Below are positions 1-64,000 of a stretch of 64,000 bases of DNA, one piece after another. The stretch comes from Opitutales bacterium. GTDB taxonomy: Bacteria; Verrucomicrobiota; Verrucomicrobiia; Opitutales; UBA2987. The notes under the pieces are model-generated. The model saw nothing but the letters and a program-made list of their open reading frames with translations. It made no database searches and had not been told where the DNA came from. Location of the stretch: positions 160,001-224,000 of the forward strand of contig CBDDEL010000012.1 of the NCBI GenBank assembly GCA_965226885.1, given 5' to 3'. A program made the translations under genes and the position numbers. Within the stretch, counting starts at the first letter, position 1; the number at the start of each line of letters is the position of its first letter.

Positions 1-221
1 CGCAGTGCCTTGATGGCAAAACTGGCCCGCTGCCGCCGGGCCTTTAGACCCATTGGCGGCCACCCCTCCAAGGCCAGCTCAATGGCCTGCGATTCCACCT
101 CCGAGTCGATCAGCAGCCGATCGATTCGATCAATGGTGGCGCGGAAGTTATCGTAATCGAGGCACCGGTCGACCACAGTTAAAGCTGGACGCAGGAGGCA
201 TTGGATGGCTATATTTTTCAT
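1..221 (-). CDS. Probable transposase, N-terminal part (runs off the window edge)
   Basis: ATG at 221 opens an uninterrupted frame MKNIAIQCLLRPALTVVDRCLDYDNFRATIDRIDRLLIDSEVESQAIELAL..., which resembles N-termini of PVC-group IS transposases I recall; not in the ORF track because it is truncated. Confidence 0.55.
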   Translation of the reverse strand, partial: MKNIAIQCLLRPALTVVDRCLDYDNFRATIDRIDRLLIDSEVESQAIELALEGWPPMGLKARRQRASFAIKAL

Positions 222-361
222 AGAAAGGGCTATATTGATTTTCGCTAACTCAATTATAGAACCCTTTTTTGGCCGGATCGAGCAAAAACTTGCTCTTTCC
301 GGCTCTTTTTATCAACGTCATCCAGTTGACTATAAAATCTTTATATTTTTGGGACAGCCTC
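1..361 (-). mobile_element. Left part of an IS (family uncertain, IS5/IS1182/ISNCY-like end)
   Basis: Minus strand reads GAGGCTGTCCCAAAAA from about 361, an IS-terminus-like sequence about 140 bp upstream of the putative transposase ATG; the other end is outside the window. Confidence 0.45.
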
Positions 362-1858
362 TATTGTAGGAAGAGAAATTTTTTAAAAAAAGTTGCAATA
401 TCGCTGGCTTCGGTATCGGCATTAACTATCTACCTCCTCGGGGACCAGGTAATCTCACGGGATGAAGTGCCAACACCAGTGCTGGATGCCTTTGATCAAC
501 AATATAAAAACGTTGTGGTTCGCGGTTATGGACTCGAGCTCGAAGAGGGTAACACCTACTACGAAATCGAAAGCAACGACGGGGATATCACGCGAGACAT
601 TCTTTATTTAGCTGATGGAACCGTGGTGGAAATTGAAGAAAGCATTGAGAAAAAGGATTTACCACAAGCGGTCATCAAAACTATCAACAAGGAATATTTA
701 GGTGCGGTTATTACAAAAGCTGAATTAGTCACCCGCAACGAGTATACGGGATTTGAGGTAAAATTGACCCACGCGAGTAAATCGATTAGCTTGGATATGA
801 ATTCTCAGGGCGAAATCATCGAACGCAAAGTTAAGTCGGCCATAAAGTCTGGTAATGCTCCGGTTACCTTAAAAGAATTCTTCTTTACCTCCCGCAACGA
901 AGCCGAGGATGTCGATTCCCCGGCGGTCTGGCATGGGCCGAATGGTGAGCACCTCCTTTTCGCGACGGCAAAAGCAAGCCACAGTGTGGGTGTTTACGAT
1001 GCTCAAAACGGCGCTTTTATTCGGCGTCTGGGCGGTCAAGGCCATCTGGCGGGACAATTCAATCGTCCCAACGGAATTTCCGTCGTGGATAACTTGATGC
1101 TGGTTGTGGAGCGTGATAATCGCCGCATCCAAGTGTTCAGTCTGCCGGACATGGTCTCGTTGACTTCTTTTGGTTCTGAAGTTCTGCGCAACCCATACGG
1201 CCTGTTTGTGCAAAAAGAAGATGATGGTGAATACATCGTTTATGTGACGGATAATTACGAAACCGCGGAGGAAGAAGTGCCGCCGCCCGACCAGTTAGGT
1301 GATCGCGTTAGGGTGTTTGAATTGGCAGTCGAGGGCAATGTGGCTGAAGGAGAACTGACAGAAGACAGGCCCAGCAGCATTGGCGCCACTTCGGGAGCGG
1401 GTGTTTTGAACATCGTGGAATCCATTTATGGGGATCCGGCGCACAACCGATTGATGATAGGAGATGAATATATGGATGCTCCCGGCGGCAAAAATATCAA
1501 AGTTTACGATTTTGCGGGAAATTTTACAGGTGAAACCATCGGCGATGGCGTATTTCAATACCAGCCGGAAGGAATTGCCCTCTATTCTTGTGATGACGGT
1601 TCCGGCTACTGGATTTTTACCGACCAGGGAAAAGCGGCCAATTACTTTCACCTCTTTGATCGTCAAACATTAAGTTTCGTGGGCACTTTCGAAGGAGAAG
1701 TCACTTTGAATACGGATGGGGTGTGGTTAAGCCAAAAAGCGCTCCCGAGATTTCCCCAAGGCGTTTTTTACGCAATTGACAACGACGGCAATGTGGCGGC
1801 TTTTTCATGGGCGGAAATTGCCGGCCCCTTAGGTTTGAAAACCGGCTGCATTGAGTAG
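362..1858 (+). CDS. Secreted beta-propeller phytase with N-terminal PepSY-like repeats; start codon uncertain
   Basis: Hydrophobic leader (KKVAISLASVSALTIYLLG), two PepSY-like repeats (EVPTPVLDAF...YYEIE; DLPQAVIKTI...FEVKL), phytase motifs DVDSPAVW, QPEGIALY, GYWIFTDQG, TLNTDGV, FPQGVFYA; the track's TTG at 269 lies inside the putative IS. Confidence 0.75.
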   Translation, partial: YCRKRNFLKKVAISLASVSALTIYLLGDQVISRDEVPTPVLDAFDQQYKNVVVRGYGLELEEGNTYYEIESNDGDITRDILYLADGTVVEIEESIEKKDLPQAVIKTINKEYLGAVITKAELVTRNEYTGFEVKLTHASKSISLDMNSQGEIIERKVKSAIKSGNAPVTLKEFFFTSRNEAEDVDSPAVWHGPNGEHLLFATAKASHSVGVYDAQNGAFIRRLGGQGHLAGQFNRPNGISVVDNLMLVVERDNRRIQVFSLPDMVSLTSFGSEVLRNPYGLFVQKEDDGEYIVYVTDNYETAEEEVPPPDQLGDRVRVFELAVEGNVAEGELTEDRPSSIGATSGAGVLNIVESIYGDPAHNRLMIGDEYMDAPGGKNIKVYDFAGNFTGETIGDGVFQYQPEGIALYSCDDGSGYWIFTDQGKAANYFHLFDRQTLSFVGTFEGEVTLNTDGVWLSQKALPRFPQGVFYAIDNDGNVAAFSWAEIAGPLGLKTGCIE

Positions 1859-1891
1859 CAATTCAAAAATTTTCATGTTACATTAGTTTTC

Positions 1892-2746
1892 ATGAAATTA
1901 GAGGATTCAGTAATCACTCGGCACCGAGAAGGGTTTTTACGTGGCTACACGGCAATAACACGGGGCGGTGAACCCGATCCTGAAGGCGGCTTCGATACCG
2001 GCATCGACTTCGGGATATACCGCCAGGAGCAAGGTGAAATCATTGAGGAGGCACATCCCAAGGAATCCGTCTGGGTTCTGATGAATGGTAAGGTGGAGGT
2101 TTCTTTAAACGGCCAAACCCATGTTATCGAGCGCCAATCGATTTTCAACGATCCCCCTTCGGCAATCCACCTCCAGCCGAACCCCCCCACTCCGGTTCGC
2201 CTGAATCCATTAAGCGATCAGGTAGAATGGGCCGTAGCGCGGACACCAAATGATCGAACGGTGCAGTCCCGACTTTATACGCCCCGAGAACTTGAACCCG
2301 AATACCGTGGCGATGGATTGGTCCAGGGGGCTTGCCTTCGCAATGTCAGGTTGATCTTCGATTACGAGACTCGCAAGGACTCCAATCTGGTAATTGGCGA
2401 AGTAGTCAATTATCCCGGCAAGTGGTCAAGCTACCCGCCACACCATCATGCACAGCCGGAAATTTATCATTATCGCTTTACAAAGCCGCAAGGCTATGGA
2501 CATGCCGAGTTGGGTGATCGTGTATTCAAGGTCAAACAAAACGATACGGTCTTGATATCCGATGGACTTGACCACGCCCAGGTATCCGCGCCCGGTTATG
2601 GCATGTATTACCTCTGGATTATACGGCATCTACCCGAAAATCCCTACACCGGGTTCGTATTTACAAAGGACCATGAATGGACACTCAACCCGAATGATCA
2701 GGGTTGGGAACCAAAGGATTATAAAGGAAATGGAGGTCCCCAATGA
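1892..2746 (+). CDS. iolB: 5-deoxy-glucuronate isomerase
   Basis: LVIGEVV-PGKWSSYPPHHH-EIYHY and PGYGMYYLW motifs; overlaps iolD start. Confidence 0.88.
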   Translation: MKLEDSVITRHREGFLRGYTAITRGGEPDPEGGFDTGIDFGIYRQEQGEIIEEAHPKESVWVLMNGKVEVSLNGQTHVIERQSIFNDPPSAIHLQPNPPTPVRLNPLSDQVEWAVARTPNDRTVQSRLYTPRELEPEYRGDGLVQGACLRNVRLIFDYETRKDSNLVIGEVVNYPGKWSSYPPHHHAQPEIYHYRFTKPQGYGHAELGDRVFKVKQNDTVLISDGLDHAQVSAPGYGMYYLWIIRHLPENPYTGFVFTKDHEWTLNPNDQGWEPKDYKGNGGPQ

Positions 2747-4611
2747 GGACACGGCGTCTTTCCATGGCGGCGGCCATAGTCAACTTTCTCAAGAATCAGT
2801 ATACCTCCCGCGATGGCGTCGAGCACAGGCTCATTAATGGGGTTTTCGGTATTTTCGGTCATGGCAATGTAACCGGTTTAGGACAGGCCCTCGAGGAATA
2901 CGGTCGCAGCGATCTTCCCCATTTTCAGCCAAAAAACGAGCAGGCCATGGTCCACACAGCAATCGCCTACGCGAAAACAAAAAAACGTCTGGGAGCGCTA
3001 GCCTGCACCTCCTCTATCGGTCCTGGGGCGACAAACATGATCACGGGCGCGGCCACCGCAACCGTTAACCGTCTCCCGGTTCTCCTTCTTCCAGGCGATA
3101 TATTTGCCAACCGCATACCAGCACCGGTACTTCAGCAATTGGAAGCTCCCCACAGCCAGGATATCAGCGTTAATGATTGCTTCAAGCCAGTCTCTAAATA
3201 CTGGGACCGTATGAACCGTCCCGAACAGATACTTACCGCACTGCCCGAAGCCATGCGGGTTTTGGCCGATCCTGCGGAAACAGGCGCCGTCACCATTGCC
3301 ATGCCCGAAGATGTTCAGGCTGAGAGCTATGACTATCCACTTAATTTTTTTGAAAAACGCGTTTATGCGGTGGAGCGAAACTGCTGTTCTCAAAACTCTC
3401 TCCGGGCCGCTTGCGATCTTATCAAAGCTTCCACAAAACCATTGATTATCGCCGGTGGCGGAGTCCATTATTCGGAAGCCTGCCAAGCTCTCGAAAATTT
3501 CGTAAAAAAGAACGGAATACCTGTAGTCGTAACACAAGCAGGCAAAGGCGCTTTGCTTGACGACAATCCTGCCTGCCTGGGCGCGTTAGGAGTCACGGGT
3601 AATTCCGCCGCCAACCAAGCAGCCGCGCAAGCGGATTTTATTCTGACAATCGGAACCCGTCTGGCCGATTTCACAACCGCCTCCAAAACATTGTTTCAAA
3701 ATACGGCGGTTCGATTTGCCGGAATTAATGTCAACGCCTACGATGCCCATAAGCATGGCGCTCTGCCTTTAGTCGGAGATGCCCGTTCAATCATCGAAGC
3801 CCTTTCCGAAATGCTCGATGGGTATTCCATCTCCAGCCAGTGGCGCGACCTGAATGTGAATGCCAAAGCGATTTGGGAAACGCAATACAAGGAGATCGTT
3901 TACTCCGCGAACAAAGGCAGGAAACTTTTCCAGAGCGAAGTCATTCGCATCCTCAATGATCATTGTAATGAAAATTCAACCGTAGTGCACGCCGCGGGCG
4001 GCATTCCCGGCGATATCCACAAACTCTGGAAATCGAGGGATTATAACGATTATCATTCCGAATACGGTTATTCCTGCATGGGTTATGAGATTGCCGGAGC
4101 GCTAGGTGTGAAAATGGCCGATCCCGAGCGCGAGGTCTTTGCCTTCCTCGGCGATGGCAGCTACTTGATGCTAAACCATGAGATCGTTACTTCGATCCAG
4201 GAAGGACTTAAAATTACCATCGTCCTGAACGACAATCATGGCTATCAATGCATACATGGGCTGCAGCGGTCCTGTGGAGGCAAAAGCTTCGGAAACGAAT
4301 TCCGTCGCCGCACTGAAGAAAATCGACGGCTGGAAGGTGAGGATGTCGATATCGACTTCATGGCTAACGCCAAAAGCCTGGGCGCGACCGTTTTTAAAGC
4401 GGAGGATGAATCGTCTCTGTTGGAAGCCCTCAAGGCGGCCCGTAAAGAAAAAAGGACTTCCCTTATTTATATCCCTGTAGATGCGAATTCCAACATACCC
4501 GGCTACTCCTGGTGGGACGTGCCGATGTCGGATTCTTCAGAAAATCCAAATGTAATGGAAGCTCGCAAAGCTTATAAGGAAGCCAAAAGTAAACAACGGT
4601 TTTATTTCTAA
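2743..4611 (+). CDS. iolD: 3D-(3,5/4)-trihydroxycyclohexane-1,2-dione acylhydrolase
   Basis: GIFGHGNV, TSSIGPGATNM, LPGDIFA, EYGYSCMGYEIAG, GDGSYLM, WWDVP motifs. Confidence 0.95.
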   Translation: MRTRRLSMAAAIVNFLKNQYTSRDGVEHRLINGVFGIFGHGNVTGLGQALEEYGRSDLPHFQPKNEQAMVHTAIAYAKTKKRLGALACTSSIGPGATNMITGAATATVNRLPVLLLPGDIFANRIPAPVLQQLEAPHSQDISVNDCFKPVSKYWDRMNRPEQILTALPEAMRVLADPAETGAVTIAMPEDVQAESYDYPLNFFEKRVYAVERNCCSQNSLRAACDLIKASTKPLIIAGGGVHYSEACQALENFVKKNGIPVVVTQAGKGALLDDNPACLGALGVTGNSAANQAAAQADFILTIGTRLADFTTASKTLFQNTAVRFAGINVNAYDAHKHGALPLVGDARSIIEALSEMLDGYSISSQWRDLNVNAKAIWETQYKEIVYSANKGRKLFQSEVIRILNDHCNENSTVVHAAGGIPGDIHKLWKSRDYNDYHSEYGYSCMGYEIAGALGVKMADPEREVFAFLGDGSYLMLNHEIVTSIQEGLKITIVLNDNHGYQCIHGLQRSCGGKSFGNEFRRRTEENRRLEGEDVDIDFMANAKSLGATVFKAEDESSLLEALKAARKEKRTSLIYIPVDANSNIPGYSWWDVPMSDSSENPNVMEARKAYKEAKSKQRFYF

Positions 4612-4619
4612 AAACTATC

Positions 4620-5627
4620 ATGTCTGAAATCAGTTTATCTCAATCAAAAATGCAAATCATGTCCGGCCTAGGGGCGGATTGGTGGAACGACTCCTGCGCA
4701 ACCGATGAACTCTCCCACGCCGTGCAGGAGGGCGCGGTGGGAGCCACCTCTAATCCCGTCATTGTCAGCGCCGCAGTCAAAAGCCAAGAGGATTTATGGC
4801 TGCCCGTGCTGGACAAAATCATACGGGATAATCCATCCGACACAGAAGATGATATTGCCTGGAAACTCATCGCCACCATCGGCAAGGAAGCCGCCAAATT
4901 GCTCTATCCGGTTTATGAAAGGACCAACGGTGAAAAAGGTTATCTTTCCATGCAAGTGAATCCCAAGTTTTATCCCGACAAGGACCTTATGGTCAACCAG
5001 GCGAAATATCTCTCATCGCTCGCGCCCAATATAGCGATCAAGGCGCCGGCAACGCAAACCGGGATTGCCGCGATTGAAGAAATGACGTCTCAGGGAATAC
5101 GGGTCAATGCCACCGTAAGCTTCTCCGTTTCCCAGGCAGTGGCTGCGGCTGAAGCAATGGAGAGAGGAATTAAGCAAGCAAAAAATAACGGGATTGAGAC
5201 TGAGAATATTCACCCCTATGTTACCATTATGGTGGGTCGTGTTGACGACCAGTTACGCCGTGTGCGGGAGAGTGAAAAAATCGATATCGATGCAGGTTTC
5301 ATCGATTGGGCCGGCGTGGCCGTCTTTAAAAAAGCCCACCAGGTATTCAAACCAAGAGGCTACCGGGGCAAGTTGCTCGCGGCCGCTTATCGCAATAATC
5401 TGCAATGGTCGGAACTGATCGACGCCGATGTCCTGCAAACAATACCCTATGCCTGGTGGAACCGATTCAACGACTCGGCCATAACGCCGCATCTCAGTAT
5501 TGAGGAACCTGTCGATGAAATGATTTTAAGTGAGCTTTATGAGAAATTCAGTGATTTTCGCAAAGCTTTTGATGAAGATGGTATGGAACCGGAAGAGTTT
5601 ATCCATTACGATTGGGTAGTGTATTAA
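4620..5627 (+). CDS. Transaldolase-family protein, C-terminus probably truncated by IS1
   Basis: [19 protein letters not shown] (Schiff-base Lys), NATVSF, MVGRVDD; the last codons and the stop lie inside the IS1 end starting at 5615. Confidence 0.8.
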
Positions 5628-6418
5628 GTAGGAATGGTGGCTAATTCTTGATTATATTGATGAATGAAAAGTCTCAGACAGGTTTCATGCATACTCTTAA
5701 GCTTGGAAAAGGAGAGGGTTTTGCGTGTGAAACGACCCAGTCGTTGGCGCAGGGTATTGTTCCATCGTTCCACATGGGCCGTTTCACCGGTTTCTCTTTT
5801 CCCACGGATCGGTTATGAGGAAAGACTTCATCATAAGTGCTCCAAAAGTCGCTGTAGGTGGCACATCTTTTGTAGGCCCGTGGCAGACGCTCGTAAAGTT
5901 CCCGGCAACGATACCAATCCCGAGGCCCAATGGCATAGGAGAGGATTTGACGGGTGCGTCGGCAAAGAGCGATCCAAACCCATTGGGCATCGCTCTTGCG
6001 CCCCACAAAAGACCACAGTTCGTCCAGTTCAATGACATCATGGCGGCGGGCCGCAAGAATCGTGCTTTTGAGCGGTCGCAGCGATTGTCGTTTTTTTTAA
6101 CCAACTCAAAACGGTGTTGGGACTCACCCCGAAGGCGCGCTGTAAACCGCGTAGACTGCTGCGTTCCTGATAGACTCGAAGGATCATTTCTTTTTGCTCT
6201 TCGGTGTATTTCACTGTGGGGTTTTCGCGGCTTTGTTTACCACAATCATGGCAGCGGTAGCGCTGTTTATGGTTGGGCGTCTTGCCAAATTTAATGATAT
6301 TTTCACTTCCACAGTGCCGACAATTAATAATTTTAGTAACCATGCACTAAGAATAAACTGCCTAACGCTATTTGTACAGCTAAAAATACAAAATAACATT
6401 CTTTTTTTATACACTACC
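5615..6418 (-). mobile_element. IS1-family element, no target-site duplication
   Basis: Terminal inverted repeat GGTAGTGTAT (5615) / ATACACTACC (6409-6418); insA- and insB-like coding inside. Confidence 0.9.
5625..6343 (-). pseudogene. IS1 transposase (InsA zinc finger/HTH + InsB DDE), frameshifted
   Basis: CRHCGS...RYRCHDC zinc finger; then ELDELWSFVG...WVWIALCR...YSDFW; frame change at the A8 run (6091-6098) and an extra 2 bp near 5793 before [18 protein letters not shown]. Confidence 0.85.
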
Positions 6419-6838
6419 ATCGTTTCCAATGATGATTCCATTTTAACGGCAAAAGTTATAGATCTTTATATTGAAGATCATGGGGTTGCAGCAGAAGATC
6501 AGGTAGGAATCCACTTTAACGATTATGATGGGGCATTCGCTGGTTCAGCTGATAGCGCACATTTGGATGTCGTTTTTGATCGCTATGTCTATCGGAACCC
6601 AAGCGGAGGCCTTGGGACCTTCCAGGATCAGCCATTTCAAGTCGCCTTAGATGCGAAAGCGGTTGGTGCCTCAATACGATTTGAAGCGAAGAACTGTGAC
6701 TTTAAAGATGCGTCTGGCCCCAACTTTCTTTTATCGTCCTATTATTCCAGTGTGGTGTAAACGCCGGGGAAAAACCGGTACGGTAAAGAGGGCGCTTTAA
6801 AACCGGTACGCTTATTACGCTTATCCTAGAAAGGAGGA

Positions 6839-8344
6839 GTGTATCGAGATATGAAGCAATGGACAAGAGTGCGGCACAAAGTGCTGCGGGACAAGCAGAG
6901 CAAGCGCTCTGTAATGCGAGAAGAGGGACTGCACTGGGAGACCCTGGGAAAGATGCTGGCCTATTCCCAGCCGCCGGGATACCGGCGCAAGAAGAGGCGA
7001 GAGCGCAAGATCGATCCGTATGTGGGCTGGATCGAGGAGGTGCTCAAAGCGGACCGGAACGTGCCCAAGAAGCAGCGCCATACGGCCAAACGGATCTACC
7101 AGCGTTTGGGTCGGGAGAAGGGCTACCAAGGGGGCTACACGGCGGTCAAGGAGGTGGTGGCCGAGCTGCGAGCGAGGCGGCGGGAAGTGTTCGTGCCGCT
7201 GGAGCACCGCCCCGGGGAGGGACAGGTGGACTTCGGTCATGCCCTGGTGAAGGAGGCGGGGCAATTGCGTAGGCGGCCATTTTTTGCCATGAGCCTGCCC
7301 TACAGCGATGCCTTTTTCGTGCAGGTGTTCGAACGGGAGTGCACGGAGAGCTTCTGGGAGGGGCACCTGCGAGCTTTTGAGTTTTTCGGGGCGGTGCCCC
7401 GGCGCATCAGCTATGACAACTCGAAGGTGGCGGTGGGTAAGATTATCGGTTCGCGTGAACGCAAGCTGACCGACGGGTTTCTGCAGCTACAGAGCCATTA
7501 CCTGTTCGAGGAACACTTCTGTCTGCCCGCCCGGCCCAACGAGAAGGGCGTGGTCGAGGGGATCGTGCGTTATGCCCGGGCCAACTTCCTGGTACCGGTA
7601 CCGCAGGTTCGGGACCTGGAGGAACTCAACGCAAAGCTGTTGGAGGCATGTGAGCGGGACATGGAGCGTAAATTACGCGGGAAAAGGGCGGTGAAAAAGG
7701 AACTGCTGGCCGAGGAGCGCGCCGTCATGCTGGCGTTGCCGCCCATACCCTTTGAAGCGAGCCGCAAACGCTCGACCTGCGTCAGCAGCCTCTCGCTGGT
7801 GCGCTTCGAGTGCAACGACTATTCGGTGCCGGTGCGCTGCGCCCACCATCCGGTGGTGGTGGAAGGGTCCTGTCGGCAGGTGGTGATCTTCTGTGGGGGC
7901 CAAGAGGTGGCCCGGCACCGCCGCATTTGGGATAAAGAGCAAGTCTCTTTCGAGCCGGTGCACTACCTGGCTTTGCTGGAGAAAAAACCGGGCGCTTTGG
8001 ACTTCGCCCGCCCACTCTCGGGCTGGCAGTTGCCGCAGTGCCTGCAGGTCCTCAGACGCCGGCTCGAAAGCCAATGCGGGGGCGAAGGCACCCGGGAGTA
8101 TATCCGGGTGCTGCGGCTGTTGGAGAAACACCCCATGGCGGCCTTGCAGCAGGCCGTCGTCTCGGCCCTGCGGGTGGGGGGACTGACTCGTGAGGCCATC
8201 GCCCAGTATCTCTATCCTCAGGAAGACTACGGGAGCAGAACCTTCCGGCTGGACGGCCATCCACACCTGCGTCACGTCCGTGTGGCCGCCCCTGACCTCG
8301 GTGCCTACAGCGAACTGCTCAAGATTCCAGGAGGGGCTTTATGA
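6839..8344 (+). CDS. istA: IS21 transposase
   Basis: QRHTAKRI, GQVDFG, YDN, EKGVVE, NDYSVP motifs. Confidence 0.95.
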   Translation: MYRDMKQWTRVRHKVLRDKQSKRSVMREEGLHWETLGKMLAYSQPPGYRRKKRRERKIDPYVGWIEEVLKADRNVPKKQRHTAKRIYQRLGREKGYQGGYTAVKEVVAELRARRREVFVPLEHRPGEGQVDFGHALVKEAGQLRRRPFFAMSLPYSDAFFVQVFERECTESFWEGHLRAFEFFGAVPRRISYDNSKVAVGKIIGSRERKLTDGFLQLQSHYLFEEHFCLPARPNEKGVVEGIVRYARANFLVPVPQVRDLEELNAKLLEACERDMERKLRGKRAVKKELLAEERAVMLALPPIPFEASRKRSTCVSSLSLVRFECNDYSVPVRCAHHPVVVEGSCRQVVIFCGGQEVARHRRIWDKEQVSFEPVHYLALLEKKPGALDFARPLSGWQLPQCLQVLRRRLESQCGGEGTREYIRVLRLLEKHPMAALQQAVVSALRVGGLTREAIAQYLYPQEDYGSRTFRLDGHPHLRHVRVAAPDLGAYSELLKIPGGAL

Positions 8345-9108
8345 AGGAAGAAAAAAACCAGCTGCTGTTACACCATCACCTCAAGAAACTGAAGTTGCCC
8401 ACCATCCTGCGCGAATGGCCGGCGGTGGCCGCGGCTTGTTCCCGGGACCGGCTCGATTACGCCGCCTTTTTGTTGCATCTGGTCGAACGGGAGCTCATTG
8501 AACGCGAACAGCGGGCCGCCCAGCGGCGGATCAAAAACGCCCGTTTCCCCGTGCTCAAGACCCTCGAGAGCTTCGCCTTTGAAGCGCAGCCCTCGATCAA
8601 CGAAGCGCTCATCCGAGAGCTCATGCGCGGGGAGTATGTCGACCAGCGCGAAAACGTGCTGCTCCTCGGTAACGCCGGTACCGGTAAAACGCACCTGGCC
8701 ACCGCCCTGGGCTTTGCCGCCTGTGCCCAGGGCCGGCGGATCCGTTTCTTCGGGGTCACCGCCCTGGTTACCCATATGCTCGAGCAACGCGACAACCACG
8801 ACCTGCAGCGCTTCATGAAGCAACTCGAAAGGCTCGACCGACTCATCCTCGACGAACTCGGTTACGTCCCTTTTTCCAAGACCGGTTCCGAACTGCTCTT
8901 CGACGTGGTCAGCCGCGCTTACGAGCGCACCAGTCTCATCGTCACCACCAACCTGCCCTTTGAGAACTGGATCGAAGTGCTCGGTTCCGAACGGCTCACC
9001 GGAGCTCTGCTGGACCGACTCACCCATCGGGTGCATATCCTCGAAGCCAACGGGCAAAGCTACCGCTTGCGCGATGCTCGACGCCGTCGCCGTGGCACAA
9101 AACAATAA
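8341..9108 (+). CDS. istB: IS21 helper ATPase
   Basis: Walker A GNAGTGKT, LILDELGY, TTNLPF, ALLDRLTH. Confidence 0.96.
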   Translation: MKEEKNQLLLHHHLKKLKLPTILREWPAVAAACSRDRLDYAAFLLHLVERELIEREQRAAQRRIKNARFPVLKTLESFAFEAQPSINEALIRELMRGEYVDQRENVLLLGNAGTGKTHLATALGFAACAQGRRIRFFGVTALVTHMLEQRDNHDLQRFMKQLERLDRLILDELGYVPFSKTGSELLFDVVSRAYERTSLIVTTNLPFENWIEVLGSERLTGALLDRLTHRVHILEANGQSYRLRDARRRRRGTKQ

Positions 9109-9810
9109 ACGCCTTGGGCCCGGCTCGTCGGCCTCCGGCCTCCTCACCGACCCCAAGCCAATCCCCAAAACCAACTCCCAAACCCTAAACCTTGACGTAC
9201 CTGCAATTACTAACCTAAACCTTATTCCAAGCGTACCGGTTTTACCCCGACCCCCGTACCGGTTTCATCCCGGCGTTTACAGTGTGGATACCACGGAAGA
9301 ATACATCCTTAAAAATAACAAAGGGGACGGGGGTAACGATGGAGTTATTGTACAAACAAATTTGTTCTCTTTAGGTGTTAGTGTAGGGGTAAATGTAAGC
9401 CTGGATATGTCTGGAAACGTATTTACTAATATTTCTCGATTTGGTGTTTTCATTAACCAGGGTCAAGCGGTTAAAGATCAGCTAGACATCAAAATCGAAG
9501 ATAATGTGCTTGTAGGTGCACCAGGTAGTATCTCTGGAATCCGAGTGTTTGAACAACCTGGCGGTGTCACGCTTGCCTCTTCAATGGATGCGGGTGGTGG
9601 AGCTCTCGGTAGTGAAGGAAATAATTCTATTGCGTGCTTTGCATTCGATCTTAGCGCAGATGGGCCTTATGACCTTGTTGCAGAAAACAATTGGTATGGC
9701 AGTCCTGCAGGACCAATTGCGATTTTAGAATTAAACGGTGGTACAGTAGATTTTGAGCCTTTTTTAACGGAAGACCCAGCATTGATTGAAGATGAAGATG
9801 ACGATTAATA

Positions 9811-10937
9811 CCAAATCGCAAAAGGATTGATAAAGATTAAAAAACAGCTATAAAGGCGGAATGAGAAGATATATGGGAACCGATGAAGACCGTGAACGTA
9901 TCAAGAAATTGCTCAACAAAGAGGCTGTCGGCTGGCGTAAAGAGCGTTTGGTGGCATTAAAAATGGGCTTCCAGCCGCACCACAGCATTGATGAAATTGG
10001 AGCCATCGTGGGCCGAGGCAAAGCGACGATCCAGCGTTGGTTTGACAAATATCGTGCTGCAGGGCTCGGGGCGGTGCTTACACGCGCCTACAAAGGCGGG
10101 ATCAAAAGCCGTTGCGACAAAGAGGTGGAGGCCTTCTTGCTCAATGGTTTGAAGGTCGCGCGCTGGAACACAGCCGTTCAGGCGGGGCAAGAGCTGGAGC
10201 GACATTTCGGGCGCTCCTTCGCCTACAAGACGGTGTGGCGATGGCTAAAAAAATGCGCCGGGGTGCTTCGAGTCCCTCGGCCCGTGCATGAGAAACGGGA
10301 CTCGGCAAAAGCGGAAGCGTTCAAGCGAGACTTTTTTAAGATCCTCCAGGAGCTTTCCCTCACCCGAGGCAATCGGGTTCGGGTGTGGTTTGCCGATGAA
10401 AGCCGTTTTGGTTTGCTTCCGGTGTACCGCCGGTGCTGGACGCAAAGAGGGCTTCGGCCGCACAAAAAATATCAGACAAGATACCAGTGGAGCTACTGTT
10501 ACGGAGCCCTCGACGTGGTCAACGGCGAGATGGTATGCATCCAAACCCCTAGCACGAATCTACAGTGGACGGAGGCTTTCCTCCAACAGATCAAAAAGCA
10601 ATATCCTGAGGAGGAACATGTGGTTGTATGGGACGGGGCAGGCTTCCATCCGCACGACTCGGAGCACCCCAACGTCCCCCCGGGCATACATATCGTGAAT
10701 TTGCCGCCGTATAGTCCTGAACTCAACCCGATTGAAAGACTTTGGGATATGATACAGGATCAAACGGCCAACAAACTGTGGCCGAGCATTGAGCGACTCG
10801 AAGAAGTCGTCGCAACCCATCTCAAAGACTGGTGGGAGGACACTGAAAAAGTCCTCTCTTTAGTTGGCGGAGGCTGGCAGCACATTCAAGCAAACGCTTC
10901 TGCCAAATAACTTATTATCATACCTAATGAGATTTGG
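9811..10937 (+). mobile_element. IS630-family element
   Basis: Imperfect IR CCAAATCgCAaaAGG / CCTaaTGaGATTTGG flanked by TA on both sides (exact boundary +/-2 bp); inserted right after the stop at 9808. Confidence 0.88.
9861..10910 (+). CDS. IS630 transposase (single ORF)
   Basis: HTH region, FADESRFG, WDGAGFH, LPPYSPELNPIERLW. Confidence 0.95.
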   Translation: MRRYMGTDEDRERIKKLLNKEAVGWRKERLVALKMGFQPHHSIDEIGAIVGRGKATIQRWFDKYRAAGLGAVLTRAYKGGIKSRCDKEVEAFLLNGLKVARWNTAVQAGQELERHFGRSFAYKTVWRWLKKCAGVLRVPRPVHEKRDSAKAEAFKRDFFKILQELSLTRGNRVRVWFADESRFGLLPVYRRCWTQRGLRPHKKYQTRYQWSYCYGALDVVNGEMVCIQTPSTNLQWTEAFLQQIKKQYPEEEHVVVWDGAGFHPHDSEHPNVPPGIHIVNLPPYSPELNPIERLWDMIQDQTANKLWPSIERLEEVVATHLKDWWEDTEKVLSLVGGGWQHIQANASAK

Positions 10938-11095
10938 TATAAGATCTAAAAAAGTTTCAGAACACTAAAACCGTCGATAATCGCAAGAGATCGCGTAAAA
11001 CGAAATATTGATGGTGGTGTTTGATTGTAATTTTCCAACGCAATATTCAGTTGGCTAGTGTGATAAATACACGTTAGATGAAATTGAAACTAATA

Positions 11096-11740
11096 TTACA
11101 AATATTTCAGGTTTTGGAATAGTTTGTTTATTTTTTCAGCATCCTTATTGCCGGGCGATGACTCGACTCCGCTGTTGATGTCCACATAACGGGTTCCACT
11201 TGTTTGGATGGCTTTTTTGATATTGTCCGGGTTTAATCCACCAGCTAGTATCCAGGTTTTTTCCGGGTATTTATTTTTTAAGGAGTTGAATGCTTGCCAA
11301 TCGCCCGTTTTACCTGTGCCTCCATAAAGTTTGCCGGAGTGGGCATCCACCAAAAAAGTATTGGCATATTCAAGAATAGCTTCGGGAAATGATTCACCTT
11401 CGGGAAGGCGCGGAGCGAGCCAAAGCCGCTCTGGACTAACCATATTCGACCACTCGGCAATAGTGGTATGATGAGTGGAGAGGGGAAAATGAATTTGAAA
11501 AAAATCGAAGCCCAGGGCGAACCGTTTCTTCAAATCTTTGGGCGTTGGGGCAACGTCCACCATTACCCGTTTGCCGGGGGGAATTGTTTCCAGCAGCTCC
11601 TTCGCCCTTTCCAGGCTGACAGAGCGGGGCGATGGGGGATAAATATTGATGCCGATGGCATCGGCTCCCAATTCTAACGACGCTATTGCATCCCCCTGCC
11701 GGGTGATCCCACAAACTTTGACTTTAATACGGTTAGACAT
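11096..11740 (-). CDS. trpF: Phosphoribosylanthranilate isomerase
   Basis: KVCGIT, SPRSVS, GGTG, LAGGLNPDN, DINSGVE. Confidence 0.95.
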   Translation of the reverse strand: MSNRIKVKVCGITRQGDAIASLELGADAIGINIYPPSPRSVSLERAKELLETIPPGKRVMVDVAPTPKDLKKRFALGFDFFQIHFPLSTHHTTIAEWSNMVSPERLWLAPRLPEGESFPEAILEYANTFLVDAHSGKLYGGTGKTGDWQAFNSLKNKYPEKTWILAGGLNPDNIKKAIQTSGTRYVDINSGVESSPGNKDAEKINKLFQNLKYL

Positions 11741-11752
11741 CGTTTAATTAAA

Positions 11753-12541
11753 TCAGGAATTTGTGGAGTCCGTAAATTTTTTCACCAACGCCTGCACGAT
11801 GCCGTCCAAGGTAGCCTCCACCGCTTCGATACCTACAGACATTCCGGCTTTGCGCATAGCATCCGAGGTAACGGGCCCAATGCTGCACGTTAGGGGATGC
11901 CGGGCCTCTTTTTCGAGTTGCAAATGGGAAGCCTGATCGACGAACGATTTGACGGTGGAGGGACTGGTGAATATTACCACATCAGCACCTTGCTGGCGAA
12001 AGGAAATTGCGGCCGGATCATTAGTCAGATCGGATTTTAATGTTTGATAAACGGGAAAGGTATCCACAATGGCGGCAGCCTCATTGAGTTTTTTTTCTAA
12101 AATATCGCGATTGATATTTCCGGTTACAAGGAGGATTTTTACGCTATCCAGGCTTTGCTCCTGGCAAAGGGCTTCGGCCAAAGCCTCCGAGGTTGCCTCA
12201 TCGGGAATTAGATCGATTTTCAAATGATGAGCTTTAATAGCCTTGGCAGTGCCTTTGCCAACCGCTGCAATGCGTAAAAAACCGAGGGATCGAATATCCT
12301 CGAAATGTTTAAAAAATTGCTCAAAAAAATATTTTACCCCATTGGCGCTGGTAAATACTAACCAGTCGTACTGAGCGATTTCCGCAAAGACCTCTTCTGC
12401 CGTTTGGGGATCGAAATAGGGTTGAATTTGGATGAGCGGCAGTTCTAAAGGCACGGCTCCAGCTTCTTCGAGCTTCCTGCTTAATTCAGCCGCCTGTTGT
12501 GGACTCCTCGTAACGACCACCCTTTTGCCGCCCAATGTCAT
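11753..12541 (-). CDS. hemD: Uroporphyrinogen-III synthase
   Basis: VVVTR, FTSANGV, AVGKGTA, FTSPSTV, IGPVT. Confidence 0.93.
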   Translation of the reverse strand: MTLGGKRVVVTRSPQQAAELSRKLEEAGAVPLELPLIQIQPYFDPQTAEEVFAEIAQYDWLVFTSANGVKYFFEQFFKHFEDIRSLGFLRIAAVGKGTAKAIKAHHLKIDLIPDEATSEALAEALCQEQSLDSVKILLVTGNINRDILEKKLNEAAAIVDTFPVYQTLKSDLTNDPAAISFRQQGADVVIFTSPSTVKSFVDQASHLQLEKEARHPLTCSIGPVTSDAMRKAGMSVGIEAVEATLDGIVQALVKKFTDSTNS

Positions 12542-13398
12542 TTTCCGGTAAATTCCCCGGCGATTTCTTCGATCTTTTTCATGGCCGAATCATCATCGAA
12601 AGCGGACATATCGTATTCGTGAAAACCACTTTCTTCCACAAAAACGAGCAGCCGGTTGTGGCACAAGTGAACGGCATAGGAATTATGACATCCGCCCCCC
12701 AGCAAACCCAGAAAATGCCGTTCCAGGGAAACCGCCCGGGCCGTTTCCCGATCCAGTAACGGTGAAAATTTCTCAACATCTTCCTCCCTGCATTCCAGGG
12801 CAACGGCCCCCTGACCGGCGGCCGGAACCATTTGGCACACATCGAATGGTTTGAATTCGACGCCCGGCCAACTTTTGAATCCCAACCGTTTCAATCCGGC
12901 GGCGGCCAGGATAGTGGCCTCGGCATCGCCTCTGCTGATTTTGTTCAGCCGCGTATCCACGTTTCCCCGAATCTCACCCCAGACCGCCCGGGGAAACAAA
13001 ATCTTGGCCTGGGCTCTGCGTCGAGGGCTGCCCGTGGCGATGAATGCGGGGCTGGTGCAATCCTCCCTAACAACGAGCACATCATGAGCGAGTTCCCGCG
13101 GCAGATAACCGGCCAGGGCCAGCCCGCTTGGCAGGCTCGTCGGCAGGTCTTTGGCGCTGTGTACGGCAAGATCGCAACGGCCCTCCAACAAAGCCGTTTC
13201 CAATTCCTTGGTGAAAAGCCCTTTGCCGCCTTCCTTTTCCAGAGACCAGCCCTGCCTGCGGTCGCCGGTTGTGACCAGCGGCATAACCTGAAATTCAACC
13301 CCCGGCAGCTTCTCCGCCAAAAAGTTGCGCGTCAGCTCGGTTTGAGCCAAAGCGAGAGGGCTTTTTCGTGTTGCCACGGTTATTTTGTTTTGTGGCAT
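12538..13398 (-). CDS. hemC: Hydroxymethylbilane synthase
   Basis: ATRKSPLALAQ, TTGD, KGLFTKELE, VHSAKDLP, RGNVDTRL, PAAGQGA, GGGC. Confidence 0.95.
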   Translation of the reverse strand: MPQNKITVATRKSPLALAQTELTRNFLAEKLPGVEFQVMPLVTTGDRRQGWSLEKEGGKGLFTKELETALLEGRCDLAVHSAKDLPTSLPSGLALAGYLPRELAHDVLVVREDCTSPAFIATGSPRRRAQAKILFPRAVWGEIRGNVDTRLNKISRGDAEATILAAAGLKRLGFKSWPGVEFKPFDVCQMVPAAGQGAVALECREEDVEKFSPLLDRETARAVSLERHFLGLLGGGCHNSYAVHLCHNRLLVFVEESGFHEYDMSAFDDDSAMKKIEEIAGEFTGK

Positions 13399-13419
13399 GT
13401 TCTGCAAAATGTTGGCGGC

Positions 13420-14445
13420 TCAATAAGCGGCCTGGGCCCCTTTCAAATTTTTCTTTTTTATCCAGGGCATCATGCCGCGCAGTCGTTGGCCGGTTTTCTC
13501 GATCAGGTGGTCCTCACCTTCTTTCATGAGGGCATTGTAATTTTTCAAACCTGAATTGTATTCATTGACCCACTCCTTGGCGAACTTGCCGGATTGTATA
13601 TCTTTCAATATGGCTTTCATGGTCCGTTTGGTCGATTTGTTGATTACCCTCGGGCCGCGTGAAACATCGCCCCATTTGGCGGTTTCCGAGATCGAAAAAC
13701 GCATTCCTGCGATGCCCGATTCCACCATCATATCGACGATCAGCTTGAGTTCGTGCAAGCACTCGAAATACGCCATTTCCGGTTGGTAGCCCGCTTCCAC
13801 CAGAGTTTCGAAACCAGCCGTTATCAAAGCGCTGGCCCCACCGCAAAGAACGGTTTGTTCGCCGAACAAATCCGTTTCTGTCTCCTCTTTGAAGGTTGTT
13901 TGCAAAACTCCCGCCCGTGTGGCCCCGATCCCCTTGGCCCAGGCCAGAGCGTTTTTCTTGGCATTTTTAGAAGAACCTTTGGCCATCGCGATAAGCGCTG
14001 GCACACCTTTTCCTTCCAGGTATTGGCTGCGCACAACATGGCCGGGGCCTTTGGGAGCAACCATTATCACATCAATACCGCGGGGTGGTTTAATGAGGCC
14101 GAAATGGATGGCGAATCCGTGGCTGAACAAGAGCGTTTTTCCCTTCTCCAGATGAGGCAGAAGGTCGTTGGTGTAAACATCTGCCTGCTTCATGTCGGGC
14201 ACCGCCAGCATGATGATATCCGCCCGTTGGGCCACCTCGGCGTTTGAACAAACCTCGAACCCATGTTTGCGGGCCACCCTGACCGATTTGCTTTTCGGGT
14301 AAAGTCCCACGATGACCTTCAGACCGCTGTCCTTGAGGTTCAAAGCATGGGCGTGGCCTTGAGAGCCGTAGCCGATCACGCCGAGCGTTCTATTTCTGAG
14401 GACGCGAAGATCGGCGTCTCTGTTTGTATATACTGTAGCAGGCAT
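13420..14445 (-). CDS. ilvC: Ketol-acid reductoisomerase
   Basis: GYGSQGHAHALNLKDSG, APKGPGH, ETETDLFGEQ, YFECLHE. Confidence 0.97.
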   Translation of the reverse strand: MPATVYTNRDADLRVLRNRTLGVIGYGSQGHAHALNLKDSGLKVIVGLYPKSKSVRVARKHGFEVCSNAEVAQRADIIMLAVPDMKQADVYTNDLLPHLEKGKTLLFSHGFAIHFGLIKPPRGIDVIMVAPKGPGHVVRSQYLEGKGVPALIAMAKGSSKNAKKNALAWAKGIGATRAGVLQTTFKEETETDLFGEQTVLCGGASALITAGFETLVEAGYQPEMAYFECLHELKLIVDMMVESGIAGMRFSISETAKWGDVSRGPRVINKSTKRTMKAILKDIQSGKFAKEWVNEYNSGLKNYNALMKEGEDHLIEKTGQRLRGMMPWIKKKNLKGAQAAY

Positions 14446-14519
14446 AATTATAATTGTTCTATTTCGGATTTAACAAAAAAATTCAGCAGGTAGCGCAATG
14501 AGGCATCACTGACCTTTGG

Positions 14520-15002
14520 TCAAGTAAACATGCGGCGTTCTAGGGCGAGATTGCCGGTGCGGGCCAGGTCGTTGATCCCGAACGGTTCAATCAATTCGTA
14601 GAAAGCCTTTATTTTGCCTTCGTTGCCGGTCACCTCAATAATCACACTGGTAGGGGAAGCATCGATGATTTTGGCCCTGAAAATATCGCAAATCTGCAAA
14701 ATCTCGGAACGGGTTTCGGAGCTGGCATTGACTTTTACCATGAGGAGTTCGCGAGCTACGAATTGGCCCTTTTTAAAATCCTTGATATCGATTACGTTGA
14801 CCAACTTATTAAGCTGTTTAACGGCCTGGTCGAGGTGGGACTCATCGCCGTAGACGGTTGCCGTGATGCGGGAAATCTCGGGATTTTGGGTGGGCGCCAC
14901 ATTGAGAGTATCGATATTGAATCCGCGCCCGCTGAACATCCCGGCCACGCGCGCAAGCACGCCGAACTTATTTTCAACCAGGACCGATAATGTATGTTTC
15001 AT
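14520..15002 (-). CDS. ilvN: Acetolactate synthase small (regulatory) subunit
   Basis: HTLSVLVENKFGVLARVAGMFSGRGFNI ACT domain, RELLMVKV, ARTG. Confidence 0.95.
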   Translation of the reverse strand: MKHTLSVLVENKFGVLARVAGMFSGRGFNIDTLNVAPTQNPEISRITATVYGDESHLDQAVKQLNKLVNVIDIKDFKKGQFVARELLMVKVNASSETRSEILQICDIFRAKIIDASPTSVIIEVTGNEGKIKAFYELIEPFGINDLARTGNLALERRMFT

Positions 15003-15125
15003 GGCAAATAGGTTTTATTTATGCGGTTTGAAGCTTAACTGTCAGTAATTGTCAGAAAATTTTGATATAGGGTTAAGTCTTTCAGAAAAACATTCAAGCG
15101 TGAATTAGTCGGCCATGGAAACTAG

Positions 15126-16698
15126 CCCGGATATTTCATGAAGGGTAAAGTCTGGCTCGTTATTGCTATTGGAGATGGAGATGGATTTCTTTGTATTTTG
15201 AGCAGATCGTCTTGATTTTTAGGTGTTTTTCAGGGTGTAGAGACACTGCCCCCTTTCCCCCATTGGTTCGGTAGTGCCGGGGGCAGCACCAATGCACCCT
15301 TTAGGTTGGCACCAATCGGCGGGCCGCATGGTTGAAAAGACTGGCCCAAGGATAACTCTCACTTAGGTGAAAGTGAATCGTTCGGGTGTTGCGCACGATG
15401 ACCGCTCCGATCTTGATTAATTTGAGCCGCAGGGTGTGGCATTGGGCCCGCGCCCACTTCGTCCCTTTTAAGGCTAACCGGCGCATGGCCTCCATCAAGG
15501 TGTAGGCCAGCGCCGACAAGAGCAATCGCCACTGATTGGCCCACCATTGATGGGCGCTGGTGCGCTCGCTGAACAATTGCATCTGTTCCTTGATTCGGTT
15601 CTCCATTTCACCGCGGCCACAGTATACCTTGTCGTAAAGCTCCTGGGGATCGCCCGGCAGGTTCGTCACCACGAAGCGCGGGTTGGACCCCTGTGCGGTG
15701 TGTTCGGCTTTATGGATGACCAACCGCAGCCATCGCCACGAATCGGCAGCATAGACGAAGTCCTGGAATAACCGTTGTTTTTTACCCCTTAGTTCGAACC
15801 ATTCTTTGGCCTGCTTTTGCAACTGCTGGGCGTCTTGCTGCAAGCGTGCATTGCGAGCCATCCCCACGATGTAACTAACTTCGTTGCGGTCGCACCAAGA
15901 GAGTATCCGGTCTCGACAAAATCCACTGTCGGCGCGCCAAATAATCCGCGTACGGGGCCAGCTTTGGCGAATCCGTTTAACCAGCAATTTGAGGATGGCC
16001 CCGGCATGCTTGCTGGCATCGATCTTGCTCGGCCGCAGGTAGGCCACCAGCAGCTGATCACCGCAAAAAACATATAGCGGCAGAAAACAGTAATGATCAT
16101 AATAACCGTGGAAAAAACGTCCCTCCTGGAGCCCGTGCACCGGATTGTCGGTGGCGTCAAAGTCCAGGATGATCTCTTCGGGTTCCTCGGCAAAGGAGCC
16201 CATGAACTGTTCGACCAACAGCTCGTTTACCGCAAAGGCCGCCCGCCGATCCTGCCCGTTTTCAAAACGACACAAAGTCGGCGCGCTGGCCAACGTTTCA
16301 ATGCGCCCCGTTACCGTTTGCAACAATGGCTCGTGGCGCAGGGTATCAAAGTCGTTCAAATCCTCATAGCCCGCCACCAGCCCGTAAACGCGCTGCCGCA
16401 GCATCCCCAATACCTCATGGCGTACTTTGCCCTTCTGCCGTTTGTCCACTAACTGTCGGGCCGCTCGTTCGGTCAAGCCCAACTGCCGATCCACTTCCCG
16501 GATCAAAAGCAGTCCGGCATCCGAAGTAACCTCTCCGCCCTTGAAATCAACCCGCACACGGCGCCCTTTTACCCTTGTCAACTGTAGCTTTGATTGTTTA
16601 CCTTTTGTCATCGCTGATATTGCTTTAATTATTGATCTATCCTGCTGTATATCAGCAGTTAAGCATATCAACGATACTTTTTTTACGAAATATCCGGG
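15126..16698 (-). mobile_element. IS1380-family element, copy 1 (intact)
   Basis: IR CCCGGATATTTC at both ends, 4-bp TSD CTAG (15122-15125, 16699-16702). Confidence 0.95.
15301..16611 (-). CDS. IS1380 transposase
   Basis: TSDAGLLL, GYEDLND, LDFDATD, FFHGYY, RADSGF, RGEMENRIKE. Confidence 0.95.
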   Translation of the reverse strand: MTKGKQSKLQLTRVKGRRVRVDFKGGEVTSDAGLLLIREVDRQLGLTERAARQLVDKRQKGKVRHEVLGMLRQRVYGLVAGYEDLNDFDTLRHEPLLQTVTGRIETLASAPTLCRFENGQDRRAAFAVNELLVEQFMGSFAEEPEEIILDFDATDNPVHGLQEGRFFHGYYDHYCFLPLYVFCGDQLLVAYLRPSKIDASKHAGAILKLLVKRIRQSWPRTRIIWRADSGFCRDRILSWCDRNEVSYIVGMARNARLQQDAQQLQKQAKEWFELRGKKQRLFQDFVYAADSWRWLRLVIHKAEHTAQGSNPRFVVTNLPGDPQELYDKVYCGRGEMENRIKEQMQLFSERTSAHQWWANQWRLLLSALAYTLMEAMRRLALKGTKWARAQCHTLRLKLIKIGAVIVRNTRTIHFHLSESYPWASLFNHAARRLVPT

Positions 16699-16824
16699 CT
16701 AGGTATGTATCCGCGCCTTTCCAGCGTTGGCTATCAATAAACTGCTGATCATCAACGATAACAGGTCTGGTTTCGATTGTCGGCTCCCATCCCAAACTCC
16801 CGGAAACCTGCACATCTCTGGCTC

Positions 16825-18720
16825 TCAGCGGGGTTTTGTCGCGGTTGCGTAGCGCAACTGCCCGTAGCGCAACTGCCAATTGATCTGGATTCCTCCGCCC
16901 TCTGTGTTGGCCAGCCCCACGTAATCGATGAGGCTTTCCGCAACTCGATCGGGTGTGGTCTTTTTGGCGGAAAACAGGGTCCAGCAGAATAGGGCCATTG
17001 TTTCGCGGTCCGGAAACCGCCACGGGACGTCTTCCAACCGGCAGTTACTTGCCATAAGGCCCGCCTCACCGAGGCCGTCTTCGAACTCGTTTTCTTCGAT
17101 AAATACCCCCTGGTGGCCGCCTTGGGTAAAGCGGTCGATGAATTCGTTGAGAAACGCGCCGGTGGGTGTTCCACTGGCCACATCGGCCACGACCAACTGC
17201 CCGCCCGGCTTCAGCAGACGGTTCCACTCTGCGTAAACCGGTGCCCGGTCAGCAACATGATGCAGGCCGGCCAGACTGAGGATCACGTCGACGCTGGCGT
17301 CGGGTAAGGCAACAGCGGGCATTTCGTGATGGAGGACACGGTAGGCTCCAGAAATCGCTTCGGCGAACTGAGGAGAGGGTTCGACGCATATAATCTCAAC
17401 ACCGCCACGTGTTCGGGCATGGACGCCATCAGCGACGACTCCGCCCCCGGCCGGGGTGTCCATAACGACCTGACCCGTTGTGAAAACGGCTCTGTCCAAC
17501 AGCGCATTGATTTCCGCCTGCCTTGCGTTCAGGCAAATCGTTTTAGCCTTATTGTAATCATGACCGCGGGCCTCGAAAGTTTTCTTGTAATCTCCCCCCG
17601 TCTGCCGCGAATCATCGAGATCCTGACCGGTTCCGCCACCTTTATTGACCGCGCCCGAGACAAAACCCGCAGTTCGCACATAATAGGCGAGAATGCCCTC
17701 GTAGAGTCGTTCCATGGTTTCGGATTGGTAATCGTAAAGCTGCGAGTCATTGAAGCCCGCCCAAAGAACGGGAAACGGATTCGGTTCCCATACGATGAGC
17801 TTGCCGCTTTTGTCATAGCTGTAGTCAAAGGCAACGAAATCGAGACCGAGAGCCTTTCGCGACCGGTTCAGTATTTCGTGGTTGGGATCGGGGTTTTCGA
17901 CATAGTCGGCTTCCTCCTGTCGTGTGTGGGCGTTAAAGACTCTCAGGTCAGCATGAACGATCCAATTTTGAGAAATGATGAGGTGGCGGGGGACGCCTTC
18001 ATCGCCAAAAAGGACGTAACGGTATTTTCGATAGAACCCGTCCTCGCTTTGCACGTCGATATACTCAACGGCCACAGGGTGTGAGTAGGCTTGCCAATCT
18101 ACCTGGTGGACATCTTCCTCCTGGCGAATCAGGAAGCAAGACCCCGAATGCACCCGGTCCTCCCGAATAAAGAATGGAGGAATAAGGCCGCCGAAAGAGG
18201 AAAGAAACGCCTTTCGATCTGTGATTCGCACGATTCTGGCGGTTCGGATGCCAAGTTTGCCCATGATGGGAAGAGCGCCCGATTTTATGGAATTCGACAA
18301 CCCCTCCACCGCATGGACAATCGGGATTCCACGCGCGCGGCACTTTCGTTGCATCCTCATGGCGAAATAATAATCCAAAGGATAATTCTCCTTGAGGGGA
18401 TCCTGGAGCCACGGGATAAAGAGAGCGACGCGATCCCAGTCGATTCCCCAGGCAGGCAAACGGCACAACTGCATCCGCGAGGCAATCTCCGGGCGGGAGG
18501 ACCGCACCCATTGCAGGAAATGCTCATTGTAATCGGTGAGACGACTGGGATGCCGAGCGATCAGGATGCGGCGGCTATCATGCTCGCGCAACGAGGCATT
18601 GTGGGGCGCATCCGAACCTTGCGCTTTGCGGTAACACGCGAAGGTTTGGATCGAATGTCGTGTCTTCGGACTTAAAAAGCGCCAGGCCAAACGGAGCCAG
18701 CTTCTGTCTTGTTGTTCCAT
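16825..18720 (-). CDS. ATP-grasp domain / class I SAM-dependent methyltransferase fusion
   Basis: N-half: EYID...DGFYRKYR...LGLDFVAFDYS...VWEPN (RimK/GshB-like); Gly-rich linker; C-half: MDTPAGGG, SLAGLHH, LKPGGQLVVAD. Confidence 0.7.
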   Translation of the reverse strand: MEQQDRSWLRLAWRFLSPKTRHSIQTFACYRKAQGSDAPHNASLREHDSRRILIARHPSRLTDYNEHFLQWVRSSRPEIASRMQLCRLPAWGIDWDRVALFIPWLQDPLKENYPLDYYFAMRMQRKCRARGIPIVHAVEGLSNSIKSGALPIMGKLGIRTARIVRITDRKAFLSSFGGLIPPFFIREDRVHSGSCFLIRQEEDVHQVDWQAYSHPVAVEYIDVQSEDGFYRKYRYVLFGDEGVPRHLIISQNWIVHADLRVFNAHTRQEEADYVENPDPNHEILNRSRKALGLDFVAFDYSYDKSGKLIVWEPNPFPVLWAGFNDSQLYDYQSETMERLYEGILAYYVRTAGFVSGAVNKGGGTGQDLDDSRQTGGDYKKTFEARGHDYNKAKTICLNARQAEINALLDRAVFTTGQVVMDTPAGGGVVADGVHARTRGGVEIICVEPSPQFAEAISGAYRVLHHEMPAVALPDASVDVILSLAGLHHVADRAPVYAEWNRLLKPGGQLVVADVASGTPTGAFLNEFIDRFTQGGHQGVFIEENEFEDGLGEAGLMASNCRLEDVPWRFPDRETMALFCWTLFSAKKTTPDRVAESLIDYVGLANTEGGGIQINWQLRYGQLRYATATKPR

Positions 18721-18803
18721 CGTAATACGTTAATTATTTGTGTCCGCAGAGCGAAAGCTAAAAACAGGCAGGCTGAAGGGGTGGAGCCCTGGTTGCGGCT
18801 CAA

Positions 18804-19802
18804 TTAATGGGTGCCGATGAAGGCGCCGCCGTGCTGGTAGGTGAGTTCCCGCATGAGGTTGGCGTATTTGAGGCCGGTGCGGGTGAAATGCCGCTCGAAT
18901 TTGATGACGTGGGGAAAGCCGATGGCGTTGATCGTGATGGGTCTTTCGCCGGTCTCTTCGTCGGGACTGTTGGCGGTGTCGATACGGTTCAGGACTTTTT
19001 CCGCGGTTTGGGTGAATTCGTCCCCGAAAATGTAGATGCCGATTTTATTTTCCGGCGTTTTATCATCGCGAAAGGTGCGGATGGCCCGGAGGATGCCGGG
19101 AACGGGGTTGCTTTGGCTGTGGTGTTCGTACCTGAGGATGGCTCGATTGATGTGGTCGCGCGCGACCCGGCTGTCAGGTATCCATTGTCCGCGGCTTGAG
19201 CGGAGGATGAAATTGCCGTCGGCGTCCATGGCCTGGATGGCTTTGACAATGGGATAAATTTCCAGGGTTTCCCTGATTTTGGTGGTGACGGATCTCCAGA
19301 TTTGCCCGGTGCTGGGATCGCGCATGCTTCCGGAGGTGTCCAAAATGAAAATGATATGGTTGCTCAAGACGGGCACTCCGATGGGCAGGTCGGACTCGTT
19401 TTGGGGAATGTCCACTATTTTTTCGCGTGCGTCGATTTCCTCTTCCAGGTCGTCCACTTCGGCGATGAGTTTTTCTTTCCCGAAATCAGCCTCCTTGATC
19501 CGGTTGATCAATTCATCAATGTCCGTTTGCAGGGAGGCGATTTTTTCCTCTTTTTCTTTTTCAGTCTGTTCGTTTTGCTTAAGAATATCTTTGAGCTGCT
19601 GTTTTTTTGATTGGATGCTCTGCAGTTCCGTCATGCGCTCCTGAAAGAGTTTTTCCAGGGTGTCGCGGATATCGAAAATAACCAGCCTCTCCGAGCCCAG
19701 GGAGATGACGAACAATAGTATGACGGCCCCGAAACCGCAATTGATGACATCGAGGAATGAGAGGCTGAAGACGGAGAGATCGCGTTGTTTCTTTTTGCTC
19801 AT
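18804..19802 (-). CDS. Membrane-anchored coiled-coil vWA protein (intact MIDAS)
   Basis: N-terminal TM SLSFLDVINCGFGAVILLFV, coiled coil, FILDTSGSM, FGDE, INAIGF; ATG 19802 overlaps the upstream stop. Confidence 0.8.
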   Translation of the reverse strand: MSKKKQRDLSVFSLSFLDVINCGFGAVILLFVISLGSERLVIFDIRDTLEKLFQERMTELQSIQSKKQQLKDILKQNEQTEKEKEEKIASLQTDIDELINRIKEADFGKEKLIAEVDDLEEEIDAREKIVDIPQNESDLPIGVPVLSNHIIFILDTSGSMRDPSTGQIWRSVTTKIRETLEIYPIVKAIQAMDADGNFILRSSRGQWIPDSRVARDHINRAILRYEHHSQSNPVPGILRAIRTFRDDKTPENKIGIYIFGDEFTQTAEKVLNRIDTANSPDEETGERPITINAIGFPHVIKFERHFTRTGLKYANLMRELTYQHGGAFIGTH

Positions 19803-20863
19803 GTCTCGGGCCAGTTTTTGGAGGGGCAAATAAAGGAGCCTTCGGTTTTCGTCGCCAGAAGCCAATAGCTGGTGGCGGCGGCGGGGTCACCGCTTAATGG
19901 CAGCATGATTGTGTTGATGGGAATGCCCAGGGGGGCCTGGCGCAAGGCGGCGTTGTACATGCGCACTCTGGACTGCTGGTCGATGATGGGCCCGGCCGGC
20001 ACCGAATCGCTCAAGGTGGGCAGGCCGTCCACAAAGAGGATGAGGTTGTCCGGCTTGGGGTTCATGCCGCCGACATGGAAAAAAGCCCGTTCCAGGTTGG
20101 CTCCGCCCCGGGGGACGACTTCCTTCATTTTCCCCAGCGCTTCGGCCATGGTTTGCCGGTCCGAGATTTCCAGCCACTCACCCGCCCTGAGCGGAATGAC
20201 AGACTCAACTTCTTTGCTGAAGAATAGTATCTGGTAGGTGGTGGGCGGTTTGAGGGCGGTCAGCATCCATTCCAGGGCCCGCATGGTCTGCTTCCATTTG
20301 GGGGCCGCTCGTTTATCATCCTCGTTGCCGGCGAGCCGTTCGATGGCCCCGTCGATAGTGTCGTCGAGCATACCGCCGGAAGCTTCCACCAGAAAGAGGA
20401 CCCGTTCGCCATCGAGCTTGAAATCGGTCAGGTATTGGCGGCGGGTGGGGTTGGGCATGGGAATGGGCACTTCTTCGGGGACGGTGGGCAGGTGTTCCAA
20501 ATCACCCAGGAGGATCTCCCGCAGCTCCTCCATTTCGGAAAGTTGAGAGAGCATGAGGCTCAGGTCCGTCGTCCTGTCGGTCAAAGTGGTGGAAAAATCA
20601 ATCTCCTTGAACTTCAACTCCTGTAATCGTTTTTTGATCTCCTCAATGGAGCTGGCTAACTGCATAAGGAGCTTTTCCTCCCCCTGGATGTCCCTGCGCA
20701 ATCGACCCAGATCTATTTCCGTGTCGGAGAGTTGGTTAACCGTATCCGCCGACTTTTTTCCGCTGGTCAGGACGAAGAGCAGAATAATGGCTCCAAACCC
20801 ACAACAGATGACATCGAGAAAGGCCATGCTGAGGGGCTGGAGCGCTTTTTTCTTCCGGGCCAT
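19799..20863 (-). CDS. Membrane-anchored coiled-coil vWA protein (degenerate MIDAS)
   Basis: TM SMAFLDVICCGFGAIILLFV, coiled coil, FLVEASGGM, LFVDGLPT, INTIML. Confidence 0.8.
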   Translation of the reverse strand: MARKKKALQPLSMAFLDVICCGFGAIILLFVLTSGKKSADTVNQLSDTEIDLGRLRRDIQGEEKLLMQLASSIEEIKKRLQELKFKEIDFSTTLTDRTTDLSLMLSQLSEMEELREILLGDLEHLPTVPEEVPIPMPNPTRRQYLTDFKLDGERVLFLVEASGGMLDDTIDGAIERLAGNEDDKRAAPKWKQTMRALEWMLTALKPPTTYQILFFSKEVESVIPLRAGEWLEISDRQTMAEALGKMKEVVPRGGANLERAFFHVGGMNPKPDNLILFVDGLPTLSDSVPAGPIIDQQSRVRMYNAALRQAPLGIPINTIMLPLSGDPAAATSYWLLATKTEGSFICPSKNWPET

Positions 20864-20900
20864 GGTGGATGGGGTGTTTTGGCCGTAAAATTAAGTCAGA

Positions 20901-22391
20901 TTAGCCGGCACAATGAATAAGAAGCCATTGGGCCGTCGAAGTTCCATCCTCAAGGCCGAGGGCGAGGGTGAGAAGGTCGCCCGGTTTGAGAAATTCCCCG
21001 TTGGCGGCCGGTTGGCCGTTCAGGAGGAGGACTCCATTGGTGGAATTATCCAATTGGACCCGGCCATCGGAGTGGCGCGTGAGGGAGAAGCCCTCGGGAC
21101 AATTCTCAAAGGTTTCGCCGAGGTTAAAGCCGGACTGGCTGATGCGGCGCCCGATGCCGCCACAAACCACATGGGTGGGCGCCATTTCCCCCCCGGCCTC
21201 ATTATTTTTTTTGCTCGAAGGGACGGTAATATTATCGTCCGAAGGCTCCCTATTCATCTTTTCGCTGGCCGGGGCTAATCCCAATTGGTCGAGGTCGATG
21301 GCGGAAGTGATGCTCGCTTCCTCCAGGTTCTTGAATACCGAGGCGGTTTTGCCGATGAGGGCGGCTCCGCGAGCGGCCGAGCCAAATTCGGTTACGGTGA
21401 TGGAACAATCGATGGCGGATGCGATTTTTTCCGCGAGGCCCGGAATCTTGGCGGCCCGCTCACTGAAAATGAAGGGAATGCTTTTTATTTCCTCCGCAGT
21501 CCAGGATTCTTTGACGACTTTTCCCATTATCTGGGCCAGAGATTCGGTAACCGGTTCGAGGTATTTGGCCGCCATGTCTCGATAAACGGACATTTTCCTC
21601 GATCGCTTGAAGCTTTCCATCTCAATGGTGGCTTCTTCCCGATCCTTGAACCATTCCAGCAGGTTTTGAGTCTGGTTGTAGAATAGCTGTTCCGTTTTGG
21701 CTTCGTGGGTGACGTCGAAAGCGGTTTGGCTGAGAAAACTGTTGGCCAGTTTGGGGTTAAGTTCAGCAAAAATGTGGTGGAACCCGATGGGTGCGGTGGC
21801 CAGCCGGACGCTCCGCAGCAGGGGTTTCAACTGCAGGATGCTGAAGAAGGTGGACCGGGCATGGACATCTATATGGAAGGCCGTTGAGGCCCCGGCCCCG
21901 ATGCCGAGCGGTTTTATTTCCGCCGCCAGAGAGGCGCAGGCCATATCGACAATACCGGCCAGGGGGATGTTCAAGTCCTGCGTGAGTCCCAGAATGAGGC
22001 CGATTTTTTCATCATCGCCATCTTCCCCGGCGAGGTAATTGCCGGGCAGGGCGAATACCACTTTGCCCACCGGTCCGCCGGCCTGAATGTGCTTCCAGAT
22101 CATGCGCAGGTGGCGGTAGGCCAGTTCGGAATAGCGGGGGGCCTTGCCCGGCACATTGAGGTCGGAGAGCCGCAGCGACAACTGGTCCCAGCATTGATCG
22201 GTGACGTAGCGCGGGTAAACCCTGGACCTGATTTGAGCCTGCCGGCCACAAATATAGCGTTCGCCATCGTAATAGACAAACCCTGGGCTTCCTGTGCTGG
22301 AAGATTCCAGTTCTATATAATGGAATTTCGATTCAGCGGCTTCTACGGCGACAAAGCCTTCATCGCAAAATTCAATGCCTATGGTTCTCAT
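20901..22391 (-). CDS. Degenerate Hsp70/actin-like fold protein with C-terminal FHA-like domain
   Basis: IGIEF, SPGFVYYDGE..CGRQA, VVFALPGNY, HIDV, AARGAA track the DnaK nucleotide-binding domain; C-terminal NSTNGVLLLNG...LKPGDLL. Confidence 0.6.
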   Translation of the reverse strand: MRTIGIEFCDEGFVAVEAAESKFHYIELESSSTGSPGFVYYDGERYICGRQAQIRSRVYPRYVTDQCWDQLSLRLSDLNVPGKAPRYSELAYRHLRMIWKHIQAGGPVGKVVFALPGNYLAGEDGDDEKIGLILGLTQDLNIPLAGIVDMACASLAAEIKPLGIGAGASTAFHIDVHARSTFFSILQLKPLLRSVRLATAPIGFHHIFAELNPKLANSFLSQTAFDVTHEAKTEQLFYNQTQNLLEWFKDREEATIEMESFKRSRKMSVYRDMAAKYLEPVTESLAQIMGKVVKESWTAEEIKSIPFIFSERAAKIPGLAEKIASAIDCSITVTEFGSAARGAALIGKTASVFKNLEEASITSAIDLDQLGLAPASEKMNREPSDDNITVPSSKKNNEAGGEMAPTHVVCGGIGRRISQSGFNLGETFENCPEGFSLTRHSDGRVQLDNSTNGVLLLNGQPAANGEFLKPGDLLTLALGLEDGTSTAQWLLIHCAG

Positions 22392-22405
22392 GGGGCGCCT
22401 TTAGA

Positions 22406-23284
22406 TCAGGAAAAAGTGACCTCCGTTTCTTCCTGGTAGGGAATTTTCATGACTGCGATTAATTTTTCCCGGCAGTATTCCTCGACATCAAAAATGAGGC
22501 TCTCCTGGCGGGATTGCAGCAAATGGATGAAATACATGAGGAAAATGCTTAAAACCAGAGCGACGAAGGTTGAGTTGAAAGCCAGCCCGAGAGAGTTGGT
22601 GACGCCCTGAATGTCCCCGCGGATGGCCCGGTCGGCTTGGGCGAGGGCTTCGCCGATGCCCCTGACCGTGCCGATGAACCCGACCGAGGGTATGGCCCAG
22701 GCGATGTAGCGCACTAGCGATAAATCGGAATCCAGCCGGTCCGCCTCCGACTCTGAAATCTCGCGCACAGCCTGGGAGACATCCTGGATGGAATGGGTGG
22801 AATGAAACCTGTAAAGGCCGGTTAAAATAACGGATGGCAGCAGCTTGCCGATTAAATCGGGCGTATTTTTAAGGCGCGATTCGAGGTGTTTGCAATGACT
22901 GAGGGCTTCCAGGGGAATGATACGCTCGCCGCGATCGATATCGACATAGGTTTCCCCCATGACCTTCTTCTCTTTATAAACCAGGAAGAGCTTGTAAATA
23001 ATGATCGTCATGGCCCAGGAAAGGAGCACAAAGCAGCTTTCCTGCTCATAATTTTTAAGGATGATGTAAATATTGCGCTCCGGCACGTAACCTTCCTTGC
23101 CGCTGTCCTGGTCGCGCAATACCTGCTGGGTGATGGCAATGGTTTCCGCCTGGGGCCGTATATGCAGCGTGTAAATGGCGTGAATGATCACGAAAGAGAG
23201 GACCAGACCGAGGAACTGGACAATATTTTCCCTGGAAAAAAGCGTGTATTTTATATTTTTATTGGACATCTCATTTCTCTGCAA
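22406..23284 (-). CDS. MotA/TolQ/ExbB proton channel family protein
   Basis: IAWAIPSVGFIGTVRGI...LGLAFNSTFVAL; four TM segments. Confidence 0.88.
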   Translation of the reverse strand: MQRNEMSNKNIKYTLFSRENIVQFLGLVLSFVIIHAIYTLHIRPQAETIAITQQVLRDQDSGKEGYVPERNIYIILKNYEQESCFVLLSWAMTIIIYKLFLVYKEKKVMGETYVDIDRGERIIPLEALSHCKHLESRLKNTPDLIGKLLPSVILTGLYRFHSTHSIQDVSQAVREISESEADRLDSDLSLVRYIAWAIPSVGFIGTVRGIGEALAQADRAIRGDIQGVTNSLGLAFNSTFVALVLSIFLMYFIHLLQSRQESLIFDVEEYCREKLIAVMKIPYQEETEVTFS

Positions 23285-23714
23285 CCGATGAGCCGATTCT
23301 ATGGGTTACATTAATTAGAAAACCCGGAGGGCTTTTTATTTCCAAAAGGTATATTCCGGGTAGACTCTTGGCTTACGATTATTTTCCATGTTTAAATATT
23401 GTTATATAGAATAATACCGGACAAACTGAAATTGTTGCAAAATCAGGCAAAAAAAAAGGAAACGATGGGCAGCGCAACCATCCTTCTGACTTGGCAAAAG
23501 TGGAATACCCTTTTGTTTGCGGCTCGCAATGCTGGATGGATACCTCAAAATATTTTAAATTGGAAAAATCCCCTTAGAATCCATATTTTTTGTGCCCAGA
23601 TGCAAATATTACACTTTTCCATACCAAATCGGGAAGAAATCCGCTTGCAAAATACTCTATAAACTGTATAAAAGTTAAGGCCGCAACAGATATTTTTAGA
23701 TCAAGCTCATCAAT

Positions 23715-24284
23715 ATGAAATACAATACCTGCATTAACAAACTATTGGCCGGCTCGCTGGTCGCGCCTTTAATCTTTTTGAGCGGGTGCCAAACCAGCTC
23801 GCACACGACCAAGGGGGCCACCACCACCGCCGTGGCGGGCGGCGTCGCGGGCGGCATTATCGGGCACCAGAGCGGAGAAACCGGAGAGGGCATCATAATC
23901 GGTGCGCTCGGCGGGGCAGTCATCGGTGGGCTCATAGGAGCCGCCAAGGACGCCAAGGAAGCCCGTGAGCAGGAGCAAATTGCCCAGGAACGCGCCTACC
24001 AGCAGGAAATCGCCAAAATGCGCGAAATGGCCGCTCGCGAGGCCGCCACCCGCGAGGAGGAGCTGGCAATCGCCGAGGGTATGCGTATTACCGAGCGCGA
24101 ATTGATCGAGGCGGAGGATAAAGCCAAAGTGGCCGAAGCGCGCCTGAAAAAACTGCAAGCGGAACTGGCGACGGCCAAAAACAAGTCAACCTCCTTGCAG
24201 GACGCGGAGAAACGCATGTCCGAGGCCGAAGATAAAATACGCGAGCTGGAAGAAAAACTGAAAGAACTTAAAGGAGATGAGTGA
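23715..24284 (+). CDS. Glycine-zipper lipoprotein with long coiled coil
   Basis: Lipobox LSGC, GGVAGGIIG...GALGGAVIGGLIG, E/K/A-rich heptads. Confidence 0.8.
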   Translation: MKYNTCINKLLAGSLVAPLIFLSGCQTSSHTTKGATTTAVAGGVAGGIIGHQSGETGEGIIIGALGGAVIGGLIGAAKDAKEAREQEQIAQERAYQQEIAKMREMAAREAATREEELAIAEGMRITERELIEAEDKAKVAEARLKKLQAELATAKNKSTSLQDAEKRMSEAEDKIRELEEKLKELKGDE

Positions 24285-24370
24285 AGTCCGCCCACCCATT
24301 CAATCCCATTAAATCTCATTTAATTTATTTGTCCTAATCGTATCATAAAACTCTCAATCAGGAGGTCGCC

Positions 24371-25093
24371 ATGAATGGCATCCAGAAAATCCATCGCATA
24401 ATATTCATCTTTATTTCTGCCTTTTTTCTTGGTGGGTGCGCCTCGACCTATTCTTTTAAAGTGGATGCCATTAATAACCCGGAGGCCACCGAGTACCAAT
24501 CCTACAAAATTGTCAGTTCAAACCCGGAGGTGAGCGAGGAGGACTTGCAATTCAAGGAAGTGGCCGAATACGTCAAAACCTCCCTTTCCGGCAAAGGCCT
24601 CTACGAAGCGCCGGATATTGAAAGCGCTGACGCTGACATGATTGTGGATATTTCCTATGGCATCAGCGAACCGCAGGTCGATTTCAAAACCTACACGACG
24701 CCGGTTTATGCCATGGTCGGGGGCGGTTATCGAACCGTATCGACCCCCGTTGTCGGTCCGAATGGAAAGGTGCGCATGGTCACCACTACCATTTACATCC
24801 CACCCCGCAAACAAATTGTCGGGATGGAAGAGCAGATCGTCCCCATTACCAACTATGAGAAATTTCTCCGCATGACCTCTCGTGAAAACCAGGATGCCGA
24901 CGAAAGCGAGGGCCCCGTGCAGGTTTGGAGCATTTATGTAAAAAACAAGGATGAAAGTGAAGATCTTCGAAAATACCTCCCGCTGATGGCGGCTGCGTCC
25001 GTTGATTACGTGGGGGAAAATACGGAACAGCAGCAAGAGGTAAAAATCAAGGATACCGACGAATCGGTTGCCTTCATCAAGGAGGGCATGTAA
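24371..25093 (+). CDS. Lipoprotein, DUF4136-like
   Basis: Lipobox LGGC, AGGAGG RBS; paralogue of the next gene. Confidence 0.65.
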   Translation: MNGIQKIHRIIFIFISAFFLGGCASTYSFKVDAINNPEATEYQSYKIVSSNPEVSEEDLQFKEVAEYVKTSLSGKGLYEAPDIESADADMIVDISYGISEPQVDFKTYTTPVYAMVGGGYRTVSTPVVGPNGKVRMVTTTIYIPPRKQIVGMEEQIVPITNYEKFLRMTSRENQDADESEGPVQVWSIYVKNKDESEDLRKYLPLMAAASVDYVGENTEQQQEVKIKDTDESVAFIKEGM

Positions 25094-25186
25094 TACAAGA
25101 TCGGTTGCTGCCAGCCGGCGCCGGCGCTGGCGGATAGTAAGAATATTGAGGTTAAGGCAATTTAAATGAACCACAGGAGGCTGGCC

Positions 25187-25960
25187 ATGAAACAGGACAT
25201 TGGAGCGTGTTGGATAAAGATTTCCCTGTTTTTTGCGCTTGTCTTGCAGGGCGGATGCGAAACCACTTCCCACACTTTCAAGGTTAATGCCATGAAAAAC
25301 CCGGAGGTGGAGGAAGGCAGGTCGTATCGGATTGTCAGCTCGCATACTAACACGGTCGATGAAACGGATCCTCAATTCCATGAAGTCTCCGAATATGTAA
25401 AAACCGCATTATCCGGAAAAGGCTATTACGAGGCTCCCAATGCCGAGAACGCCGACCTGATCATCAATATCGCCTATGGCACGGCCCCCCCCAATATTTC
25501 TTTCAAGACGGTTAATAACCCGGCGGCTCCCGGTTCCATCCACAACCCTATTGGCAGCAGCACCTATCCCGGCTCCCGCTATCCCAGGAGGGGTTATTCG
25601 CGCGGGGGCATTCCCCCTATAGCCGGGCCGATCGGCCAGCCTGTGCAAGCTCCTCAAAACGAAGTCGTTCCGATTACCACCTACGAGAAGTATTTGCAAA
25701 TTACGGCCATCGACAACCGCACGGGCAAAAGCCTTGAAGACTCTCCCCATGCCTGGCAGGTGACCGTAAAAAACAGGGACGAAAGCGATGACATCGATAA
25801 ATATTTGCCCCTCATGGCGGCGGCTTCCATCACTTACGTCGGCCAGAGTACGGAAAGCCAGGAAGTTATCACCCTGAAAGAGTCGGACAGGGATGTTGCC
25901 TTCGTCAAAGCGAACAGTGCAGAAATGGTCAGGGAGCAAAAAGTCTCCAAGTTTCAGTGA
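25187..25960 (+). CDS. Lipoprotein, DUF4136-like paralogue
   Basis: Lipobox-like QGGC; shares EYVKT.LSGKG.YEAP, PIT.YEK, KYLPLMAAAS with the previous gene; AGGAGG RBS before ATG 25187. Confidence 0.65.
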   Translation: MKQDIGACWIKISLFFALVLQGGCETTSHTFKVNAMKNPEVEEGRSYRIVSSHTNTVDETDPQFHEVSEYVKTALSGKGYYEAPNAENADLIINIAYGTAPPNISFKTVNNPAAPGSIHNPIGSSTYPGSRYPRRGYSRGGIPPIAGPIGQPVQAPQNEVVPITTYEKYLQITAIDNRTGKSLEDSPHAWQVTVKNRDESDDIDKYLPLMAAASITYVGQSTESQEVITLKESDRDVAFVKANSAEMVREQKVSKFQ

Positions 25961-26077
25961 TTTCCCGTCTCACCGGAGGGGAAACTGGTTGAGGGTGCTG
26001 CAAAATATTTTAAGTTCTGCCAATGGATTTTTGCAAATGGATTTACAGGAGCGGCTGCCTGGGGTATTCATTTTTCA

Positions 26078-26482
26078 ATGAATATTTATACTCCTGAAAA
26101 TAGCCGGATTGTCCTCGAAACTGCCACTCGCGAGGTTATCGCGGAATTGGTGGGAGCTGGAATCGAGGGCACAACCGTCAACTACAGCATTGCCCATGTG
26201 AAAGTCCTGCCGGGCGGCTTGACACCGAAACACTTTCATCCCGATGTCGTCGAGACCTATTGCATCATCAATGGGCGCGGCCTCATGACACTGGACGGCG
26301 AAGAGGCGCAAGTGGGCCCCGGAGAGGTCATCCACATCAACCCGCCCAGCCACCACAAAATGGTCAACGCCTTCGAGGAAGACCTTGAAATGATCGTTGT
26401 GTGCGCCCCTTCCTGGACGCCGGATTGCACGGTTTGGCTGGAACAATGGCAGGACGGGCGTCTCGTTTCCCTGGAAACTTGA
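26078..26482 (+). CDS. Cupin domain protein
   Basis: PGGLTPKHFH..VETY...G.VIHINP..HH. Confidence 0.85.
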   Translation: MNIYTPENSRIVLETATREVIAELVGAGIEGTTVNYSIAHVKVLPGGLTPKHFHPDVVETYCIINGRGLMTLDGEEAQVGPGEVIHINPPSHHKMVNAFEEDLEMIVVCAPSWTPDCTVWLEQWQDGRLVSLET

Positions 26483-26511
26483 GATAGGTTCTACTGCTTG
26501 AGAAGCTGCCG

Positions 26512-27018
26512 GTGGATGAGATTTTCGATATCGTTGACGACCGTGATGAAGTGATCGGGCAGAGACCGCGCAGCGAAGTCCACCGTTTGGGACTCCGGCA
26601 CCGGGCCGTTCATATTTTGGTCTGCAACCGGCAGGGAGAGGTTTTTTTGCAAAAACGATCCATGAGCAAAGACACCCATCCCGGCACTTGGGATTCATCC
26701 GCGGCCGGTCATCTCGAAGCCGGGGAAGGTTATGATGAAGCAGCCGCCAGAGAATTGCAGGAAGAACTCGGCCTGTCACCCGGCGGTCTGCTGCAATACC
26801 TATTCAAGCTCGACGCAAGTCCCGCCACGGATGAGGAATTCTTGCAGGTTTACCGCATTGAAAATGAAGGACCCTTTACCCTGCAGGCCTCGGAAATAGT
26901 ATGTGGAGATTGGTTTTCTGCTGACAAAATCACGCAATGGATTGCGGAAAGGCCCGGCGATTTTCCCCGGGCCTTCATTCTCGTATGGAAAATTTATAAC
27001 GAACGGCAGACGCATTGA
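26512..27018 (+). CDS. NUDIX hydrolase (IDI/YfcD-like)
   Basis: HRAVH, LQKRS..K..PG.WD, GHLEAGEGYDEAAARELQEELG. Confidence 0.9.
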   Translation: MDEIFDIVDDRDEVIGQRPRSEVHRLGLRHRAVHILVCNRQGEVFLQKRSMSKDTHPGTWDSSAAGHLEAGEGYDEAAARELQEELGLSPGGLLQYLFKLDASPATDEEFLQVYRIENEGPFTLQASEIVCGDWFSADKITQWIAERPGDFPRAFILVWKIYNERQTH

Positions 27019-27053
27019 GCCGGAAAACAGCATCCAACATCCTGTTTCCCTCC

Positions 27054-27425
27054 CTACAATATATCCGAAGGAATCAAATCCCCATCCACAAAGCGGGGTA
27101 CGCAAAGGACGCACAGCCGGTTTCCCGAAGAGGTCTCCTCGATGACATGATGAACCCCCTTGGGGATGACGCAAAGCTCGTCCGCGCTTAATTCCTCGTT
27201 CCAGGTGCGGCCGTTTTCCGGGTTGTGGAATTTCAGCTTCACGGTGCCGTCGAGAACAAAATAGATTTCTTCAAACTTCTCGTGGTAATGCCCTTTTGTG
27301 GGCTGGCTGTTCGGTAGAACGGCCACGCTTAAGGAATCATAGTCATCGTCCGTCAGGATTTCATGAATGTTCCCGCAAGTATTGCTCGTTATGATGTGAT
27401 GGTCTTTGACTTTTTTGACAATCAT
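27054..27425 (-). CDS. Cupin domain protein
   Basis: GHYHEKFEEIYFVLDG...IPKGVHH; ATG 27425 preferred because 27485 overlaps the upstream gene. Confidence 0.82.
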   Translation of the reverse strand: MIVKKVKDHHIITSNTCGNIHEILTDDDYDSLSVAVLPNSQPTKGHYHEKFEEIYFVLDGTVKLKFHNPENGRTWNEELSADELCVIPKGVHHVIEETSSGNRLCVLCVPRFVDGDLIPSDIL

Positions 27426-27438
27426 TTTGGCCGCCGGT

Positions 27439-28383
27439 TTATTCCACTTCCTTCGGTTTGGTATAACTGCCCTCGTAAGGTTCACCAGTGCATTCGATTC
27501 CGCAGGTGTGCTGCAGGTTGGGAACCCGCGCTATGCATTCCAGCACGATGGGCACCGCCCCGGCGGTGATGCGTTGCACGCTGTTTTGCATGTCCTCGAA
27601 GGTGAAGGGGCGTGTGCCCACGGCAGGATTGGAGACGGAGTTGAGGAGCGCGAAATGGATTCCCAACTGTCGCGCGTAAATCGTTTCCGTGCCGACATTG
27701 TGGCTCACCCAGTCGGCCCCCATTTTGCGCATCATGCGGATTTCGGCTGGGGTCTCAAAACGGCCCGGGTCGTCCTGAATGATGACCCCGGATGTGTGGA
27801 TGCGGCCGTGATAACTCTTTTTGGCTTCTTCCATAAGCAGCCTCCGCAGGTCCGGGCAAAGGGGCACGGCAAAGTTCGGGAAAACGCCTTCTCGCACAAT
27901 GCCGGCAGCATTTAACACATTTTGCGGCCTTTGGTTGGCATAGAGGATTAAATCATCCGCGATGAGCAAGTCGTCGAAATCGTAACCGGTGTTGATGGCC
28001 CCGCCAGTGGCCCCGCCGAAGGCATGGGTGACACCCAATTGGTGCAGCGCCGCCCAGGTGGTGACAAATTCCCAACCCGTCTTCTGGTTTTCTTTTCTGC
28101 CCTCTTTCCCATGCATGCGGATATAGTAAAACGGCGTCCCCTTGTAACGCATGCGGTAAATGGGCGGGCTTTCCCCGGCCTCGGTTTGTACCGTAAAAGA
28201 GCCCTCCTCCTCCACCAAACCCTTGCCGAAATCCGGCGGGTAGCCAAAAGATGTGCCGCCCACCACCGCGATGGTGGTCTTTTCCTCGGCACCGAGATGT
28301 AACGGTATAGCCATGAAGGCCAATGCCACCAGACCCATGTGAAAAATGCAAATAAGATTTTTTTGTAGCTTCATTAATTTCAT
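27439..28383 (-). CDS. MTAP/MTIP-family purine nucleoside phosphorylase with signal peptide
   Basis: IAVVGGT, RMHG, ATGGAIN, GRFETPAEI, VSNPAVG; hydrophobic leader ending LGA|EEK. Confidence 0.82.
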   Translation of the reverse strand: MKLMKLQKNLICIFHMGLVALAFMAIPLHLGAEEKTTIAVVGGTSFGYPPDFGKGLVEEEGSFTVQTEAGESPPIYRMRYKGTPFYYIRMHGKEGRKENQKTGWEFVTTWAALHQLGVTHAFGGATGGAINTGYDFDDLLIADDLILYANQRPQNVLNAAGIVREGVFPNFAVPLCPDLRRLLMEEAKKSYHGRIHTSGVIIQDDPGRFETPAEIRMMRKMGADWVSHNVGTETIYARQLGIHFALLNSVSNPAVGTRPFTFEDMQNSVQRITAGAVPIVLECIARVPNLQHTCGIECTGEPYEGSYTKPKEVE

Positions 28384-28674
28384 AATTTCCTCCGTGTAGG
28401 TGGAACAGCCTGATTAATTCATTTCATTTGGCAATATTTCACTTGTAACTGCCCCTGCAAAATGTAGGTAGTTGTTTTAGAGCCTATGCTTGCTTAGTTT
28501 TTTCTATCTAAAATTATTGATTTGGAACGTTCCCCGATGAACGTGCCTAATATTGTCGGCTATGCCATTATCGAGATGGGGCCGAAAATTTGTTTTGATT
28601 TCACCTGAACGACTAATGTGTCGTTATTCCAGGTGAATTTAGCCGTTTTAAAAAATACCAAGCATAAGCATAAA

Positions 28675-29223
28675 ATGACTACTTCTCTTTTTGAACTCAA
28701 CACCGCCCGCCTTCGTTTAATCGCGGCCACCGCTGAAACCGTGAACGCGGAAATGAACGACCACAACCGATTGTCTCGGTTGCTGCGGGCCGATGTGCCC
28801 AAAAACTGGCCACCCGACTTGACCGAGGATGTGCTCGCATTCACGGCCCGTAAACTAAAAGCCAACCCGGCCGATACCGGCTGGTATTCCTGGTACATGG
28901 TCCTGGCCAAGGAATCGCCCGAAAACCCCGTAGTTATCGGAGTTTGCAGTTTTAAAGGACGGCCCAAGCGCGACGGTGTGGCCGAGATTGGCTATTCCGT
29001 TCTGCACCAGCATCGCAAAAAGGGATATACCACGGAAGCGGTTGGCCGTTTGCTGCAATGGGCTTTCGACCAGGGTGAGGTGAGGAAAATAATCGCGGAA
29101 ACATATCCAGATTTGCTAGCCTCGGTGCGGGTCATGGAGAAAAACGGTTTTCTCTTTTCCGGTCCCGGCTCCGAGGAAGGCGTGGTTCGCTACAGCAGAT
29201 CGCTCACTCGGGGCAGTCTTTAA
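28675..29223 (+). CDS. GNAT family N-acetyltransferase (RimJ/RimL-like)
   Basis: TARLRL, AEIGYSV..HRKKGYTTEA, SVRVMEKNGF. Confidence 0.88.
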   Translation: MTTSLFELNTARLRLIAATAETVNAEMNDHNRLSRLLRADVPKNWPPDLTEDVLAFTARKLKANPADTGWYSWYMVLAKESPENPVVIGVCSFKGRPKRDGVAEIGYSVLHQHRKKGYTTEAVGRLLQWAFDQGEVRKIIAETYPDLLASVRVMEKNGFLFSGPGSEEGVVRYSRSLTRGSL

Positions 29224-29251
29224 AAAAAGGCTGCTGGCAGATACCGTGACC

Positions 29252-31141
29252 TTACCAGACAACAGGATGGGTTGCCCCTGTTACGACATTGATTAATCCC
29301 TCCGGAGCGCCCTCGAAAGGCGCCACCAGGCACCATTTCCAGGGTGTGCAGGTGAGGAAAACGAAGATCATGCGCCGGGGCAGTCCCGGTTCGCCGATCC
29401 ACTCCATTTCGTCTGCCGCCGCATAGAGGTTGTTCAATTCTGCAGCCACCTCATGCGGCGGGCGGGCGCTCATCAATCCGCCAATTTCAAACCGCACACG
29501 GGCCGTTATGACGCCTTCGCGTACGAGGACCCAGCCGCCCCCCATGGCCGCGAGTTCGTTGACCGCCAGGGCCATGGCGTCGTCGTCGTTGCCGATTACC
29601 CACAGGTTGTGCAAATCGTGCGACACCGAGCAAGCCAAGGCCGAACGCGGTGTTTTCGGCCCCACTGTTCTCCAGAACATTTTCCCGATTTTGCCCTGGC
29701 CCGTATAACGGTCGATCAAAGCCAGTTTGGTGATCTCCTTTTCGGCCTCCGGCAGGACCAGGCCATTTTCCACCGGGAGCGTTTCGGTCAGAAAATTTTC
29801 TTCAAAATGGAAAGGTTTGAGGACGGCCGCCTGCACCGTTTTCCTGCCCTCGGGGGCGGGTATATGAAAATCCTCGGCCCTTAGTTGGCGCGGCAAATTT
29901 ATGGTCTCTCGCGCCCACTGCGGCCAATCGATTATTGGAGGATCGAGAAGGTATTTCCCGTTTTCAGCCGCCAACATGCCATCCGCGTAAACCTGTTTGA
30001 TATCGACGGTTTCGGGGTTTTCGAGCAAAACCACGTCGGCAAAACGACCGGGAGCCAAAGACCCCACCAGGTGATCGATGCCGGCGTGTCTGGCCGGGTA
30101 GAGGCTGGCCATGGCGTAGGCGGCTTCCACCGGCGCACCGCTTTTGATGGCCACCCGCAGGTTGTGGTCGGTGGTGCCGATTTCGAGGGCTTCGGCAGCG
30201 TTGCGGTCATCCGTTGTAATCGAGAGGTGCGACCAGTCTTTTATGCCCTTTTTCTTGAAGTAAGGGATGATCTGCGGCAGGGCGTGGTAGCGCAATTGCA
30301 GGAAAATTCCCCGGTTGAGCTTGTTCCAGGCTTCCTCCGCGAAACCCACTTCGTGGTCGCTCTCCAGACCGGCGGCGGCGAAGGCGTTAATGTCGCCCAG
30401 CTCTATCAAACCGGCCCCGTGCCCCTCGATGACTCCGCCGGCATCCCGGGCCGCCTGAATGACCTCCCAAATCCGGCCGGAACCGTCTAGTTCGGTGTTC
30501 CAGACCCGGGGCCAGTCCATGACTTCCCCCAATCCGATGACCCAGGGGTGGCGGGCCATATTTTCTCTGACTTCGGTGTAGCCATAGTAGCCCCCGCCGG
30601 TTTCGTAGGGCGTTGGAGGAGTGGCCGAGCCCAGTTCGGGAAAAATTTTCAAGGGGCTGCCGTGTTCCCTCGGCATCAGCCAGAACTCGACATTGTGCTC
30701 GCCGCTGACATTGGAAAATTCGTGGGAGCCTTCCACCGTCCAGGTGTTGCCGAACGGTATTACTAACGCGGCCTCAAATTCCGGTGTCAGGTGGGAGCTT
30801 TCGATATGCTTGTGCGATTCTCCGAACCCGGGAGCGGCGTAGAGGCCCTCGGTATCGACCATTTTAATAACTTCGCCAGTCCATTGGCCGGAAGGCCCTG
30901 TCCAGGCGATGCGTTTACCCTTGATCACGATATCCCAATTCTTTTGCCAGGTGAGCGTATGCACGTCTAGCATAGTGACGTGGGCCAGAATAAGGTCGGC
31001 TTTGTCCTGGCCCATGGCCACACGCATGAGATTTTGCCGAATCCGGGTTTCCTCATCAAAGGTAAAGTCTCCCCCATCGGCCCAAAGAAAGGCGGTCCCG
31101 GCCCCAATAATGAAAAGAGAAAGGATAGTGCATTTTTTCAT
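29252..31141 (-). CDS. Adenine deaminase (AdeC family) with signal peptide
   Basis: SHKHIESS, SHEFSNV, LGEVMD, EGH, SDHE, TDD, GSLAPGRFADVV, SHDLHN; leader MKKCTILSLFIIGAGTAFLWA. Confidence 0.85.
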   Translation of the reverse strand: MKKCTILSLFIIGAGTAFLWADGGDFTFDEETRIRQNLMRVAMGQDKADLILAHVTMLDVHTLTWQKNWDIVIKGKRIAWTGPSGQWTGEVIKMVDTEGLYAAPGFGESHKHIESSHLTPEFEAALVIPFGNTWTVEGSHEFSNVSGEHNVEFWLMPREHGSPLKIFPELGSATPPTPYETGGGYYGYTEVRENMARHPWVIGLGEVMDWPRVWNTELDGSGRIWEVIQAARDAGGVIEGHGAGLIELGDINAFAAAGLESDHEVGFAEEAWNKLNRGIFLQLRYHALPQIIPYFKKKGIKDWSHLSITTDDRNAAEALEIGTTDHNLRVAIKSGAPVEAAYAMASLYPARHAGIDHLVGSLAPGRFADVVLLENPETVDIKQVYADGMLAAENGKYLLDPPIIDWPQWARETINLPRQLRAEDFHIPAPEGRKTVQAAVLKPFHFEENFLTETLPVENGLVLPEAEKEITKLALIDRYTGQGKIGKMFWRTVGPKTPRSALACSVSHDLHNLWVIGNDDDAMALAVNELAAMGGGWVLVREGVITARVRFEIGGLMSARPPHEVAAELNNLYAAADEMEWIGEPGLPRRMIFVFLTCTPWKWCLVAPFEGAPEGLINVVTGATHPVVW

Positions 31142-31146
31142 TTTGT

Positions 31147-32348
31147 TCAGATAAGTGATAAACGTTGCAGAGTCCAGAATAAGGCCACCAAGCTGATAAT
31201 GGCGGAGCCGGGGATGAGAATGGCCTTCTTGAAATGCAGCCAATTGCGAAACCACCCCACGGCGCAGAAAGCCGCACAGAGCACGGCGATTTGCCCCAAC
31301 TCGACCCCGATGTTGAAAAACAAAAGAGAGGGAACCAATTCACGGCCGGAAATTTCCAGTTCCAGAAGCACATTGGCAAACCCCATGCCATGCAACAGCC
31401 CAAACAGGAAAACTACCGCCAGCCTGGTTTTACTCAAATTAGCGCGCAAAATGTTCTCCAATCCGACATAGACAATGGAAAGGGCTATGAGCGGCTCGAT
31501 CAGACTTGACGGAAGGGTAAAAATATCCAGCACGGCCACGGCCAGGGTGATGGAGTGGGCCAAGGTAAAACAGGTTACCTGGGCCAGCAGGGGTTTCCAC
31601 CGGATGGCCAGCAGAAAAAGCCCGACGACAAAGAGGATGTGGTCGAGCCCGCCCGGGATTATGTGGGTAAAGCCCAATTCAAGATATTGCCCGGCGAGAA
31701 AAACCCAGCCCATGACGGCCTCCTGCGGCTCCGGTGGCTTTGAGCCGGATGCTTCGGTTGCTTGCCCGGCCTCGGTCTCGGCCTCAGTCAGCCGGACCGG
31801 TTGCAGGGTAAACGGCTCGATTTTCTGACCGCCTTGCAGCCAGCGGGTGATGCGTCGATTTTCACCGATCGTTTTAATGGTCAGAACAATGGGCATTTCA
31901 ACCGGTATCTCAGGATCGGTGTGAAAAGAGAACGCTGCCTCATTTTGGGGCAGTTTTTCCACTAGTTGAATTTGCGTCATGGGCGCCGCCATGGGGCTGA
32001 AAAATCGTTCACTTTTCAGCTTTGGGAGGGATGCCGATACGAATTGCGGGGCCAATCTCGCCGCGCCGTAATTGAAGTGCATTCCTGCTAAAATCCGGTT
32101 CAGGATCGGATCGAGCCGCTCTTTTTGGGCCTCCGGGGGAAGGGTGGTCAATTCGTAATAAGGTCGGGGTCCGTTGAGGATGCGCGTAAGGTCGGCTTTC
32201 ACCAGGATGCGGATATCACCGGCATTCTGGTCGATTTCCACCACAATAATAGTCTTATTGAGCAAATGACCGCTGGCGGCTGGTGTGAAGACGGTCAAAA
32301 GCCCCAAACATAAGGCGGCGTAGAAAAGGGAAAAACCTCCGGCCTCAT
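31147..32348 (-). CDS. HupE/UreJ-family membrane protein with N-terminal periplasmic domain; probable 1-nt frameshift near the start
   Basis: LGFTHI..GLDHILF, FTLAHSITL, FGLLHGMGFA, FNIGVELGQ; the ATGA-coupled ATG 32348 is one base out of frame. Confidence 0.8.
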
Positions 32349-33409
32349 TGCGCGGACGGAATTTCATCCCTGTACTTTTCCCAGTTTTCCACCAATTCGT
32401 TGACGACACGGCTGCCAACCAGGTAAACATTCTCCAGGGCGGGCAAATAGGCGGAGTAACCCGCGCCATCCTTTTTCTCACCAGCCAGGCTTTGGGCCGC
32501 CGTCAATCCTTCATGGGGCATGGAGTAGTTCGATGCTGAGCGCAGGACAAGGTATCGGCGCGGATCCACTTTTTTTGCCCCGGCCAGAAAATTGAGCGAT
32601 TGATGCGTGGCGGTGTCCTCCATGGCGGCAGTAACGAAATTTCCTTTGCCCTCCGTCCAATAGGAGACCCAATCATTAGCCCATTGGGTGAGCAATTTGC
32701 CGTGCCAGAAAGTGGATGCCGCCAAGTGGTCGCCCTTCAGGACAAAGGGCGGTCGCTGCGCAATGGGGTAATTCTTATATTTGGCACGATGTTTTTTCAA
32801 TTCTTCGAGGTCTTCCAGCGGAACATCCTTGGTCAATTGATAGGCCCACTCGACCAGACCGGCGTTTAGGTGATAGACGGCTCCCTCGTTGTCCTCCTGC
32901 CGGGGGAGTTCATAGGGTTTGGATTTACGCAATGGGATGTAGCCGGTCGGCCAGTCCGCCGGAGCTTCGCGAATGTCGATTTGATGGGCGATATCGCCAT
33001 CCACCAGCCATTCGGCCCAAGCCGCCGAAGCAAGAGACATATCCGCGGGATCGACTCCGGAAATTCCCGCCACAATCCAGTAAGCCCTGCTCAGGTCGAA
33101 CCGGTCATCCATTCCCAGGGCCATAACCGAGGCCGCAGCCCTGGCTGTACCGATCCCCGTCACCAATCCCAGAACACCTTTTTCGTTGTAGCGCAAATCC
33201 CGGTAGCCCTGCGGCATCGGGAAAACTTTGTCGAGAGGGAAGCGTTCCACCCAAGTTTGAGATTCGCCGGGTCGGTCGCCGCTATCTTCCCCCGCCTCGA
33301 ACATGGTGACGACAACCACTTTGATCGGAAGCGGTTCCGCTGCCGATGGCAATACAGCCATAAAAAGCGGTAAAATGGCCGTTGTTGATAAAATGCTTAT
33401 CATTTTCAT
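32345..33409 (-). CDS. NUP ('purine nucleoside permease') family exported protein 1
   Basis: VVVVTMFE, FDLSRAYWIVAGISGVDP, FWHG, AMED, LRSASNY; signal peptide. Confidence 0.88.
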   Translation of the reverse strand: MKMISILSTTAILPLFMAVLPSAAEPLPIKVVVVTMFEAGEDSGDRPGESQTWVERFPLDKVFPMPQGYRDLRYNEKGVLGLVTGIGTARAAASVMALGMDDRFDLSRAYWIVAGISGVDPADMSLASAAWAEWLVDGDIAHQIDIREAPADWPTGYIPLRKSKPYELPRQEDNEGAVYHLNAGLVEWAYQLTKDVPLEDLEELKKHRAKYKNYPIAQRPPFVLKGDHLAASTFWHGKLLTQWANDWVSYWTEGKGNFVTAAMEDTATHQSLNFLAGAKKVDPRRYLVLRSASNYSMPHEGLTAAQSLAGEKKDGAGYSAYLPALENVYLVGSRVVNELVENWEKYRDEIPSAQ

Positions 33410-33432
33410 GGGAGTAGCTTAAATGAGCTTAG

Positions 33433-34494
33433 TCATTTCGCGGAGCCCGGTGGAGTATCTTTGTATTTTTTCCAGTCCTTGACGAGGGCGTGGACGACCG
33501 GGCTGGCCACCCTATAACAGGATTCCAGCGCCGTCAAACCTTGCGCCGGGTAGGGGGCGGTCAGGCTCCAGTCGGGGGTTTTTCCAGGAGGCTGATGCGA
33601 GTAGTTGCTAGCCGTTCTGAGCACAAGCACCCTGTTTAAATCCACCTTACCGTTTTCGGCAAGGCGGTGTAGAGCGCGCAGGGTGCCGTTGTCCTCGACA
33701 TTGGTCATCATGAAATTTCCCTTCCCTTCGGTGTATAATTTCACCCAGTCGTTGGCCCATTGATTGAGGACTGTTCCATGCCAGTAGGCGTTGGAACCAA
33801 GGCTCTCTCCCATGACCACTTTTGGCGGGGCCGACGCATTGGGAAAGCCCTTGTAACGTTTCCGAAACTCCGCCACCTCGGTGTGGTCCGTCAACTCCAC
33901 ATACTTGGTTAAATGGTAGGCCCACTCGACCAGAGATTGATTGAGCCTGAACGACATGTTGGGGTAAGTCCAACCACCGGACCTGTCATTCGGTTTTTTC
34001 CCATCGGAGGGAAAAATGCCATAAGGCCAATCCTTTGGCGCTTCCCGCGAATCGATGGAGTGGGTCAAGTCCCCGTCCACCACCCAGCGAGACCAGGCGG
34101 CGCTGCCGATGGATACATCCTGGGGGTCCCCTCCGGCAATGCCGGAAACGATGAAGTAGGTTCTGCTCAGGTCGAACCGCTCGTCCAGACCGAGGGCGGT
34201 TATGACCATGGCGGCATTAGTCACTCCCGGCCCCGTGCAAATGCCCATGACTCCCCGGTCGTTCATGCGCAGATCGTGCGGACCCATGGGAAAGGGATAT
34301 ATCTTGTCCAGTTTTTCCCTCTCCACCCAAAACTGATACTCGCCCGGCTTATCGCCCGTATCATCGCCGATCTCATACATGGCGATGACGGCCACCTTTA
34401 CCGGGATGCGCTCCTTCTTTTCGGCTCCACCGAGGGGCGCCAACACGAACAGAAGGAGAACCAGAGTTATTATTTGTTTTATCCTGTGCATCAT
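33433..34494 (-). CDS. NUP family exported protein 2
   Basis: VAVIAMYE, FDLSRTYFIVSGIAGGDP, YWHG, NVED, LRTASNY; signal peptide. Confidence 0.88.
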   Translation of the reverse strand: MMHRIKQIITLVLLLFVLAPLGGAEKKERIPVKVAVIAMYEIGDDTGDKPGEYQFWVEREKLDKIYPFPMGPHDLRMNDRGVMGICTGPGVTNAAMVITALGLDERFDLSRTYFIVSGIAGGDPQDVSIGSAAWSRWVVDGDLTHSIDSREAPKDWPYGIFPSDGKKPNDRSGGWTYPNMSFRLNQSLVEWAYHLTKYVELTDHTEVAEFRKRYKGFPNASAPPKVVMGESLGSNAYWHGTVLNQWANDWVKLYTEGKGNFMMTNVEDNGTLRALHRLAENGKVDLNRVLVLRTASNYSHQPPGKTPDWSLTAPYPAQGLTALESCYRVASPVVHALVKDWKKYKDTPPGSAK

Positions 34495-34503
34495 TTTTTC
34501 ATT

Positions 34504-35562
34504 TTAATTCTCTTCTGGGAGATGATTTTCGTAGCGGTCCCAGTTGTCCGCCAGTTCATGGAGCACTATGCTGCCGACTTTATAAGCCGCCTGTATGGCG
34601 GGCAGACCTTTTAAAACATAGGGTGCGCTGAAATGCCATTCGGCCCCCTTGCCTCGGGGCGGGGTGGAGTAATTGCTGGCCGTGCGCAGCACCATGATCC
34701 GGTCGAAATCGACTTTGCCCGATTTTGAGAGGCGTTTCAACGAGGTTAGACTGCCGTTGTCCTCCATCGCTGTCATGACGAAGTTTCCCTTTCCCTCGGT
34801 GTATAATTTCACCCAATCATTGGCCCAATTATTGAGCAGGTGCCCGTGCCAATAAGTGCTCGATCCCATGGCGTCGCCTTTCATGACGAAGGGTGGGCGC
34901 ATGGCGTTGGGGTAGTTTTTATATTGAATTCGAAACGCCTTCATTTCCGGGCCGTCTTCGATGGGATGATCCTTGGTCAATTGGAAAGCCCATTCCTGTA
35001 GGTGGGGATTTAGGTGGTAAACCACGACGGAATCGGAGGAGTGGGGCTTCCTTTCATTCGGCTTTGTGCCGCTCAATGGAAGTATCCCGTAGGGCCAATC
35101 CTCGGGAATTTCCCGCGAATCCATTTCATGGACGAGATCGCCGTCGAGGACGTATTCGGCCCAGGCCGCCGTTCCCAGGGAAGCATCTTCCGGATCGGCC
35201 CCGGCAATGCCCGCTATCAGCCAGTAGGATTTGGAGAAATCGAAACGCGGGTCCAGGCCCAGGGCCATAATGGTGGCCGTGGCATTGGTTACTCCGACAC
35301 CCGTTTCGAGAGCCAAAACGCCATTGTCGTTCATCCGCAAGTCACTTACTCCCAAGGGAAAGGGGATTACCTTGTCCAGTTTTTCCCCTTTAATCCACAA
35401 CTCCAGTTCCCCCGGGTTGCCATCATCCTGGGTTCCCCGCTCGAACATGGCCACTACCACGACCTTGACGGGTATCGGTTTGGCATCCGCCCATCCCGCA
35501 GGCAGAGCGAGAAAAGGAATCAACAAATTCAAGAACAATGGGTAAAACTTGGAATTATTCAT
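34504..35562 (-). CDS. NUP family exported protein 3
   Basis: VVVVAMFE, FDFSKSYWLIAGIAGADP, YWHG, AMED, LRTASNY; signal peptide. Confidence 0.88.
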   Translation of the reverse strand: MNNSKFYPLFLNLLIPFLALPAGWADAKPIPVKVVVVAMFERGTQDDGNPGELELWIKGEKLDKVIPFPLGVSDLRMNDNGVLALETGVGVTNATATIMALGLDPRFDFSKSYWLIAGIAGADPEDASLGTAAWAEYVLDGDLVHEMDSREIPEDWPYGILPLSGTKPNERKPHSSDSVVVYHLNPHLQEWAFQLTKDHPIEDGPEMKAFRIQYKNYPNAMRPPFVMKGDAMGSSTYWHGHLLNNWANDWVKLYTEGKGNFVMTAMEDNGSLTSLKRLSKSGKVDFDRIMVLRTASNYSTPPRGKGAEWHFSAPYVLKGLPAIQAAYKVGSIVLHELADNWDRYENHLPEEN

Positions 35563-35713
35563 AAGGACAAATTGCGAGTTTCTATTTCCAACGATTGGCT
35601 TTTACCGGAGAGTAAATGAAAAATCAAATCCTATACTTCTGCTTCGCTAAATTGTCACTGGCGCTATTTGGCGCTGGTAAATTCATTTTCCATGGATAGA
35701 CCTGAATTGCATT

Positions 35714-36651
35714 ATGAAAATCAGCTTTGAGTCCATAATCGCTTTGTTTTTCATGCCGCTGTGTCTTTTCGCGGAACCGCATTCTTCGATCCAACTGCCG
35801 GAAGGAGTGCCGGCCTCGCAGATCTGTGTTTTGGGGGGCACCAATGTTGCCAAGGCGCTCACCAGGACCGAATATATCCGCGGCTCTTTTACCATAGAGA
35901 CTCCGTTCGGAAAATCACCGAAAATTTATCATGGCGAGGTGAAGGGGGTTCCCTTTTATCATATTCCGCTGCATGGGGGCATCGAGTGGACCGGAAAAAC
36001 CGGGAGGAGATTCGCATAGCTCCCCTGCGTACCTGGTCGGCGATGCATCTTCTCGGGGTGACGGAAGTTTTGGGCGGCGCCACGGCAGGCGCCATCAATC
36101 CCGATTACAAACTGGGCGACTGGGTGGTGGCCGACGATTTTATCGATTTCAATGTGGAGCGGCCGCGTTCGATCGCCTACCAGGTATTGGGTGACGCCGC
36201 CGCCAACATTCTGCCAAGGGTCAACCCGGCCACCGACCCGCATATCGACGAGATTCTCTACCAGGCTTGTTTGAAAAATGCCAAAAGTGTCCAGGCCTGG
36301 AAGGGGGGTGTCATCGCGCAGGCGGCGGCGGGTCGATTTGAAACTGTGGCGGAAATAAAAATGATGCAAATGCTTGGATGCGATCTGGTTACGATGTCCG
36401 TTCCGACTGAGATATCCTATGCCCGGCAGTTGGGCATGAACTACGGCAGCATTATCGGCATCAGCAATCCCGCCGAGGGCCTCGGGGAATGGGGTTGGGA
36501 TACGCTGACGGATCTTTACCCGCGTTTTCACGAGCAATCCATCAAAATTTATCTCGAGGCAATTCCCAAAGTGGCTAAACTGGCGGGGGTTCCGCGGGCC
36601 GGGGACGCTCTCAGGATGCATCCCGATTTGGAACCGAAAAAGGATAAATAA
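35714..36651 (+). pseudogene. Second MTAP/MTIP-family phosphorylase with signal peptide, split by a 1-nt frameshift near 35995-36004 (may be a sequencing error)
   Basis: Frame 35714: leader, VLGGT, ETPFGKS, PLHG; continues in the -1 frame: GATAGAIN, GRFETVAEI, ISNPAEG. Confidence 0.8.
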
Positions 36652-36712
36652 TACTTACCCAATCGGTTATTGCATTATTATCGAGAGTTCCATTCTTTGT
36701 TTCACCATCATT

Positions 36713-38206
36713 ATGAAGATGAACTCAAAAAAACGATCCACTTGCAGCCCAATTAAATCCAAATTATTTCCTGGCCTGATTTTGGTTATATTATTTTTTA
36801 ACCAGACCTGGAGCGAGGAAGCCGGTTCCCTCCAGGATTTCAGTCAGATTTTTGAAACCATCAAACGGGAAGCCTCGCCGGAGGAGCTTTATACATTCCT
36901 CTACGATATGCCCAAGGGGGGCGACCTCCACCACCACCACGGCGGGTCCACCATTACCGAAGCCTGGTATAAGGTCGCCACCGATCCCGAATTGAATGAC
37001 GGCCAGCGCTATTATACCCGCAACCGGATAATGAATTGCGGGGAGGATGCCACTCCGCCGGGTTTGAGGAAAGGTTCAAAATCCCTCATGTATTGGGTTA
37101 ATATTAACGAAAGGTCCTGGCAAAAACTGAACGATTGCCCCCGCAGCGAGTATAAGCCCATCGATGAGTTGACTGACGGAGAACGCCGGGCCTGGATGTC
37201 GTCCCTCATTCTGGACCGTCCCGGCGAAAGCCAGAACGAATTCTTCGAATACCAGTTTCCCCGCATCAACGAGCTTTCCCGCAATCCCTATTTGATGAGC
37301 GAGTTGGTGGTGGACAACATGAAGCGTTTCGGGGCCGAGGGCCTGCTGTATTTCGAGCCGCAGGTAAGCGTCTTCAGTCGAAATGATAAAAATGGGAATC
37401 CCCTTTCTCCTCATCAAGTGTACAAAATTTACAAGGAACGCATCAACCGCCCCGATGCTTTGGCCACCGGGGTGACGGTGCGCTTCCAGTTAACCGTTTT
37501 GCGATTTGCTCCCGATGCTCTCGAGCGAGTGGGCCGGACATTCGAGTTTATCGATAGCCATAGAGATCTCTGGCGGGGCATCAACATGGCTGGCAGGGAG
37601 GACAATGAAAGAGGCCATCCCCAAAGGTTTACAGAAGCATACGACCAGGCCCTCCGCAAATATCCAGGAATCGGCATATCCATCCATGCGGGGGAGGAAA
37701 ACGAGCCCTCCGAACACATTATCGACACCCTGCGCCTGGGTGCCACCCGCATCGGACACGGGATCAACCTGATCGACGACCGCGACACTATGATGCTCAT
37801 GCGCACGGGCCGGTTCTTTGTTGAAATCAATCTCATAAGCAACGAGTTGCTAGGCTATGTGGATTCCATTGCCGAGCACCCGTTTCCCATATACCTTCGG
37901 CAGGGAATACCCGTCGGCCTCAGCACCGACGATCGCGGCATGTGGGATTCCAATATGACGGACGAATTTTATGTCGCCGTGACTCAATTCAACCTTTCCT
38001 GGGAAGAGATTATGAAAATTGGCAAATACAGCCTGAAGTTCTCTTTTGCTCAAACGGATGTGAAAAAGAAATTGCTGGAAGAATACCGCAAAAAGATGGA
38101 AACCTTTGCCCAAAAGTATTCCACCAGTGATTGGCGGCAGCCCCTGAAATCCGTCAAGGCCGTTACCTATGGATACGGTCAAAAACGTCTTGGCCTGAAA
38201 TTATAG
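36713..38206 (+). CDS. Exported adenosine deaminase, ADA2/ADGF-like
   Basis: MPKGGDLHHH, HAGE, RIGHG, EINLISN, STDD; N-terminal signal peptide. Confidence 0.85.
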   Translation: MKMNSKKRSTCSPIKSKLFPGLILVILFFNQTWSEEAGSLQDFSQIFETIKREASPEELYTFLYDMPKGGDLHHHHGGSTITEAWYKVATDPELNDGQRYYTRNRIMNCGEDATPPGLRKGSKSLMYWVNINERSWQKLNDCPRSEYKPIDELTDGERRAWMSSLILDRPGESQNEFFEYQFPRINELSRNPYLMSELVVDNMKRFGAEGLLYFEPQVSVFSRNDKNGNPLSPHQVYKIYKERINRPDALATGVTVRFQLTVLRFAPDALERVGRTFEFIDSHRDLWRGINMAGREDNERGHPQRFTEAYDQALRKYPGIGISIHAGEENEPSEHIIDTLRLGATRIGHGINLIDDRDTMMLMRTGRFFVEINLISNELLGYVDSIAEHPFPIYLRQGIPVGLSTDDRGMWDSNMTDEFYVAVTQFNLSWEEIMKIGKYSLKFSFAQTDVKKKLLEEYRKKMETFAQKYSTSDWRQPLKSVKAVTYGYGQKRLGLKL

Positions 38207-38325
38207 CCCGTCGCTGGAAGTAAACGCACTCAATTTTATCGAAGGGCGTAACAACAAAAACAGTAGGCCAGGTGTTGGCTGAAAATCGGGGCGGAGCACC
38301 TGCGGCGCATTGCCGGAACACGGGG

Positions 38326-38355
38326 AAAGAGTTTGACGCACGAGCAAAATTTATG
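38326..38355 (+). promoter_or_regulatory. Sigma70-like promoter upstream of PhyH gene 1 (coordinates approximate)
   Basis: TTGACG-18 bp-TACATT with an extended TG, in the 38207-38470 intergenic region. Confidence 0.35.
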
Positions 38356-38470
38356 CTACATTGGGGCAGATTTTTCAGTCGATGAAAAGTCTGCTCATAA
38401 AATCGGGCTATGAAAGTGCGGGACGATGAATTCATTTATTTAAATCGACTCTTTGATAACTCTACTAGTT

Positions 38471-39349
38471 ATGGCTGAAAACAAACTGCTATTGGAAAGC
38501 GATCTCAAGAAATTGGGTGAGCGGGCGGTTTTGGAATTCGAGAAAAACGGTTACTGGATCAGCCCCCAATTATTTGGCGAGGAGGAGGTTGAGGAGCTTC
38601 GCCACGAATTGATGCGGACCTTTCGGGGAGAAAAAGACTTCGACAGTATGCACTATTTCCAAAAGCCCGATTTCGATCCCGAGAGCGGCGAGTTCGGTCT
38701 CCTGGTTAATAGCTGGTGGGTTAACAAGAAAATCCGGGAAACCATATACCATTCCCAAATCGGCTACATTGTTTCGAAATTGCTCGGCGTACCGGAAGTG
38801 CGTCTGGCCCTCGATCAGATAATTTATAAACCATCCGTCGATGAAGAGGATGACTCATCTTCAAAAACTCATGTCGGCTGGCACCAGGATGCGGCCCATT
38901 TTACGGTCTTCAACACCTCCAATTATGTTTCAGCCTGGATCGCCCTGCAGGACACCGATTTATCCAATGGAGCCATGAATTTTATCGAAGGTTCCCATAG
39001 ATGGGGCCTGAATGAAGATGCGGCCACATTCATGGAAACAGACCTCGATGTCCTTAAAACAAGGTTTTACCGGGAAGGTAGGGATTGGGTGGAAATTCCG
39101 GCCATACTCAAGGCGGGGCAGGTAAGCTTTCATTCCGGTTTGATTTACCATGGCTCAACATCCAACACATCGGGAGAGCCAAGGCTTTCTCTCGTTTTAC
39201 ACTTTATGCCTCAGGGGACTGCTTACAATAAATACGGCGGATATAATCCCATGGGTGTTCAGATGGGACCGTATGTAAAACATGGAGACCTTTGCGATGA
39301 CCCATTTTTCCCAAAAACCTGGCCGGCGGCCCCAAAATCTTATTATTAA
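38471..39349 (+). CDS. PhyH-family Fe(II)/2OG dioxygenase 1
   Basis: FEKNGY, WHQD, SAWIALQD...NG....GSH, FHSGLIYHGS, PRLS. Confidence 0.9.
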   Translation: MAENKLLLESDLKKLGERAVLEFEKNGYWISPQLFGEEEVEELRHELMRTFRGEKDFDSMHYFQKPDFDPESGEFGLLVNSWWVNKKIRETIYHSQIGYIVSKLLGVPEVRLALDQIIYKPSVDEEDDSSSKTHVGWHQDAAHFTVFNTSNYVSAWIALQDTDLSNGAMNFIEGSHRWGLNEDAATFMETDLDVLKTRFYREGRDWVEIPAILKAGQVSFHSGLIYHGSTSNTSGEPRLSLVLHFMPQGTAYNKYGGYNPMGVQMGPYVKHGDLCDDPFFPKTWPAAPKSYY

Positions 39350-39372
39350 AAATATCCCTCTCTTATCCAATT

Positions 39373-40239
39373 ATGATAAAAACAATTACTGCTTTATTAT
39401 TTGCCTTATTGGGGTTTTTCATTACTTCCTCAACCCTGATGGCAGGAGAGGAAAATTCCTGGAGCGAGAGTTACGTCACTATCGGTGAGCAAATCGTTGG
39501 CATTTTGGCCCAACCCGATGCGGAAGGCAAGGCGCCGGCCATATTGATGTGCCACGGGTTCGGGAGCCATAAAAACGAAGTCGGCGATATGTACAAAAGA
39601 TTGGCCGAAAAACTGGCCCTCAATGGCATCGCATCCCTGCGCATTGATTTCCCTGGTTGGGGCGAAAGCGGCGGAGAAATGGCCGATTCTTCAATCGAAA
39701 CACGAGTCAACGCCGCTGCTCAAGCTTATGAGTTTTTATCCGAACAGGCTTTTGTCGATGCGCAGCGAATGGGAATCCTGGGATTCAGCATGGGCGGGGC
39801 AACCGCCATTATCTCAGCCGGAGAAAACCCGGCCTGGTACAAGTCGATGGCCACCTGGTCTTCGGCGGGGGACCTGGGGAAGAACTTTCTGGATTCACTC
39901 GGACAGGAACGATTCGATGAGGTGATGGAAAAAGGAATCATAACCATCGACCTGGGTTGGCGGGAAGTAACGTTAAAAAAGGGATTTTTTGAAAAATTAA
40001 ATGAATACGATGTCCTGAAAAGCCTGGAAAAATATCCGGGCGCTTTCCTTTCCATCGCTGGGACGGAAGATTTCTCCGCCGCACATATCCCGAAATTCGC
40101 CTCGTCGGCCAAAGGGCGTCCTTCCGAAGGGGTTCTATTATCCGGCGCCGATCACATATTTGGAGTATTGGGTGAAGACCAAACCACGGCCGAAAATGTA
40201 ATGAGCCGAACTCTAAAGTGGTTCCGGCAAACCCTTTAG
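39373..40239 (+). CDS. Exported alpha/beta hydrolase
   Basis: CHGFGS, RIDFPGWGES, GFSMGG nucleophile elbow, GADHIF; signal peptide. Confidence 0.88.
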   Translation: MIKTITALLFALLGFFITSSTLMAGEENSWSESYVTIGEQIVGILAQPDAEGKAPAILMCHGFGSHKNEVGDMYKRLAEKLALNGIASLRIDFPGWGESGGEMADSSIETRVNAAAQAYEFLSEQAFVDAQRMGILGFSMGGATAIISAGENPAWYKSMATWSSAGDLGKNFLDSLGQERFDEVMEKGIITIDLGWREVTLKKGFFEKLNEYDVLKSLEKYPGAFLSIAGTEDFSAAHIPKFASSAKGRPSEGVLLSGADHIFGVLGEDQTTAENVMSRTLKWFRQTL

Positions 40240-41829
40240 CCCGGAAATTTCATAAAAAAAGTATCGCTGATATGCTTATCTGCTGATATACAGCAGGATA
40301 GATTAAACATTAAAGCAATATCAGCGATGACAAAAAGTAAACAATTAGAACTACAGTTGACAAGGGTAAAAGGCCGCCGTGTGCGGGTTGATTTTAAGGG
40401 CGGTGAGGTTACTTCGGATGCCGGGCTGCTTTTGATCCGGGAAGTGGATCGGCGGTTGGGCTTGACCGAGCAAGCGGCCCGGCAATTAGTAGACAAACGG
40501 CAGAAGGGCAAAGTGCGCCATGAGATGCTGGCCATGATCCGGCAGCGCGTTTACGGGCTGGGGGCGGGCTATGAGGATTTGAACGACTTTGACACCCTGC
40601 GCCGCGATCCTTTGTTGCAAACGGTAACGGGGCGCACTGAAGCGTTGGCCAGCGCGCCGACTTTGTGTCGTTTTGAAAACGGGCAGGATCGGCGGGCAGC
40701 CTTTGCCCTGAACGAGTTGCTGGTCGAACAGTTCATCGGATCCTTTGCCGAGGAACCCGAAGAGATCATCCTGGACTTTGACGCCACCGACAATCCGGTG
40801 CACGGGCTCCAGGAGGGACGTTTTTTCCACGGTTATTATGATCATTACTGTTTTTTGCCGCTGTATGTTTTTTGCGGCGATCAGCTTCTGGTGGCCTACC
40901 TGCGGCCCAGCAAGATCGATGCGAGCAAGCATGCCGGGGCCATCCTCAAATTGCTGGTTAAACGGATTCGCCAAAGCTGGCCCCATACGCGGATTATTTG
41001 GCGTGCCGACAGCGGATTCTGCCGGGATCGGATTCTCTCGTGGTGCGAGCGCAACGAGGTTTATTTTATAGTGGGAACGGCCCGCCATGCACGCTTGCAG
41101 CAAGCGGCCCGGCAGTTGCAGGAGCAAGCCAAAGGCAGTTGCAGGAGCAAGCCAAACAATGGTTCGAGGGTAGCGGCAAAAAGCAACGGCTGTTTCAGCA
41201 CTTCGAGTATGGGGCAAAATCGTGGCGGCGCCAACGCCTTATCATCCACAAAGCCGAACACACCGCACAGGGGTCCAACCCGCGCTTCGTGGTGACGAAC
41301 CTGCAGGGCGATCCCCAAGAGCTTTACGACAAAGTATACTGTGGCCGCGGTGAGATGGAGAACCGGATCAAGGAACAGATGCAATTGTTCAGCGAACGCA
41401 CCAGCGCGCATAAATGGTGGGCCAACCAGTGGCGATTGCTCTTGTCGGGGCTGGCCTACACCTTGATGGAAGCCTTGCGCCGGTTCGCATTAAAAGGGAC
41501 GAAGTGGGCGCGGCTCCAATGCCACAGTCTACGGCTAAAATTAATCAAGATCGGAGCGGTCATCGTGCGCAACACCCGAACGATTCACTTTCATCTAAGT
41601 GAAAGTTATCCATGGGCCAGTCTTTTCAACCATGCGGCCCGCCGGTTGGTGCCAACCTAAAGGGCGCATTGGCGCTGCCCCCGGCGCTACCGAACCAATG
41701 GGGGAAAGGGGGAAGTGTCTCTACACCCTGAAAAACACCTCAAAATCAAGACGATCCGCCCAAAATACAAAGAAATCCATCTCCAATAGCAATAACGAGC
41801 CAAACTTTACCCTTCATGAAATATCCGGG
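40240..41829 (+). mobile_element. IS1380-family element, copy 2
   Basis: IR CCCGGAAATTTC / GAAATATCCGGG, TSD TTAG (40236-40239, 41830-41833). Confidence 0.95.
40327..41660 (+). pseudogene. IS1380 transposase, frameshifted by a 23-bp tandem duplication
   Basis: GGCAGTTGCAGGAGCAAGCCAAA twice (41111-41156); N- and C-terminal halves match copy 1 in different frames. Confidence 0.92.
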
Positions 41830-41853
41830 TTAGTCAGTTTAGGAGCCAGAACG

Positions 41854-42282
41854 ATGCCCAACGTCGAATTAGAGGAAGGAAAAGAGCTGCAGCTTGATTT
41901 TAACAAGCTGAACGATATCGCGGCCACCGGCAAAGACCTCATCCCGGCAGTTGTCCAGGATACCGCAACCGGGGAGGTATTGATGCTCGGTTATGTTAAC
42001 AAGGAAGTTTTCGAAATCGCTTTAAAGGAAGGAAGTGTCACTTTCTGGAGCACTTGGCGGGATGAAGTCTGGACCGTGGGCAAAAATACCGGGGATACGC
42101 TTCGCATCATCGAAACACGGGTAAATTGCGAGCAAACCGCGGTCCTCTTTTTGGTTCGCCTCAGTGGGGGCGGCGCCTGCCATACCAGAATGGCGGACGG
42201 CTCAGCTCGTCACGGGTGCTTTTACCGCCGATTGAATTCCGATGGAGAACTGGAAATAATAACTGGGAGGGGAACCGGCTGA
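41854..42282 (+). CDS. HisI (phosphoribosyl-AMP cyclohydrolase)-like protein, divergent
   Basis: LIPAVVQD..TGEVLMLGY, VNCEQ, GACHT, GCFYR; AGGAG RBS before ATG 41854. Confidence 0.8.
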   Translation: MPNVELEEGKELQLDFNKLNDIAATGKDLIPAVVQDTATGEVLMLGYVNKEVFEIALKEGSVTFWSTWRDEVWTVGKNTGDTLRIIETRVNCEQTAVLFLVRLSGGGACHTRMADGSARHGCFYRRLNSDGELEIITGRGTG

Positions 42283-42726
42283 ATGCAGCGAATAAAATTC
42301 GAGGAATTATCCGAGGCTGACCGCGAACTGGTGATAGCTGCTGAGCGCGCCAGGGAAAATGCATATTCACCCTATTCGGAGCACAAAGTGGGCTCTGCCG
42401 TAAGGGCCAAATCCGGTAAAATTTATGCCGCCTGTAATGTCGAGGTGGTCAGCCTGCAACAATGCGTGCATGCGGAACGCAACGCCATTAATCAGATGGC
42501 TGCCGGAGGCGACCGGGAAATCGAGGCGCTGGTTTGCCACGGGCCATTCTCCGGTGTGCCCTGTGCCGAGTGCCGGCAGGTGATTTGGGAATTTTGCGGG
42601 GCCGATCCGGAGGTAAAAATAATCGGGGCCACTCTTGAGAGGGAGATCGACCTCATGACCATTGGCGAGTTGTACCCGCACCCCTATGGACCGGAAACAA
42701 AGGGCATCGATCCCCGCGATTTCTGA
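42283..42726 (+). CDS. cdd: Cytidine deaminase (small, tetrameric type)
   Basis: AYSPYS..VGSA, NVE, HAERNAI, PCAECRQ. Confidence 0.85.
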   Translation: MQRIKFEELSEADRELVIAAERARENAYSPYSEHKVGSAVRAKSGKIYAACNVEVVSLQQCVHAERNAINQMAAGGDREIEALVCHGPFSGVPCAECRQVIWEFCGADPEVKIIGATLEREIDLMTIGELYPHPYGPETKGIDPRDF

Positions 42727-42874
42727 AAATTAAGAGCCGAAAAACCTTCCAGTTTGCAGAAAATAATAATAGGATGTTCACTTCAGCCATTTAAATGCCA
42801 TTTCCGGTTATTGGCTGTATAGTCGTTATCTTATATTCTCCGGGAACAAAAAAGGAAAATCCAACAGGACTGTC

Positions 42875-43828
42875 ATGAGTTCATTCACTACCATACCGAG
42901 TATTGATTTTGCAGACTTTCTCTCCGGCGATGAGGCCCGAAAAAGGAAATTTATTCGTGAGATAGGAGAGGCCTATGCCGAAGTGGGGTTTGTCGCCCTG
43001 ACTAATCATGGCATCGACCAGGACCTGATCGACAGGTTTCTTTCTCTGGTCAAAGAATTTTCCCAGCTTCCTTTAGAAGTGAAAAAGAAATACGAGGCGG
43101 GGGGAATGCGCGGGTATATCGCCATGGGTGTGGAACACGCCGAAGGTGTCGAAACTCCCGACCTCAAGGAAATGTTCCAGTTCGGCCCGGAAGTGGAGGA
43201 CGATCCCGCATTGAGGGCTGAATATCCTGAAAACGTCGTCGCCGAGGTTTTGCCGGAATACACCCCTACCGGTTTGAAGCTGTTCAGCAATTTCCAGGAA
43301 TCGGGCCGCAAACTGCTCAGCGCCCTGGCCCTTTATCTGGATTTGGATGAAGACTATTTCGACCATAAAATTCATAATGGACATAGTATTCTGAGGGCAA
43401 TTTATTCGCCTCCCATCACGGAAAATCCTCAGGATGCCGTCCGCGCCGCCGAGCATACGGATATCTGCCTGATCACCCTCCTGCTGGGCGCCGATACCCC
43501 GGGATTGCAGGTCATGAATCACGACGGGGAATGGGTTGCCGCGGAAATTTCGCCCGATCAAATTGTCGTCAACGTGGGAAACATGCTGGAAAGGCTTTGC
43601 AACAGCCGATTGGTTTCGACCAAACACCGGGTCGTCAATCCGCCCCGCGAAATGTGGCATATCCCGCGTATTTCCATCCCCTTTTTCCTGCAACCCAAAC
43701 CCGAGATGGACTTGAGCTGCCTCCCCTCCTGTGTGGACGGGGAGCGCCCGAAAAAATTCGAGGACATCACCGCTGGTGAATTCCTAAATCGCCGTCTGGT
43801 CAGCATCGGCCTGAAAAAAGAAGATTAA
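42875..43828 (+). CDS. IPNS/DIOX-family Fe(II)/2OG oxygenase
   Basis: IPSID, GFVALTNHGI, HTD, GLQV, NVG..L, STKHRV, RISIPFF. Confidence 0.92.
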   Translation: MSSFTTIPSIDFADFLSGDEARKRKFIREIGEAYAEVGFVALTNHGIDQDLIDRFLSLVKEFSQLPLEVKKKYEAGGMRGYIAMGVEHAEGVETPDLKEMFQFGPEVEDDPALRAEYPENVVAEVLPEYTPTGLKLFSNFQESGRKLLSALALYLDLDEDYFDHKIHNGHSILRAIYSPPITENPQDAVRAAEHTDICLITLLLGADTPGLQVMNHDGEWVAAEISPDQIVVNVGNMLERLCNSRLVSTKHRVVNPPREMWHIPRISIPFFLQPKPEMDLSCLPSCVDGERPKKFEDITAGEFLNRRLVSIGLKKED

Positions 43829-43871
43829 GGCAGAACCGTTTTCAGGAATTTTCTACCACCGGCAGGGCGGA

Positions 43872-43900
43872 TTGACAAATTTACTTAAAAAAATTAAGAT
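43872..43900 (+). promoter_or_regulatory. Sigma70 promoter, predicted leaderless transcript
   Basis: TTGACA-17 bp-TAAGAT, 6 bp before ATG 43907. Confidence 0.7.
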
Positions 43901-43906
43901 TTTGGC

Positions 43907-44917
43907 ATGAAATTGATCGATGGAAAATTATCAGAGGACCAATTGGCCTTTTTTTACCGTGAAGGCTATTTCATCGCGGAAAATGTATTGGACGATATTG
44001 AGCTTGAACCCCTCAGGCAGGAGCTGGCCGCTGCCGTGGATGAAAAATTGCGGCAGATGAAGTCCGAAGGCCGTATCGAAAATACCCATGAGGGGGAATC
44101 GTTCGAAAAACGCACGGCCAACATTTTTTTCGACAATGAGCAGAACGGCGTGGACATCATGTATCACCTGGAGGGTTATATGGGCGGTGGTTTTCGAGGG
44201 AAAGAAATCTTTCGACTCATTCAGCACCCCAAACTGCTCCGCCTGGCTGAATCGATTATCGGACAGGAACTCATATCCTCATCGGTTTATCGGCTCAGGA
44301 CAAAAATCCCCGGCGACAAGATGAAGGAAGTTCCCTGGCACCAGGATGCCGGTTATTTTGCAGGACAATGCGATCCTCACCTGATTCTCACTTTTTGGAT
44401 TCCGCTGGTAAAGTCCACCAAGGAAAACGGCTGCCTGAGAATCCTCCCGCGTGTTCATAAACAGGGAGTCATCGAACATTACTGGAGCCGGGAGAAAAAG
44501 GGCTACCTTGTCATTGAAGACGAGGATTTGCCCGAAGGAGGACAAAAAGCAATGGCTGCGCAGGTGGACGCCGGCAGCGTTGTCATCCTGACCAATATGA
44601 CTCCGCATTGCTCCGCCGCCAATCTGACGGACAAGGTTCGCTGGAGCATCGATATTCGTTACCAGAACCCCAAGACGCCCAACAATATCGGCTTAAGGCC
44701 TGACCTCAGCGAGGCGGACCATTTGCGCAATGTGGAACTGGCATGTTACCCGCCGGAGGCCGATTTCATCGTGCAGAGCCGGGAAAACCCGGATACGGTT
44801 GTCAATTTCGACCGGTTTATGAAACTGCGGGAAAACTTTTATCTCCATTATACTAAAGGCGATGGCGATAATTTTCCTGTCCCTTCTCGCTGGATGCCTG
44901 AGCCCACTTTAAAATGA
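43907..44917 (+). CDS. PhyH-family Fe(II)/2OG dioxygenase 2
   Basis: FYREGY, VPWHQD, WIPLV...ENGCL, TPHCS..N....RWSIDIRY. Confidence 0.9.
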   Translation: MKLIDGKLSEDQLAFFYREGYFIAENVLDDIELEPLRQELAAAVDEKLRQMKSEGRIENTHEGESFEKRTANIFFDNEQNGVDIMYHLEGYMGGGFRGKEIFRLIQHPKLLRLAESIIGQELISSSVYRLRTKIPGDKMKEVPWHQDAGYFAGQCDPHLILTFWIPLVKSTKENGCLRILPRVHKQGVIEHYWSREKKGYLVIEDEDLPEGGQKAMAAQVDAGSVVILTNMTPHCSAANLTDKVRWSIDIRYQNPKTPNNIGLRPDLSEADHLRNVELACYPPEADFIVQSRENPDTVVNFDRFMKLRENFYLHYTKGDGDNFPVPSRWMPEPTLK

Positions 44918-44962
44918 CCGCCCTTCACCAACTGGTCCCGAGGTAGACGATCGGCCTGTTGG

Positions 44963-46258
44963 TCAGCCAATCAATAGTCCGGCCAGGTTGGCCGACATCA
45001 GAGAGGCGCAGAAAGCACCGATCATGGCGCGGATTCCCAACTGGGCCAGGTTGGTTCTTTGTCCGGGCGCAAGCACTGAAATTCCGCCGATCTGCACTCC
45101 CACCGAAACAAATGAGGCGAAGCCGCAGAGGACGAAAGTGGAAATAACGACCGCTTTTTCGGTCAGCAAGTTGCCTTGGCTGACCATCTCGGCCATGGTG
45201 GTATAGGCGACCAGGTCGTTGAGGATAAGTTTCTCTCCCAGAAGCACCCCCACTTGCAGCAGGCTATCGACATCGACTCCTATCAGCCATGCCACCGGCA
45301 TAAAAATGACGCCAAGTATAAATTGCAAGGTAAGGCTCTCGAAACCACCATCGGTAGCCTCCTTGATGACCGAGTTAAGCCCGCTGACGCCGCCCACCCA
45401 GCCGGTAAGGTCATTGAGCATGGCTACCAGAGCCACAAACACCAGAACCACCGCGCCCACATTGACCGAGAGTTTGACTCCCTGGGTTACTCCGCCCGCC
45501 ACCGCATCGAAAATATTTACCCCCATCGATTCCGTTGATACTCGCAAATCGGTTTCCACCTCTTCATGCTCGGGCAGCAATATTTTGGCGCAGACAACCG
45601 CTGCCGGCGCAGCCATAATGAAAGCGGATATGAGCCGTTTGCCCACTACCACCTGGAGGGCCGCATCGTCCCCCGCCAGAATGGAAACATAAGCGGCGAA
45701 TATCGCTCCGGCGGAAGTGGCCATCCCGCCCGCCATCAGGCAGGTGATTTCGGACCTTGTCATGCGTTCCAGATATGGCTTAACCATCAAGGGCGCTTCC
45801 GTTTGACCAATGAAGACGTTGGCGGCTACAGCCAGGCTCTCCGCGCCGGATAGCTTCATCGTTTTCTGCATGACCCAGGCAAAGGCGTAAACTACCTTCT
45901 GCAATATGCCCAAATAGTAAAGAATCGAGGTCAGGGCCGAGAAAAACACGATCGATGGCATTACCCGAAAGGCGAAAACGGCCTCGTAGGATGAATCTGT
46001 AGCCAATTCTCCGAAAACAAATTGGCTTCCTTGCAGGGAAAATCCCAACAGGTTGACGGCAAATTGGGCGATTAATCCCAGTCCATCCCCAACATAAGGT
46101 GTTTTCAATACCAGCAGGGCGATGGCGGCCTGCAGCCCAAGACCCCCAAAGACGAGGCGCCAATTGATGCCCTTGCGGTCGTTGCTGAGCCAATAGCAAA
46201 AGGCGAGTAGCGCCACTACCCCGATCAGCGCGCGGATGATTTCCAGTATCAATGCCAT
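44963..46258 (-). CDS. NupC/CNT family concentrative nucleoside transporter 1
   Basis: INWRLV, SGAESL, FIGQTEAPL, GEKLILND, LCGFAS...QIGG. Confidence 0.93.
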   Translation of the reverse strand: MALILEIIRALIGVVALLAFCYWLSNDRKGINWRLVFGGLGLQAAIALLVLKTPYVGDGLGLIAQFAVNLLGFSLQGSQFVFGELATDSSYEAVFAFRVMPSIVFFSALTSILYYLGILQKVVYAFAWVMQKTMKLSGAESLAVAANVFIGQTEAPLMVKPYLERMTRSEITCLMAGGMATSAGAIFAAYVSILAGDDAALQVVVGKRLISAFIMAAPAAVVCAKILLPEHEEVETDLRVSTESMGVNIFDAVAGGVTQGVKLSVNVGAVVLVFVALVAMLNDLTGWVGGVSGLNSVIKEATDGGFESLTLQFILGVIFMPVAWLIGVDVDSLLQVGVLLGEKLILNDLVAYTTMAEMVSQGNLLTEKAVVISTFVLCGFASFVSVGVQIGGISVLAPGQRTNLAQLGIRAMIGAFCASLMSANLAGLLIG

Positions 46259-46273
46259 AAAAACCAAATAAAG

Positions 46274-47575
46274 TTATCCTGAGATCGTCCCCACGATGGT
46301 GGCGGTAATCAAAGTTGCGCACGTTCCACCGACTAAGGCCCGAAGCGCAAGTTTGGCCAGGTTGTCCCGTTGACCAGGAGCCAGGGTTCCGATTCCGCCG
46401 ATCTGCACCCCGACAGAGGCAAAATTGGCAAAACCGCAGAGGGCAAAAGTCGAAATTAAAGTGGCTTTTGGATCGGTCATGGTGCCGTCCTTTATCATGT
46501 CTCCAAGTGTAATATAGGCAAAAAACTCATTGAGGACCAATTTTTCACCCAACAGCTGCCCAACTGCCAGCAGATTGCCGAAATCTACGCCGATTATGAA
46601 AGCGACTGGCGAAAAAAGAATCCCGAATAGAAATTGCAGGGTGAGGCCTTCATAGGCGCCATCCGTCCATGACTTGATGACGGAATTAAAGTCCCCTACA
46701 GAGCCAATCCAGGTGGTCAGAATAAAATTAATCATGGCAATCAGGGCAATAAAAACGATGAGAATGGCAGCCACATTTACAGCCAGTCGGACGCCTTGGG
46801 CGGTGCCCGCCACGATGGAATCAAAGAGGTTTAAGCCGATCGTTTCCTTGGGCACCTTCAGTTGGGTATCGACCCGCGTCGTTTCCGGGAAAAGCACTTT
46901 GGACAAAACGATGGCGGCGGGGGCAGCCATAATGGATGCCGTCAGCAGGCGTTTGCCGGCGATAATTCGCTCGGCTGGGTCGTTGCCTCCCAGGATCGCT
47001 ATATAAGCCGCCAGGACGCTCCCCGCGATGGTCGCCATGCCGCCCGTCATGAGGCAGGCAAGTTCGGACCGCGACATACGCTCCAAATAAGGCCTGACGA
47101 GAAGCGGGGCCTCCGTTTGTCCGATAAAGATATTAGCCGCGGCCGCCATGCTTTCGGCGCCGGAAAGGCGCATGGTCCGGTTCATTATCCAGGCGAAAAC
47201 AAAGACGATTCTCTGCAATATGCCCAAATAATAGAGCATGGATGTAAGGGCCGAGAAAAAGATAATTGTGGGGAGCACCTGAAACCCGAATTGCGCCCCC
47301 ATTGTTTTATCGTCCACCAGGTTGCCGAATATAAACCGCGAACCATCGCTTGAATATCGTAGAATATTGACAAACAAGCGTGAGGCCGATTCAAAGCCCA
47401 TGGCGACTATTTCCACTTTCATTACCAATACGGCAATGATCAACTGTAAGCCGAGTCCGCCCATAACCAACCGCCAGTTGATATGCTTGCGATCGTTACT
47501 CAATCCGAAGCAAAGGCCGAGTATGACCGCTACTCCAAATACGCCCCTCGCCAGGTTAACCAGAATATCCCACAT
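46274..47575 (-). CDS. NupC/CNT family nucleoside transporter 2
   Basis: FIGQTEAPL, GMATIAGSV, KLVLNEF.AY, FALCGFANFAS. Confidence 0.94.
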   Translation of the reverse strand: MWDILVNLARGVFGVAVILGLCFGLSNDRKHINWRLVMGGLGLQLIIAVLVMKVEIVAMGFESASRLFVNILRYSSDGSRFIFGNLVDDKTMGAQFGFQVLPTIIFFSALTSMLYYLGILQRIVFVFAWIMNRTMRLSGAESMAAAANIFIGQTEAPLLVRPYLERMSRSELACLMTGGMATIAGSVLAAYIAILGGNDPAERIIAGKRLLTASIMAAPAAIVLSKVLFPETTRVDTQLKVPKETIGLNLFDSIVAGTAQGVRLAVNVAAILIVFIALIAMINFILTTWIGSVGDFNSVIKSWTDGAYEGLTLQFLFGILFSPVAFIIGVDFGNLLAVGQLLGEKLVLNEFFAYITLGDMIKDGTMTDPKATLISTFALCGFANFASVGVQIGGIGTLAPGQRDNLAKLALRALVGGTCATLITATIVGTISG

Positions 47576-47589
47576 TTGAATTGAAGAGT

Positions 47590-48345
47590 TCAGGCAAAGC
47601 GGAGTTCGAGGGCTTTTTTCATCACAATGGCTAAATTAGCCTCAGCCTCATGCAGTACCGATTCGTTGGGGGTTTCCGTTTGGGTGCGGTTGACGATGGC
47701 AGAGGCGACACAGGCGGCCTTCAGGCCGAAAGTGGCGATAATCGTCAGCAAGGTGGAGGATTCCATTTCGTAATTGAGAACATTGAGCGCCTGCCATTCT
47801 TTCATGCTGTTTTGGAACTTGCGGATCACGTAGCCCTTGAAGGTATCGTAACGTTCCTGGCCCGGATAAAAAGTATCCGTCGATGCCGTAATCCCCACGC
47901 GGTATTCGAGTCCCAGTTGACGGGCCGCGTCGACGAGGGAGTTAGTCAGCTCGAGATCGGCCACGGCCGGATACTCAATGGGCGCATAGTGGGTCGAAGC
48001 CCCGTCCAGGCGAACGGATCCACTGGTAATTATGAGAGAAGGAATTGGTATATCCGGTTGAATGGCGCCGGTCGTTCCGATGCGGTAAAAATTTTTAAGA
48101 CCTAGATCGGCCAGCTCTTCCAGGGCCAGGGACGTTCCCGGTCCCCCGATACCGGTCGAACAAACCAGGACCTTTTGGCCGCAAAGTGTCGCCAGGAACG
48201 AGGTGTATTCGCGATTGGTGGCAAGAAATTTTGCATTTTCATCGAGGTATTTTGCCGTTTTTTCAACCCTGGCGGGATCGCCCGGCAAAAGAACGTATTC
48301 AGCGCCCTTGATTAAATTTTTATTTAATTGAATATGGTATTTAAT
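47590..48345 (-). CDS. udp: Uridine phosphorylase 1 (probable ATT start at 48345)
   Basis: YHI...LPGDP.R, REY, STGIGGP, RIGTTG, RLDGAS.HY, DTFYPGQERYD, NYEME. Confidence 0.92.
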   Translation of the reverse strand: MKYHIQLNKNLIKGAEYVLLPGDPARVEKTAKYLDENAKFLATNREYTSFLATLCGQKVLVCSTGIGGPGTSLALEELADLGLKNFYRIGTTGAIQPDIPIPSLIITSGSVRLDGASTHYAPIEYPAVADLELTNSLVDAARQLGLEYRVGITASTDTFYPGQERYDTFKGYVIRKFQNSMKEWQALNVLNYEMESSTLLTIIATFGLKAACVASAIVNRTQTETPNESVLHEAEANLAIVMKKALELRFA

Positions 48346-49948
48346 GGCTCTCCTTGGTTGGAATTAGTCGTCCCGGTTTGGGAAAGTCCGGCGCCGGGAC
48401 ATCGGAAAAATATTGTAGGATTACCTCGGATATCTTCGGGCTGTCCCCGCGTTTCCGGGTAATCGTCCCATTCAGGAAAGAGGAATAGAGGTCGGCCCCT
48501 TCGGCCAACAAATCCGCCACCGCAACTTTGTAAATCTGCTCTGGGTCCACAGGTTTTCCGCCGATTTCAAGATCGGTCACACGTTGACCTTTGGGGCGGT
48601 CCAGATCGTAATGGGCGATGAGTCCCGATGCCTGGATCATGCCTCGCTCAAGCGTCATCGATTGCTCGAGAACACCGAGTATATCCTTCCCGGACAGGTC
48701 CATCAAAACAACGCGATTAGGGAAGGGAAAGGCGTCGATGACGTTCCCGTAGGTTACTTCTCCTTCCGGCAAATCGGCCCGCAAACCGCCCGCATTGATA
48801 AACGCGACGTCGCTCTTGGCGGATTCACGCATGACATCGGCGGCGAAGCTGCCGAGCGAAGATTCCGTGTTGTAGCTGCGGATAAGCCTCTCTTGGAGAT
48901 GTCCCACGACGGCTTCGATTTCGGGATATTGTTTCCGGTAATGCTCGATTTTTCGCGCCACAATCGGGTGGGGGACCAGCTTTTCACTCTCTACCAGCAA
49001 CAATTTTCCATCATAGGACACTATTTTTTTGGCGGCCGTATCATATTTTAATTTGATATAACCCAACCGGGTGCCGTGACCGTAGGTTTGAACGACGAGA
49101 GTTCCTGTTTCGGGATGGACGATGGGTTCTTCCGTCCCGTGATCGGCATGTCCGCCGATGAAAATATCGATTCCGGGAACCGCTCCCACCAGTGCCAGGT
49201 CCGCCTCTACGCCGCGCTGGATTTCGGGGTGCGCCGAGGCATCGGTTTGCATGGGGGCGGTCATCCCCATGTGGGCCAGAACCACCACCAGGTCCACGTC
49301 CGGTTTGAGGTAGGCGACCGCCTCCCGGACAATGGGCGCCGGGTCGCGAAATTCCAGTTCTGCCACAAATGACGGCAGCACCACGCTGCGGGCGTCCTCA
49401 CCGATGATTCCAATCACACCGATACGGAATCTTTCTTTTTCCACGATGGCATAAGGTTGAGCGTAGGGAATATCGGTTCCTTTATAAAAAATGTTGGCCC
49501 CCAATACCGGAAAAGGAACGCGGTTTTTTTGTTTTCTCAGATTTTCCCAACCGTAGTCGTACTCGTGGTTGCCGATGGCCATGGCGTCGTAACGCATAGT
49601 GATCATCATTTCCATGAGCACTTCTCCTTGCGTGCGGTTGGAGAGCAGGCCGGTAAACATATCCCCGGCATCGAAAAGATAAACCAGGTCCTCACGGGTA
49701 CGAATTTCTTCCACCAGCGAGGCCAGCTCCGCCCCGCCTCCGAGGAAATTCACATCGTCCCGCCAGTAGGCGGGAATGGGATTAAAAGCGCTCTCGAAAT
49801 CGTTGGTGTGGAGGATGGTGATTTCACGAACAGAATCATTGAAGCCCGTTTCCGGCCAGGCGAATCCGTTTGCCAAAAATAATGCCGTAGAGGCAATTAA
49901 AAACTGGCGCCCCCGGAATAGGAAAGGGGCCCCAAAACGAATTGTCAT
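48341..49948 (-). CDS. Periplasmic 5'-nucleotidase (UshA-like metallophosphoesterase)
   Basis: LHTND, DAGD, GNHEYD, LAHMG, GGH, NAGGLR, FPFPN; signal peptide. Confidence 0.92.
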   Translation of the reverse strand: MTIRFGAPFLFRGRQFLIASTALFLANGFAWPETGFNDSVREITILHTNDFESAFNPIPAYWRDDVNFLGGGAELASLVEEIRTREDLVYLFDAGDMFTGLLSNRTQGEVLMEMMITMRYDAMAIGNHEYDYGWENLRKQKNRVPFPVLGANIFYKGTDIPYAQPYAIVEKERFRIGVIGIIGEDARSVVLPSFVAELEFRDPAPIVREAVAYLKPDVDLVVVLAHMGMTAPMQTDASAHPEIQRGVEADLALVGAVPGIDIFIGGHADHGTEEPIVHPETGTLVVQTYGHGTRLGYIKLKYDTAAKKIVSYDGKLLLVESEKLVPHPIVARKIEHYRKQYPEIEAVVGHLQERLIRSYNTESSLGSFAADVMRESAKSDVAFINAGGLRADLPEGEVTYGNVIDAFPFPNRVVLMDLSGKDILGVLEQSMTLERGMIQASGLIAHYDLDRPKGQRVTDLEIGGKPVDPEQIYKVAVADLLAEGADLYSSFLNGTITRKRGDSPKISEVILQYFSDVPAPDFPKPGRLIPTKESH

Positions 49949-49981
49949 TACCGGATGTTTAAAAAGTTTTCTCAAAACATT

Positions 49982-50009
49982 GATGCCCCGGAGAAAGCTC
50001 CGGGGCATC
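49982..50009 (-). terminator. Stem-loop between the TonB receptor and nucleotidase genes
   Basis: Perfect 12-bp stem GATGCCCCGGAG-AAAG-CTCCGGGGCATC; weak U tract. Confidence 0.55.
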
Positions 50010-50059
50010 TCGGGGCATCTAATTGAAAATGAAAGAATCGTCTTAACTCAATCCTGGAA

Positions 50060-53000
50060 TTAGAAGATATACTTTATGCCAAAAAGAATATTCCAGCGGG
50101 ATTGGCCTAAACGGTCCTCAACTATTGCCGTGTTGCCCACCCCGTTGAATGAGTAGAGATACTTGTTTGATTCCTCAATATAAGTTGCGCTGGCGATATT
50201 CTGTGAAGGGGTGCCGCCAAAACCAATCGGGAAGTCCCTTATCTGGCCATAGGAACTGTTGATCAGATTGCCGATATTAAGGAAATCTATGGTGAACTGC
50301 AACTTGCCCCATTTTGTAGCAATAGGGATATCCTGTGCAATCTTGAGGTCCCATTGATGAATCCAGGGAAGAGTGGCATCGTTTTTCTGATGCCGTTTGC
50401 CTGGTTCGAGGTCAGGGTGTTGGGCGACGAAGGCAAAAAAAGCATCCCGGTCAGCAGCCTCGGCGGCGGTAAGGACACCGCTGGGGTCAGCCGCCCAGGT
50501 CACGAAGGGATCGTCCGGTCCATTCGGTGTGTAAAAGAGGTCATTGGTCGAGCAGCAGTCATCGTTATTCGTGTTATTTTTGGCTACGTAACTATAGGGC
50601 TTGCCTGAGCGACCTTGATAAAAGAGAGAAATATTCGTCTTCCACTTACTATTTTCACCACCCCATTTGATTTGTTTGGAGATGGCCCAGATAAAATTAT
50701 GGCGAACCTCAAAAGGCGAAGTTCCCAATTCATCCGTGTTGGCATTGAAGATCGGAGTAGCCCGAAAATTTTCCACTGCAATAAAGCCTGTCCCGGAATT
50801 AACTTCATTGGAACTACCGTAGGAATAAGCAAAGGTGGAAAACCAGCCATCCTCCCTCATCGGACGAGTGAGGGTAAGGGTGTAATTGGTGGAATCACCC
50901 AGGCTTGTGTTTCTTAATTCCGTTACACTCCCAAAACCGCCAAAGCCTTCGGCCCCGGCACGGGCTGTCGACATGATAATGCGACCGTCCGGACCTGTCC
51001 CGACCGGTTCGGCAACAAGGTTGCGGAATACCACGGCATCTTCGACAAATGACCATTCGCCTTCGATGGTGGCGACCATATCGCCCAGTAGCGGCGCCTT
51101 GAATTTGTAGTCAAGGGCCAGCACACCTTTCCAGGATGAAGGCGAATTGAATCCAGCGGCCAGGGAATCGACCTCCCCGCTGGGCGCGCCAGGCACTCCT
51201 TTGGGTTGGTTGGTGGAGTCCGGCTCAAACGCCGGGTTGCCATCCGGGAAACTTGCCGTCAAAACGGTGAGCCCGTCATTGGTAAACCCATTGGAAAGCC
51301 ACACCCCGGGCGACTTGCCGAAAAATTTGCCTATGCCGCCACGCAGTTGAACGGTGCTATCTCCTTTAATGTCCCAATTAAAACTGAATCGTGTGGAGAA
51401 AGTTCTTTCACCATCAATAGTATTATCATTGGGTCTGCCGAAGAAATCCTGAAACCGCTGATTAAACCCTGGTTTTAAAGGAAAATCATTGATATCCCAA
51501 CGAATACCAACGGTCATGGAAAAATTGTTGTGCACCCGCCAGGTATGCTGGAGATAAGGGGACCATATTTTTTCTTCCCAATTGGCGGTTACGTTGGTTC
51601 CCTCGGCTTCAAATCTGTGAAATAAACCGGAAGCTATTCCCGCCCTGAAATCATCGATACTGGCAAAATTCCATACTCCTTTATTGGCGAAAAGAAACGT
51701 ATTGGCTATGATCTTCTTTGAAAAATCCAAACCGAAAACCGTTTCGTGATTTCGGTTGGCCCCCGAAAAGAGAGTGCCCGCCGCCGTAAAGGTGGTCGTT
51801 TCAGCAAAGAGAAAATTGAAATGACGAAATAATTCCGCTCCCATAAACACGTTGTTACCACTGGCAACAGCAACTGCAACTTGAGGATCGTTCGTAGGTG
51901 TTACCGGGCTGCCATCGTAATCGGAAAAAGAATAACGAATTTCTGTGCTGAAGCGGTCATTCCAGTCGCTGAAAAGCTGAGCCACATAATTCGTACTGAT
52001 GCTGGGTTGATCGTACCAATAGCTGCTCAGGGAAAAAGCTGCCGTATTGCGTTGCGTAATGATCACGACATTGTCTTCGGCCTTGTCATACTTAAAGCTC
52101 AGATGGTGTTTGTCGTTGATATTCCAATCGACTTTGACCATTATTTTCTCGACCGAGTCATCCAATATATCTGCCCCGGTGGGCGTTCCTGGACTAAGGC
52201 CCCAAACGTTTGTCGCAATATCGATAATCTCGTCGATTTCCGCTTGTGTGCCGGGGAAAATATTGGTCGCGCCGCTACCGATCAAACCTACACTGGTGCC
52301 ACTTCGTTCCCGCTCCAGTTTTTCATAATTGAAAAAGAAAAACAGCTTATTCTTCAGGATGGGTCCACCCAAGGTAGATCCATAGGTTTTCTCGGTGAAC
52401 ACAGGGTCGAATGCCTGACCATTTTCGTTTTCTCCAAATTGATCCGAATCGCGCCAGTAGTAGTAGGCGGAACCGTGAAACTGGTTGGTGCCGCTTTTGG
52501 TCACAACATTGACGGCTGCGCCCGTAAATTTGGACTGCCGAATGTCAAAGGGCGCCGTGTCGATTTGCAACGACTCAATGGCATCAATTGAAACAGGGGG
52601 GCCGTTGCGTGTGGCCTGGCCATTTGAATTGAGGCCAAAGGGATCATTTACCCGAACCCCATCAACCATCACATTATTATAGCGTGCATTGATGCCGCCC
52701 GCGGTAAAGGAACCGAAATCCTTGTCCACGCTCACCTTGGGATTCATCTTGAGCAACTCATTCAAGGAACGGTCAGCGCTGGATACTCCCAGAACGCGGG
52801 CCTCGTCCAAACTCGTCACCGAGCTGCGGGAATCCCTATTAAAGAGACCTTCCTGTTCCTCTGTAAAAATGAATTCTTCCAACTCGGTGATATCGGCCGC
52901 ATCCGCCATCGATATGACGATATTGGAGACACTTGCCACGGTCAGATAAATGTTCTCCTCGGTTGAGGTTTGATAACCGTCAAAACTGGCGGTAACGCTG

Positions 53001-53242
53001 TAGGGGCCTCCCACGCGCATCCCCCGTACGGCGAAAGAACCATTTCCGGTGGAGGTCATCGTTTTGGTCGTTCCGGTGGGGACATGCACGATGCGCACGT
53101 TGGCGCCCGCGACAGGGTTGCCGTCACTATCGGTCACGGTGCCGTTCATGCCGGAGGAGGTGATGTTTTGGGCATAACCGGCCGAAGAGAGAATAAGGCT
53201 CGTGAAAAGCAATATTGCTATTCTTAATCTGTTAATATTCAT
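50060..53242 (-). CDS. TonB-dependent receptor (Oar-like, N-terminal carboxypeptidase-regulatory-like extension)
   Basis: Signal peptide, VDGV..ND.FG, VNVVTKSGTN.FHGS, GGPILKNKLFFF, C-terminal GIKYIF. Confidence 0.93.
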   Translation of the reverse strand: MNINRLRIAILLFTSLILSSAGYAQNITSSGMNGTVTDSDGNPVAGANVRIVHVPTGTTKTMTSTGNGSFAVRGMRVGGPYSVTASFDGYQTSTEENIYLTVASVSNIVISMADAADITELEEFIFTEEQEGLFNRDSRSSVTSLDEARVLGVSSADRSLNELLKMNPKVSVDKDFGSFTAGGINARYNNVMVDGVRVNDPFGLNSNGQATRNGPPVSIDAIESLQIDTAPFDIRQSKFTGAAVNVVTKSGTNQFHGSAYYYWRDSDQFGENENGQAFDPVFTEKTYGSTLGGPILKNKLFFFFNYEKLERERSGTSVGLIGSGATNIFPGTQAEIDEIIDIATNVWGLSPGTPTGADILDDSVEKIMVKVDWNINDKHHLSFKYDKAEDNVVIITQRNTAAFSLSSYWYDQPSISTNYVAQLFSDWNDRFSTEIRYSFSDYDGSPVTPTNDPQVAVAVASGNNVFMGAELFRHFNFLFAETTTFTAAGTLFSGANRNHETVFGLDFSKKIIANTFLFANKGVWNFASIDDFRAGIASGLFHRFEAEGTNVTANWEEKIWSPYLQHTWRVHNNFSMTVGIRWDINDFPLKPGFNQRFQDFFGRPNDNTIDGERTFSTRFSFNWDIKGDSTVQLRGGIGKFFGKSPGVWLSNGFTNDGLTVLTASFPDGNPAFEPDSTNQPKGVPGAPSGEVDSLAAGFNSPSSWKGVLALDYKFKAPLLGDMVATIEGEWSFVEDAVVFRNLVAEPVGTGPDGRIIMSTARAGAEGFGGFGSVTELRNTSLGDSTNYTLTLTRPMREDGWFSTFAYSYGSSNEVNSGTGFIAVENFRATPIFNANTDELGTSPFEVRHNFIWAISKQIKWGGENSKWKTNISLFYQGRSGKPYSYVAKNNTNNDDCCSTNDLFYTPNGPDDPFVTWAADPSGVLTAAEAADRDAFFAFVAQHPDLEPGKRHQKNDATLPWIHQWDLKIAQDIPIATKWGKLQFTIDFLNIGNLINSSYGQIRDFPIGFGGTPSQNIASATYIEESNKYLYSFNGVGNTAIVEDRLGQSRWNILFGIKYIF

Positions 53243-53465
53243 ATAGTTATGGTTTTAGGGGTTCGTTTGGTTTTTGTAGTTCAGAAAAAACTCATGCAGA
53301 TCGTGGTGGCGGTCCGGGGAAGCAAGGGGTAATTCAACAGGGGTATGCTGGTATTATTGTATAAATATGAACAACTTTGCAATACAGTATTCCATTATTT
53401 CCTGAAATTTAATAGAATAATTAGGATTTGAATATTAAAAATGCTTTAAATAACCATTAGACGTC

Positions 53466-54419
53466 CTATTCAGTATGTTTCCGGTCTTTTTCGGGAATTA
53501 ACCTGCTAAGTCGTTCCAGCAAAGCGGATTGAGTCAATTTTGGGGACACGGATTGGCTGCTTTCTAGGACCAGGCTGGCAGCGGCAAGCCCTGCGAGAAT
53601 CGCATCCGACATCGGAAGTTTCAACAATCCGCAGGCATAGCCGGCCAGAAACGCATCCCCGGCGCCGGTTACGTCCAGTATTTTCATGGGAGCAATGGCT
53701 GGATAAAACTCCTTCTTGATCGGGCTATCCATATCCATATAGATACCATTTGCCCCTAGAGTGACGACAACCGTCTCTACCCCAAGTTGGCGGATTTTTG
53801 CCGCCGCCGAAGCCACATCTTCATTGTTTTCAATCTTCAATCCCGAAAGCGCAGCCGCTTCCTGCCGGTCCGGGAACAGGATGTCGATTTTATCGAGCAC
53901 CGTTCTAAACCGCTCCGATTTGGCCACCGACACGGGATCAGCCAGAACCTTGACATCCTCGTTTTTGCCATGCTCCAGGAGGTATTCGATTGTCGGAGCC
54001 GGGAGATTGGAGTCGATGATCCAAACTCCGCAGGAGGCCAGATGCGAATCGTTTTTTTCGACCCAGGATGGAGTCAATTCATCAAAAATAGCCATATTGG
54101 CCAATCCGGCCGCCAGTCGTCCGTCCGGCTCGAGAATGGCAGTATAAGCGGCAGTGGGAGAGCTGGTGGAAAGCCCCACGGCGGAAGTGTCGATTTTCGG
54201 ATTTTTCAGGGAAGCAAGCAGGGCTTCCCCGGCCGAATCGGAACCGATGATGGAGAAAAGGCTGACCTCGCATTCCAGCCTGGCCAGGGATTCGGCGATA
54301 TTGCGAATGACTCCCCCCGGAGTTGAAGTGACGGAGACTGGATTGGAGGTTCCCGCCCGAAAACTTCGGTGCAGCCGGGCTTTATGGTCGATATTGACGC
54401 CGCCAATGCAAGCGATGCG
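53466..54419 (-). CDS. psuK: PfkB family kinase, pseudouridine kinase-like; start unresolved
   Basis: Open frame extends upstream of the track's GTG to IACIGGVNID...SNP...PGGVIRNIAESLARL; DPVS, VTLG..G, DVTGAGDAF; adjacent to psuG. Confidence 0.8.
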   Translation of the reverse strand, partial: RIACIGGVNIDHKARLHRSFRAGTSNPVSVTSTPGGVIRNIAESLARLECEVSLFSIIGSDSAGEALLASLKNPKIDTSAVGLSTSSPTAAYTAILEPDGRLAAGLANMAIFDELTPSWVEKNDSHLASCGVWIIDSNLPAPTIEYLLEHGKNEDVKVLADPVSVAKSERFRTVLDKIDILFPDRQEAAALSGLKIENNEDVASAAAKIRQLGVETVVVTLGANGIYMDMDSPIKKEFYPAIAPMKILDVTGAGDAFLAGYACGLLKLPMSDAILAGLAAASLVLESSQSVSPKLTQSALLERLSRLIPEKDRKHTE

Positions 54420-54485
54420 GGATTGTTTTGGTGGGGCGATAAGCGATTCAGGAAATTTGGTTTTTTTATTTAGAGAGAAGAGGCT

Positions 54486-55406
54486 TCAAGTGGTAATGCT
54501 TGATAATTCAACCGCCAGGAGAGTGCCCAACTTAACATTGTTGCGCACCAGTTCAATATTGCTGCGCAGGCTTTCCCCATCAGTTAGGGCTTCGATACGA
54601 GAAAGGAGAAAAGGTGTGGCGGCTTTTCCTTTGATGCCCTTTTGCTCCAATTCCGCGAGGGCCTGGGAAATTGCCGATTCCGCTTTTCTCTTCGGTATTT
54701 CGTGCTCCTTTGGGATCGGGTTGGCAATCACCATGCCGCCCTTTATTCTCATTGCCCATTTGGTGTTCAGGATATTGGCCAATTCCTCAATCGAATCGAC
54801 CCTTTGTGGGACTTCAAAACCGCTGTCTCTGGTAAAAAATGCGGGAAACCTATCGGTTTGATAACCCGCTACGGGAACGCCCAGCGTTTCCAGGTATTCC
54901 AGGGTCAGGCCGATATCGAGGATCGATTTTGCCCCGGCGCAAACTACCGCAACATCGTTTCGAGCCAATTCCGGCAAGTCGGCAGAGATGTCGAAGGTCT
55001 TATCCGCTCCCCGGTGAACCCCACCGATTCCCCCCGTGGCCATGACTTTTATGCCTGCCAGGGCGGCAATTCGGACGCTGGCCGCAACCGTGGCGGCGCC
55101 ATTTAATTTTTCGGCCACCAAAAAAGGCAGGTCGCGGCTGCTCGCTTTCAGGATTCCCTCTCCTTTTCCCAGAAACTCAATTTCCTCCTTACTCAAACCC
55201 ACCTTCAACTTTCCTTTCAGAATGGCCAGAGTGGCGGGGGTAGCGCCATTTTTTCGGACAATTGATTCTACTTCGCGAGCGGTGCGGACATTTTCCGGAT
55301 AAGGCATCCCGTGCGCGATAATTGTGGATTCCAACGCCAGGACCGGTTGTCCCCGGTCGAGCGCCGCAGCCACTTCGGGCAGCAAATCCAGGTATTCGTT
55401 CAGCAT
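54486..55406 (-). CDS. psuG: Pseudouridine-5'-phosphate glycosidase
   Basis: ALESTIIAHGMPYPEN, ATGGIGGVHRG, DISADL, GAKSILD, TPFLL. Confidence 0.96.
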   Translation of the reverse strand: MLNEYLDLLPEVAAALDRGQPVLALESTIIAHGMPYPENVRTAREVESIVRKNGATPATLAILKGKLKVGLSKEEIEFLGKGEGILKASSRDLPFLVAEKLNGAATVAASVRIAALAGIKVMATGGIGGVHRGADKTFDISADLPELARNDVAVVCAGAKSILDIGLTLEYLETLGVPVAGYQTDRFPAFFTRDSGFEVPQRVDSIEELANILNTKWAMRIKGGMVIANPIPKEHEIPKRKAESAISQALAELEQKGIKGKAATPFLLSRIEALTDGESLRSNIELVRNNVKLGTLLAVELSSITT

Positions 55407-55424
55407 TTTTTCTGGAGAAAGGTT

Positions 55425-55949
55425 CTATAATAAAGTCCCACGGATGGGATAATCGTTCGCCGGACCGCGGATATATTCCAGTCCCTGCGAGAGCGCATCC
55501 AGGTCCGGGCGTAAAAAAGGATTATTGGAAACATCGGTCAAACGCAAATTACCATCCTCGTCGATGACAAACATTGCCGGTTCCGGGTTGGGACGATCAT
55601 TTTCTTGAGCGGAGCGAGGAGGGGAAATATACAAGCCCATTTCCCGCATGTCATCCAACGTTAGACCATAGGCGACGGGTAACGTTAATTTACTTACCCG
55701 GACCAGTTGTTCGGCTTTCTCCTCGGGGTCGCCGGAAACTGCTATGATCTCCACTCGCAGATTTTTTAACGACTTACGGAGCGCTTCCAGTCGGGCCAGG
55801 TAGTGGAGGCACAGAGGGCAATGCAAACCCCGGTAAACCACAACCAGTTGCCAGTTATTATCACCTCGCGGCTTGCCGAGCTCAATGGTTCTTCCGCCCA
55901 CCAGAGGCAAAGTGATTTTGGGGAAAGAATCGGCGGCTTTTAATTTCAT
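55425..55949 (-). CDS. AhpC/TSA (peroxiredoxin-like) redoxin
   Basis: YRGLHCPLC, AVSGD, MGLY, EPAMFV, RPDL. Confidence 0.85.
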   Translation of the reverse strand: MKLKAADSFPKITLPLVGGRTIELGKPRGDNNWQLVVVYRGLHCPLCLHYLARLEALRKSLKNLRVEIIAVSGDPEEKAEQLVRVSKLTLPVAYGLTLDDMREMGLYISPPRSAQENDRPNPEPAMFVIDEDGNLRLTDVSNNPFLRPDLDALSQGLEYIRGPANDYPIRGTLL

Positions 55950-55951
55950 GG

Positions 55952-56788
55952 CTAAATAGAAGGGTACCAGCGATTTTTGTTTTTGGCCAGGCGTTCCTCA
56001 TTCCACCGGTGGAGGATGTGAGCGGCTTCATTTCCGGCCTGCACACATTTTTCAATTCCACCGTAAACAAAGTCGTCCGTAGCCCGGTTGGCGATGACCA
56101 CGGAAATCGCGCCCGCTTTTAACCCGAAAAGGCCGGCCAGGGTCAACAAGGTGGCGGCTTCCTGCTCGTAATTGAGAACCTTGGCCGCAATCAGATCTTC
56201 ATGGCGTGTCTTTTGCCAACTTTGGCGGAAGCCGCTAAAGGCGGGTCGGTTTTGCCCGCAAAAAAAAGAAGCCGTTGTCGCAGTGATGCCCGCGTGATAG
56301 CTAAACCCAAGTTTCTCACAAGCTTCAATCAAGGCCAGCACGACCTCATAATGAGCCACCGCCGGATACCCCAGGGAAACATAATTCTCACTCGTTCCAT
56401 CGAACCGAACCGAACCGGTGGAGATGATCAAATCCCCTAATTCGATGTCCGGCTGGAGCGCAGCGGTGGTTCCGACGCGAATGAAGGTGCGGCCTCCAAT
56501 AGCGGCCAGTTCCTCCAAGGCATTCGATGTCGAGGGGCCTCCGGCTCCGGTGGAACAGGCTGAAATGTCCATTTCCCTAAATTTTCCGGTGTGAACGACA
56601 TGTTCCCGGTAGGAGGAAATTTCCCTAAACTCATCCCAATAGCTGGAAATTTTGGCCACTCGATCCGGGTCGCCCGGCAATAGAATGGTATCCGCGACAT
56701 CTCCCTCGCCGCACCGTATGTGATACTGCAGCCTGCCTTTGCCCTCCGGCCGTTCCGCTTGTGAAACCCATTCTTTATCTTCCGCCAT
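55952..56788 (-). CDS. Uridine phosphorylase 2 / nucleoside phosphorylase
   Basis: QYHI, LPGDPDRV, STGAGGPS, RVGT, GQNR, NYEQE. Confidence 0.88.
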   Translation of the reverse strand: MAEDKEWVSQAERPEGKGRLQYHIRCGEGDVADTILLPGDPDRVAKISSYWDEFREISSYREHVVHTGKFREMDISACSTGAGGPSTSNALEELAAIGGRTFIRVGTTAALQPDIELGDLIISTGSVRFDGTSENYVSLGYPAVAHYEVVLALIEACEKLGFSYHAGITATTASFFCGQNRPAFSGFRQSWQKTRHEDLIAAKVLNYEQEAATLLTLAGLFGLKAGAISVVIANRATDDFVYGGIEKCVQAGNEAAHILHRWNEERLAKNKNRWYPSI

Positions 56789-56890
56789 TGTTTGATTTCA
56801 GGTTAAATTTCAAAATTGAGTCGAAAAAATGTGAATCCCGCCGCCGGTTAAGTCAATGCTGCAGCCCGATTGGCTGGCGAAGCATAGAGG

Positions 56891-56919
56891 TTGACACATT
56901 TGCCCTGCAGGTATGCGAT
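56891..56919 (+). promoter_or_regulatory. Sigma70-like promoter, predicted leaderless transcript
   Basis: TTGACA-17 bp-TGCGAT, 6 bp before ATG 56926; same geometry as 43872. Confidence 0.5.
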
Positions 56920-56925
56920 TTTCCT

Positions 56926-57918
56926 ATGGGTTTAGCAGAGGGAGTGGCAGATCTGTCGGATGAGCAGATCGACTCGTTTCACCGGGAAGGATATTTGATC
57001 GTTGAGGATGTTTTTCGGGATAACGATTTAAACGCCCTCCGCCGGGAACTCGCTGAAGGCATCGACGAGAAGATCAAAGCGCTGCAGTCGGATGGCGTTT
57101 TAAAAAACACCTATGAAACCGAAGCGCTGGAGACCCGCCTGGTTAAGATTTTTCGGGACAATGAGGAAATCGGGCGGCAGATCATGTGCCACCTGGAGGG
57201 ACTTGGAGGTAGCGGCTACCATGGCCGTGAGATGTTCAACCTCATCAAGCATCCCAAAATGCTCAAACTGGCGGAATCCATTCTCGGCCCCGAACTGGTT
57301 TCCTCGGCTATTTACCGGCTGCGGACCAAGATTCCGGGCGACAAACTGAAAGAGGTGCCCTGGCACCAGGATTCCGGCTATTTCTCTTCCCACTGCGATT
57401 CCCACCTCATTCTGACCTGCTGGATACCATTGGTCGATGTTTCCAGGGAAAATGGCTGCCTGGAAGTCATTCCGCGATCTCACCGCTCAGGCATCGTCAA
57501 GCACCATCAATGCGCCGACCGCAAGGGTTACCTCCTCATAAAAGATGAGGATCTGCCAAAAAGCGAGAAACCCACCGTGGCAATCGAAATAAAGGCCGGT
57601 AGTGTGCTCCTGCTGACTAACCTGACCGCCCATTGCTCGCTCTCCAATCGGACGGATGAAATTCGGTGGAGCGTCGATCTACGCTACCAAAGCTCGGAGA
57701 CTCCCAATAACGTGGATCTCTGGCCGGAGGAAAATCCCACCGACTATGAGAAAAATCTGCAAATCGCCTGCTCTCCGCCGGAAGCTGATTTTGTTGTCCA
57801 AAGCGTTCGCAAACCCCAAGGGGTGGTTGATTTTCAAGGTTTCCTCAAGCGCCGGGAAGCTTTTTACAATCATGGTTTTCCCAAGGAAAAACGTTGGGAG
57901 CCGGATGCCGTCCATTGA
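56926..57918 (+). CDS. PhyH-family Fe(II)/2OG dioxygenase 3 (close paralogue of 43907-44917)
   Basis: YRLRTKIPGDK.KEVPWHQD shared; start placed at ATG 56926 by comparison with the paralogue. Confidence 0.9.
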   Translation: MGLAEGVADLSDEQIDSFHREGYLIVEDVFRDNDLNALRRELAEGIDEKIKALQSDGVLKNTYETEALETRLVKIFRDNEEIGRQIMCHLEGLGGSGYHGREMFNLIKHPKMLKLAESILGPELVSSAIYRLRTKIPGDKLKEVPWHQDSGYFSSHCDSHLILTCWIPLVDVSRENGCLEVIPRSHRSGIVKHHQCADRKGYLLIKDEDLPKSEKPTVAIEIKAGSVLLLTNLTAHCSLSNRTDEIRWSVDLRYQSSETPNNVDLWPEENPTDYEKNLQIACSPPEADFVVQSVRKPQGVVDFQGFLKRREAFYNHGFPKEKRWEPDAVH

Positions 57919-59220
57919 TCAGCCGATAAAAATACCGGCAAAAGTGGCGGTGGAGAGGGTGGCGCAGGTTCCCCCGATCAAAGCTCGCAAGGCGAAACGG
58001 GCCAGGTTTAAGCGCTGGCTGGGGGCCAGCACGGATATTCCACCTATCTGCACGGCCACTGAGGCAAAATTGGAAAAGCTGCAAAGGGCATAGGTAGCGA
58101 TTACGATAGATCGCTGATCGGTCAACGCGCCCTTTTCTATCAGTTCCGCCATCGAGATGTAGGAAACGGTCTGGGTCAGAACCATACCCTCGCCCAGCAA
58201 TTGACCGACCGCGAGCAGGCTGCCAGTGTCGACTCCCACGATAAAGGCGATTGGCGCGAAGAGGATGCCGAGGATAAACTGCAGGGTTAGCGCTTCATAA
58301 GCTCCCCCTGTTACATTGTAAATGATTGGATTGAGCCCCGTAACCGAACCAATCCAATGATTCGTGATGTGGTTCAGCATCGCGACCAAGGAGATGAAAA
58401 CGAGCACCATCGCCCCCACGTTTACAGCCAGGCGCACTCCTTGGGCGGTCCCGGTTGTGATTGAATCGAACAGGTTCAGCCCAACCGAACCCGACGGGAT
58501 TTGCAGGTCTCTGGAGACTGCTTCGCTCTCAGGAAGTAATAACTTGGCAAAAACAATGGCAGCCGGGGCCGACATGACGGAGGCGGCGATGAGATGCTTG
58601 CCAAACATGACTTGTTTTTCCAGGTCGTCCCCGCCCAGAATGAAAATATAGGCAACCAGCACACTGCCGGCGATGGTGGCCATGCCACCGGTCATGAGGC
58701 AGGCGAGCTCCGATCGGGTCATGCGTTCGAGGTATGGTTTAACAATCAGTGGCGCTTCGGTCTGGCCGATAAAAATGTTGGCCGCGGCAGCCAAACTTTC
58801 CGCACCAGACAGCCGCATGGTCTTGCTCATCAACCAGGCAAAAACAAAGACGATCTTTTGTAGTATGCCCAAATAATATAAAACAGAGGTGAGGGCGGAA
58901 AAGAAAACCACGGTCGGCAATATGCGAAAGCCCCAGACCGCCCCGATCTCGCGGCTTGTAACCAGATCTCCAAAAAGAAAACGACTTCCAACCGTTGAGA
59001 ATTCAAGGATGCTGACAAAAAAACGGGAACCGGCCTCGACCATGTATTCGACCAGGGAAACTTTCAGGATCAGGATGGCCAACGCCAGTTGCAGCAAAAG
59101 TCCACCCGCAATGAGACGCCAGTTGATCCCCTTTCGGTTTTCGCTTAAAGAGTAACAAATCAGCATAAGCGCCGAAAGGCCCAATATAGCCCGACCGACG
59201 CCACTCAAAAACTCCACCAT
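57919..59220 (-). CDS. NupC/CNT family nucleoside transporter 3
   Basis: FIGQTEAPL, GMATIAGSV, YALCSFSNFAS. Confidence 0.93.
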   Translation of the reverse strand: MVEFLSGVGRAILGLSALMLICYSLSENRKGINWRLIAGGLLLQLALAILILKVSLVEYMVEAGSRFFVSILEFSTVGSRFLFGDLVTSREIGAVWGFRILPTVVFFSALTSVLYYLGILQKIVFVFAWLMSKTMRLSGAESLAAAANIFIGQTEAPLIVKPYLERMTRSELACLMTGGMATIAGSVLVAYIFILGGDDLEKQVMFGKHLIAASVMSAPAAIVFAKLLLPESEAVSRDLQIPSGSVGLNLFDSITTGTAQGVRLAVNVGAMVLVFISLVAMLNHITNHWIGSVTGLNPIIYNVTGGAYEALTLQFILGILFAPIAFIVGVDTGSLLAVGQLLGEGMVLTQTVSYISMAELIEKGALTDQRSIVIATYALCSFSNFASVAVQIGGISVLAPSQRLNLARFALRALIGGTCATLSTATFAGIFIG

Positions 59221-59308
59221 TCCTGCTAGTAAAGGGAGAGACAGTCAGATGTCGAAAGAAAACCCAGCATGCGTTTTCTCGTTATACAGAAAAACAAGAG
59301 GTGTGACA

Positions 59309-60190
59309 TCAATCCCGGTAATATTCCGTTTCATCGACCAACTCGCCGTTTTGATTGAAGGCGTTGCCGAAAACATGGCCGGTGTAAAACTCCGATTTCG
59401 GATCTTGTTTGGGCAGACGGATATGACCCTGTTCGCTACGCACAACCTCTCGCCGGCGGCCGCACATTAACAAACCCGTGTCTTTCCACACCGTGTCGCT
59501 AATTTGATAAGCGTCATCGGCGCGGTATTCGAAAACAATGCCCCGGCGCGGTTTACCCGACAGATTGGCCGGTGAACCGTGCAATGTAAGGCCGTGATGT
59601 ATGCTGATCCCGCCGGTTTTAGGGATGATCTGCGCAACCTTGGATTCATCCTCCCAATAATGGCTTTCCTGGCACTCGGCCGTAAAAAGACCATCCACAG
59701 AATGGTTCAGGTATCCCAATTTATGGCTTCCCTTGACCATTTGCATACAGCCGTTTTCGGGGGTGGCATCGTCCAGCATAATCATTACGGCCAGCACTGA
59801 GGAGTTGGTGTGGGGAAAAAAGGCCAGGTCCTGATGCCATGCAAAGGTTCCCTTTCCCTTGGTCGGCGGCTTGGTTGCCAGTTTGGAATGCTGTAGCTGA
59901 ATGTCCGGGCCGATTAAGGGGACAAGCCGGTTCAAAATCCTTGGATCCCGCGCCAAATCCATAAAAATAGAATCCAATGTGGTGATTTCCAATAGGTGGA
60001 CCGCCTTGGTGGCATGCCCTCTCTGCTTCAGCTGTTCCTTAAGCGCATCGGATTCCGTGGCCCGGCGCAGCTCATCCACTTTCTCCATAGGGAAAACATC
60101 ATCGACAACCAAAAATCCATTTTCCTGGAATTCTTCGATTTGCCCTGTGGTTAAACCATCCTGGTCTTTGCGAATTGCTCTTTCAATCAT
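59309..60190 (-). CDS. PhyH-family Fe(II)/2OG dioxygenase 4
   Basis: FQENGF, KPP, WHQD, LDDATPENGC...GSH, LHGS..N....RR. Confidence 0.9.
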   Translation of the reverse strand: MIERAIRKDQDGLTTGQIEEFQENGFLVVDDVFPMEKVDELRRATESDALKEQLKQRGHATKAVHLLEITTLDSIFMDLARDPRILNRLVPLIGPDIQLQHSKLATKPPTKGKGTFAWHQDLAFFPHTNSSVLAVMIMLDDATPENGCMQMVKGSHKLGYLNHSVDGLFTAECQESHYWEDESKVAQIIPKTGGISIHHGLTLHGSPANLSGKPRRGIVFEYRADDAYQISDTVWKDTGLLMCGRRREVVRSEQGHIRLPKQDPKSEFYTGHVFGNAFNQNGELVDETEYYRD

Positions 60191-60659
60191 GGCTGTATCT
60201 CAAACGGGATTACCCGTATGATTGTGATGAATTAGTAAAATTAACGGCTTCTGGAGTTTTCGAGCGTATTTTGCTCTTTTCAGGTTCCTGCCACGCGTTG
60301 AGAGGGGATAAACGGGTTTACGTTTGCACTATTAACCACATTAATTTCCGGATTACCATCCTCTTTGGGAGTGAATGTCCTCATCAACTTCACTATAAGT
60401 GCATAGTATAAAAACGTTCCGGAATTTCGTTTGGCTTGTATGGGGTTTGACAGTTTGTTTATCCTCTTGGGTAACGCTCCACTTGACCGCGCCTACTTTT
60501 GATTTTACCACTCCCTAACTTATTCTTGTAGACAGGTCTTGACCCCTACCTAAACCTGACCACGTCCCCTGTGAAAATTTCACTTCCAGATTATTGGCTA
60601 TCTTTCGGTGGTAGTCCTAATTTACTGAAACCAAAACCTCATAAATTACTTCTAGGGGA

Positions 60660-61040
60660 TCAGTCATCCCTGACCACAGCAATACAATCGATTTCGAACT
60701 GAATTTTGTTAAGGCAACCGGTGAGTGTGGTGCGTGAGGGGAAGGGCTTTTTGAAATATTCTTTGTAGACCTCGTTGAAAACCGGCACCTGCTCCTTATC
60801 CCTGACATAGTTTCTTGTCTGCACCACATGCTGCAAGTCGCTGCCCGTATCCTCCAGGATCTTTTTCAAGTTTTCGATGGATCGGCGCACTTCACCTTCG
60901 AAAGTATCGGGGACAATGTTTCCCTCCGCATCAACTGACGCCTGTCCGGAAACAAAGAGGAAGCCGCCCGACTTCACGACAGGACTGAATGGGAGAAAAG
61001 AGACCGGAGTCCCTTCCTTTTCTGGATATTCAATGTTCAT
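60660..61040 (-). CDS. RidA/YjgF family protein
   Basis: PFS, LFVSGQ, NLKKILE, FNEVYKEYF..PFPSR, EIDCIA. Confidence 0.9.
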   Translation of the reverse strand: MNIEYPEKEGTPVSFLPFSPVVKSGGFLFVSGQASVDAEGNIVPDTFEGEVRRSIENLKKILEDTGSDLQHVVQTRNYVRDKEQVPVFNEVYKEYFKKPFPSRTTLTGCLNKIQFEIDCIAVVRDD

Positions 61041-61059
61041 AAAAATTAACCCTTACTAG

Positions 61060-61125
61060 CCGAGATTTCCCATATGAAAATTCATAATCGTTGAAAATTG
61101 CTACTTTCCAATATTTCGATCCAAT
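61060..61125. repeat. 66-bp dispersed repeat, copy 1 (upstream of ridA)
   Basis: 58/66 identical by manual ungapped alignment to 63825-63890. Confidence 0.85.
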
Positions 61126-61270
61126 TTTGCTTCTTCAATACGCTTTGGCAATTGTTTCTCCCTGAGAATGGCCACCTCGGTCATCTCTAACGGGGAGGTG
61201 AAATACTTGTCATGGTGGACCACCTATCGGAAAAGGATCAACCGGCGGTCTGGGTAAACCGCGCTTGTTT

Positions 61271-62575
61271 TTAATCCAACAAACCAATCCGGTAATGCTC
61301 TTCGCCGGATGAATCCAAAAAGCGAGCTTGCAGACTCGTCACCACCCCGGCGCGCTGTTCGGCTTCGAGGAGCATGAAGATGAAGGGGATGCCCATGTCC
61401 TTGATCAGGCCGGGATGCGGAACGTTGGCGGCCTTGATGATACGGCCGTGCATGGGGGTGCTGATAAGCTCATAGATATCATAACCTGCCAGTTCTTTGG
61501 TGTCATGAAGCAGCACACGAGAACGGTGGATGTCACCTCCTATCAGGACGACGCCACCGATCTTCTTTTCGCCGAGAAATTCGAACAGAGCCCGTCGTTC
61601 GTGAGGATAGCTGCCCCAATGGTCTAGTTTGCCAGGCCGGGTGGCTTCGTTCCAAATCATTCCACAGGCCAACACCTTGACTGGAGCGGTCGAGCTTTCA
61701 AGGCCCTCTCGCAGCCAATCCCATTGAGCTTGACCCAGCAGGGACGCGCGATGTCTCAGAAAGGGCGATGGTTCGGTCGCCGCGAAATAGCGGGTGTCCA
61801 GCAAAAAGACTTCGACCGGGCCGTAGCGAAATTTGGTGTAGATCCCATTTTCGCCATCCCCGTATGAAGGGTTGGCGTGATACTCGATAAAGGCGCGTCG
61901 CGAACGCTCTTTGCCGGGCAAACGCCCGTCCATGTTATCGGCGCCAAAGTCGTGATCATCCCAGGTGCCGTACCAGGGTGTTGAGTGCAGCAGCTTCGCC
62001 ATGGCCTCAACGCTGGCGAAGTCGGCGTATCGGGCCCGTTGTTTGTCCAGCTCTGTGGTGTCGATGTATGGGGTGTCGCCCAGCAATACCACGGCATCGA
62101 TCTCTTCGCGCGCCGCTTGCTTCCACAACTGGTTGGTGCCGGGATCTTCATAGGCGCAGGAACCAAAAAAGAGGCGAGTCGAGCCATCGGCAGTCGGCTC
62201 GGGCGCGGTGCGGAAGCCGTAGTTTTCGACCAGCGTCTTCCTGTCGGAGTCTTTGATGAGGTAAGTGTACTCGTGATTGGGAGAGAGGCCGTCAACAGTC
62301 CAAACCATGCACAAATCGCGATCCGTTGACGCCGACCCTTGGAAGGATCGCATCGTTACCTGGTCGTCGCGAACATCAAGCGTGTAATTCCCGGCCGTCC
62401 GGACCCGCGCCCAGATAAAGACGCGGTTCGGTTCGGTATGCCCAATGAACGGCCCCTGTAACAGACCGGATACAGGCGACGCCCCAGAATTCTCAGACGC
62501 AGCCATCCCCGATTCATCCGCCAGAGCAATTAAAGATAATCCGGCAATCCAACCTATGAAGGTGTTACATCTCAT
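61271..62575 (-). CDS. PhoD-like alkaline phosphatase/phosphodiesterase
   Basis: FGSC, LGDTPY, WDDHD, LDTR, LLGQAQW.WL, GDIH; signal peptide. Confidence 0.88.
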   Translation of the reverse strand: MRCNTFIGWIAGLSLIALADESGMAASENSGASPVSGLLQGPFIGHTEPNRVFIWARVRTAGNYTLDVRDDQVTMRSFQGSASTDRDLCMVWTVDGLSPNHEYTYLIKDSDRKTLVENYGFRTAPEPTADGSTRLFFGSCAYEDPGTNQLWKQAAREEIDAVVLLGDTPYIDTTELDKQRARYADFASVEAMAKLLHSTPWYGTWDDHDFGADNMDGRLPGKERSRRAFIEYHANPSYGDGENGIYTKFRYGPVEVFLLDTRYFAATEPSPFLRHRASLLGQAQWDWLREGLESSTAPVKVLACGMIWNEATRPGKLDHWGSYPHERRALFEFLGEKKIGGVVLIGGDIHRSRVLLHDTKELAGYDIYELISTPMHGRIIKAANVPHPGLIKDMGIPFIFMLLEAEQRAGVVTSLQARFLDSSGEEHYRIGLLD

Positions 62576-62600
62576 CGTTTATCATCCTTTCCCAATTTAA

Positions 62601-63812
62601 TCACTTCGCTCCCGCCTGGTTCACGATTATTCGTTGCCGCGCTGTGGGCGAAACAAACGCACCCTGCGCGACATCCTCTTCCGTGAAAACACAAAGGTGT
62701 ATAGCCTTGTCCTTGTAACGATTGTAATCGTATATCAGGTATATCTTGCCATCCGGCGCTTGCACCCCATCCGGGTAGGACACCGCAAGCCGCTCGTCGA
62801 TGATCAAGCCGCCGTGCCATGTCTGCCCGTCATCATCGGAAAGATACGCCGTCAAACGGCTGCGTTGTTTCCAGGAACCTTCCACTTCGCCTGCTTCGAG
62901 CCACGCCGTATCCATGTCCGGGTTGTGCTTGACCAGTAGCAACCGTCCCGAGTCCAGCCGTCGTATGAAAAACCGTGCCGCCAGATGCGGTATCGACGAT
63001 GGCTGGCCCGGACTCCAGGTTTTTCCCCGGTCCGTCGAAATACTCTCGCCAATGCCATACTGAGTGCGTACCAGCATCCACAAGCTCCTGTCTTCGCGCT
63101 CGATAATCATGTGCTCTTCAAAACGAACCTCAGGCACATGGGCAGTGCCCAGCAATTCAAACGTCTCCCCCTTGTCCCGTGACAAATAAACATGCGCACC
63201 GGTCTTCGATTCATCCCACTGCAAATACTTATCTGGAATAAACCGATCGCTGGTCGGATCGTTGACCGGCTTATGACCCCAGCCGGCAATCGGAAAAAGC
63301 CACTCGCCTGAAGCCAGCACTGTTGGCTTGTTCATCATGATCCCATCGCCGATCCGTCTCGGTTTCGACCACCGCGGGTTTTCGTCTCCGGGATTTTCCG
63401 CAACTATCGCCCAGACTCCCCCACGTCCATCCCACCAACTGTAGGATTGCGCGTAGATAAGCCAGAGCCGTCCCTCCGAATCGAGCCACAACGTGGGATC
63501 GTAAGTGCGCACCAACCCTTCACCATCGGCCACCAACTTCAAATCCGACCAGTTCCTGCCGTCATCCCCGCTTGTGACCGCCATCACATAATTTTCCGGG
63601 CCTTCGCCGTCGCCCCCGCCGTACCACACCGCCCACAAGCGTCCATTCGCCGCGCGCACGATTCCCGGGATGCCCTGAAACCCCCGCGCTGCCCCCGCAT
63701 ACTGAGGGCCGGGAGTCGTATGAATTGTGGCTGGAAGCATCGCCGGATCAGTCATCATATAGGACGTCGAACAAATCGAAAGAAACACAATAATTACAAC
63801 TGTTGCGCGCAT
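62601..63812 (-). CDS. Sialidase-like/BNR repeat exported protein
   Basis: Asp-boxes SGDDGRNW, SRDKGETF, STDRGKTW, SDDDGQTW; SYPD. Confidence 0.85.
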   Translation of the reverse strand: MRATVVIIVFLSICSTSYMMTDPAMLPATIHTTPGPQYAGAARGFQGIPGIVRAANGRLWAVWYGGGDGEGPENYVMAVTSGDDGRNWSDLKLVADGEGLVRTYDPTLWLDSEGRLWLIYAQSYSWWDGRGGVWAIVAENPGDENPRWSKPRRIGDGIMMNKPTVLASGEWLFPIAGWGHKPVNDPTSDRFIPDKYLQWDESKTGAHVYLSRDKGETFELLGTAHVPEVRFEEHMIIEREDRSLWMLVRTQYGIGESISTDRGKTWSPGQPSSIPHLAARFFIRRLDSGRLLLVKHNPDMDTAWLEAGEVEGSWKQRSRLTAYLSDDDGQTWHGGLIIDERLAVSYPDGVQAPDGKIYLIYDYNRYKDKAIHLCVFTEEDVAQGAFVSPTARQRIIVNQAGAK

Positions 63813-63824
63813 GGTTGATCTTCA

Positions 63825-63890
63825 CCGAGATTTCCCAAATGAGTATTCAAAATCGTTGAGAATAGCAACTTTCGAATATTTCGATCCAAT
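63825..63890. repeat. 66-bp dispersed repeat, copy 2 (upstream of the BNR protein gene)
   Basis: 58/66 identical to 61060-61125. Confidence 0.85.
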
Positions 63891-64000
63891 CGGCAGTATT
63901 TAACAATTATTGCTGAATTCCCTTTTGCTTGGTCAAACCAAGGAAGGATCTTTCCCTCTGTTGGAGGTTCCCACAGCACTGGTTCCTTTTGTATCGAAAT

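Follow-up and report, generated by a model that had tools for sequence, protein, structure and literature searches.

The locus at positions 26078..62575 of the window (the whole stretch of 64,000 nucleotides that was analysed) raised the question of whether its genes for nucleoside uptake and breakdown form, together with the Fe(II)/2OG oxygenase genes interleaved with them, a system for the scavenging of modified nucleosides, as the initial annotation had proposed.

Gene content of the locus

Pfam and NCBIfam scans of the long ORFs in 26078..62575 recovered all the gene classes that had been named, in the numbers given: five Fe/2OG oxygenases, three NupC, three NUP, two MTAP-like and two Udp-like phosphorylases and three deaminases. 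An IS element, a GNAT gene, a HupE-like membrane protein and an AhpC peroxiredoxin had been overlooked, and the ORFs of AdeDeam, HupE, the 5'-nucleotidase and PhyH3 had been started too far upstream. The features were as follows, based on Pfam/NCBIfam matches unless stated otherwise.

Module A and neighbours (26078-39349)
26078-26482 (+): cupin, left part of module A
26512-27018 (+): NUDIX, left part
27054-27485 (-): second cupin, left part
27439-28383 (-): PNP_A, MTAP/PNP-like phosphorylase, predicted exported
28618-29223 (+): GNAT, left part
29252-31255 (-): adenine-deaminase-like protein, AdeDeam (Pfam Adenine_deam_C); start more likely c.31144
31147-32481 (-): HupE/UreJ_2 membrane protein (Pfam HupE_UreJ_2); start more likely c.32340
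32345-33409 (-): NUP1 (PF06516)
33433-34494 (-): NUP2 (PF06516)
34504-35562 (-): NUP3 (PF06516)
35761-36651 (+): PNP_B, MTAP/PNP-like
36713-38206 (+): ADA2/ADGF-like adenosine deaminase (ADA), predicted exported
38453-39349 (+): PhyH1

Module B (39373-55949)
39373-40239 (+): alpha/beta hydrolase, esterase-like, predicted exported (Pfam Hydrolase_4 and Abhydrolase)
40237-41833 (+): IS of 1.6 kb with DDE_Tnp_1_4 transposase, frameshifted in this copy (Pfam)
c.41854-42282 (+): HisI-like PRA-CH paralogue
42283-42726 (+): cytidine deaminase (CDA)
42875-43828 (+): IPNS/T7H-like oxygenase (DIOX_N and 2OG-FeII_Oxy)
43907-44917 (+): PhyH2
44963-46267 (-): NupC1
46274-47575 (-): NupC2
47590-48288 (-): Udp1
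48341-50008 (-): 5'-nucleotidase, UshA-like; start more likely c.49948
50060-53242 (-): TonB-dependent receptor (TBDR)
53466-c.54430 (-): PsuK, PfkB kinase (best NCBIfam match pseudouridine kinase)
54486-55406 (-): PsuG (PF04227, E 1.6e-129)
55425-55949 (-): AhpC (peroxiredoxin)

Module C and right end (55952-62575)
55952-56788 (-): Udp2 (Udp-like)
56926-57918 (+): PhyH3; ORF start called too far upstream
57919-59220 (-): NupC3
59309-60190 (-): PhyH4
60660-61040 (-): RidA
61271-62575 (-): PhoD-like phosphatase, predicted exported

Signal-like N-termini were found on PNP_A, NUP1-3, ADA, the hydrolase, the 5'-nucleotidase, the PhoD-like phosphatase and the TBDR, and on AdeDeam, which is predicted to be exported if its start is Met38. 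The same N-terminus check showed no signal sequence on the oxygenases, CDA, Udp or PsuG/PsuK. The CDA passed NF004064 (100.5 vs 74) and Udp1 cleared the uridine-phosphorylase equivalog cut-off (337 bits vs 262), while AdeDeam reached 288 bits with TIGR01178, under the 472 cut-off.

The three 'NUP permeases' (32345-35562, minus strand; PF06516 E 1e-108 to 1e-112) are not permeases. Their signal peptides and a predicted model of NUP1 (pLDDT 74.6, pTM 0.79) indicate exported proteins of the MTA/SAH-nucleosidase fold, the model matching MTA/SAH nucleosidases with a Foldseek E of ~4e-11 and a TM(target) of 0.63-0.74. The periplasmic Aeromonas enzyme (PDB 5b7p/5b7q) is among the MTA/SAH nucleosidases (MTAN) whose fold the NUP1 model shares, and NUP1-3 carry predicted signal peptides as well. 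However, identity to MTAN is just 11-16%, the NUP proteins are ~120 residues longer, and a sequence search of the PDB with NUP returned no match.

Most of the genes for nucleoside import and breakdown, pseudouridine included, are gathered in this one 36-kb stretch. It holds the sole PsuG, PsuK and ADA-like genes of the genome, both Udp copies and three of the six NupC copies (tblastn), as well as three of the five NUP copies. Since four of the ~18 PhyH genes of the 5.48-Mb genome lie within these 36.5 kb, where ~0.12 would be expected, the PhyH genes are also clustered above chance (post hoc Poisson estimate ~1e-5).

Conservation and composite origin

Comparison with genus relatives showed that the 36-kb arrangement is derived: three modules, each lying apart from the others in the relatives, have been fused in this genome alone. 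In module A, the operon NUP3, NUP2, NUP1, HupE/UreJ_2, adenine-deaminase-like (29252..35562, minus strand) has ADA beyond its NUP3 end, on the other side of PNP_B. The NUP array adjoined ADA in all four genus relatives, with a NUP-ADA gap of ~0.3 kb and a P-type ATPase after ADA; PNP_B and PhyH1 were absent from that position in them. The gene order of the left part (26078..29223) was also found in G001 and G004.

Module B begins with the hydrolase as the first gene of a conserved operon, and in both L022 and G001 its orthologue (81-82%) stands immediately ahead of the HisI-like gene. Here the IS has inserted after the stop codon of the hydrolase and ahead of the HisI-like start, and the 'HisI' ORF (41599-42282) opens with ~78 codons that belong to the end of the IS. 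In run X3, one contig joined 40235 to 41830, with the IS absent. The order HisI-like, CDA, IPNS-like oxygenase is common to three genomes (this one, L022 and G001); PhyH2 is present in L022 and missing in G001. The uptake and catabolism run on the minus strand (44963..55949: AhpC, PsuG, PsuK, TBDR, 5'-nucleotidase, Udp1, NupC2, NupC1) had orthologues with the order kept in L022/L023 (69-90% identity) and in G001 (56-89%), and TBDR orthologues of 83-87% were found in three of four genus relatives.

For module C, the order AhpC, Udp2, PhyH3, NupC3, PhyH4 was the same in G003 (contig C236) as in the window, at 71-87% identity. Udp2, PhyH3 and NupC3 were grouped in the window, L023 and G003, and the divergent pair Udp2/PhyH3 with NupC3 was kept in these three genomes despite inversion relative to module B. 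In L023 module C was also flanked by a PhoD-family gene and a cupin.

The genome carries ~256 near-full and ~330 total copies of the IS, whose intact transposase has 456 aa, and genes that flank the modules in the relatives are spread over other contigs here. Only in this genome, which an IS has heavily rearranged, are all the modules clustered. The locus is not a single conserved PUL-like system: the modules lie apart in relatives, and the Pfam scan found no SusD-like gene in the window.

Oxygenases and their linkage to nucleoside genes

All five Fe/2OG oxygenases have an intact H-x-D...H triad, and PhyH1-4 retain WHQD...H...R. Enzymes of PF05721 (FJS, PHYHD1 and bacterial homologues) have been described in 2025 to demethylate free 2'-O-methyl nucleosides, nucleotides and RNA not being demethylated (PMC12709175). 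This gives a family precedent for the oxidative de-modification that had been proposed; PhyH1-4 share with FJS/PHYHD1 the Pfam family, the triad and the cytoplasmic location, and the free nucleosides described as substrates would be the products of the phosphatases and transporters of the locus. The available text of that report gives no genomic context. However, none of the four is specifically PHYHD1-like in sequence or fold: PHYHD1 ranked 12/17, 5/13, 4/17 and 6/14 among their PDB matches (E 2.7e-9 to 1.7e-5) and was never the top match, and for PhyH4 it held fold rank 49-50, with proline, leucine and ectoine hydroxylases ahead of it.

For the IPNS-like protein, the best PDB match was the uncharacterised 3oox (2e-65), and the third-best was thymine dioxygenase (2e-37). 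The IPNS-like protein has the DIOX_N and 2OG-FeII_Oxy architecture in common with fungal thymine-7-hydroxylase (T7H) of the thymidine salvage pathway, and both have the 2OG ligands and the stacking Phe, whereas Tyr217, the second substrate-sandwich residue as given in the available text on T7H, is Ile (PMC4787775). Arg190, Tyr194, the triad, Arg286, Ser288 and Phe292 were kept, and Asn294 was replaced by Gln.

Within the genus, oxygenase and nucleoside genes are linked repeatedly, in several distinct arrangements. PhyH4 has NupC3 as its neighbour both in the window and in G003; in G004 a 64% homologue adjoins a NUP gene. PhyH1-like genes (53-57%) adjoin a NUP gene in G002 and a nucleoside-deoxyribosyltransferase-family gene (PF05014) in G001. 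In the phylum sample two distant IPNS-like homologues adjoined a PRK/uridine-kinase-family gene (G111) and PNP_UDP_1 and PRT genes (G407), and an Endonuclease_1 gene is found two genes away from the IPNS-like paralogue in the own genome.

The linkage that had been anticipated across wider genomes did not extend to distant members of the PhyH2/3 subfamily. In 80 metagenome loci (739 kb, 40-51% identity) there was not one hit to NupC, NUP, Udp, PNP, CDA, ADA, PsuG, 5'-nucleotidase or TBDR; the neighbours were mostly of sugar type, for example AP_endonuc_2, isomerases, fucosidase, SSF and ABC transporters, and PfkB. Within the genus, G001 has module B and lacks PhyH2, PhyH3, NupC3 and Udp2 at the locus. 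PhyH4 orthologues in G001 and G002 (81-83%) and a 62% homologue in G006 had no nucleoside neighbours, and PhyH1-like copies of another family (40%) lay beside P450, SDR and DAO genes. As three relatives of this family have 34 to at least 58 PhyH matches per genome, some adjacency by chance is expected.

Proposed function and alternatives

The gene content supports the receptor-led uptake, dephosphorylation and cleavage of nucleosides that had been proposed, and a role of the locus in nucleoside or nucleotide scavenging and catabolism is very probable. Because psuG and psuK share a strand run with the receptor, 5'-nucleotidase, udp and nupC, the locus would handle at least one modified nucleoside, in line with the original proposal. 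At the outer membrane the TBDR would import nucleotides, nucleosides or short oligonucleotides. In the periplasm the UshA-like 5'-nucleotidase and the PhoD-like phosphatase would strip phosphate, and the ADA2-like deaminase, the adenine-deaminase-like and MTAP-like proteins, the three NUP and the esterase may act on purine nucleosides. Three NupC would carry nucleosides across the inner membrane, and in the cytoplasm the two Udp-type phosphorylases, CDA, the PNP-like protein and PsuK/PsuG would turn uridine, cytidine and pseudouridine into bases and ribose phosphates. The analysis shows the gene families with their order, copy numbers and conservation, the predicted export and the modelled NUP fold; we infer every substrate, as well as what the oxygenases and the HisI-like protein do. 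The five oxygenases would most likely broaden the spectrum of nucleosides that can be used, by removing or oxidising groups that obstruct the phosphorylases. The chemistry with the best support is 2'-O-demethylation of free nucleosides for the PhyH-type enzymes and oxidation of a base methyl group for the T7H-related enzyme. That they act on nucleoside-derived substrates is likely; that they de-modify modified nucleosides is about an even call, and the full statement of a composite locus for nucleic-acid breakdown products that spans four compartments with de-modifying oxygenases is evenly balanced as well.

Ordinary scavenging of nucleosides and nucleotides for carbon, nitrogen and phosphorus would also account for most of these genes if the oxygenases were passengers placed by IS-driven rearrangement, members of an abundant and mobile PhyH family with unrelated substrates, e.g. 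sugars or osmolytes. The absence of nucleoside neighbours from all 80 distant loci, where sugar-type genes dominate, the lack of PhyH2 and PhyH3 in G001, the unrelated contexts of PhyH4 relatives, the number of PhyH genes per genome, the IS copies with the scattered flanking genes and the amino-acid and ectoine hydroxylase matches of PhyH4 are in its favour. The density of PhyH genes far above chance, the recurrence of PhyH-nucleoside adjacency in G001-G004 in varied arrangements and with varied partners (NupC, Udp, NUP, the PF05014 protein) and the preserved Udp2/PhyH3/NupC3 group argue against it, and we regard it as rather unlikely.

A supply from extracellular DNA, of the fungal 'thymidine salvage' type, appears improbable. 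Here PhyH enzymes would 2'-hydroxylate deoxynucleosides to ribonucleosides, the T7H-like enzyme would take thymine through successive oxidations to 5-carboxyuracil, and decarboxylation of this by an amidohydrolase would give uracil, thereby feeding the uridine pathway. The thymine dioxygenase match with most 2OG- and base-stacking residues kept, the PF05014 neighbour in G001 and the Endonuclease_1 gene near the paralogue are consistent with it, as is a PF04909 (Amidohydro_2) gene after the IPNS-like gene in G001 or after PhyH2 in L022, isoorotate decarboxylase being, we presume, a PF04909 member. Yet this candidate decarboxylase does not resemble isoorotate decarboxylase (IDCase) in sequence (its PDB matches are limited to 4i6v at 4e-5 and 2qpx, with IDCase not among them) and is absent from this locus, its orthologue lying on another contig (C11); the replacement of Tyr217 and the uncharacterised best match of the IPNS-like protein also speak against the scheme. 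We know of no gene family for the required 2'-hydroxylase, nor did a literature search reveal one, which further counts against it. Salvage of environmental S-adenosylmethionine by-products (5'-methylthioadenosine, 5'-deoxyadenosine, S-adenosylhomocysteine), with the MTAP-like and MTAN-fold NUP proteins as its core, is very improbable. MTAP models were indeed the best NCBIfam matches of PNP_A and PNP_B, at 84 and 75 bits far under the 275-bit cut-off, and the NUP model resembles MTA/SAH nucleosidases. An adenosylhomocysteinase gene adjoins module B in G001 and L022, but it may be a housekeeping copy (387 bits vs the NF004005 equivalog cut-off of 275; under the 497.6 of TIGR00936) and lies on a different contig in this genome. 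The Pfam scan found no methylthioribose/5-deoxyribose pathway genes in the window, and the pyrimidine, pseudouridine and receptor genes would be left unexplained.

Comparison with known systems

The pseudouridine genes recall E. coli yeiC-yeiN, which we take to be a PsuK/PsuG pair with a NupC-family transporter nearby. Here too a PF04227 glycosidase gene is directly upstream of a PfkB kinase gene, with NupC in the same strand run, but the pair is embedded in a run with the receptor, 5'-nucleotidase and udp genes. The kinase, at 146.7 bits, is far below the enterobacterial equivalog cut-off of 540; its frame lacks an ATG, GTG or TTG start over ~100 codons and is continuous with psuG behind a single TGA.

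Ribose utilisation systems (RUS), described from Bacteroidetes (Glowacki et al., bioRxiv 10.1101/574913), are, in the available text, likewise clusters led by an outer-membrane TonB-dependent transporter for the scavenging of ribose-containing nutrients, and they include enzymes that cleave nucleosides as well as kinases for sugars or nucleosides. Unlike RUS, the present locus has no recognised SusD-like partner, ribokinase or ribose permease. Inner-membrane uptake would be by the three NupC; the locus adds phosphorylases, deaminases, PsuG/PsuK and five 2OG oxygenases, and its host is Opitutales-related.

Gene content and clustering of the island

Pfam and NCBIfam scans of the long ORFs from 26 to 63 kb showed that every gene class listed for the island in the initial annotation was present in the number claimed. 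A GNAT protein, a HupE/UreJ_2 membrane protein, a peroxiredoxin and a 1.6-kb insertion sequence (IS) had been missed. Many island proteins fell below the NCBIfam equivalog cut-offs while Udp1 and the cytidine deaminase passed theirs. Overall, the island is very probably a cluster for the scavenging and catabolism of nucleosides and nucleotides, with a periplasmic purine branch and a cytoplasmic pyrimidine/pseudouridine branch.

Table. Gene classes of the island.
TonB-dependent receptor: domains CarboxypepD_reg, Plug and barrel
Phosphatases: UshA-like 5'-nucleotidase and PhoD-like phosphatase
Transporters: 3 NupC
PF06516 "NUP" proteins: 3
Phosphorylases: 2 MTAP/PNP-like and 2 Udp-type
Deaminase-like proteins: adenine-, adenosine- and cytidine-type
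Pseudouridine genes: PsuG, PsuK
Oxygenases: 4 PF05721 (PhyH) and 1 DIOX_N+2OG-FeII_Oxy
PRA-CH (HisI) paralogue: 1
Further genes: alpha/beta hydrolase, NUDIX, 2 cupins, RidA

The features discussed by position are:
29252-31144 (-), adenine-deaminase-like gene
32345-35562 (-), three NUP genes
36713-38206 (+), ADA2/ADGF-like gene
38453-39349 (+), PhyH1
40237-41833, IS
42875-43828 (+), IPNS-like oxygenase (DIOX_N+2OG-FeII_Oxy)
43907-44917 (+), PhyH2
53466-54488 (-), psuK frame
56926-57918 (+), PhyH3
59309-60190 (-), PhyH4

A total of 19 PF05721 matches, corresponding to about 18 genes, were found in the 5.48-Mb genome and four of these lie inside 36.5 kb, where about 0.12 would be expected. Three of the five PF06516 matches of the genome are in the island. 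Search of the genome with the island proteins (tblastn) showed that the island holds both Udp genes, the sole PsuG, PsuK and ADA-like genes and three of the six NupC copies. The first 22 kb of the window consisted of IS and housekeeping genes unrelated to the island. The G+C profile showed no compositional break at the island. Rfam, applied to the whole window at gathering thresholds, gave no match at all and hence no riboswitch. A sigma-70 promoter scan of 44000-63900 was uninformative (14 sites vs 17.3 expected). In one metatranscriptome run two short contigs matched exactly, both within the receptor gene; they may stem from DNA carry-over.

No locus of comparable composition was described in the literature searched, in agreement with the initial annotation. 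Among described receptor-led nucleoside-scavenging loci, the ribose utilisation systems of Bacteroidetes come nearest (10.1101/574913).

Organisation of the island genes in relatives

The relatives compared were fragmented MAGs of one genus and not independent of each other. The island genes were followed as three modules:
Module A: cupin, NUDIX, cupin, PNP_A, GNAT, (adenine deaminase, HupE), NUP array, ADA
Module B: hydrolase, HisI-like, CDA, IPNS-like, facing NupC1, NupC2, Udp1, 5'-NT, receptor, PsuK, PsuG
Module C: AhpC, Udp2, PhyH3, NupC3, PhyH4

Module A recurs in the genus relatives G001 and G004, where ExbB and lipoprotein genes flank it as in the window, and NUP arrays of 2, 4, 3 and 3 genes adjoined the ADA gene in all four genus relatives. 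The ADA gene is followed by a P-type ATPase and a GT21 glycosyltransferase in G001, G002 and G004; in the window's own genome (G000) both are on contig C9. Module B was present at 56-90% identity in G001 and on contig L022/L023; the latter comes from a MAG that carries the label Opitutales and probably represents the G002 genome. In both, an AraC-GNAT regulator precedes the operon and an Amidohydro_2 gene follows it; the regulator had no match in G000, and the Amidohydro_2 orthologue there lies on contig C11. Assignment of the Amidohydro_2 protein of the relatives as isoorotate decarboxylase was considered and was without sequence support. PhyH2 was present in L022 and absent from G001. Receptor orthologues (83-87%) were found in G001, G002 and G003 and only a 38% paralogue in G004; the remaining four genomes of the family yielded no receptor at orthologue level. 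Module C showed identical order in G003 (71-87% identity), while in L023 Udp2, PhyH3 and NupC3 were inverted beside module B with a DASS-type transporter between. The 91-kb contig of G001 with module B had no module C or A genes.

Since modules A, B and C are apart or rearranged in the relatives, the 36-kb island is a module fusion specific to G000, with PNP_B and PhyH1 as additions at the A/B joint. A reading as one conserved PUL-like machine was thus not supported. The island resembles a PUL loosely, as a receptor-led catabolic cluster, but no SusD-type family was present among the 43 ORFs of the first Pfam scan.

The transporter of L023 (12487-13989, +; Na_sulph_symp/CitMHS) lies between AhpC and NupC3; no orthologue was found in G000 at E ≤ 1e-20. 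A putative dicarboxylate importer beside 2OG oxygenases may deserve attention.

Insertion sequence within the operon

The 1.6-kb IS begins at the hydrolase stop codon, ends 20 bases ahead of the ATG that starts the HisI-like gene and encodes a DDE_Tnp_1_4 transposase of 456 aa if intact. G000 carries about 256 near-full copies and about 330 in total, including a second copy in the window (15301-16671). This load of about 0.5 Mb is about a tenth of the 5.48-Mb genome; the genus relatives have 3.4-4.3 Mb. Flanking genes that adjoin the modules in relatives are on other contigs in G000. A contig of another public run (X3) links 40235 to 41830 without the IS and has two other differences in 3.3 kb, and a near-identical strain thus lacks the IS in the hydrolase/HisI-like operon. 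On this evidence, the insertion is recent and polymorphic. Upstream of the island, 6839-10910 (+) holds an IS21-type pair (Mu-transposase C-terminal domain and IstB) and a DDE_3 transposase.

Localisation and NUP proteins

Inspection of N-termini by eye and hydropathy showed signal-like sequences in PNP_A, NUP1-3, the ADA-like protein, the adenine-deaminase-like protein (from Met38), the hydrolase, 5'-nucleotidase, PhoD and the receptor. By the same inspection no signal was found in the oxygenases, CDA, Udp1, Udp2, PsuG/K, PNP_B, RidA and AhpC. The presence of signal-like N-termini on both purine deaminases suggests that purine deamination is periplasmic.

The three NUP proteins matched PF06516 strongly and had no hydrophobic or transmembrane segment besides the N-terminal signal. 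A PDB sequence search with NUP1 gave no match. Comparison of the NUP and PNP/Udp alignments by hhalign was weak (E 0.064) and was superseded by a fold search. The AlphaFold2 model of NUP1, built from six sequences (pLDDT 74.6, pTM 0.79), matched MTA/SAH nucleosidases and futalosine hydrolase in Foldseek with E of 4e-11 to 7e-9, probability 1.0 and TM(target) of 0.59-0.74. These proteins are therefore not regarded as membrane permeases. NUP1-3 are probably exported nucleosidase- or phosphorylase-like enzymes, and the PF06516 name "purine nucleoside permease" is probably a misnomer for bacteria, judging from the modelled fold; this reading would correct a widespread annotation. The literature search gave no account of what bacterial NUP proteins do. 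Two NUP copies outside the island (G000:C16:571941-572933 and G000:C15:200331-201299) lack the signal peptide.

Pseudouridine genes, phosphorylases and HisI-like protein

PsuG matched PF04227 in full length (431.8 bits, E 1.6e-129, profile positions 1-291 of 291) and belongs to the family. PsuK, read over the full frame, had pseudouridine kinase as its top NCBIfam match at 146.7 bits vs a cut-off of 540. The psuK gene is directly downstream of psuG. It shares the frame of psuG, stays open from the single TGA of that gene onward and encodes the kinase motif of the N-terminus. No ATG, GTG or TTG occurs over about 100 codons, the first possible one being at 54179, and a complete kinase domain requires a non-canonical start codon. 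Initiation at such a codon, read-through of the TGA or a sequencing problem could account for this. The two genes occupy different frames in G001.

Udp1 passed the uridine-phosphorylase cut-offs (337.1 vs 262 for NF008383 and 282.5 vs 280.3 for TIGR01718) while Udp2 was slightly under (263.3 vs 280.3, NCBIfam).

ORF 41599-42282 opens with ~78 codons of IS sequence, and the true start of the HisI-like protein is at 41854, a Met common to its relatives. The protein scored 91 bits vs an equivalog cut-off of 126 (NCBIfam); the copy on contig C10 of G000, 54% identical to it in alignment, scored 108.6 and is also below, so the cut-off does not separate the copies. Alteration of "DCDGD", which we take to be the metal motif of HisI, was dropped as a sign of neofunctionalisation; both genomic copies have NCEQ at that place.

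Similarity of the oxygenases to characterised enzymes

All four PhyH proteins were above the PF05721 gathering cut-off (81-122 bits, Pfam), and WHQD, the distal His and Arg were invariant in their alignment, indicating intact Fe(II)/2OG ligands. The top PDB sequence matches were EctD for PhyH4, human PHYH for PhyH2 and PhyH3 and SnoN for PhyH1. PHYHD1 (2opw) ranked 12th of 17, 5th of 13, 4th of 17 and 6th of 14 among these PDB matches and was never best. The PhyH4 model (pLDDT 85.3) had its best fold matches with proline hydroxylase H11, MysH, SnoN/K, GriE and EctD, and PHYHD1 at rank 49-50.

The IPNS-like protein matched the uncharacterised 3oox (2e-65), then an ethylene-forming-type enzyme and then thymine dioxygenase (2e-37) in the PDB. 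The T7H residues compared were those that PMC4787775 names for the N. crassa enzyme, with Arg190, Tyr217 and Phe292 as substrate-binding. The IPNS-like protein keeps Arg190, Tyr194, the triad, Arg286, Ser288 and Phe292, and has Ile for Tyr217 and Gln for Asn294. Arg190 and Phe292 are also kept in 3oox, a non-T7H relative, and Phe292 also in 9ovh.

Linkage of the oxygenases to nucleoside genes

PhyH3 was located between Udp2 and NupC3 in three genomes and PhyH4 beside NupC3 in two. A 64% PhyH4 homologue in G004 lies in a run of Rieske, NUP, PhyH and MFS genes. Among the PhyH1-like genes of 53-57% identity, that of G002 adjoins a NUP gene and is accompanied by aldolase, FGGY and cupin genes, and that of G001 is divergent from a PF05014 gene; a 41% PhyH1-like copy lies near PRT and guaA. 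Unrelated neighbours were found for the PhyH4 orthologues of G001 and G002 (81-83%) and for a homologue in genome G006 (62%), and PhyH1-like copies of another family were among P450, SDR and DAO genes.

The PhyH2/3 subfamily is widespread, with 197 proteins of ~321 aa at E ≤ 1e-10. From 569 confirmed metagenome stretches the best 80 loci, with 40-51% identity and lengths of 1.2-21 kb (739 kb in all), were searched for island neighbours by tblastn (E ≤ 1e-8 over no less than 40% of the query). None of the 80 loci had NupC, NUP, Udp, PNP, CDA, ADA or adenine deaminase, nor PsuG, 5'-NT, receptor, HisI-like or IPNS-like genes; RidA was found in one and a PfkB kinase in one. Pfam annotation of 77 of 141 neighbouring ORFs from 25 of the 80 loci showed mostly sugar-type genes and further PhyH. 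Linkage of the oxygenases to nucleoside genes recurs in the genus in various forms, but for PhyH2/3 it did not extend beyond the genus. A ~399-429-aa AP_endonuc_2 protein, a xylose-isomerase-like TIM barrel, was near the PhyH2/3 gene in 6 of the 25 loci (L026, L027, L033, L045, L047 and L051), a recurrent pairing.

The IPNS-like protein is rare (3 of 401 phylum genomes at E ≤ 1e-40, G000 included). Of two distant homologues, one adjoins a PRK/uridine-kinase-family gene and the other PNP_UDP_1 and PRT genes; a paralogue in G000 is two genes from an Endonuclease_1 gene. PhyH4 orthologues were limited to G000 itself among the 401 phylum genomes, and relatives with 53-65% identity were found in Paenibacillus, Chloroflexi, Planctomycetota and Latescibacteria records. 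This patchy distribution suggests transfer.

Possible roles of the oxygenases

The oxygenases are likely tied to nucleoside metabolism in this genus. That they are passengers is unlikely, although the 80 metagenome loci of PhyH2/3 and the unrelated neighbours of several homologues are in line with it. We see an even chance that they de-modify nucleosides, with 2'-O-demethylation as the best-founded chemistry. According to PMC12709175, free 2'-O-methyl nucleosides are demethylated in a 2OG-dependent way by PF05721 enzymes, namely FJS from a metagenome, human PHYHD1 and homologues from bacteria, plants, fungi and viruses, which are inactive on nucleotides or RNA. The activity is called widespread in PF05721, and the first enzyme for free 2'-O-methyl nucleosides was reported only in 2025; the paper gives no gene context for such enzymes. 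A fungal-type route of deoxynucleoside and thymine oxidation is improbable. In its favour, the IPNS-like protein keeps most of the compared T7H residues; against it, Tyr217 is replaced, and a gene for pyrimidine-deoxynucleoside 2'-hydroxylase was not found in the literature. Salvage of SAM by-products is very improbable. An adenosylhomocysteinase gene that adjoins module B in relatives had been considered as a clue to SAH salvage and was set aside; it passes an AhcY equivalog cut-off and lies elsewhere in G000.

The most extended form of the de-modification reading, in which the island is a dedicated recycling line for modified RNA nucleosides, is quite improbable. Here, the periplasmic turnover of modified purines would fall to the exported nucleosidase-fold NUP proteins and both exported deaminases, each of the four PhyH proteins would strip a different ribose or base alkyl group, 2'-O-methyl foremost, and the T7H-like enzyme would remove the C5-methyl of ribothymidine-derived thymine. 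The cytidine deaminase would take N4- or C5-substituted cytidines, and RidA and peroxiredoxin would clear reactive imines and peroxide arising along this line. The HisI paralogue would open the ring of N1-alkylated adenosine, e.g., 1-methyladenosine. The parent enzyme HisI opens an N1-substituted adenine ring; we know of no enzyme for ring opening of N1-alkylated adenosine.

The question addressed is how environmental bacteria dispose of or feed on modified nucleosides from RNA turnover. For this, the locus offers a concrete candidate set of four PF05721 proteins, a T7H-related oxygenase, a HisI paralogue and a cytidine deaminase beside transporters and phosphorylases. If the oxygenases are unrelated to nucleosides, it would still be a nucleoside-scavenging cluster of unusual completeness, if otherwise ordinary, in a verrucomicrobial lineage.

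Other features

A hairpin at 49982-50009 (-), with a 12-bp stem containing 9 G-C pairs, lies between the receptor and 5'-nucleotidase genes and may be an attenuator or processing site inside the operon. At the right edge, a BNR/sialidase-like gene (62601-63812, -) has a 90% identical partial copy at G000:C16:449749-450615.

Follow-up and report, generated by a model that had tools for sequence, protein, structure and literature searches.

The results presented here point to a HupE/UreJ-2 membrane protein as the predicted partner of an apparently exported adenine-deaminase-like enzyme, a new finding drawn from gene adjacency and structural models. Both proteins are encoded in the interval 27439-38206 of the window, the 64,000-nucleotide stretch of DNA analysed in this work. 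On balance, we favour reading this interval as a pathway branch that breaks down purine nucleosides and bases outside the cytoplasm, with dedicated metal loading, and lies beside an ordinary cytoplasmic branch in a marine Opitutales-like verrucomicrobium. A previous sequence-only reading had proposed a periplasmic purine-processing module here. That interpretation is partly supported: the leaders, their recurrence in homologues and a separate leaderless set of enzymes all speak for it, but the HupE/UreJ-2 partner had been overlooked. The features considered are as follows.

27439..28383, minus strand: putatively exported PNP/MTAP-like phosphorylase 1, 314 aa, own transcription unit (PF01048, E 6.5e-19; leader)
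29252..31141, minus strand: putatively exported adenine-deaminase-like (AdeC-like) amidohydrolase, 629 aa from ATG 31141 (Pfam, motifs, leader)
31147..32367, minus strand: Ang-1-like periplasmic domain fused to a HupE/UreJ-2 membrane domain, 406 aa (Pfam, AF2/Foldseek, adjacency)
32345..33409, minus strand: NUP1, putatively exported PF06516 protein, MTA-nucleosidase-like by model (PF06516, E 1.5e-112; leader; AF2/Foldseek)
33433..34494, minus strand: NUP2, putatively exported PF06516 paralogue (E 8.7e-108; leader)
34504..35562, minus strand: NUP3, putatively exported PF06516 paralogue, first in the minus-strand run (E 9.5e-109; leader)
35714..36651, plus strand: PNP/MTAP-like phosphorylase 2, leader-bearing and frameshifted (two ORFs, 35714-36019 and 35761-36651)
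36713..38206, plus strand: putatively exported ADGF/ADA2-type adenosine deaminase (ADA), 497 aa (PF00962, E 5.9e-36; leader)
44963..53242, minus strand, context outside the interval: two CNT/NupC-type nucleoside transporters, a leaderless PNP_UDP_1 phosphorylase, a 5'-nucleotidase with leader and a TonB-dependent receptor (Pfam, leader rule)

NUP3, NUP2, NUP1, the HupE-like gene and, as the last, the AdeC-like gene form a run of five co-directional, tightly spaced genes, all with Sec-type leaders, and a divergent pair consists of the broken PNP-like 2 and the ADGF-type ADA, both also leader-bearing. Many PhyH/2-oxoglutarate dioxygenases are found in the neighbourhood.

Sec-type leaders in the interval and in homologues

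Leaders were called with a crude n/h/c-region rule of our own, demanding that the charge ahead of the h-region be net non-negative, that a 10-residue window free of charged residues, with a mean Kyte-Doolittle value of 1.9 or higher, start no more than 35 residues in, and that small residues occupy −3/−1 of the cut site. Given that the rule also picks first transmembrane helices (e.g. in CNT1) and does not tell signal anchors apart, its positives are leader-like rather than cleaved. Eight of the nine genes of the interval were flagged, with the GNAT gene (28618-29223) as the sole negative, while genome-wide the rule picked 705 (17%) of the 4096 greedy ORFs that are 150 aa or longer; the binomial tail for eight or more of nine at that rate is 5.9e-6, a figure which disregards the operon clustering of exported proteins. 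The leaders observed in the sequence-only reading are thereby confirmed at the level of sequence prediction: the seven proteins that it named begin as quoted and are all flagged, namely the AdeC-like protein, ADA, NUP1, NUP2, NUP3, PNP-like 1 and, via its N-terminal piece, PNP-like 2. The HupE-like gene is flagged as well. The rule places the cuts at HLGA/EE in PNP-like 1, LFA/EP in PNP-like 2 and TWS/EE in ADA; for the AdeC-like protein, read from the internal ATG 31141, it cuts at 13, and the cut set by eye is LWA/DG, separating MKKCTILSLFIIGAGTAFLWA from DGG. The window's own leaders are of SPI type and have no lipobox.

By the same rule, leaders recur in 102 of 120 AdeC-like, 103 of 120 PNP/MTAP-like and 99 of 120 NUP homologues, many of the NUP misses being lipoprotein-type or truncated, as well as in 55 of 76 full-length relatives of ADA. 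Other export signals also appear, such as lipoboxes in the AdeC-like proteins of Alteromonas and Paraglaciecola, lipoprotein-type leaders in several AdeC-like and NUP relatives, and twin-arginine-type leaders in two PNP-like proteins (P0167, P0171). The AdeC-like and PNP/MTAP-like families are usually regarded as cytoplasmic, and for them the earlier description of normally cytoplasmic enzymes with signal peptides holds; it fails for NUP, whose homologues nearly all bear leaders, and for the ADGF/ADA2-type ADA, export being the family norm in both. Leaderless members nevertheless occur inside each clade (e.g. P0018, P0030 and P0031 among AdeC-like and P0146, P0172 and P0173 among PNP-like proteins), so that export is a trait of lineages, not of families. 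The host genome itself encodes leaderless AdeC (C13), PNP (C15), Add (C16) and two NUPs, the PNP within a deoB/pyrimidine-phosphorylase/PNP/NCS2-permease cluster, and in the window two PNP_UDP_1 genes beside the CNT transporters lack a leader by our rule. An extracytoplasmic purine branch would be the simplest reading of the leaders taken together with this separate leaderless set.

It is very improbable that the hydrophobic N-termini are start-codon artefacts and the proteins cytoplasmic. Such artefacts would be favoured by the leaderless homologues and by the in-frame Met38 and Met42 of the AdeC-like protein, where one database call (P0003) starts and from which an internal start could produce a cytoplasmic form. 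Yet the leader lies ahead of the first conserved domain residue in all eight flagged genes, most homologues have no start codon between leader and domain, leaders are kept across 50-90% overall identity though their own sequences vary, and the host's leaderless paralogues begin directly at the domain. The AdeC-like ORF is open upstream to GTG 31255, a stretch that runs into the final part of the upstream gene (stop 31147-31149), and the database calls for this protein (P0001) and its 84% relative (P0002) start at MKK. Export of the interval's enzymes appears very likely to us, and purine processing outside the cytoplasm probable.

The adenine-deaminase-like protein and its HupE/UreJ-2 neighbour

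The AdeC-like protein shares with ADE/AdeC enzymes (3nqb, Agrobacterium 'adenine deaminase 2') the two-domain layout of Amidohydro_1 and Adenine_deam_C (Pfam, 3.7e-34 for the latter). Its closest solved relative is the adenine deaminase 3nqb (E 2.8e-55), with which the HxH, Glu, His, His and Asp-Asp motifs align, and within the AdeC-like clade H110, H112, E206, H241, H263, D311 and D312 are invariant in 35 sequences. The leaderless orthologues, like ADE/AdeC, occur in a purine-base context, with an NCS2 nucleobase permease immediately downstream in Bradyrhizobium (L080) and Acidoferrales (L033). Unlike canonical ADE/AdeC, the protein bears a leader, which in the clade is of Sec or lipoprotein type, is only ∼27-30% identical and scores 288 bits against TIGR01178, under the 472.5 cut-off; adenine deamination is its predicted activity. 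The AdeC-like, PNP-like and ADA proteins all fall under the NCBIfam equivalog cut-offs, so their substrates are those we infer.

A further difference from ADE/AdeC is the neighbour. Of the 43 leader-bearing AdeC-like genes with enough flank (window included), 41 have a HupE-like gene no more than 600 nt away; none of 29 leaderless ones has such a neighbour, and a purpose-built HMM found no weaker match there either. The association clusters by phylogeny: a minimum of four leader changes and five adjacency changes is all that the tree requires, and in three independent pairs the partner went the same way in about two and the opposite way in none (sign-test median p = 0.5). HupE-like, AdeC-like, ADA and NUP genes are combined in the Opitutales loci L013, L023, L024 and L026, and a gammaproteobacterial locus (L041) has the order AdeC-like, HupE-like, NCS2 permease, NUP and two phosphoribosyltransferases. 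In G051, a genome of the same genus that is 93% complete, no HupE-like match was found.

The partner matches HupE_UreJ_2 (PF13795, E 3.2e-47), with conserved membrane-domain residues H235, D242, H243, H271 and H326, and a nearly invariant His34 comes straight after its leader (AASG/HLLN). Foldseek ranks 9gce (E 4.5e-7), an Ang-1 domain with Cu from a HupE/UreJ-2 protein, first for its AF2 model (pLDDT 85.8), and next the zinc-binding proteins ZrgA and PA4063; the fold match with 9gce has 16% identity, and no match was found at sequence level, even with the family profile. As in the 'anglerase' described in the available parts of PMC12537917, a leader precedes an N-terminal His, and a periplasmic beta-sandwich is joined by a linker to a PF13795 membrane domain with conserved His/Asp. 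The neighbours given there are unknown proteins, DUF4198, indigoidine-A-like and PfkB genes, whereas the partner adjoins an AdeC-like gene; in the main text, as available, 'adenine deaminase' and 'amidohydrolase' have no occurrence. In the model put forward there, metal ions are captured and taken up rather than delivered to an enzyme (PMC12537917, as available), whereas we propose a client enzyme.

The complex predicted between the AdeC-like protein and the partner's periplasmic domain scored an ipSAE of 0.81 (three runs: 0.82, 0.81, 0.81), while three controls gave 0.00-0.01 (best 0.01); contacts were at least 96% concordant between runs, with a partner pLDDT of at least 84. Among solved complexes 58 of 80 attain the score mark, as against 2 of 110 mismatched pairs, and these counts are only rough here because our own alignments were used and the calibration was made with others; a pass is not proof of binding. 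In the predicted interface, the mature His of the partner and the residues next to it (34-36) meet residues 243-246, 264-270 and 313 of the AdeC-like protein, which flank the conserved H241, H263 and D311.

These data tentatively suggest, at somewhat less than an even chance, that the partner physically docks to the deaminase and loads it with metal. The alternative that HupE/UreJ-2 is a co-expressed metal importer or product channel that makes no contact with the deaminase, the complex score being a model artefact, seems unlikely, though less so than the other alternatives considered here. It agrees with the published uptake model and with the roughness of the score, and the AdeC-like interface positions are not better conserved than the rest (0.62 vs 0.74), nor is the interface more divergent between exported and leaderless proteins (shared consensus at 23 of 40 vs 353 of 555 positions). 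However, a plain importer would be equally useful to the cytoplasmic orthologues, none of whose 29 genes has the partner nearby, the controls stayed close to zero, and the predicted contact brings the partner's His-bearing mature N-terminus to the metal site. PDB sequence matches were absent beyond 3nqb for the AdeC-like protein and for the partner family profile, so no solved complex of this pair is known to us, which also argues against the importer reading.

Docking would also settle the compartment, since a deaminase touching the periplasm-facing domain of an inner-membrane protein, as modelled here, must be periplasmic. That the exported enzymes act instead on the cell surface or in the surrounding medium, through secretion, surface lipoproteins or vesicles, and there remove adenine and adenosine or feed bases to the cell, is improbable in our view. 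The lipoprotein-type leaders of several AdeC-like and NUP relatives would suit such a location, as would the papers naming fungal NUP proteins, which by their titles concern secretion or extracellular vesicles; the available parts of PMC11698098 report that cultured SAR11 grows more slowly when adenine doses are higher, which would give a reason for removing it extracellularly. In addition to the partner's position, the SPI-type leaders of the window speak against it.

Putative nucleoside-cleaving and deaminating enzymes

PNP-like 1 belongs to the fold family of trimeric PNP and MTAP (PF01048; 1cb0, human PNP entries). Unlike these, it carries a leader and is under every NCBIfam equivalog cut-off (MTAP, 83.9 vs 274.85 bits). 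Its domain begins at residue 37, equivalent to residue 11 of human MTAP 1cb0, leaving ∼26 extra N-terminal residues. The motifs GGT, IRMHG, GGATGG, RFET and SNPA line up with GGT, R-x-H-G, A/T-G-G, F-E-T and S-N-P of the genome's canonical PNP, from which the MSTVPE loop differs (SHNVGTE in copy 1). Copy 2 breaks near an A5 run (35995-35999), its first frame stopping at 36017-36019, and the downstream piece matches PF01048 (3.8e-23). The same sequence is present, gap-free across the site, in contigs of three studies (X1 record 2, X3 record 5, X5 record 9). The 84% relative (L013) lacks the gene here, as does a ∼87% relative from run X1, where the joint is 35646 to 36726. Both proteins carry Glu and Asn, which we take to mark 6-oxopurine PNPs, and not the Ser/Asp that presumably mark MTAP, making inosine or guanosine the more likely substrate as judged from these residues. 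Of the two 'MTAP-like phosphorylases' previously described, then, the leaders stand, but copy 2 is frameshifted and both look PNP-like. Phosphate-dependent cleavage would be an unusual reaction to find outside the cytoplasm, and no uptake route was seen here for ribose 1-phosphate, the expected product of periplasmic phosphorolysis.

The NUP family owes its name 'permease' to yeast complementation. By its model (pLDDT 82.3, pTM 0.84), NUP1 is a soluble MTA-nucleosidase-like protein and not a permease. Among the Foldseek matches listed, the top ones are all MTA/SAH nucleosidases (MTAN) or futalosine hydrolase (E ∼1e-10, TM(target) 0.65-0.76); NUP1 had no PDB sequence match, NUP2 is 48% identical to NUP1, and NUP3 weakly matches futalosine hydrolase TIGR03664 (E 9.9e-5). 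The MTAN catalytic pattern, which we take to be Glu12, Met173-Glu174 and Arg193-x-x-Ser196-Asp197, is paralleled in NUP by invariant E38, M263-E264 and R290-x-x-S293 at matching spacing, a correspondence by motif rather than by residue-level structural alignment. Unlike MTAN, NUP is ∼120 residues longer, exported by prediction and without sequence-level match, and has Asn294 in the place of the catalytic Asp, so that NUP may bind rather than cleave.

Eukaryotic ADGF/ADA2 members are secreted, and the ADA of the interval resembles them (TIGR01431; 3lgd, 9nte, 9nti) in leader, N-terminal extension and deaminase core, with its motif MPKGGDLHHH aligning to MPKGAALHLH of 9nte. Its residues 55-467 cover 66-476 of the 479-position TIGR01431 profile, although this bacterial protein scores far under the cut-off (90.8 vs 315 bits). 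PDB relatives include Plasmodium-type ADA (6ii7) and ADGF-type AMP/adenosine deaminases (9nte, 9nti, 3lgd), and only 66 cluster representatives are better than 1e-30 among 1.84 billion proteins.

The low scores of all three enzyme types against equivalog models, the altered loop of PNP-like 1 and the nearby dioxygenases with unassigned substrates would also fit a protective or signalling filter for modified or toxic purines (nucleoside antibiotics, methylated adenines, cytokinin-like bases, methylthioadenosine) in place of bulk catabolism, as would the exudation of adenine, guanine and methylthioadenosine by marine phytoplankton reported in the available parts of PMC11698098. We hold such a filter to be improbable, given that the catalytic motifs are canonical, that leaderless AdeC-like orthologues stand beside ordinary nucleobase permeases and phosphoribosyltransferases, and that an ADGF-type ADA and a PNP-like enzyme with the 6-oxopurine residue pair fit a route from adenosine through inosine to hypoxanthine.

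Proposed pathway and metal loading

In the catabolic branch that we favour, nucleosides would enter the periplasm, possibly via the nearby TonB-dependent receptor and 5'-nucleotidase. ADA would convert adenosine to inosine and ammonium, the NUP proteins (nucleosidase fold) and the PNP-like enzyme would split nucleosides into base and pentose or pentose phosphate, and the AdeC-like enzyme would turn adenine into hypoxanthine and ammonium; ammonium, hypoxanthine and sugar would then be imported.

A Sec-exported deaminase presumably crosses the membrane unfolded and metal-free, yet requires a two-metal centre. TerC family proteins metalate Sec-exported Mn enzymes in Bacillus subtilis (PMC10550928, available parts), and the HupE/AdeC-like pair may resemble them in that a membrane metal-transport protein metalates enzymes that cross unfolded. 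The likeness is one of mechanism, not of membership, since HupE-like proteins are an unrelated family with, as proposed here, a dedicated client, whereas TerC as described there is general and has no tethered His-first capture domain. In the mechanism proposed, the HupE/UreJ-2 membrane domain would supply or capture metal for the Ang-1-like domain, which, with His first after leader cleavage, would dock at the entrance to the deaminase's active site, there to pass the metal on.

Gene organization of the locus

Nine genes occupy the interval 27439–38206 (list below), where NUP1, NUP2 and NUP3 denote the PF06516 genes and AdeC-like the adenine-deaminase-like gene.

27439–28383, minus strand: PNP/MTAP-like phosphorylase gene, copy 1
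28618–29223, plus strand: GNAT gene, leaderless
29252–31141, minus strand: AdeC-like gene, 5-nt gap from the HupE/UreJ-2 gene
31147–32367, minus strand: HupE/UreJ-2 gene (HupE-like), 23-nt overlap with NUP1
32345–33409, minus strand: NUP1, 23-nt gap from NUP2
33433–34494, minus strand: NUP2, 9-nt gap from NUP3
34504–35562, minus strand: NUP3, in a tight minus-strand run
35714–36651, plus strand: PNP/MTAP-like phosphorylase gene, copy 2, divergent from NUP3
36713–38206, plus strand: adenosine deaminase (ADA) gene, divergent from NUP3

The overlap between the HupE/UreJ-2 gene and NUP1 is common to the locus of an 84% relative (L013), and the best protein matches of the locus bear names of marine Opitutales, among them Candidatus Moanabacter and Coraliomargarita. 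The host genome comprises 5.48 Mb in 17 contigs. Downstream in the window lie a TonB-dependent receptor, a leader-bearing 5'-nucleotidase, three CNT/NupC transporters, leaderless phosphorylases, pseudouridine-type genes (PsuG-like, PfkB), a PhoD phosphatase and five PhyH/2-oxoglutarate dioxygenases, and because of this gene content the exported purine set appears as one branch of a wider gene island for nucleoside use.

The five dioxygenase genes, all leaderless and of the PhyH or 2OG-Fe(II) type (38453–39349, 42875–43828, 43907–44917, 56761–57918 and 59309–60190), alternate with nucleoside transporters and phosphorylases and may serve in the hydroxylation of nucleosides or bases. An alpha/beta hydrolase with a leader (39373–40239) follows ADA and a PhyH gene; its top match in NCBIfam, to a quorum-quenching lactonase, scores far under the cut-off. 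Mobile elements are present as well. A DDE_Tnp_1_4 insertion sequence occurs in several copies (40327–41660 and 15301–16671 in the window, and C15:194000–207500 elsewhere in the genome, locus L096), of which the one directly after the purine module is split across two frames, and one leaderless NUP paralogue is flanked by two such copies; IS21-type and DDE_3 elements lie at 6839–10910.

Export leaders and a second, leaderless enzyme set

Leaders of the Sec (SPI) type were called with a simple n/h/c-region rule of our own, which asks for charge in the n-region, a hydrophobic h-region and small residues at −3 and −1. The rule was positive for eight of the nine interval genes, the GNAT gene being the only negative, against 705 of the whole genome's 4096 ORFs of 150 aa or longer, which confirms the Sec-type leaders that a sequence-only reading had noticed on the adenine deaminase, both MTAP-like proteins, ADA and the three NUP proteins. 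Catalytic domains begin past the hydrophobic stretch, residue 37 of copy 1 corresponding to residue 11 of human MTAP and residue 33 of the AdeC-like protein to residue 20 of the solved adenine deaminase 3nqb. Rather than starting downstream of the leader, as the same reading had proposed for its refutation, homologues of all four enzyme types carry it recurrently.

Leader-positive homologues of the interval proteins
AdeC-like: 102 of 120
PNP-like: 103 of 120
NUP: 99 of 120
ADA, full-length relatives: 55 of 76

Many of the leader-negative homologues were truncated gene calls or had lipoprotein-type leaders, which the rule does not score. Lipoboxes (e.g. LLGAC↓S) are present in Alteromonas and Paraglaciecola AdeC-like proteins; genuinely leaderless members are also present in the AdeC-like and PNP-like clades. 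Two PNP-like homologues of copy 1 (P0167 and P0171) bear twin-arginine-type leaders (MNRRQF...), which suggests export of folded enzyme in some lineages.

Paralogues were sought in the host genome by tblastn and ORF reading. A canonical leaderless AdeC, 27% identical to the exported AdeC-like protein, is encoded on contig C13, a canonical PNP on C15 and Add on C16, with a further ADA-like gene on C12, while in two NUP paralogues the domain begins right at the N-terminus. The canonical PNP cluster comprises a phosphopentomutase-type gene, a pyrimidine nucleoside phosphorylase, PNP and an NCS2 permease; adjoining it on the opposite strand is one of the leader-bearing PNP-like paralogues, which number three in all elsewhere in the genome. 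The two PNP_UDP_1 genes beside CNT transporters in the window have no leader. Because leaderless paralogues coexist with the exported set, the organism keeps two parallel sets of purine enzymes. After the canonical AdeC gene (L097, C13:110000–124000) come genes for a TonB-dependent receptor (Plug domain) and for a membrane-like protein of 530 aa that matches nothing in Pfam; the region is a possible second locus for purine uptake.

Phosphorylases, ADA and NUP proteins

Both phosphorylase-like genes contain the PNP_UDP_1 domain (PF01048; E = 6.5e-19 for copy 1 and 3.8e-23 for the downstream piece of copy 2). Copy 1 scores below the equivalog cut-offs (MTAP, 83.9 vs 274.85; PNP NF006054, 60.4 vs 218). 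The roles of the phosphate- and base-binding residues are known from human PNP and MTAP. The motifs GGT, IRMHG (R-x-H-G), GGATGG, RFET and SNPA are present and align with the genome's own PNP. In place of its MSTVPE loop, copy 1 has the altered form SHNVGTE and copy 2 has TMSVPTE. A Glu plus Asn pair marks the 6-oxopurine PNPs, whereas MTAP has Ser plus Asp. Since the PNP/MTAP-like proteins carry the Glu and Asn, inosine or guanosine is their likely substrate, and the identification as MTAP was not sustained.

Copy 2 is a broken gene. Its first frame stops at 36017–36019 and homology resumes one base back near an A5 run (35995–35999). An assembly error was ruled out, because contigs from three studies (X1, possibly the source sample, and X3 and X5, from other studies) agree and span the break without a gap. 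A programmed −1 slip at A-AAA-A would bring the two frames together again, but no more than five A's make up the run, and copy 2 is absent at this position both in the 84% relative and in a relative of about 87% within run X1. Slippage is thus the less likely explanation, and copy 2 is more likely a decaying gene.

ADA passes the Pfam cut-off (PF00962, 124.6 vs 27) and covers positions 66–476 of the 479 of the ADGF profile TIGR01431, but with 90.8 bits against a cut-off of 315; judged from this profile layout and from its PDB relatives, it is probably of the ADGF/ADA2 type. The ADGF/ADA2-type deaminases of animals are secreted.

NUP1, NUP2 and NUP3 match PF06516 (376, 361 and 364 bits vs a cut-off of 27), a family with 4123 matches among 8000 scored candidates. 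Searches of the PDB with NUP1 and with the NUP profile gave no sequence relative. The NUP1 model (pLDDT 82.3, pTM 0.84) describes a soluble alpha/beta protein in which none of the helices after the leader is long enough to span the membrane, and its top fold matches are soluble MTA/SAH nucleosidases and futalosine hydrolase. Because the model lacks membrane-spanning helices past the leader, NUP is probably not a membrane permease, and that earlier label was not borne out. The invariant NUP residues E38, M263-E264 and R290-x-x-S293 resemble the catalytic pattern of MTAN, though NUP has a natural Asn294 at the position of the catalytic Asp.

In yeast, the Candida NUP (CaNUP) reportedly allowed an adenine auxotroph to grow on adenosine without conferring toyocamycin sensitivity (PMC9431476). 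A nucleosidase acting outside the cell and a transporter would account for these data equally well. In a cyanobacterium, a proximity probe directed to the lumen labelled a NUP protein (PMC7880944). Taken with the model, the family name 'purine nucleoside permease' may be wrong.

The AdeC-like deaminase and its HupE/UreJ-2 partner

The AdeC-like protein combines both adenine-deaminase domains, the amidohydrolase barrel (PF01979, 5.5e-13) and Adenine_deam_C (PF13382, 3.7e-34), and its two-metal-site motifs (HxH, bridging Glu, His, His, Asp) align with those of 3nqb. H110, H112, E206, H241, H263 and D311, which we take to be the metal ligands, are invariant across 35 AdeC-like sequences. The protein scores under the curated equivalog cut-offs (TIGR01178, 288.2 vs 472.5 bits; NF007457, 218.9 vs 768). 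Its relatives occur in a purine context, with an NCS2 permease beside leaderless orthologues and phosphoribosyltransferases in the gammaproteobacterial locus L041, and from this gene context its predicted reaction is the deamination of adenine to hypoxanthine. In several Acidobacteria and Eisenbacteria loci (L033–L038, L020, L029) leaderless AdeC-like genes stand back to back with a second AdeC paralogue of 28–31% identity.

The gene between NUP1 and the deaminase gene encodes a leader, a His, a domain of about 165 residues, a linker and a PF13795 membrane domain (E = 3.2e-47; 160.5 vs 24.5 bits) with seven modelled helices and conserved His/Asp. H34, the first mature residue right after an A-x-A-type site, is conserved in 90% or more of 32 sequences. 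The best PDB fold match of the model is 9gce, the Cu-bound Ang-1 domain of a HupE/UreJ-2 protein (E = 4.5e-7, TM(target) 0.64, 16% identity), followed by periplasmic zinc-binding ZrgA and PA4063; the family profile against the PDB returned only chance-level rows and no sequence match to 9gce. Ang-1/HupE/UreJ-2 proteins are described as metal 'anglerases', whose His1 captures ions and feeds the permease (PMC12537917), and by analogy with that family paper, transition-metal binding by the HupE-like protein may be expected. As far as its main text goes, adenine deaminase is unnamed there, and PfkB and indigoidine-A-like genes are frequent neighbours of this class. Genes of both kinds (PfkB kinase and PsuG-type) lie in the same island at 53466–55406, which hints at a wider tie of HupE/UreJ-2 carriers to nucleoside catabolism.

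The species genome collection contains 560 sites with AdeC-like relatives. In the 79 loci examined, many of the AdeC-like genes had leaders, and a HupE-like gene, detected with an HMM built from the first matches, was present in 42. Adjacency, defined as a HupE-like gene within 600 nt, was counted for 78 AdeC-like genes including that of the window.

Leader state of AdeC-like genes and adjacency of a HupE-like gene
With leader: within 600 nt, 41; not, 2; flank too short, 2
Without leader: within 600 nt, 0; not, 29; flank too short, 4

The count omits L017_2280, L024_8693 and L079_9149, over-extended ORFs in which the motif anchor failed, and includes six calls set by eye (L025, L069 and L022_7299 as leader; L034, L053 and L075 as none). 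In the two leader-bearing exceptions the HupE-like gene is still in the same locus, 3.5 or 7 kb off. Leaderless genes occur in Rhizobiales, Acidobacteria, an Eisenbacteria bin and three verrucomicrobial bins, and in L080 and L033 an NCS2 permease lies directly downstream in place of the HupE-like gene. On a quick LG+G4 tree, in which the outgroup branch used as root is very long and which carries a long-branch warning, leader state changes at least four times and adjacency at least five; independent contrasts of leader and partner gave only three pairs, none discordant, and were not significant. In L041 the order AdeC-like, HupE-like, NCS2 permease, NUP and two phosphoribosyltransferases reads as a putative route of cleavage outside, deamination outside, import of hypoxanthine and salvage. 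The HupE-like protein was matched in 19 of 81 sampled genomes of the window's order, its N-terminal domain also in only four of those 19, the window's genome included, and a same-genus genome gave no match. The trait is thus patchy.

Mature AdeC-like protein (residues 21–629) and the Ang-1-like domain of its partner (34–200) were folded together in three runs with three controls. The ipSAE values were 0.82, 0.81 and 0.81 for the complex and 0.00, 0.00 and 0.01 for the controls; 58 of 80 solved complexes attain the ipSAE mark, as do 2 of 110 mismatched pairs, counts that apply here only roughly, as our own alignments were used. At least 96% of the contacts were common to the complex runs, with a partner pLDDT of at least 84. 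PDB sequence searches, which gave only 3nqb for the AdeC-like protein, found no solved complex of the pair. On the partner side the interface (34–36, 61–67, 152–158 and 172–182) overlaps the family-conserved motifs D59-L60, FEEP159 and R175-x-L177, and on the enzyme side it includes 243–246, 264–270 and 313, adjoining H241, H263 and D311. Conservation is not enriched at the enzyme interface (mean 0.62 vs 0.74 elsewhere), and exported and leaderless forms share the same consensus at 23 of 40 interface positions vs 353 of 555 others, with no exported-specific pattern; near-invariance confined to the exported forms is seen at positions 266 and 577 only, residue 266 of the window's protein being a minority Gly. 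The modelling score supports a putative binding between the deaminase and the Ang-1-like domain.

Discussion

Purine salvage and breakdown are intracellular by the textbook. Our analysis indicates that the locus likely encodes a branch of purine metabolism outside the cytoplasm, carried by exported enzymes. In this sense the exported module first proposed is supported in part; one of its genes is broken and the labels 'MTAP' and 'permease' mislead; the description of its enzymes as normally cytoplasmic holds in part, two of the four enzyme types (NUP and ADGF-type ADA) being exported by family habit. The literature searched, subscription journals lying outside its scope, gave no report of a periplasmic, secreted or extracellular adenine deaminase, of a periplasmic purine nucleoside phosphorylase, nucleoside hydrolase or adenosine deaminase, of the exported AdeC-like and PNP-like clades, or of the deaminase/HupE/UreJ-2 pair, nor, by title or abstract, of a bacterial enzyme activity for PF06516 or purine nucleoside permease.

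We propose the deaminase/HupE/UreJ-2 pair as a specific, testable metal-loading mechanism. As a dedicated, membrane-tethered loader, the HupE-like protein would supply metal to a two-metal adenine deaminase exported through Sec: its His-first domain would dock at the mouth of the active site and insert the metal in the periplasm. That it has this dedicated role, alongside a NUP family of secreted purine nucleosidases, is a tentative view to which we give slightly under an even chance. If true, the deaminase would be the first client enzyme of the newly described Ang-1/HupE/UreJ-2 class and the pair a Gram-negative counterpart of TerC-dependent exoenzyme metalation, and the nucleosidase reading of NUP would recast the yeast complementation behind the 'permease' name, a widespread label that is probably wrong for a large family and hence an annotation issue. 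How exported metalloenzymes acquire the right metal is considered an open problem (PMC10550928); the deaminase and its HupE-like partner offer a directly testable enzyme-carrier pair, in which the predicted interface sets the metal-binding end of the carrier at the metal site of the enzyme. Purines have been described as a traded currency in the ocean (PMC11698098), and with such a conserved set of exported enzymes, bacteria in the sea and in soil would remove nitrogen and sugar from purines ahead of uptake.
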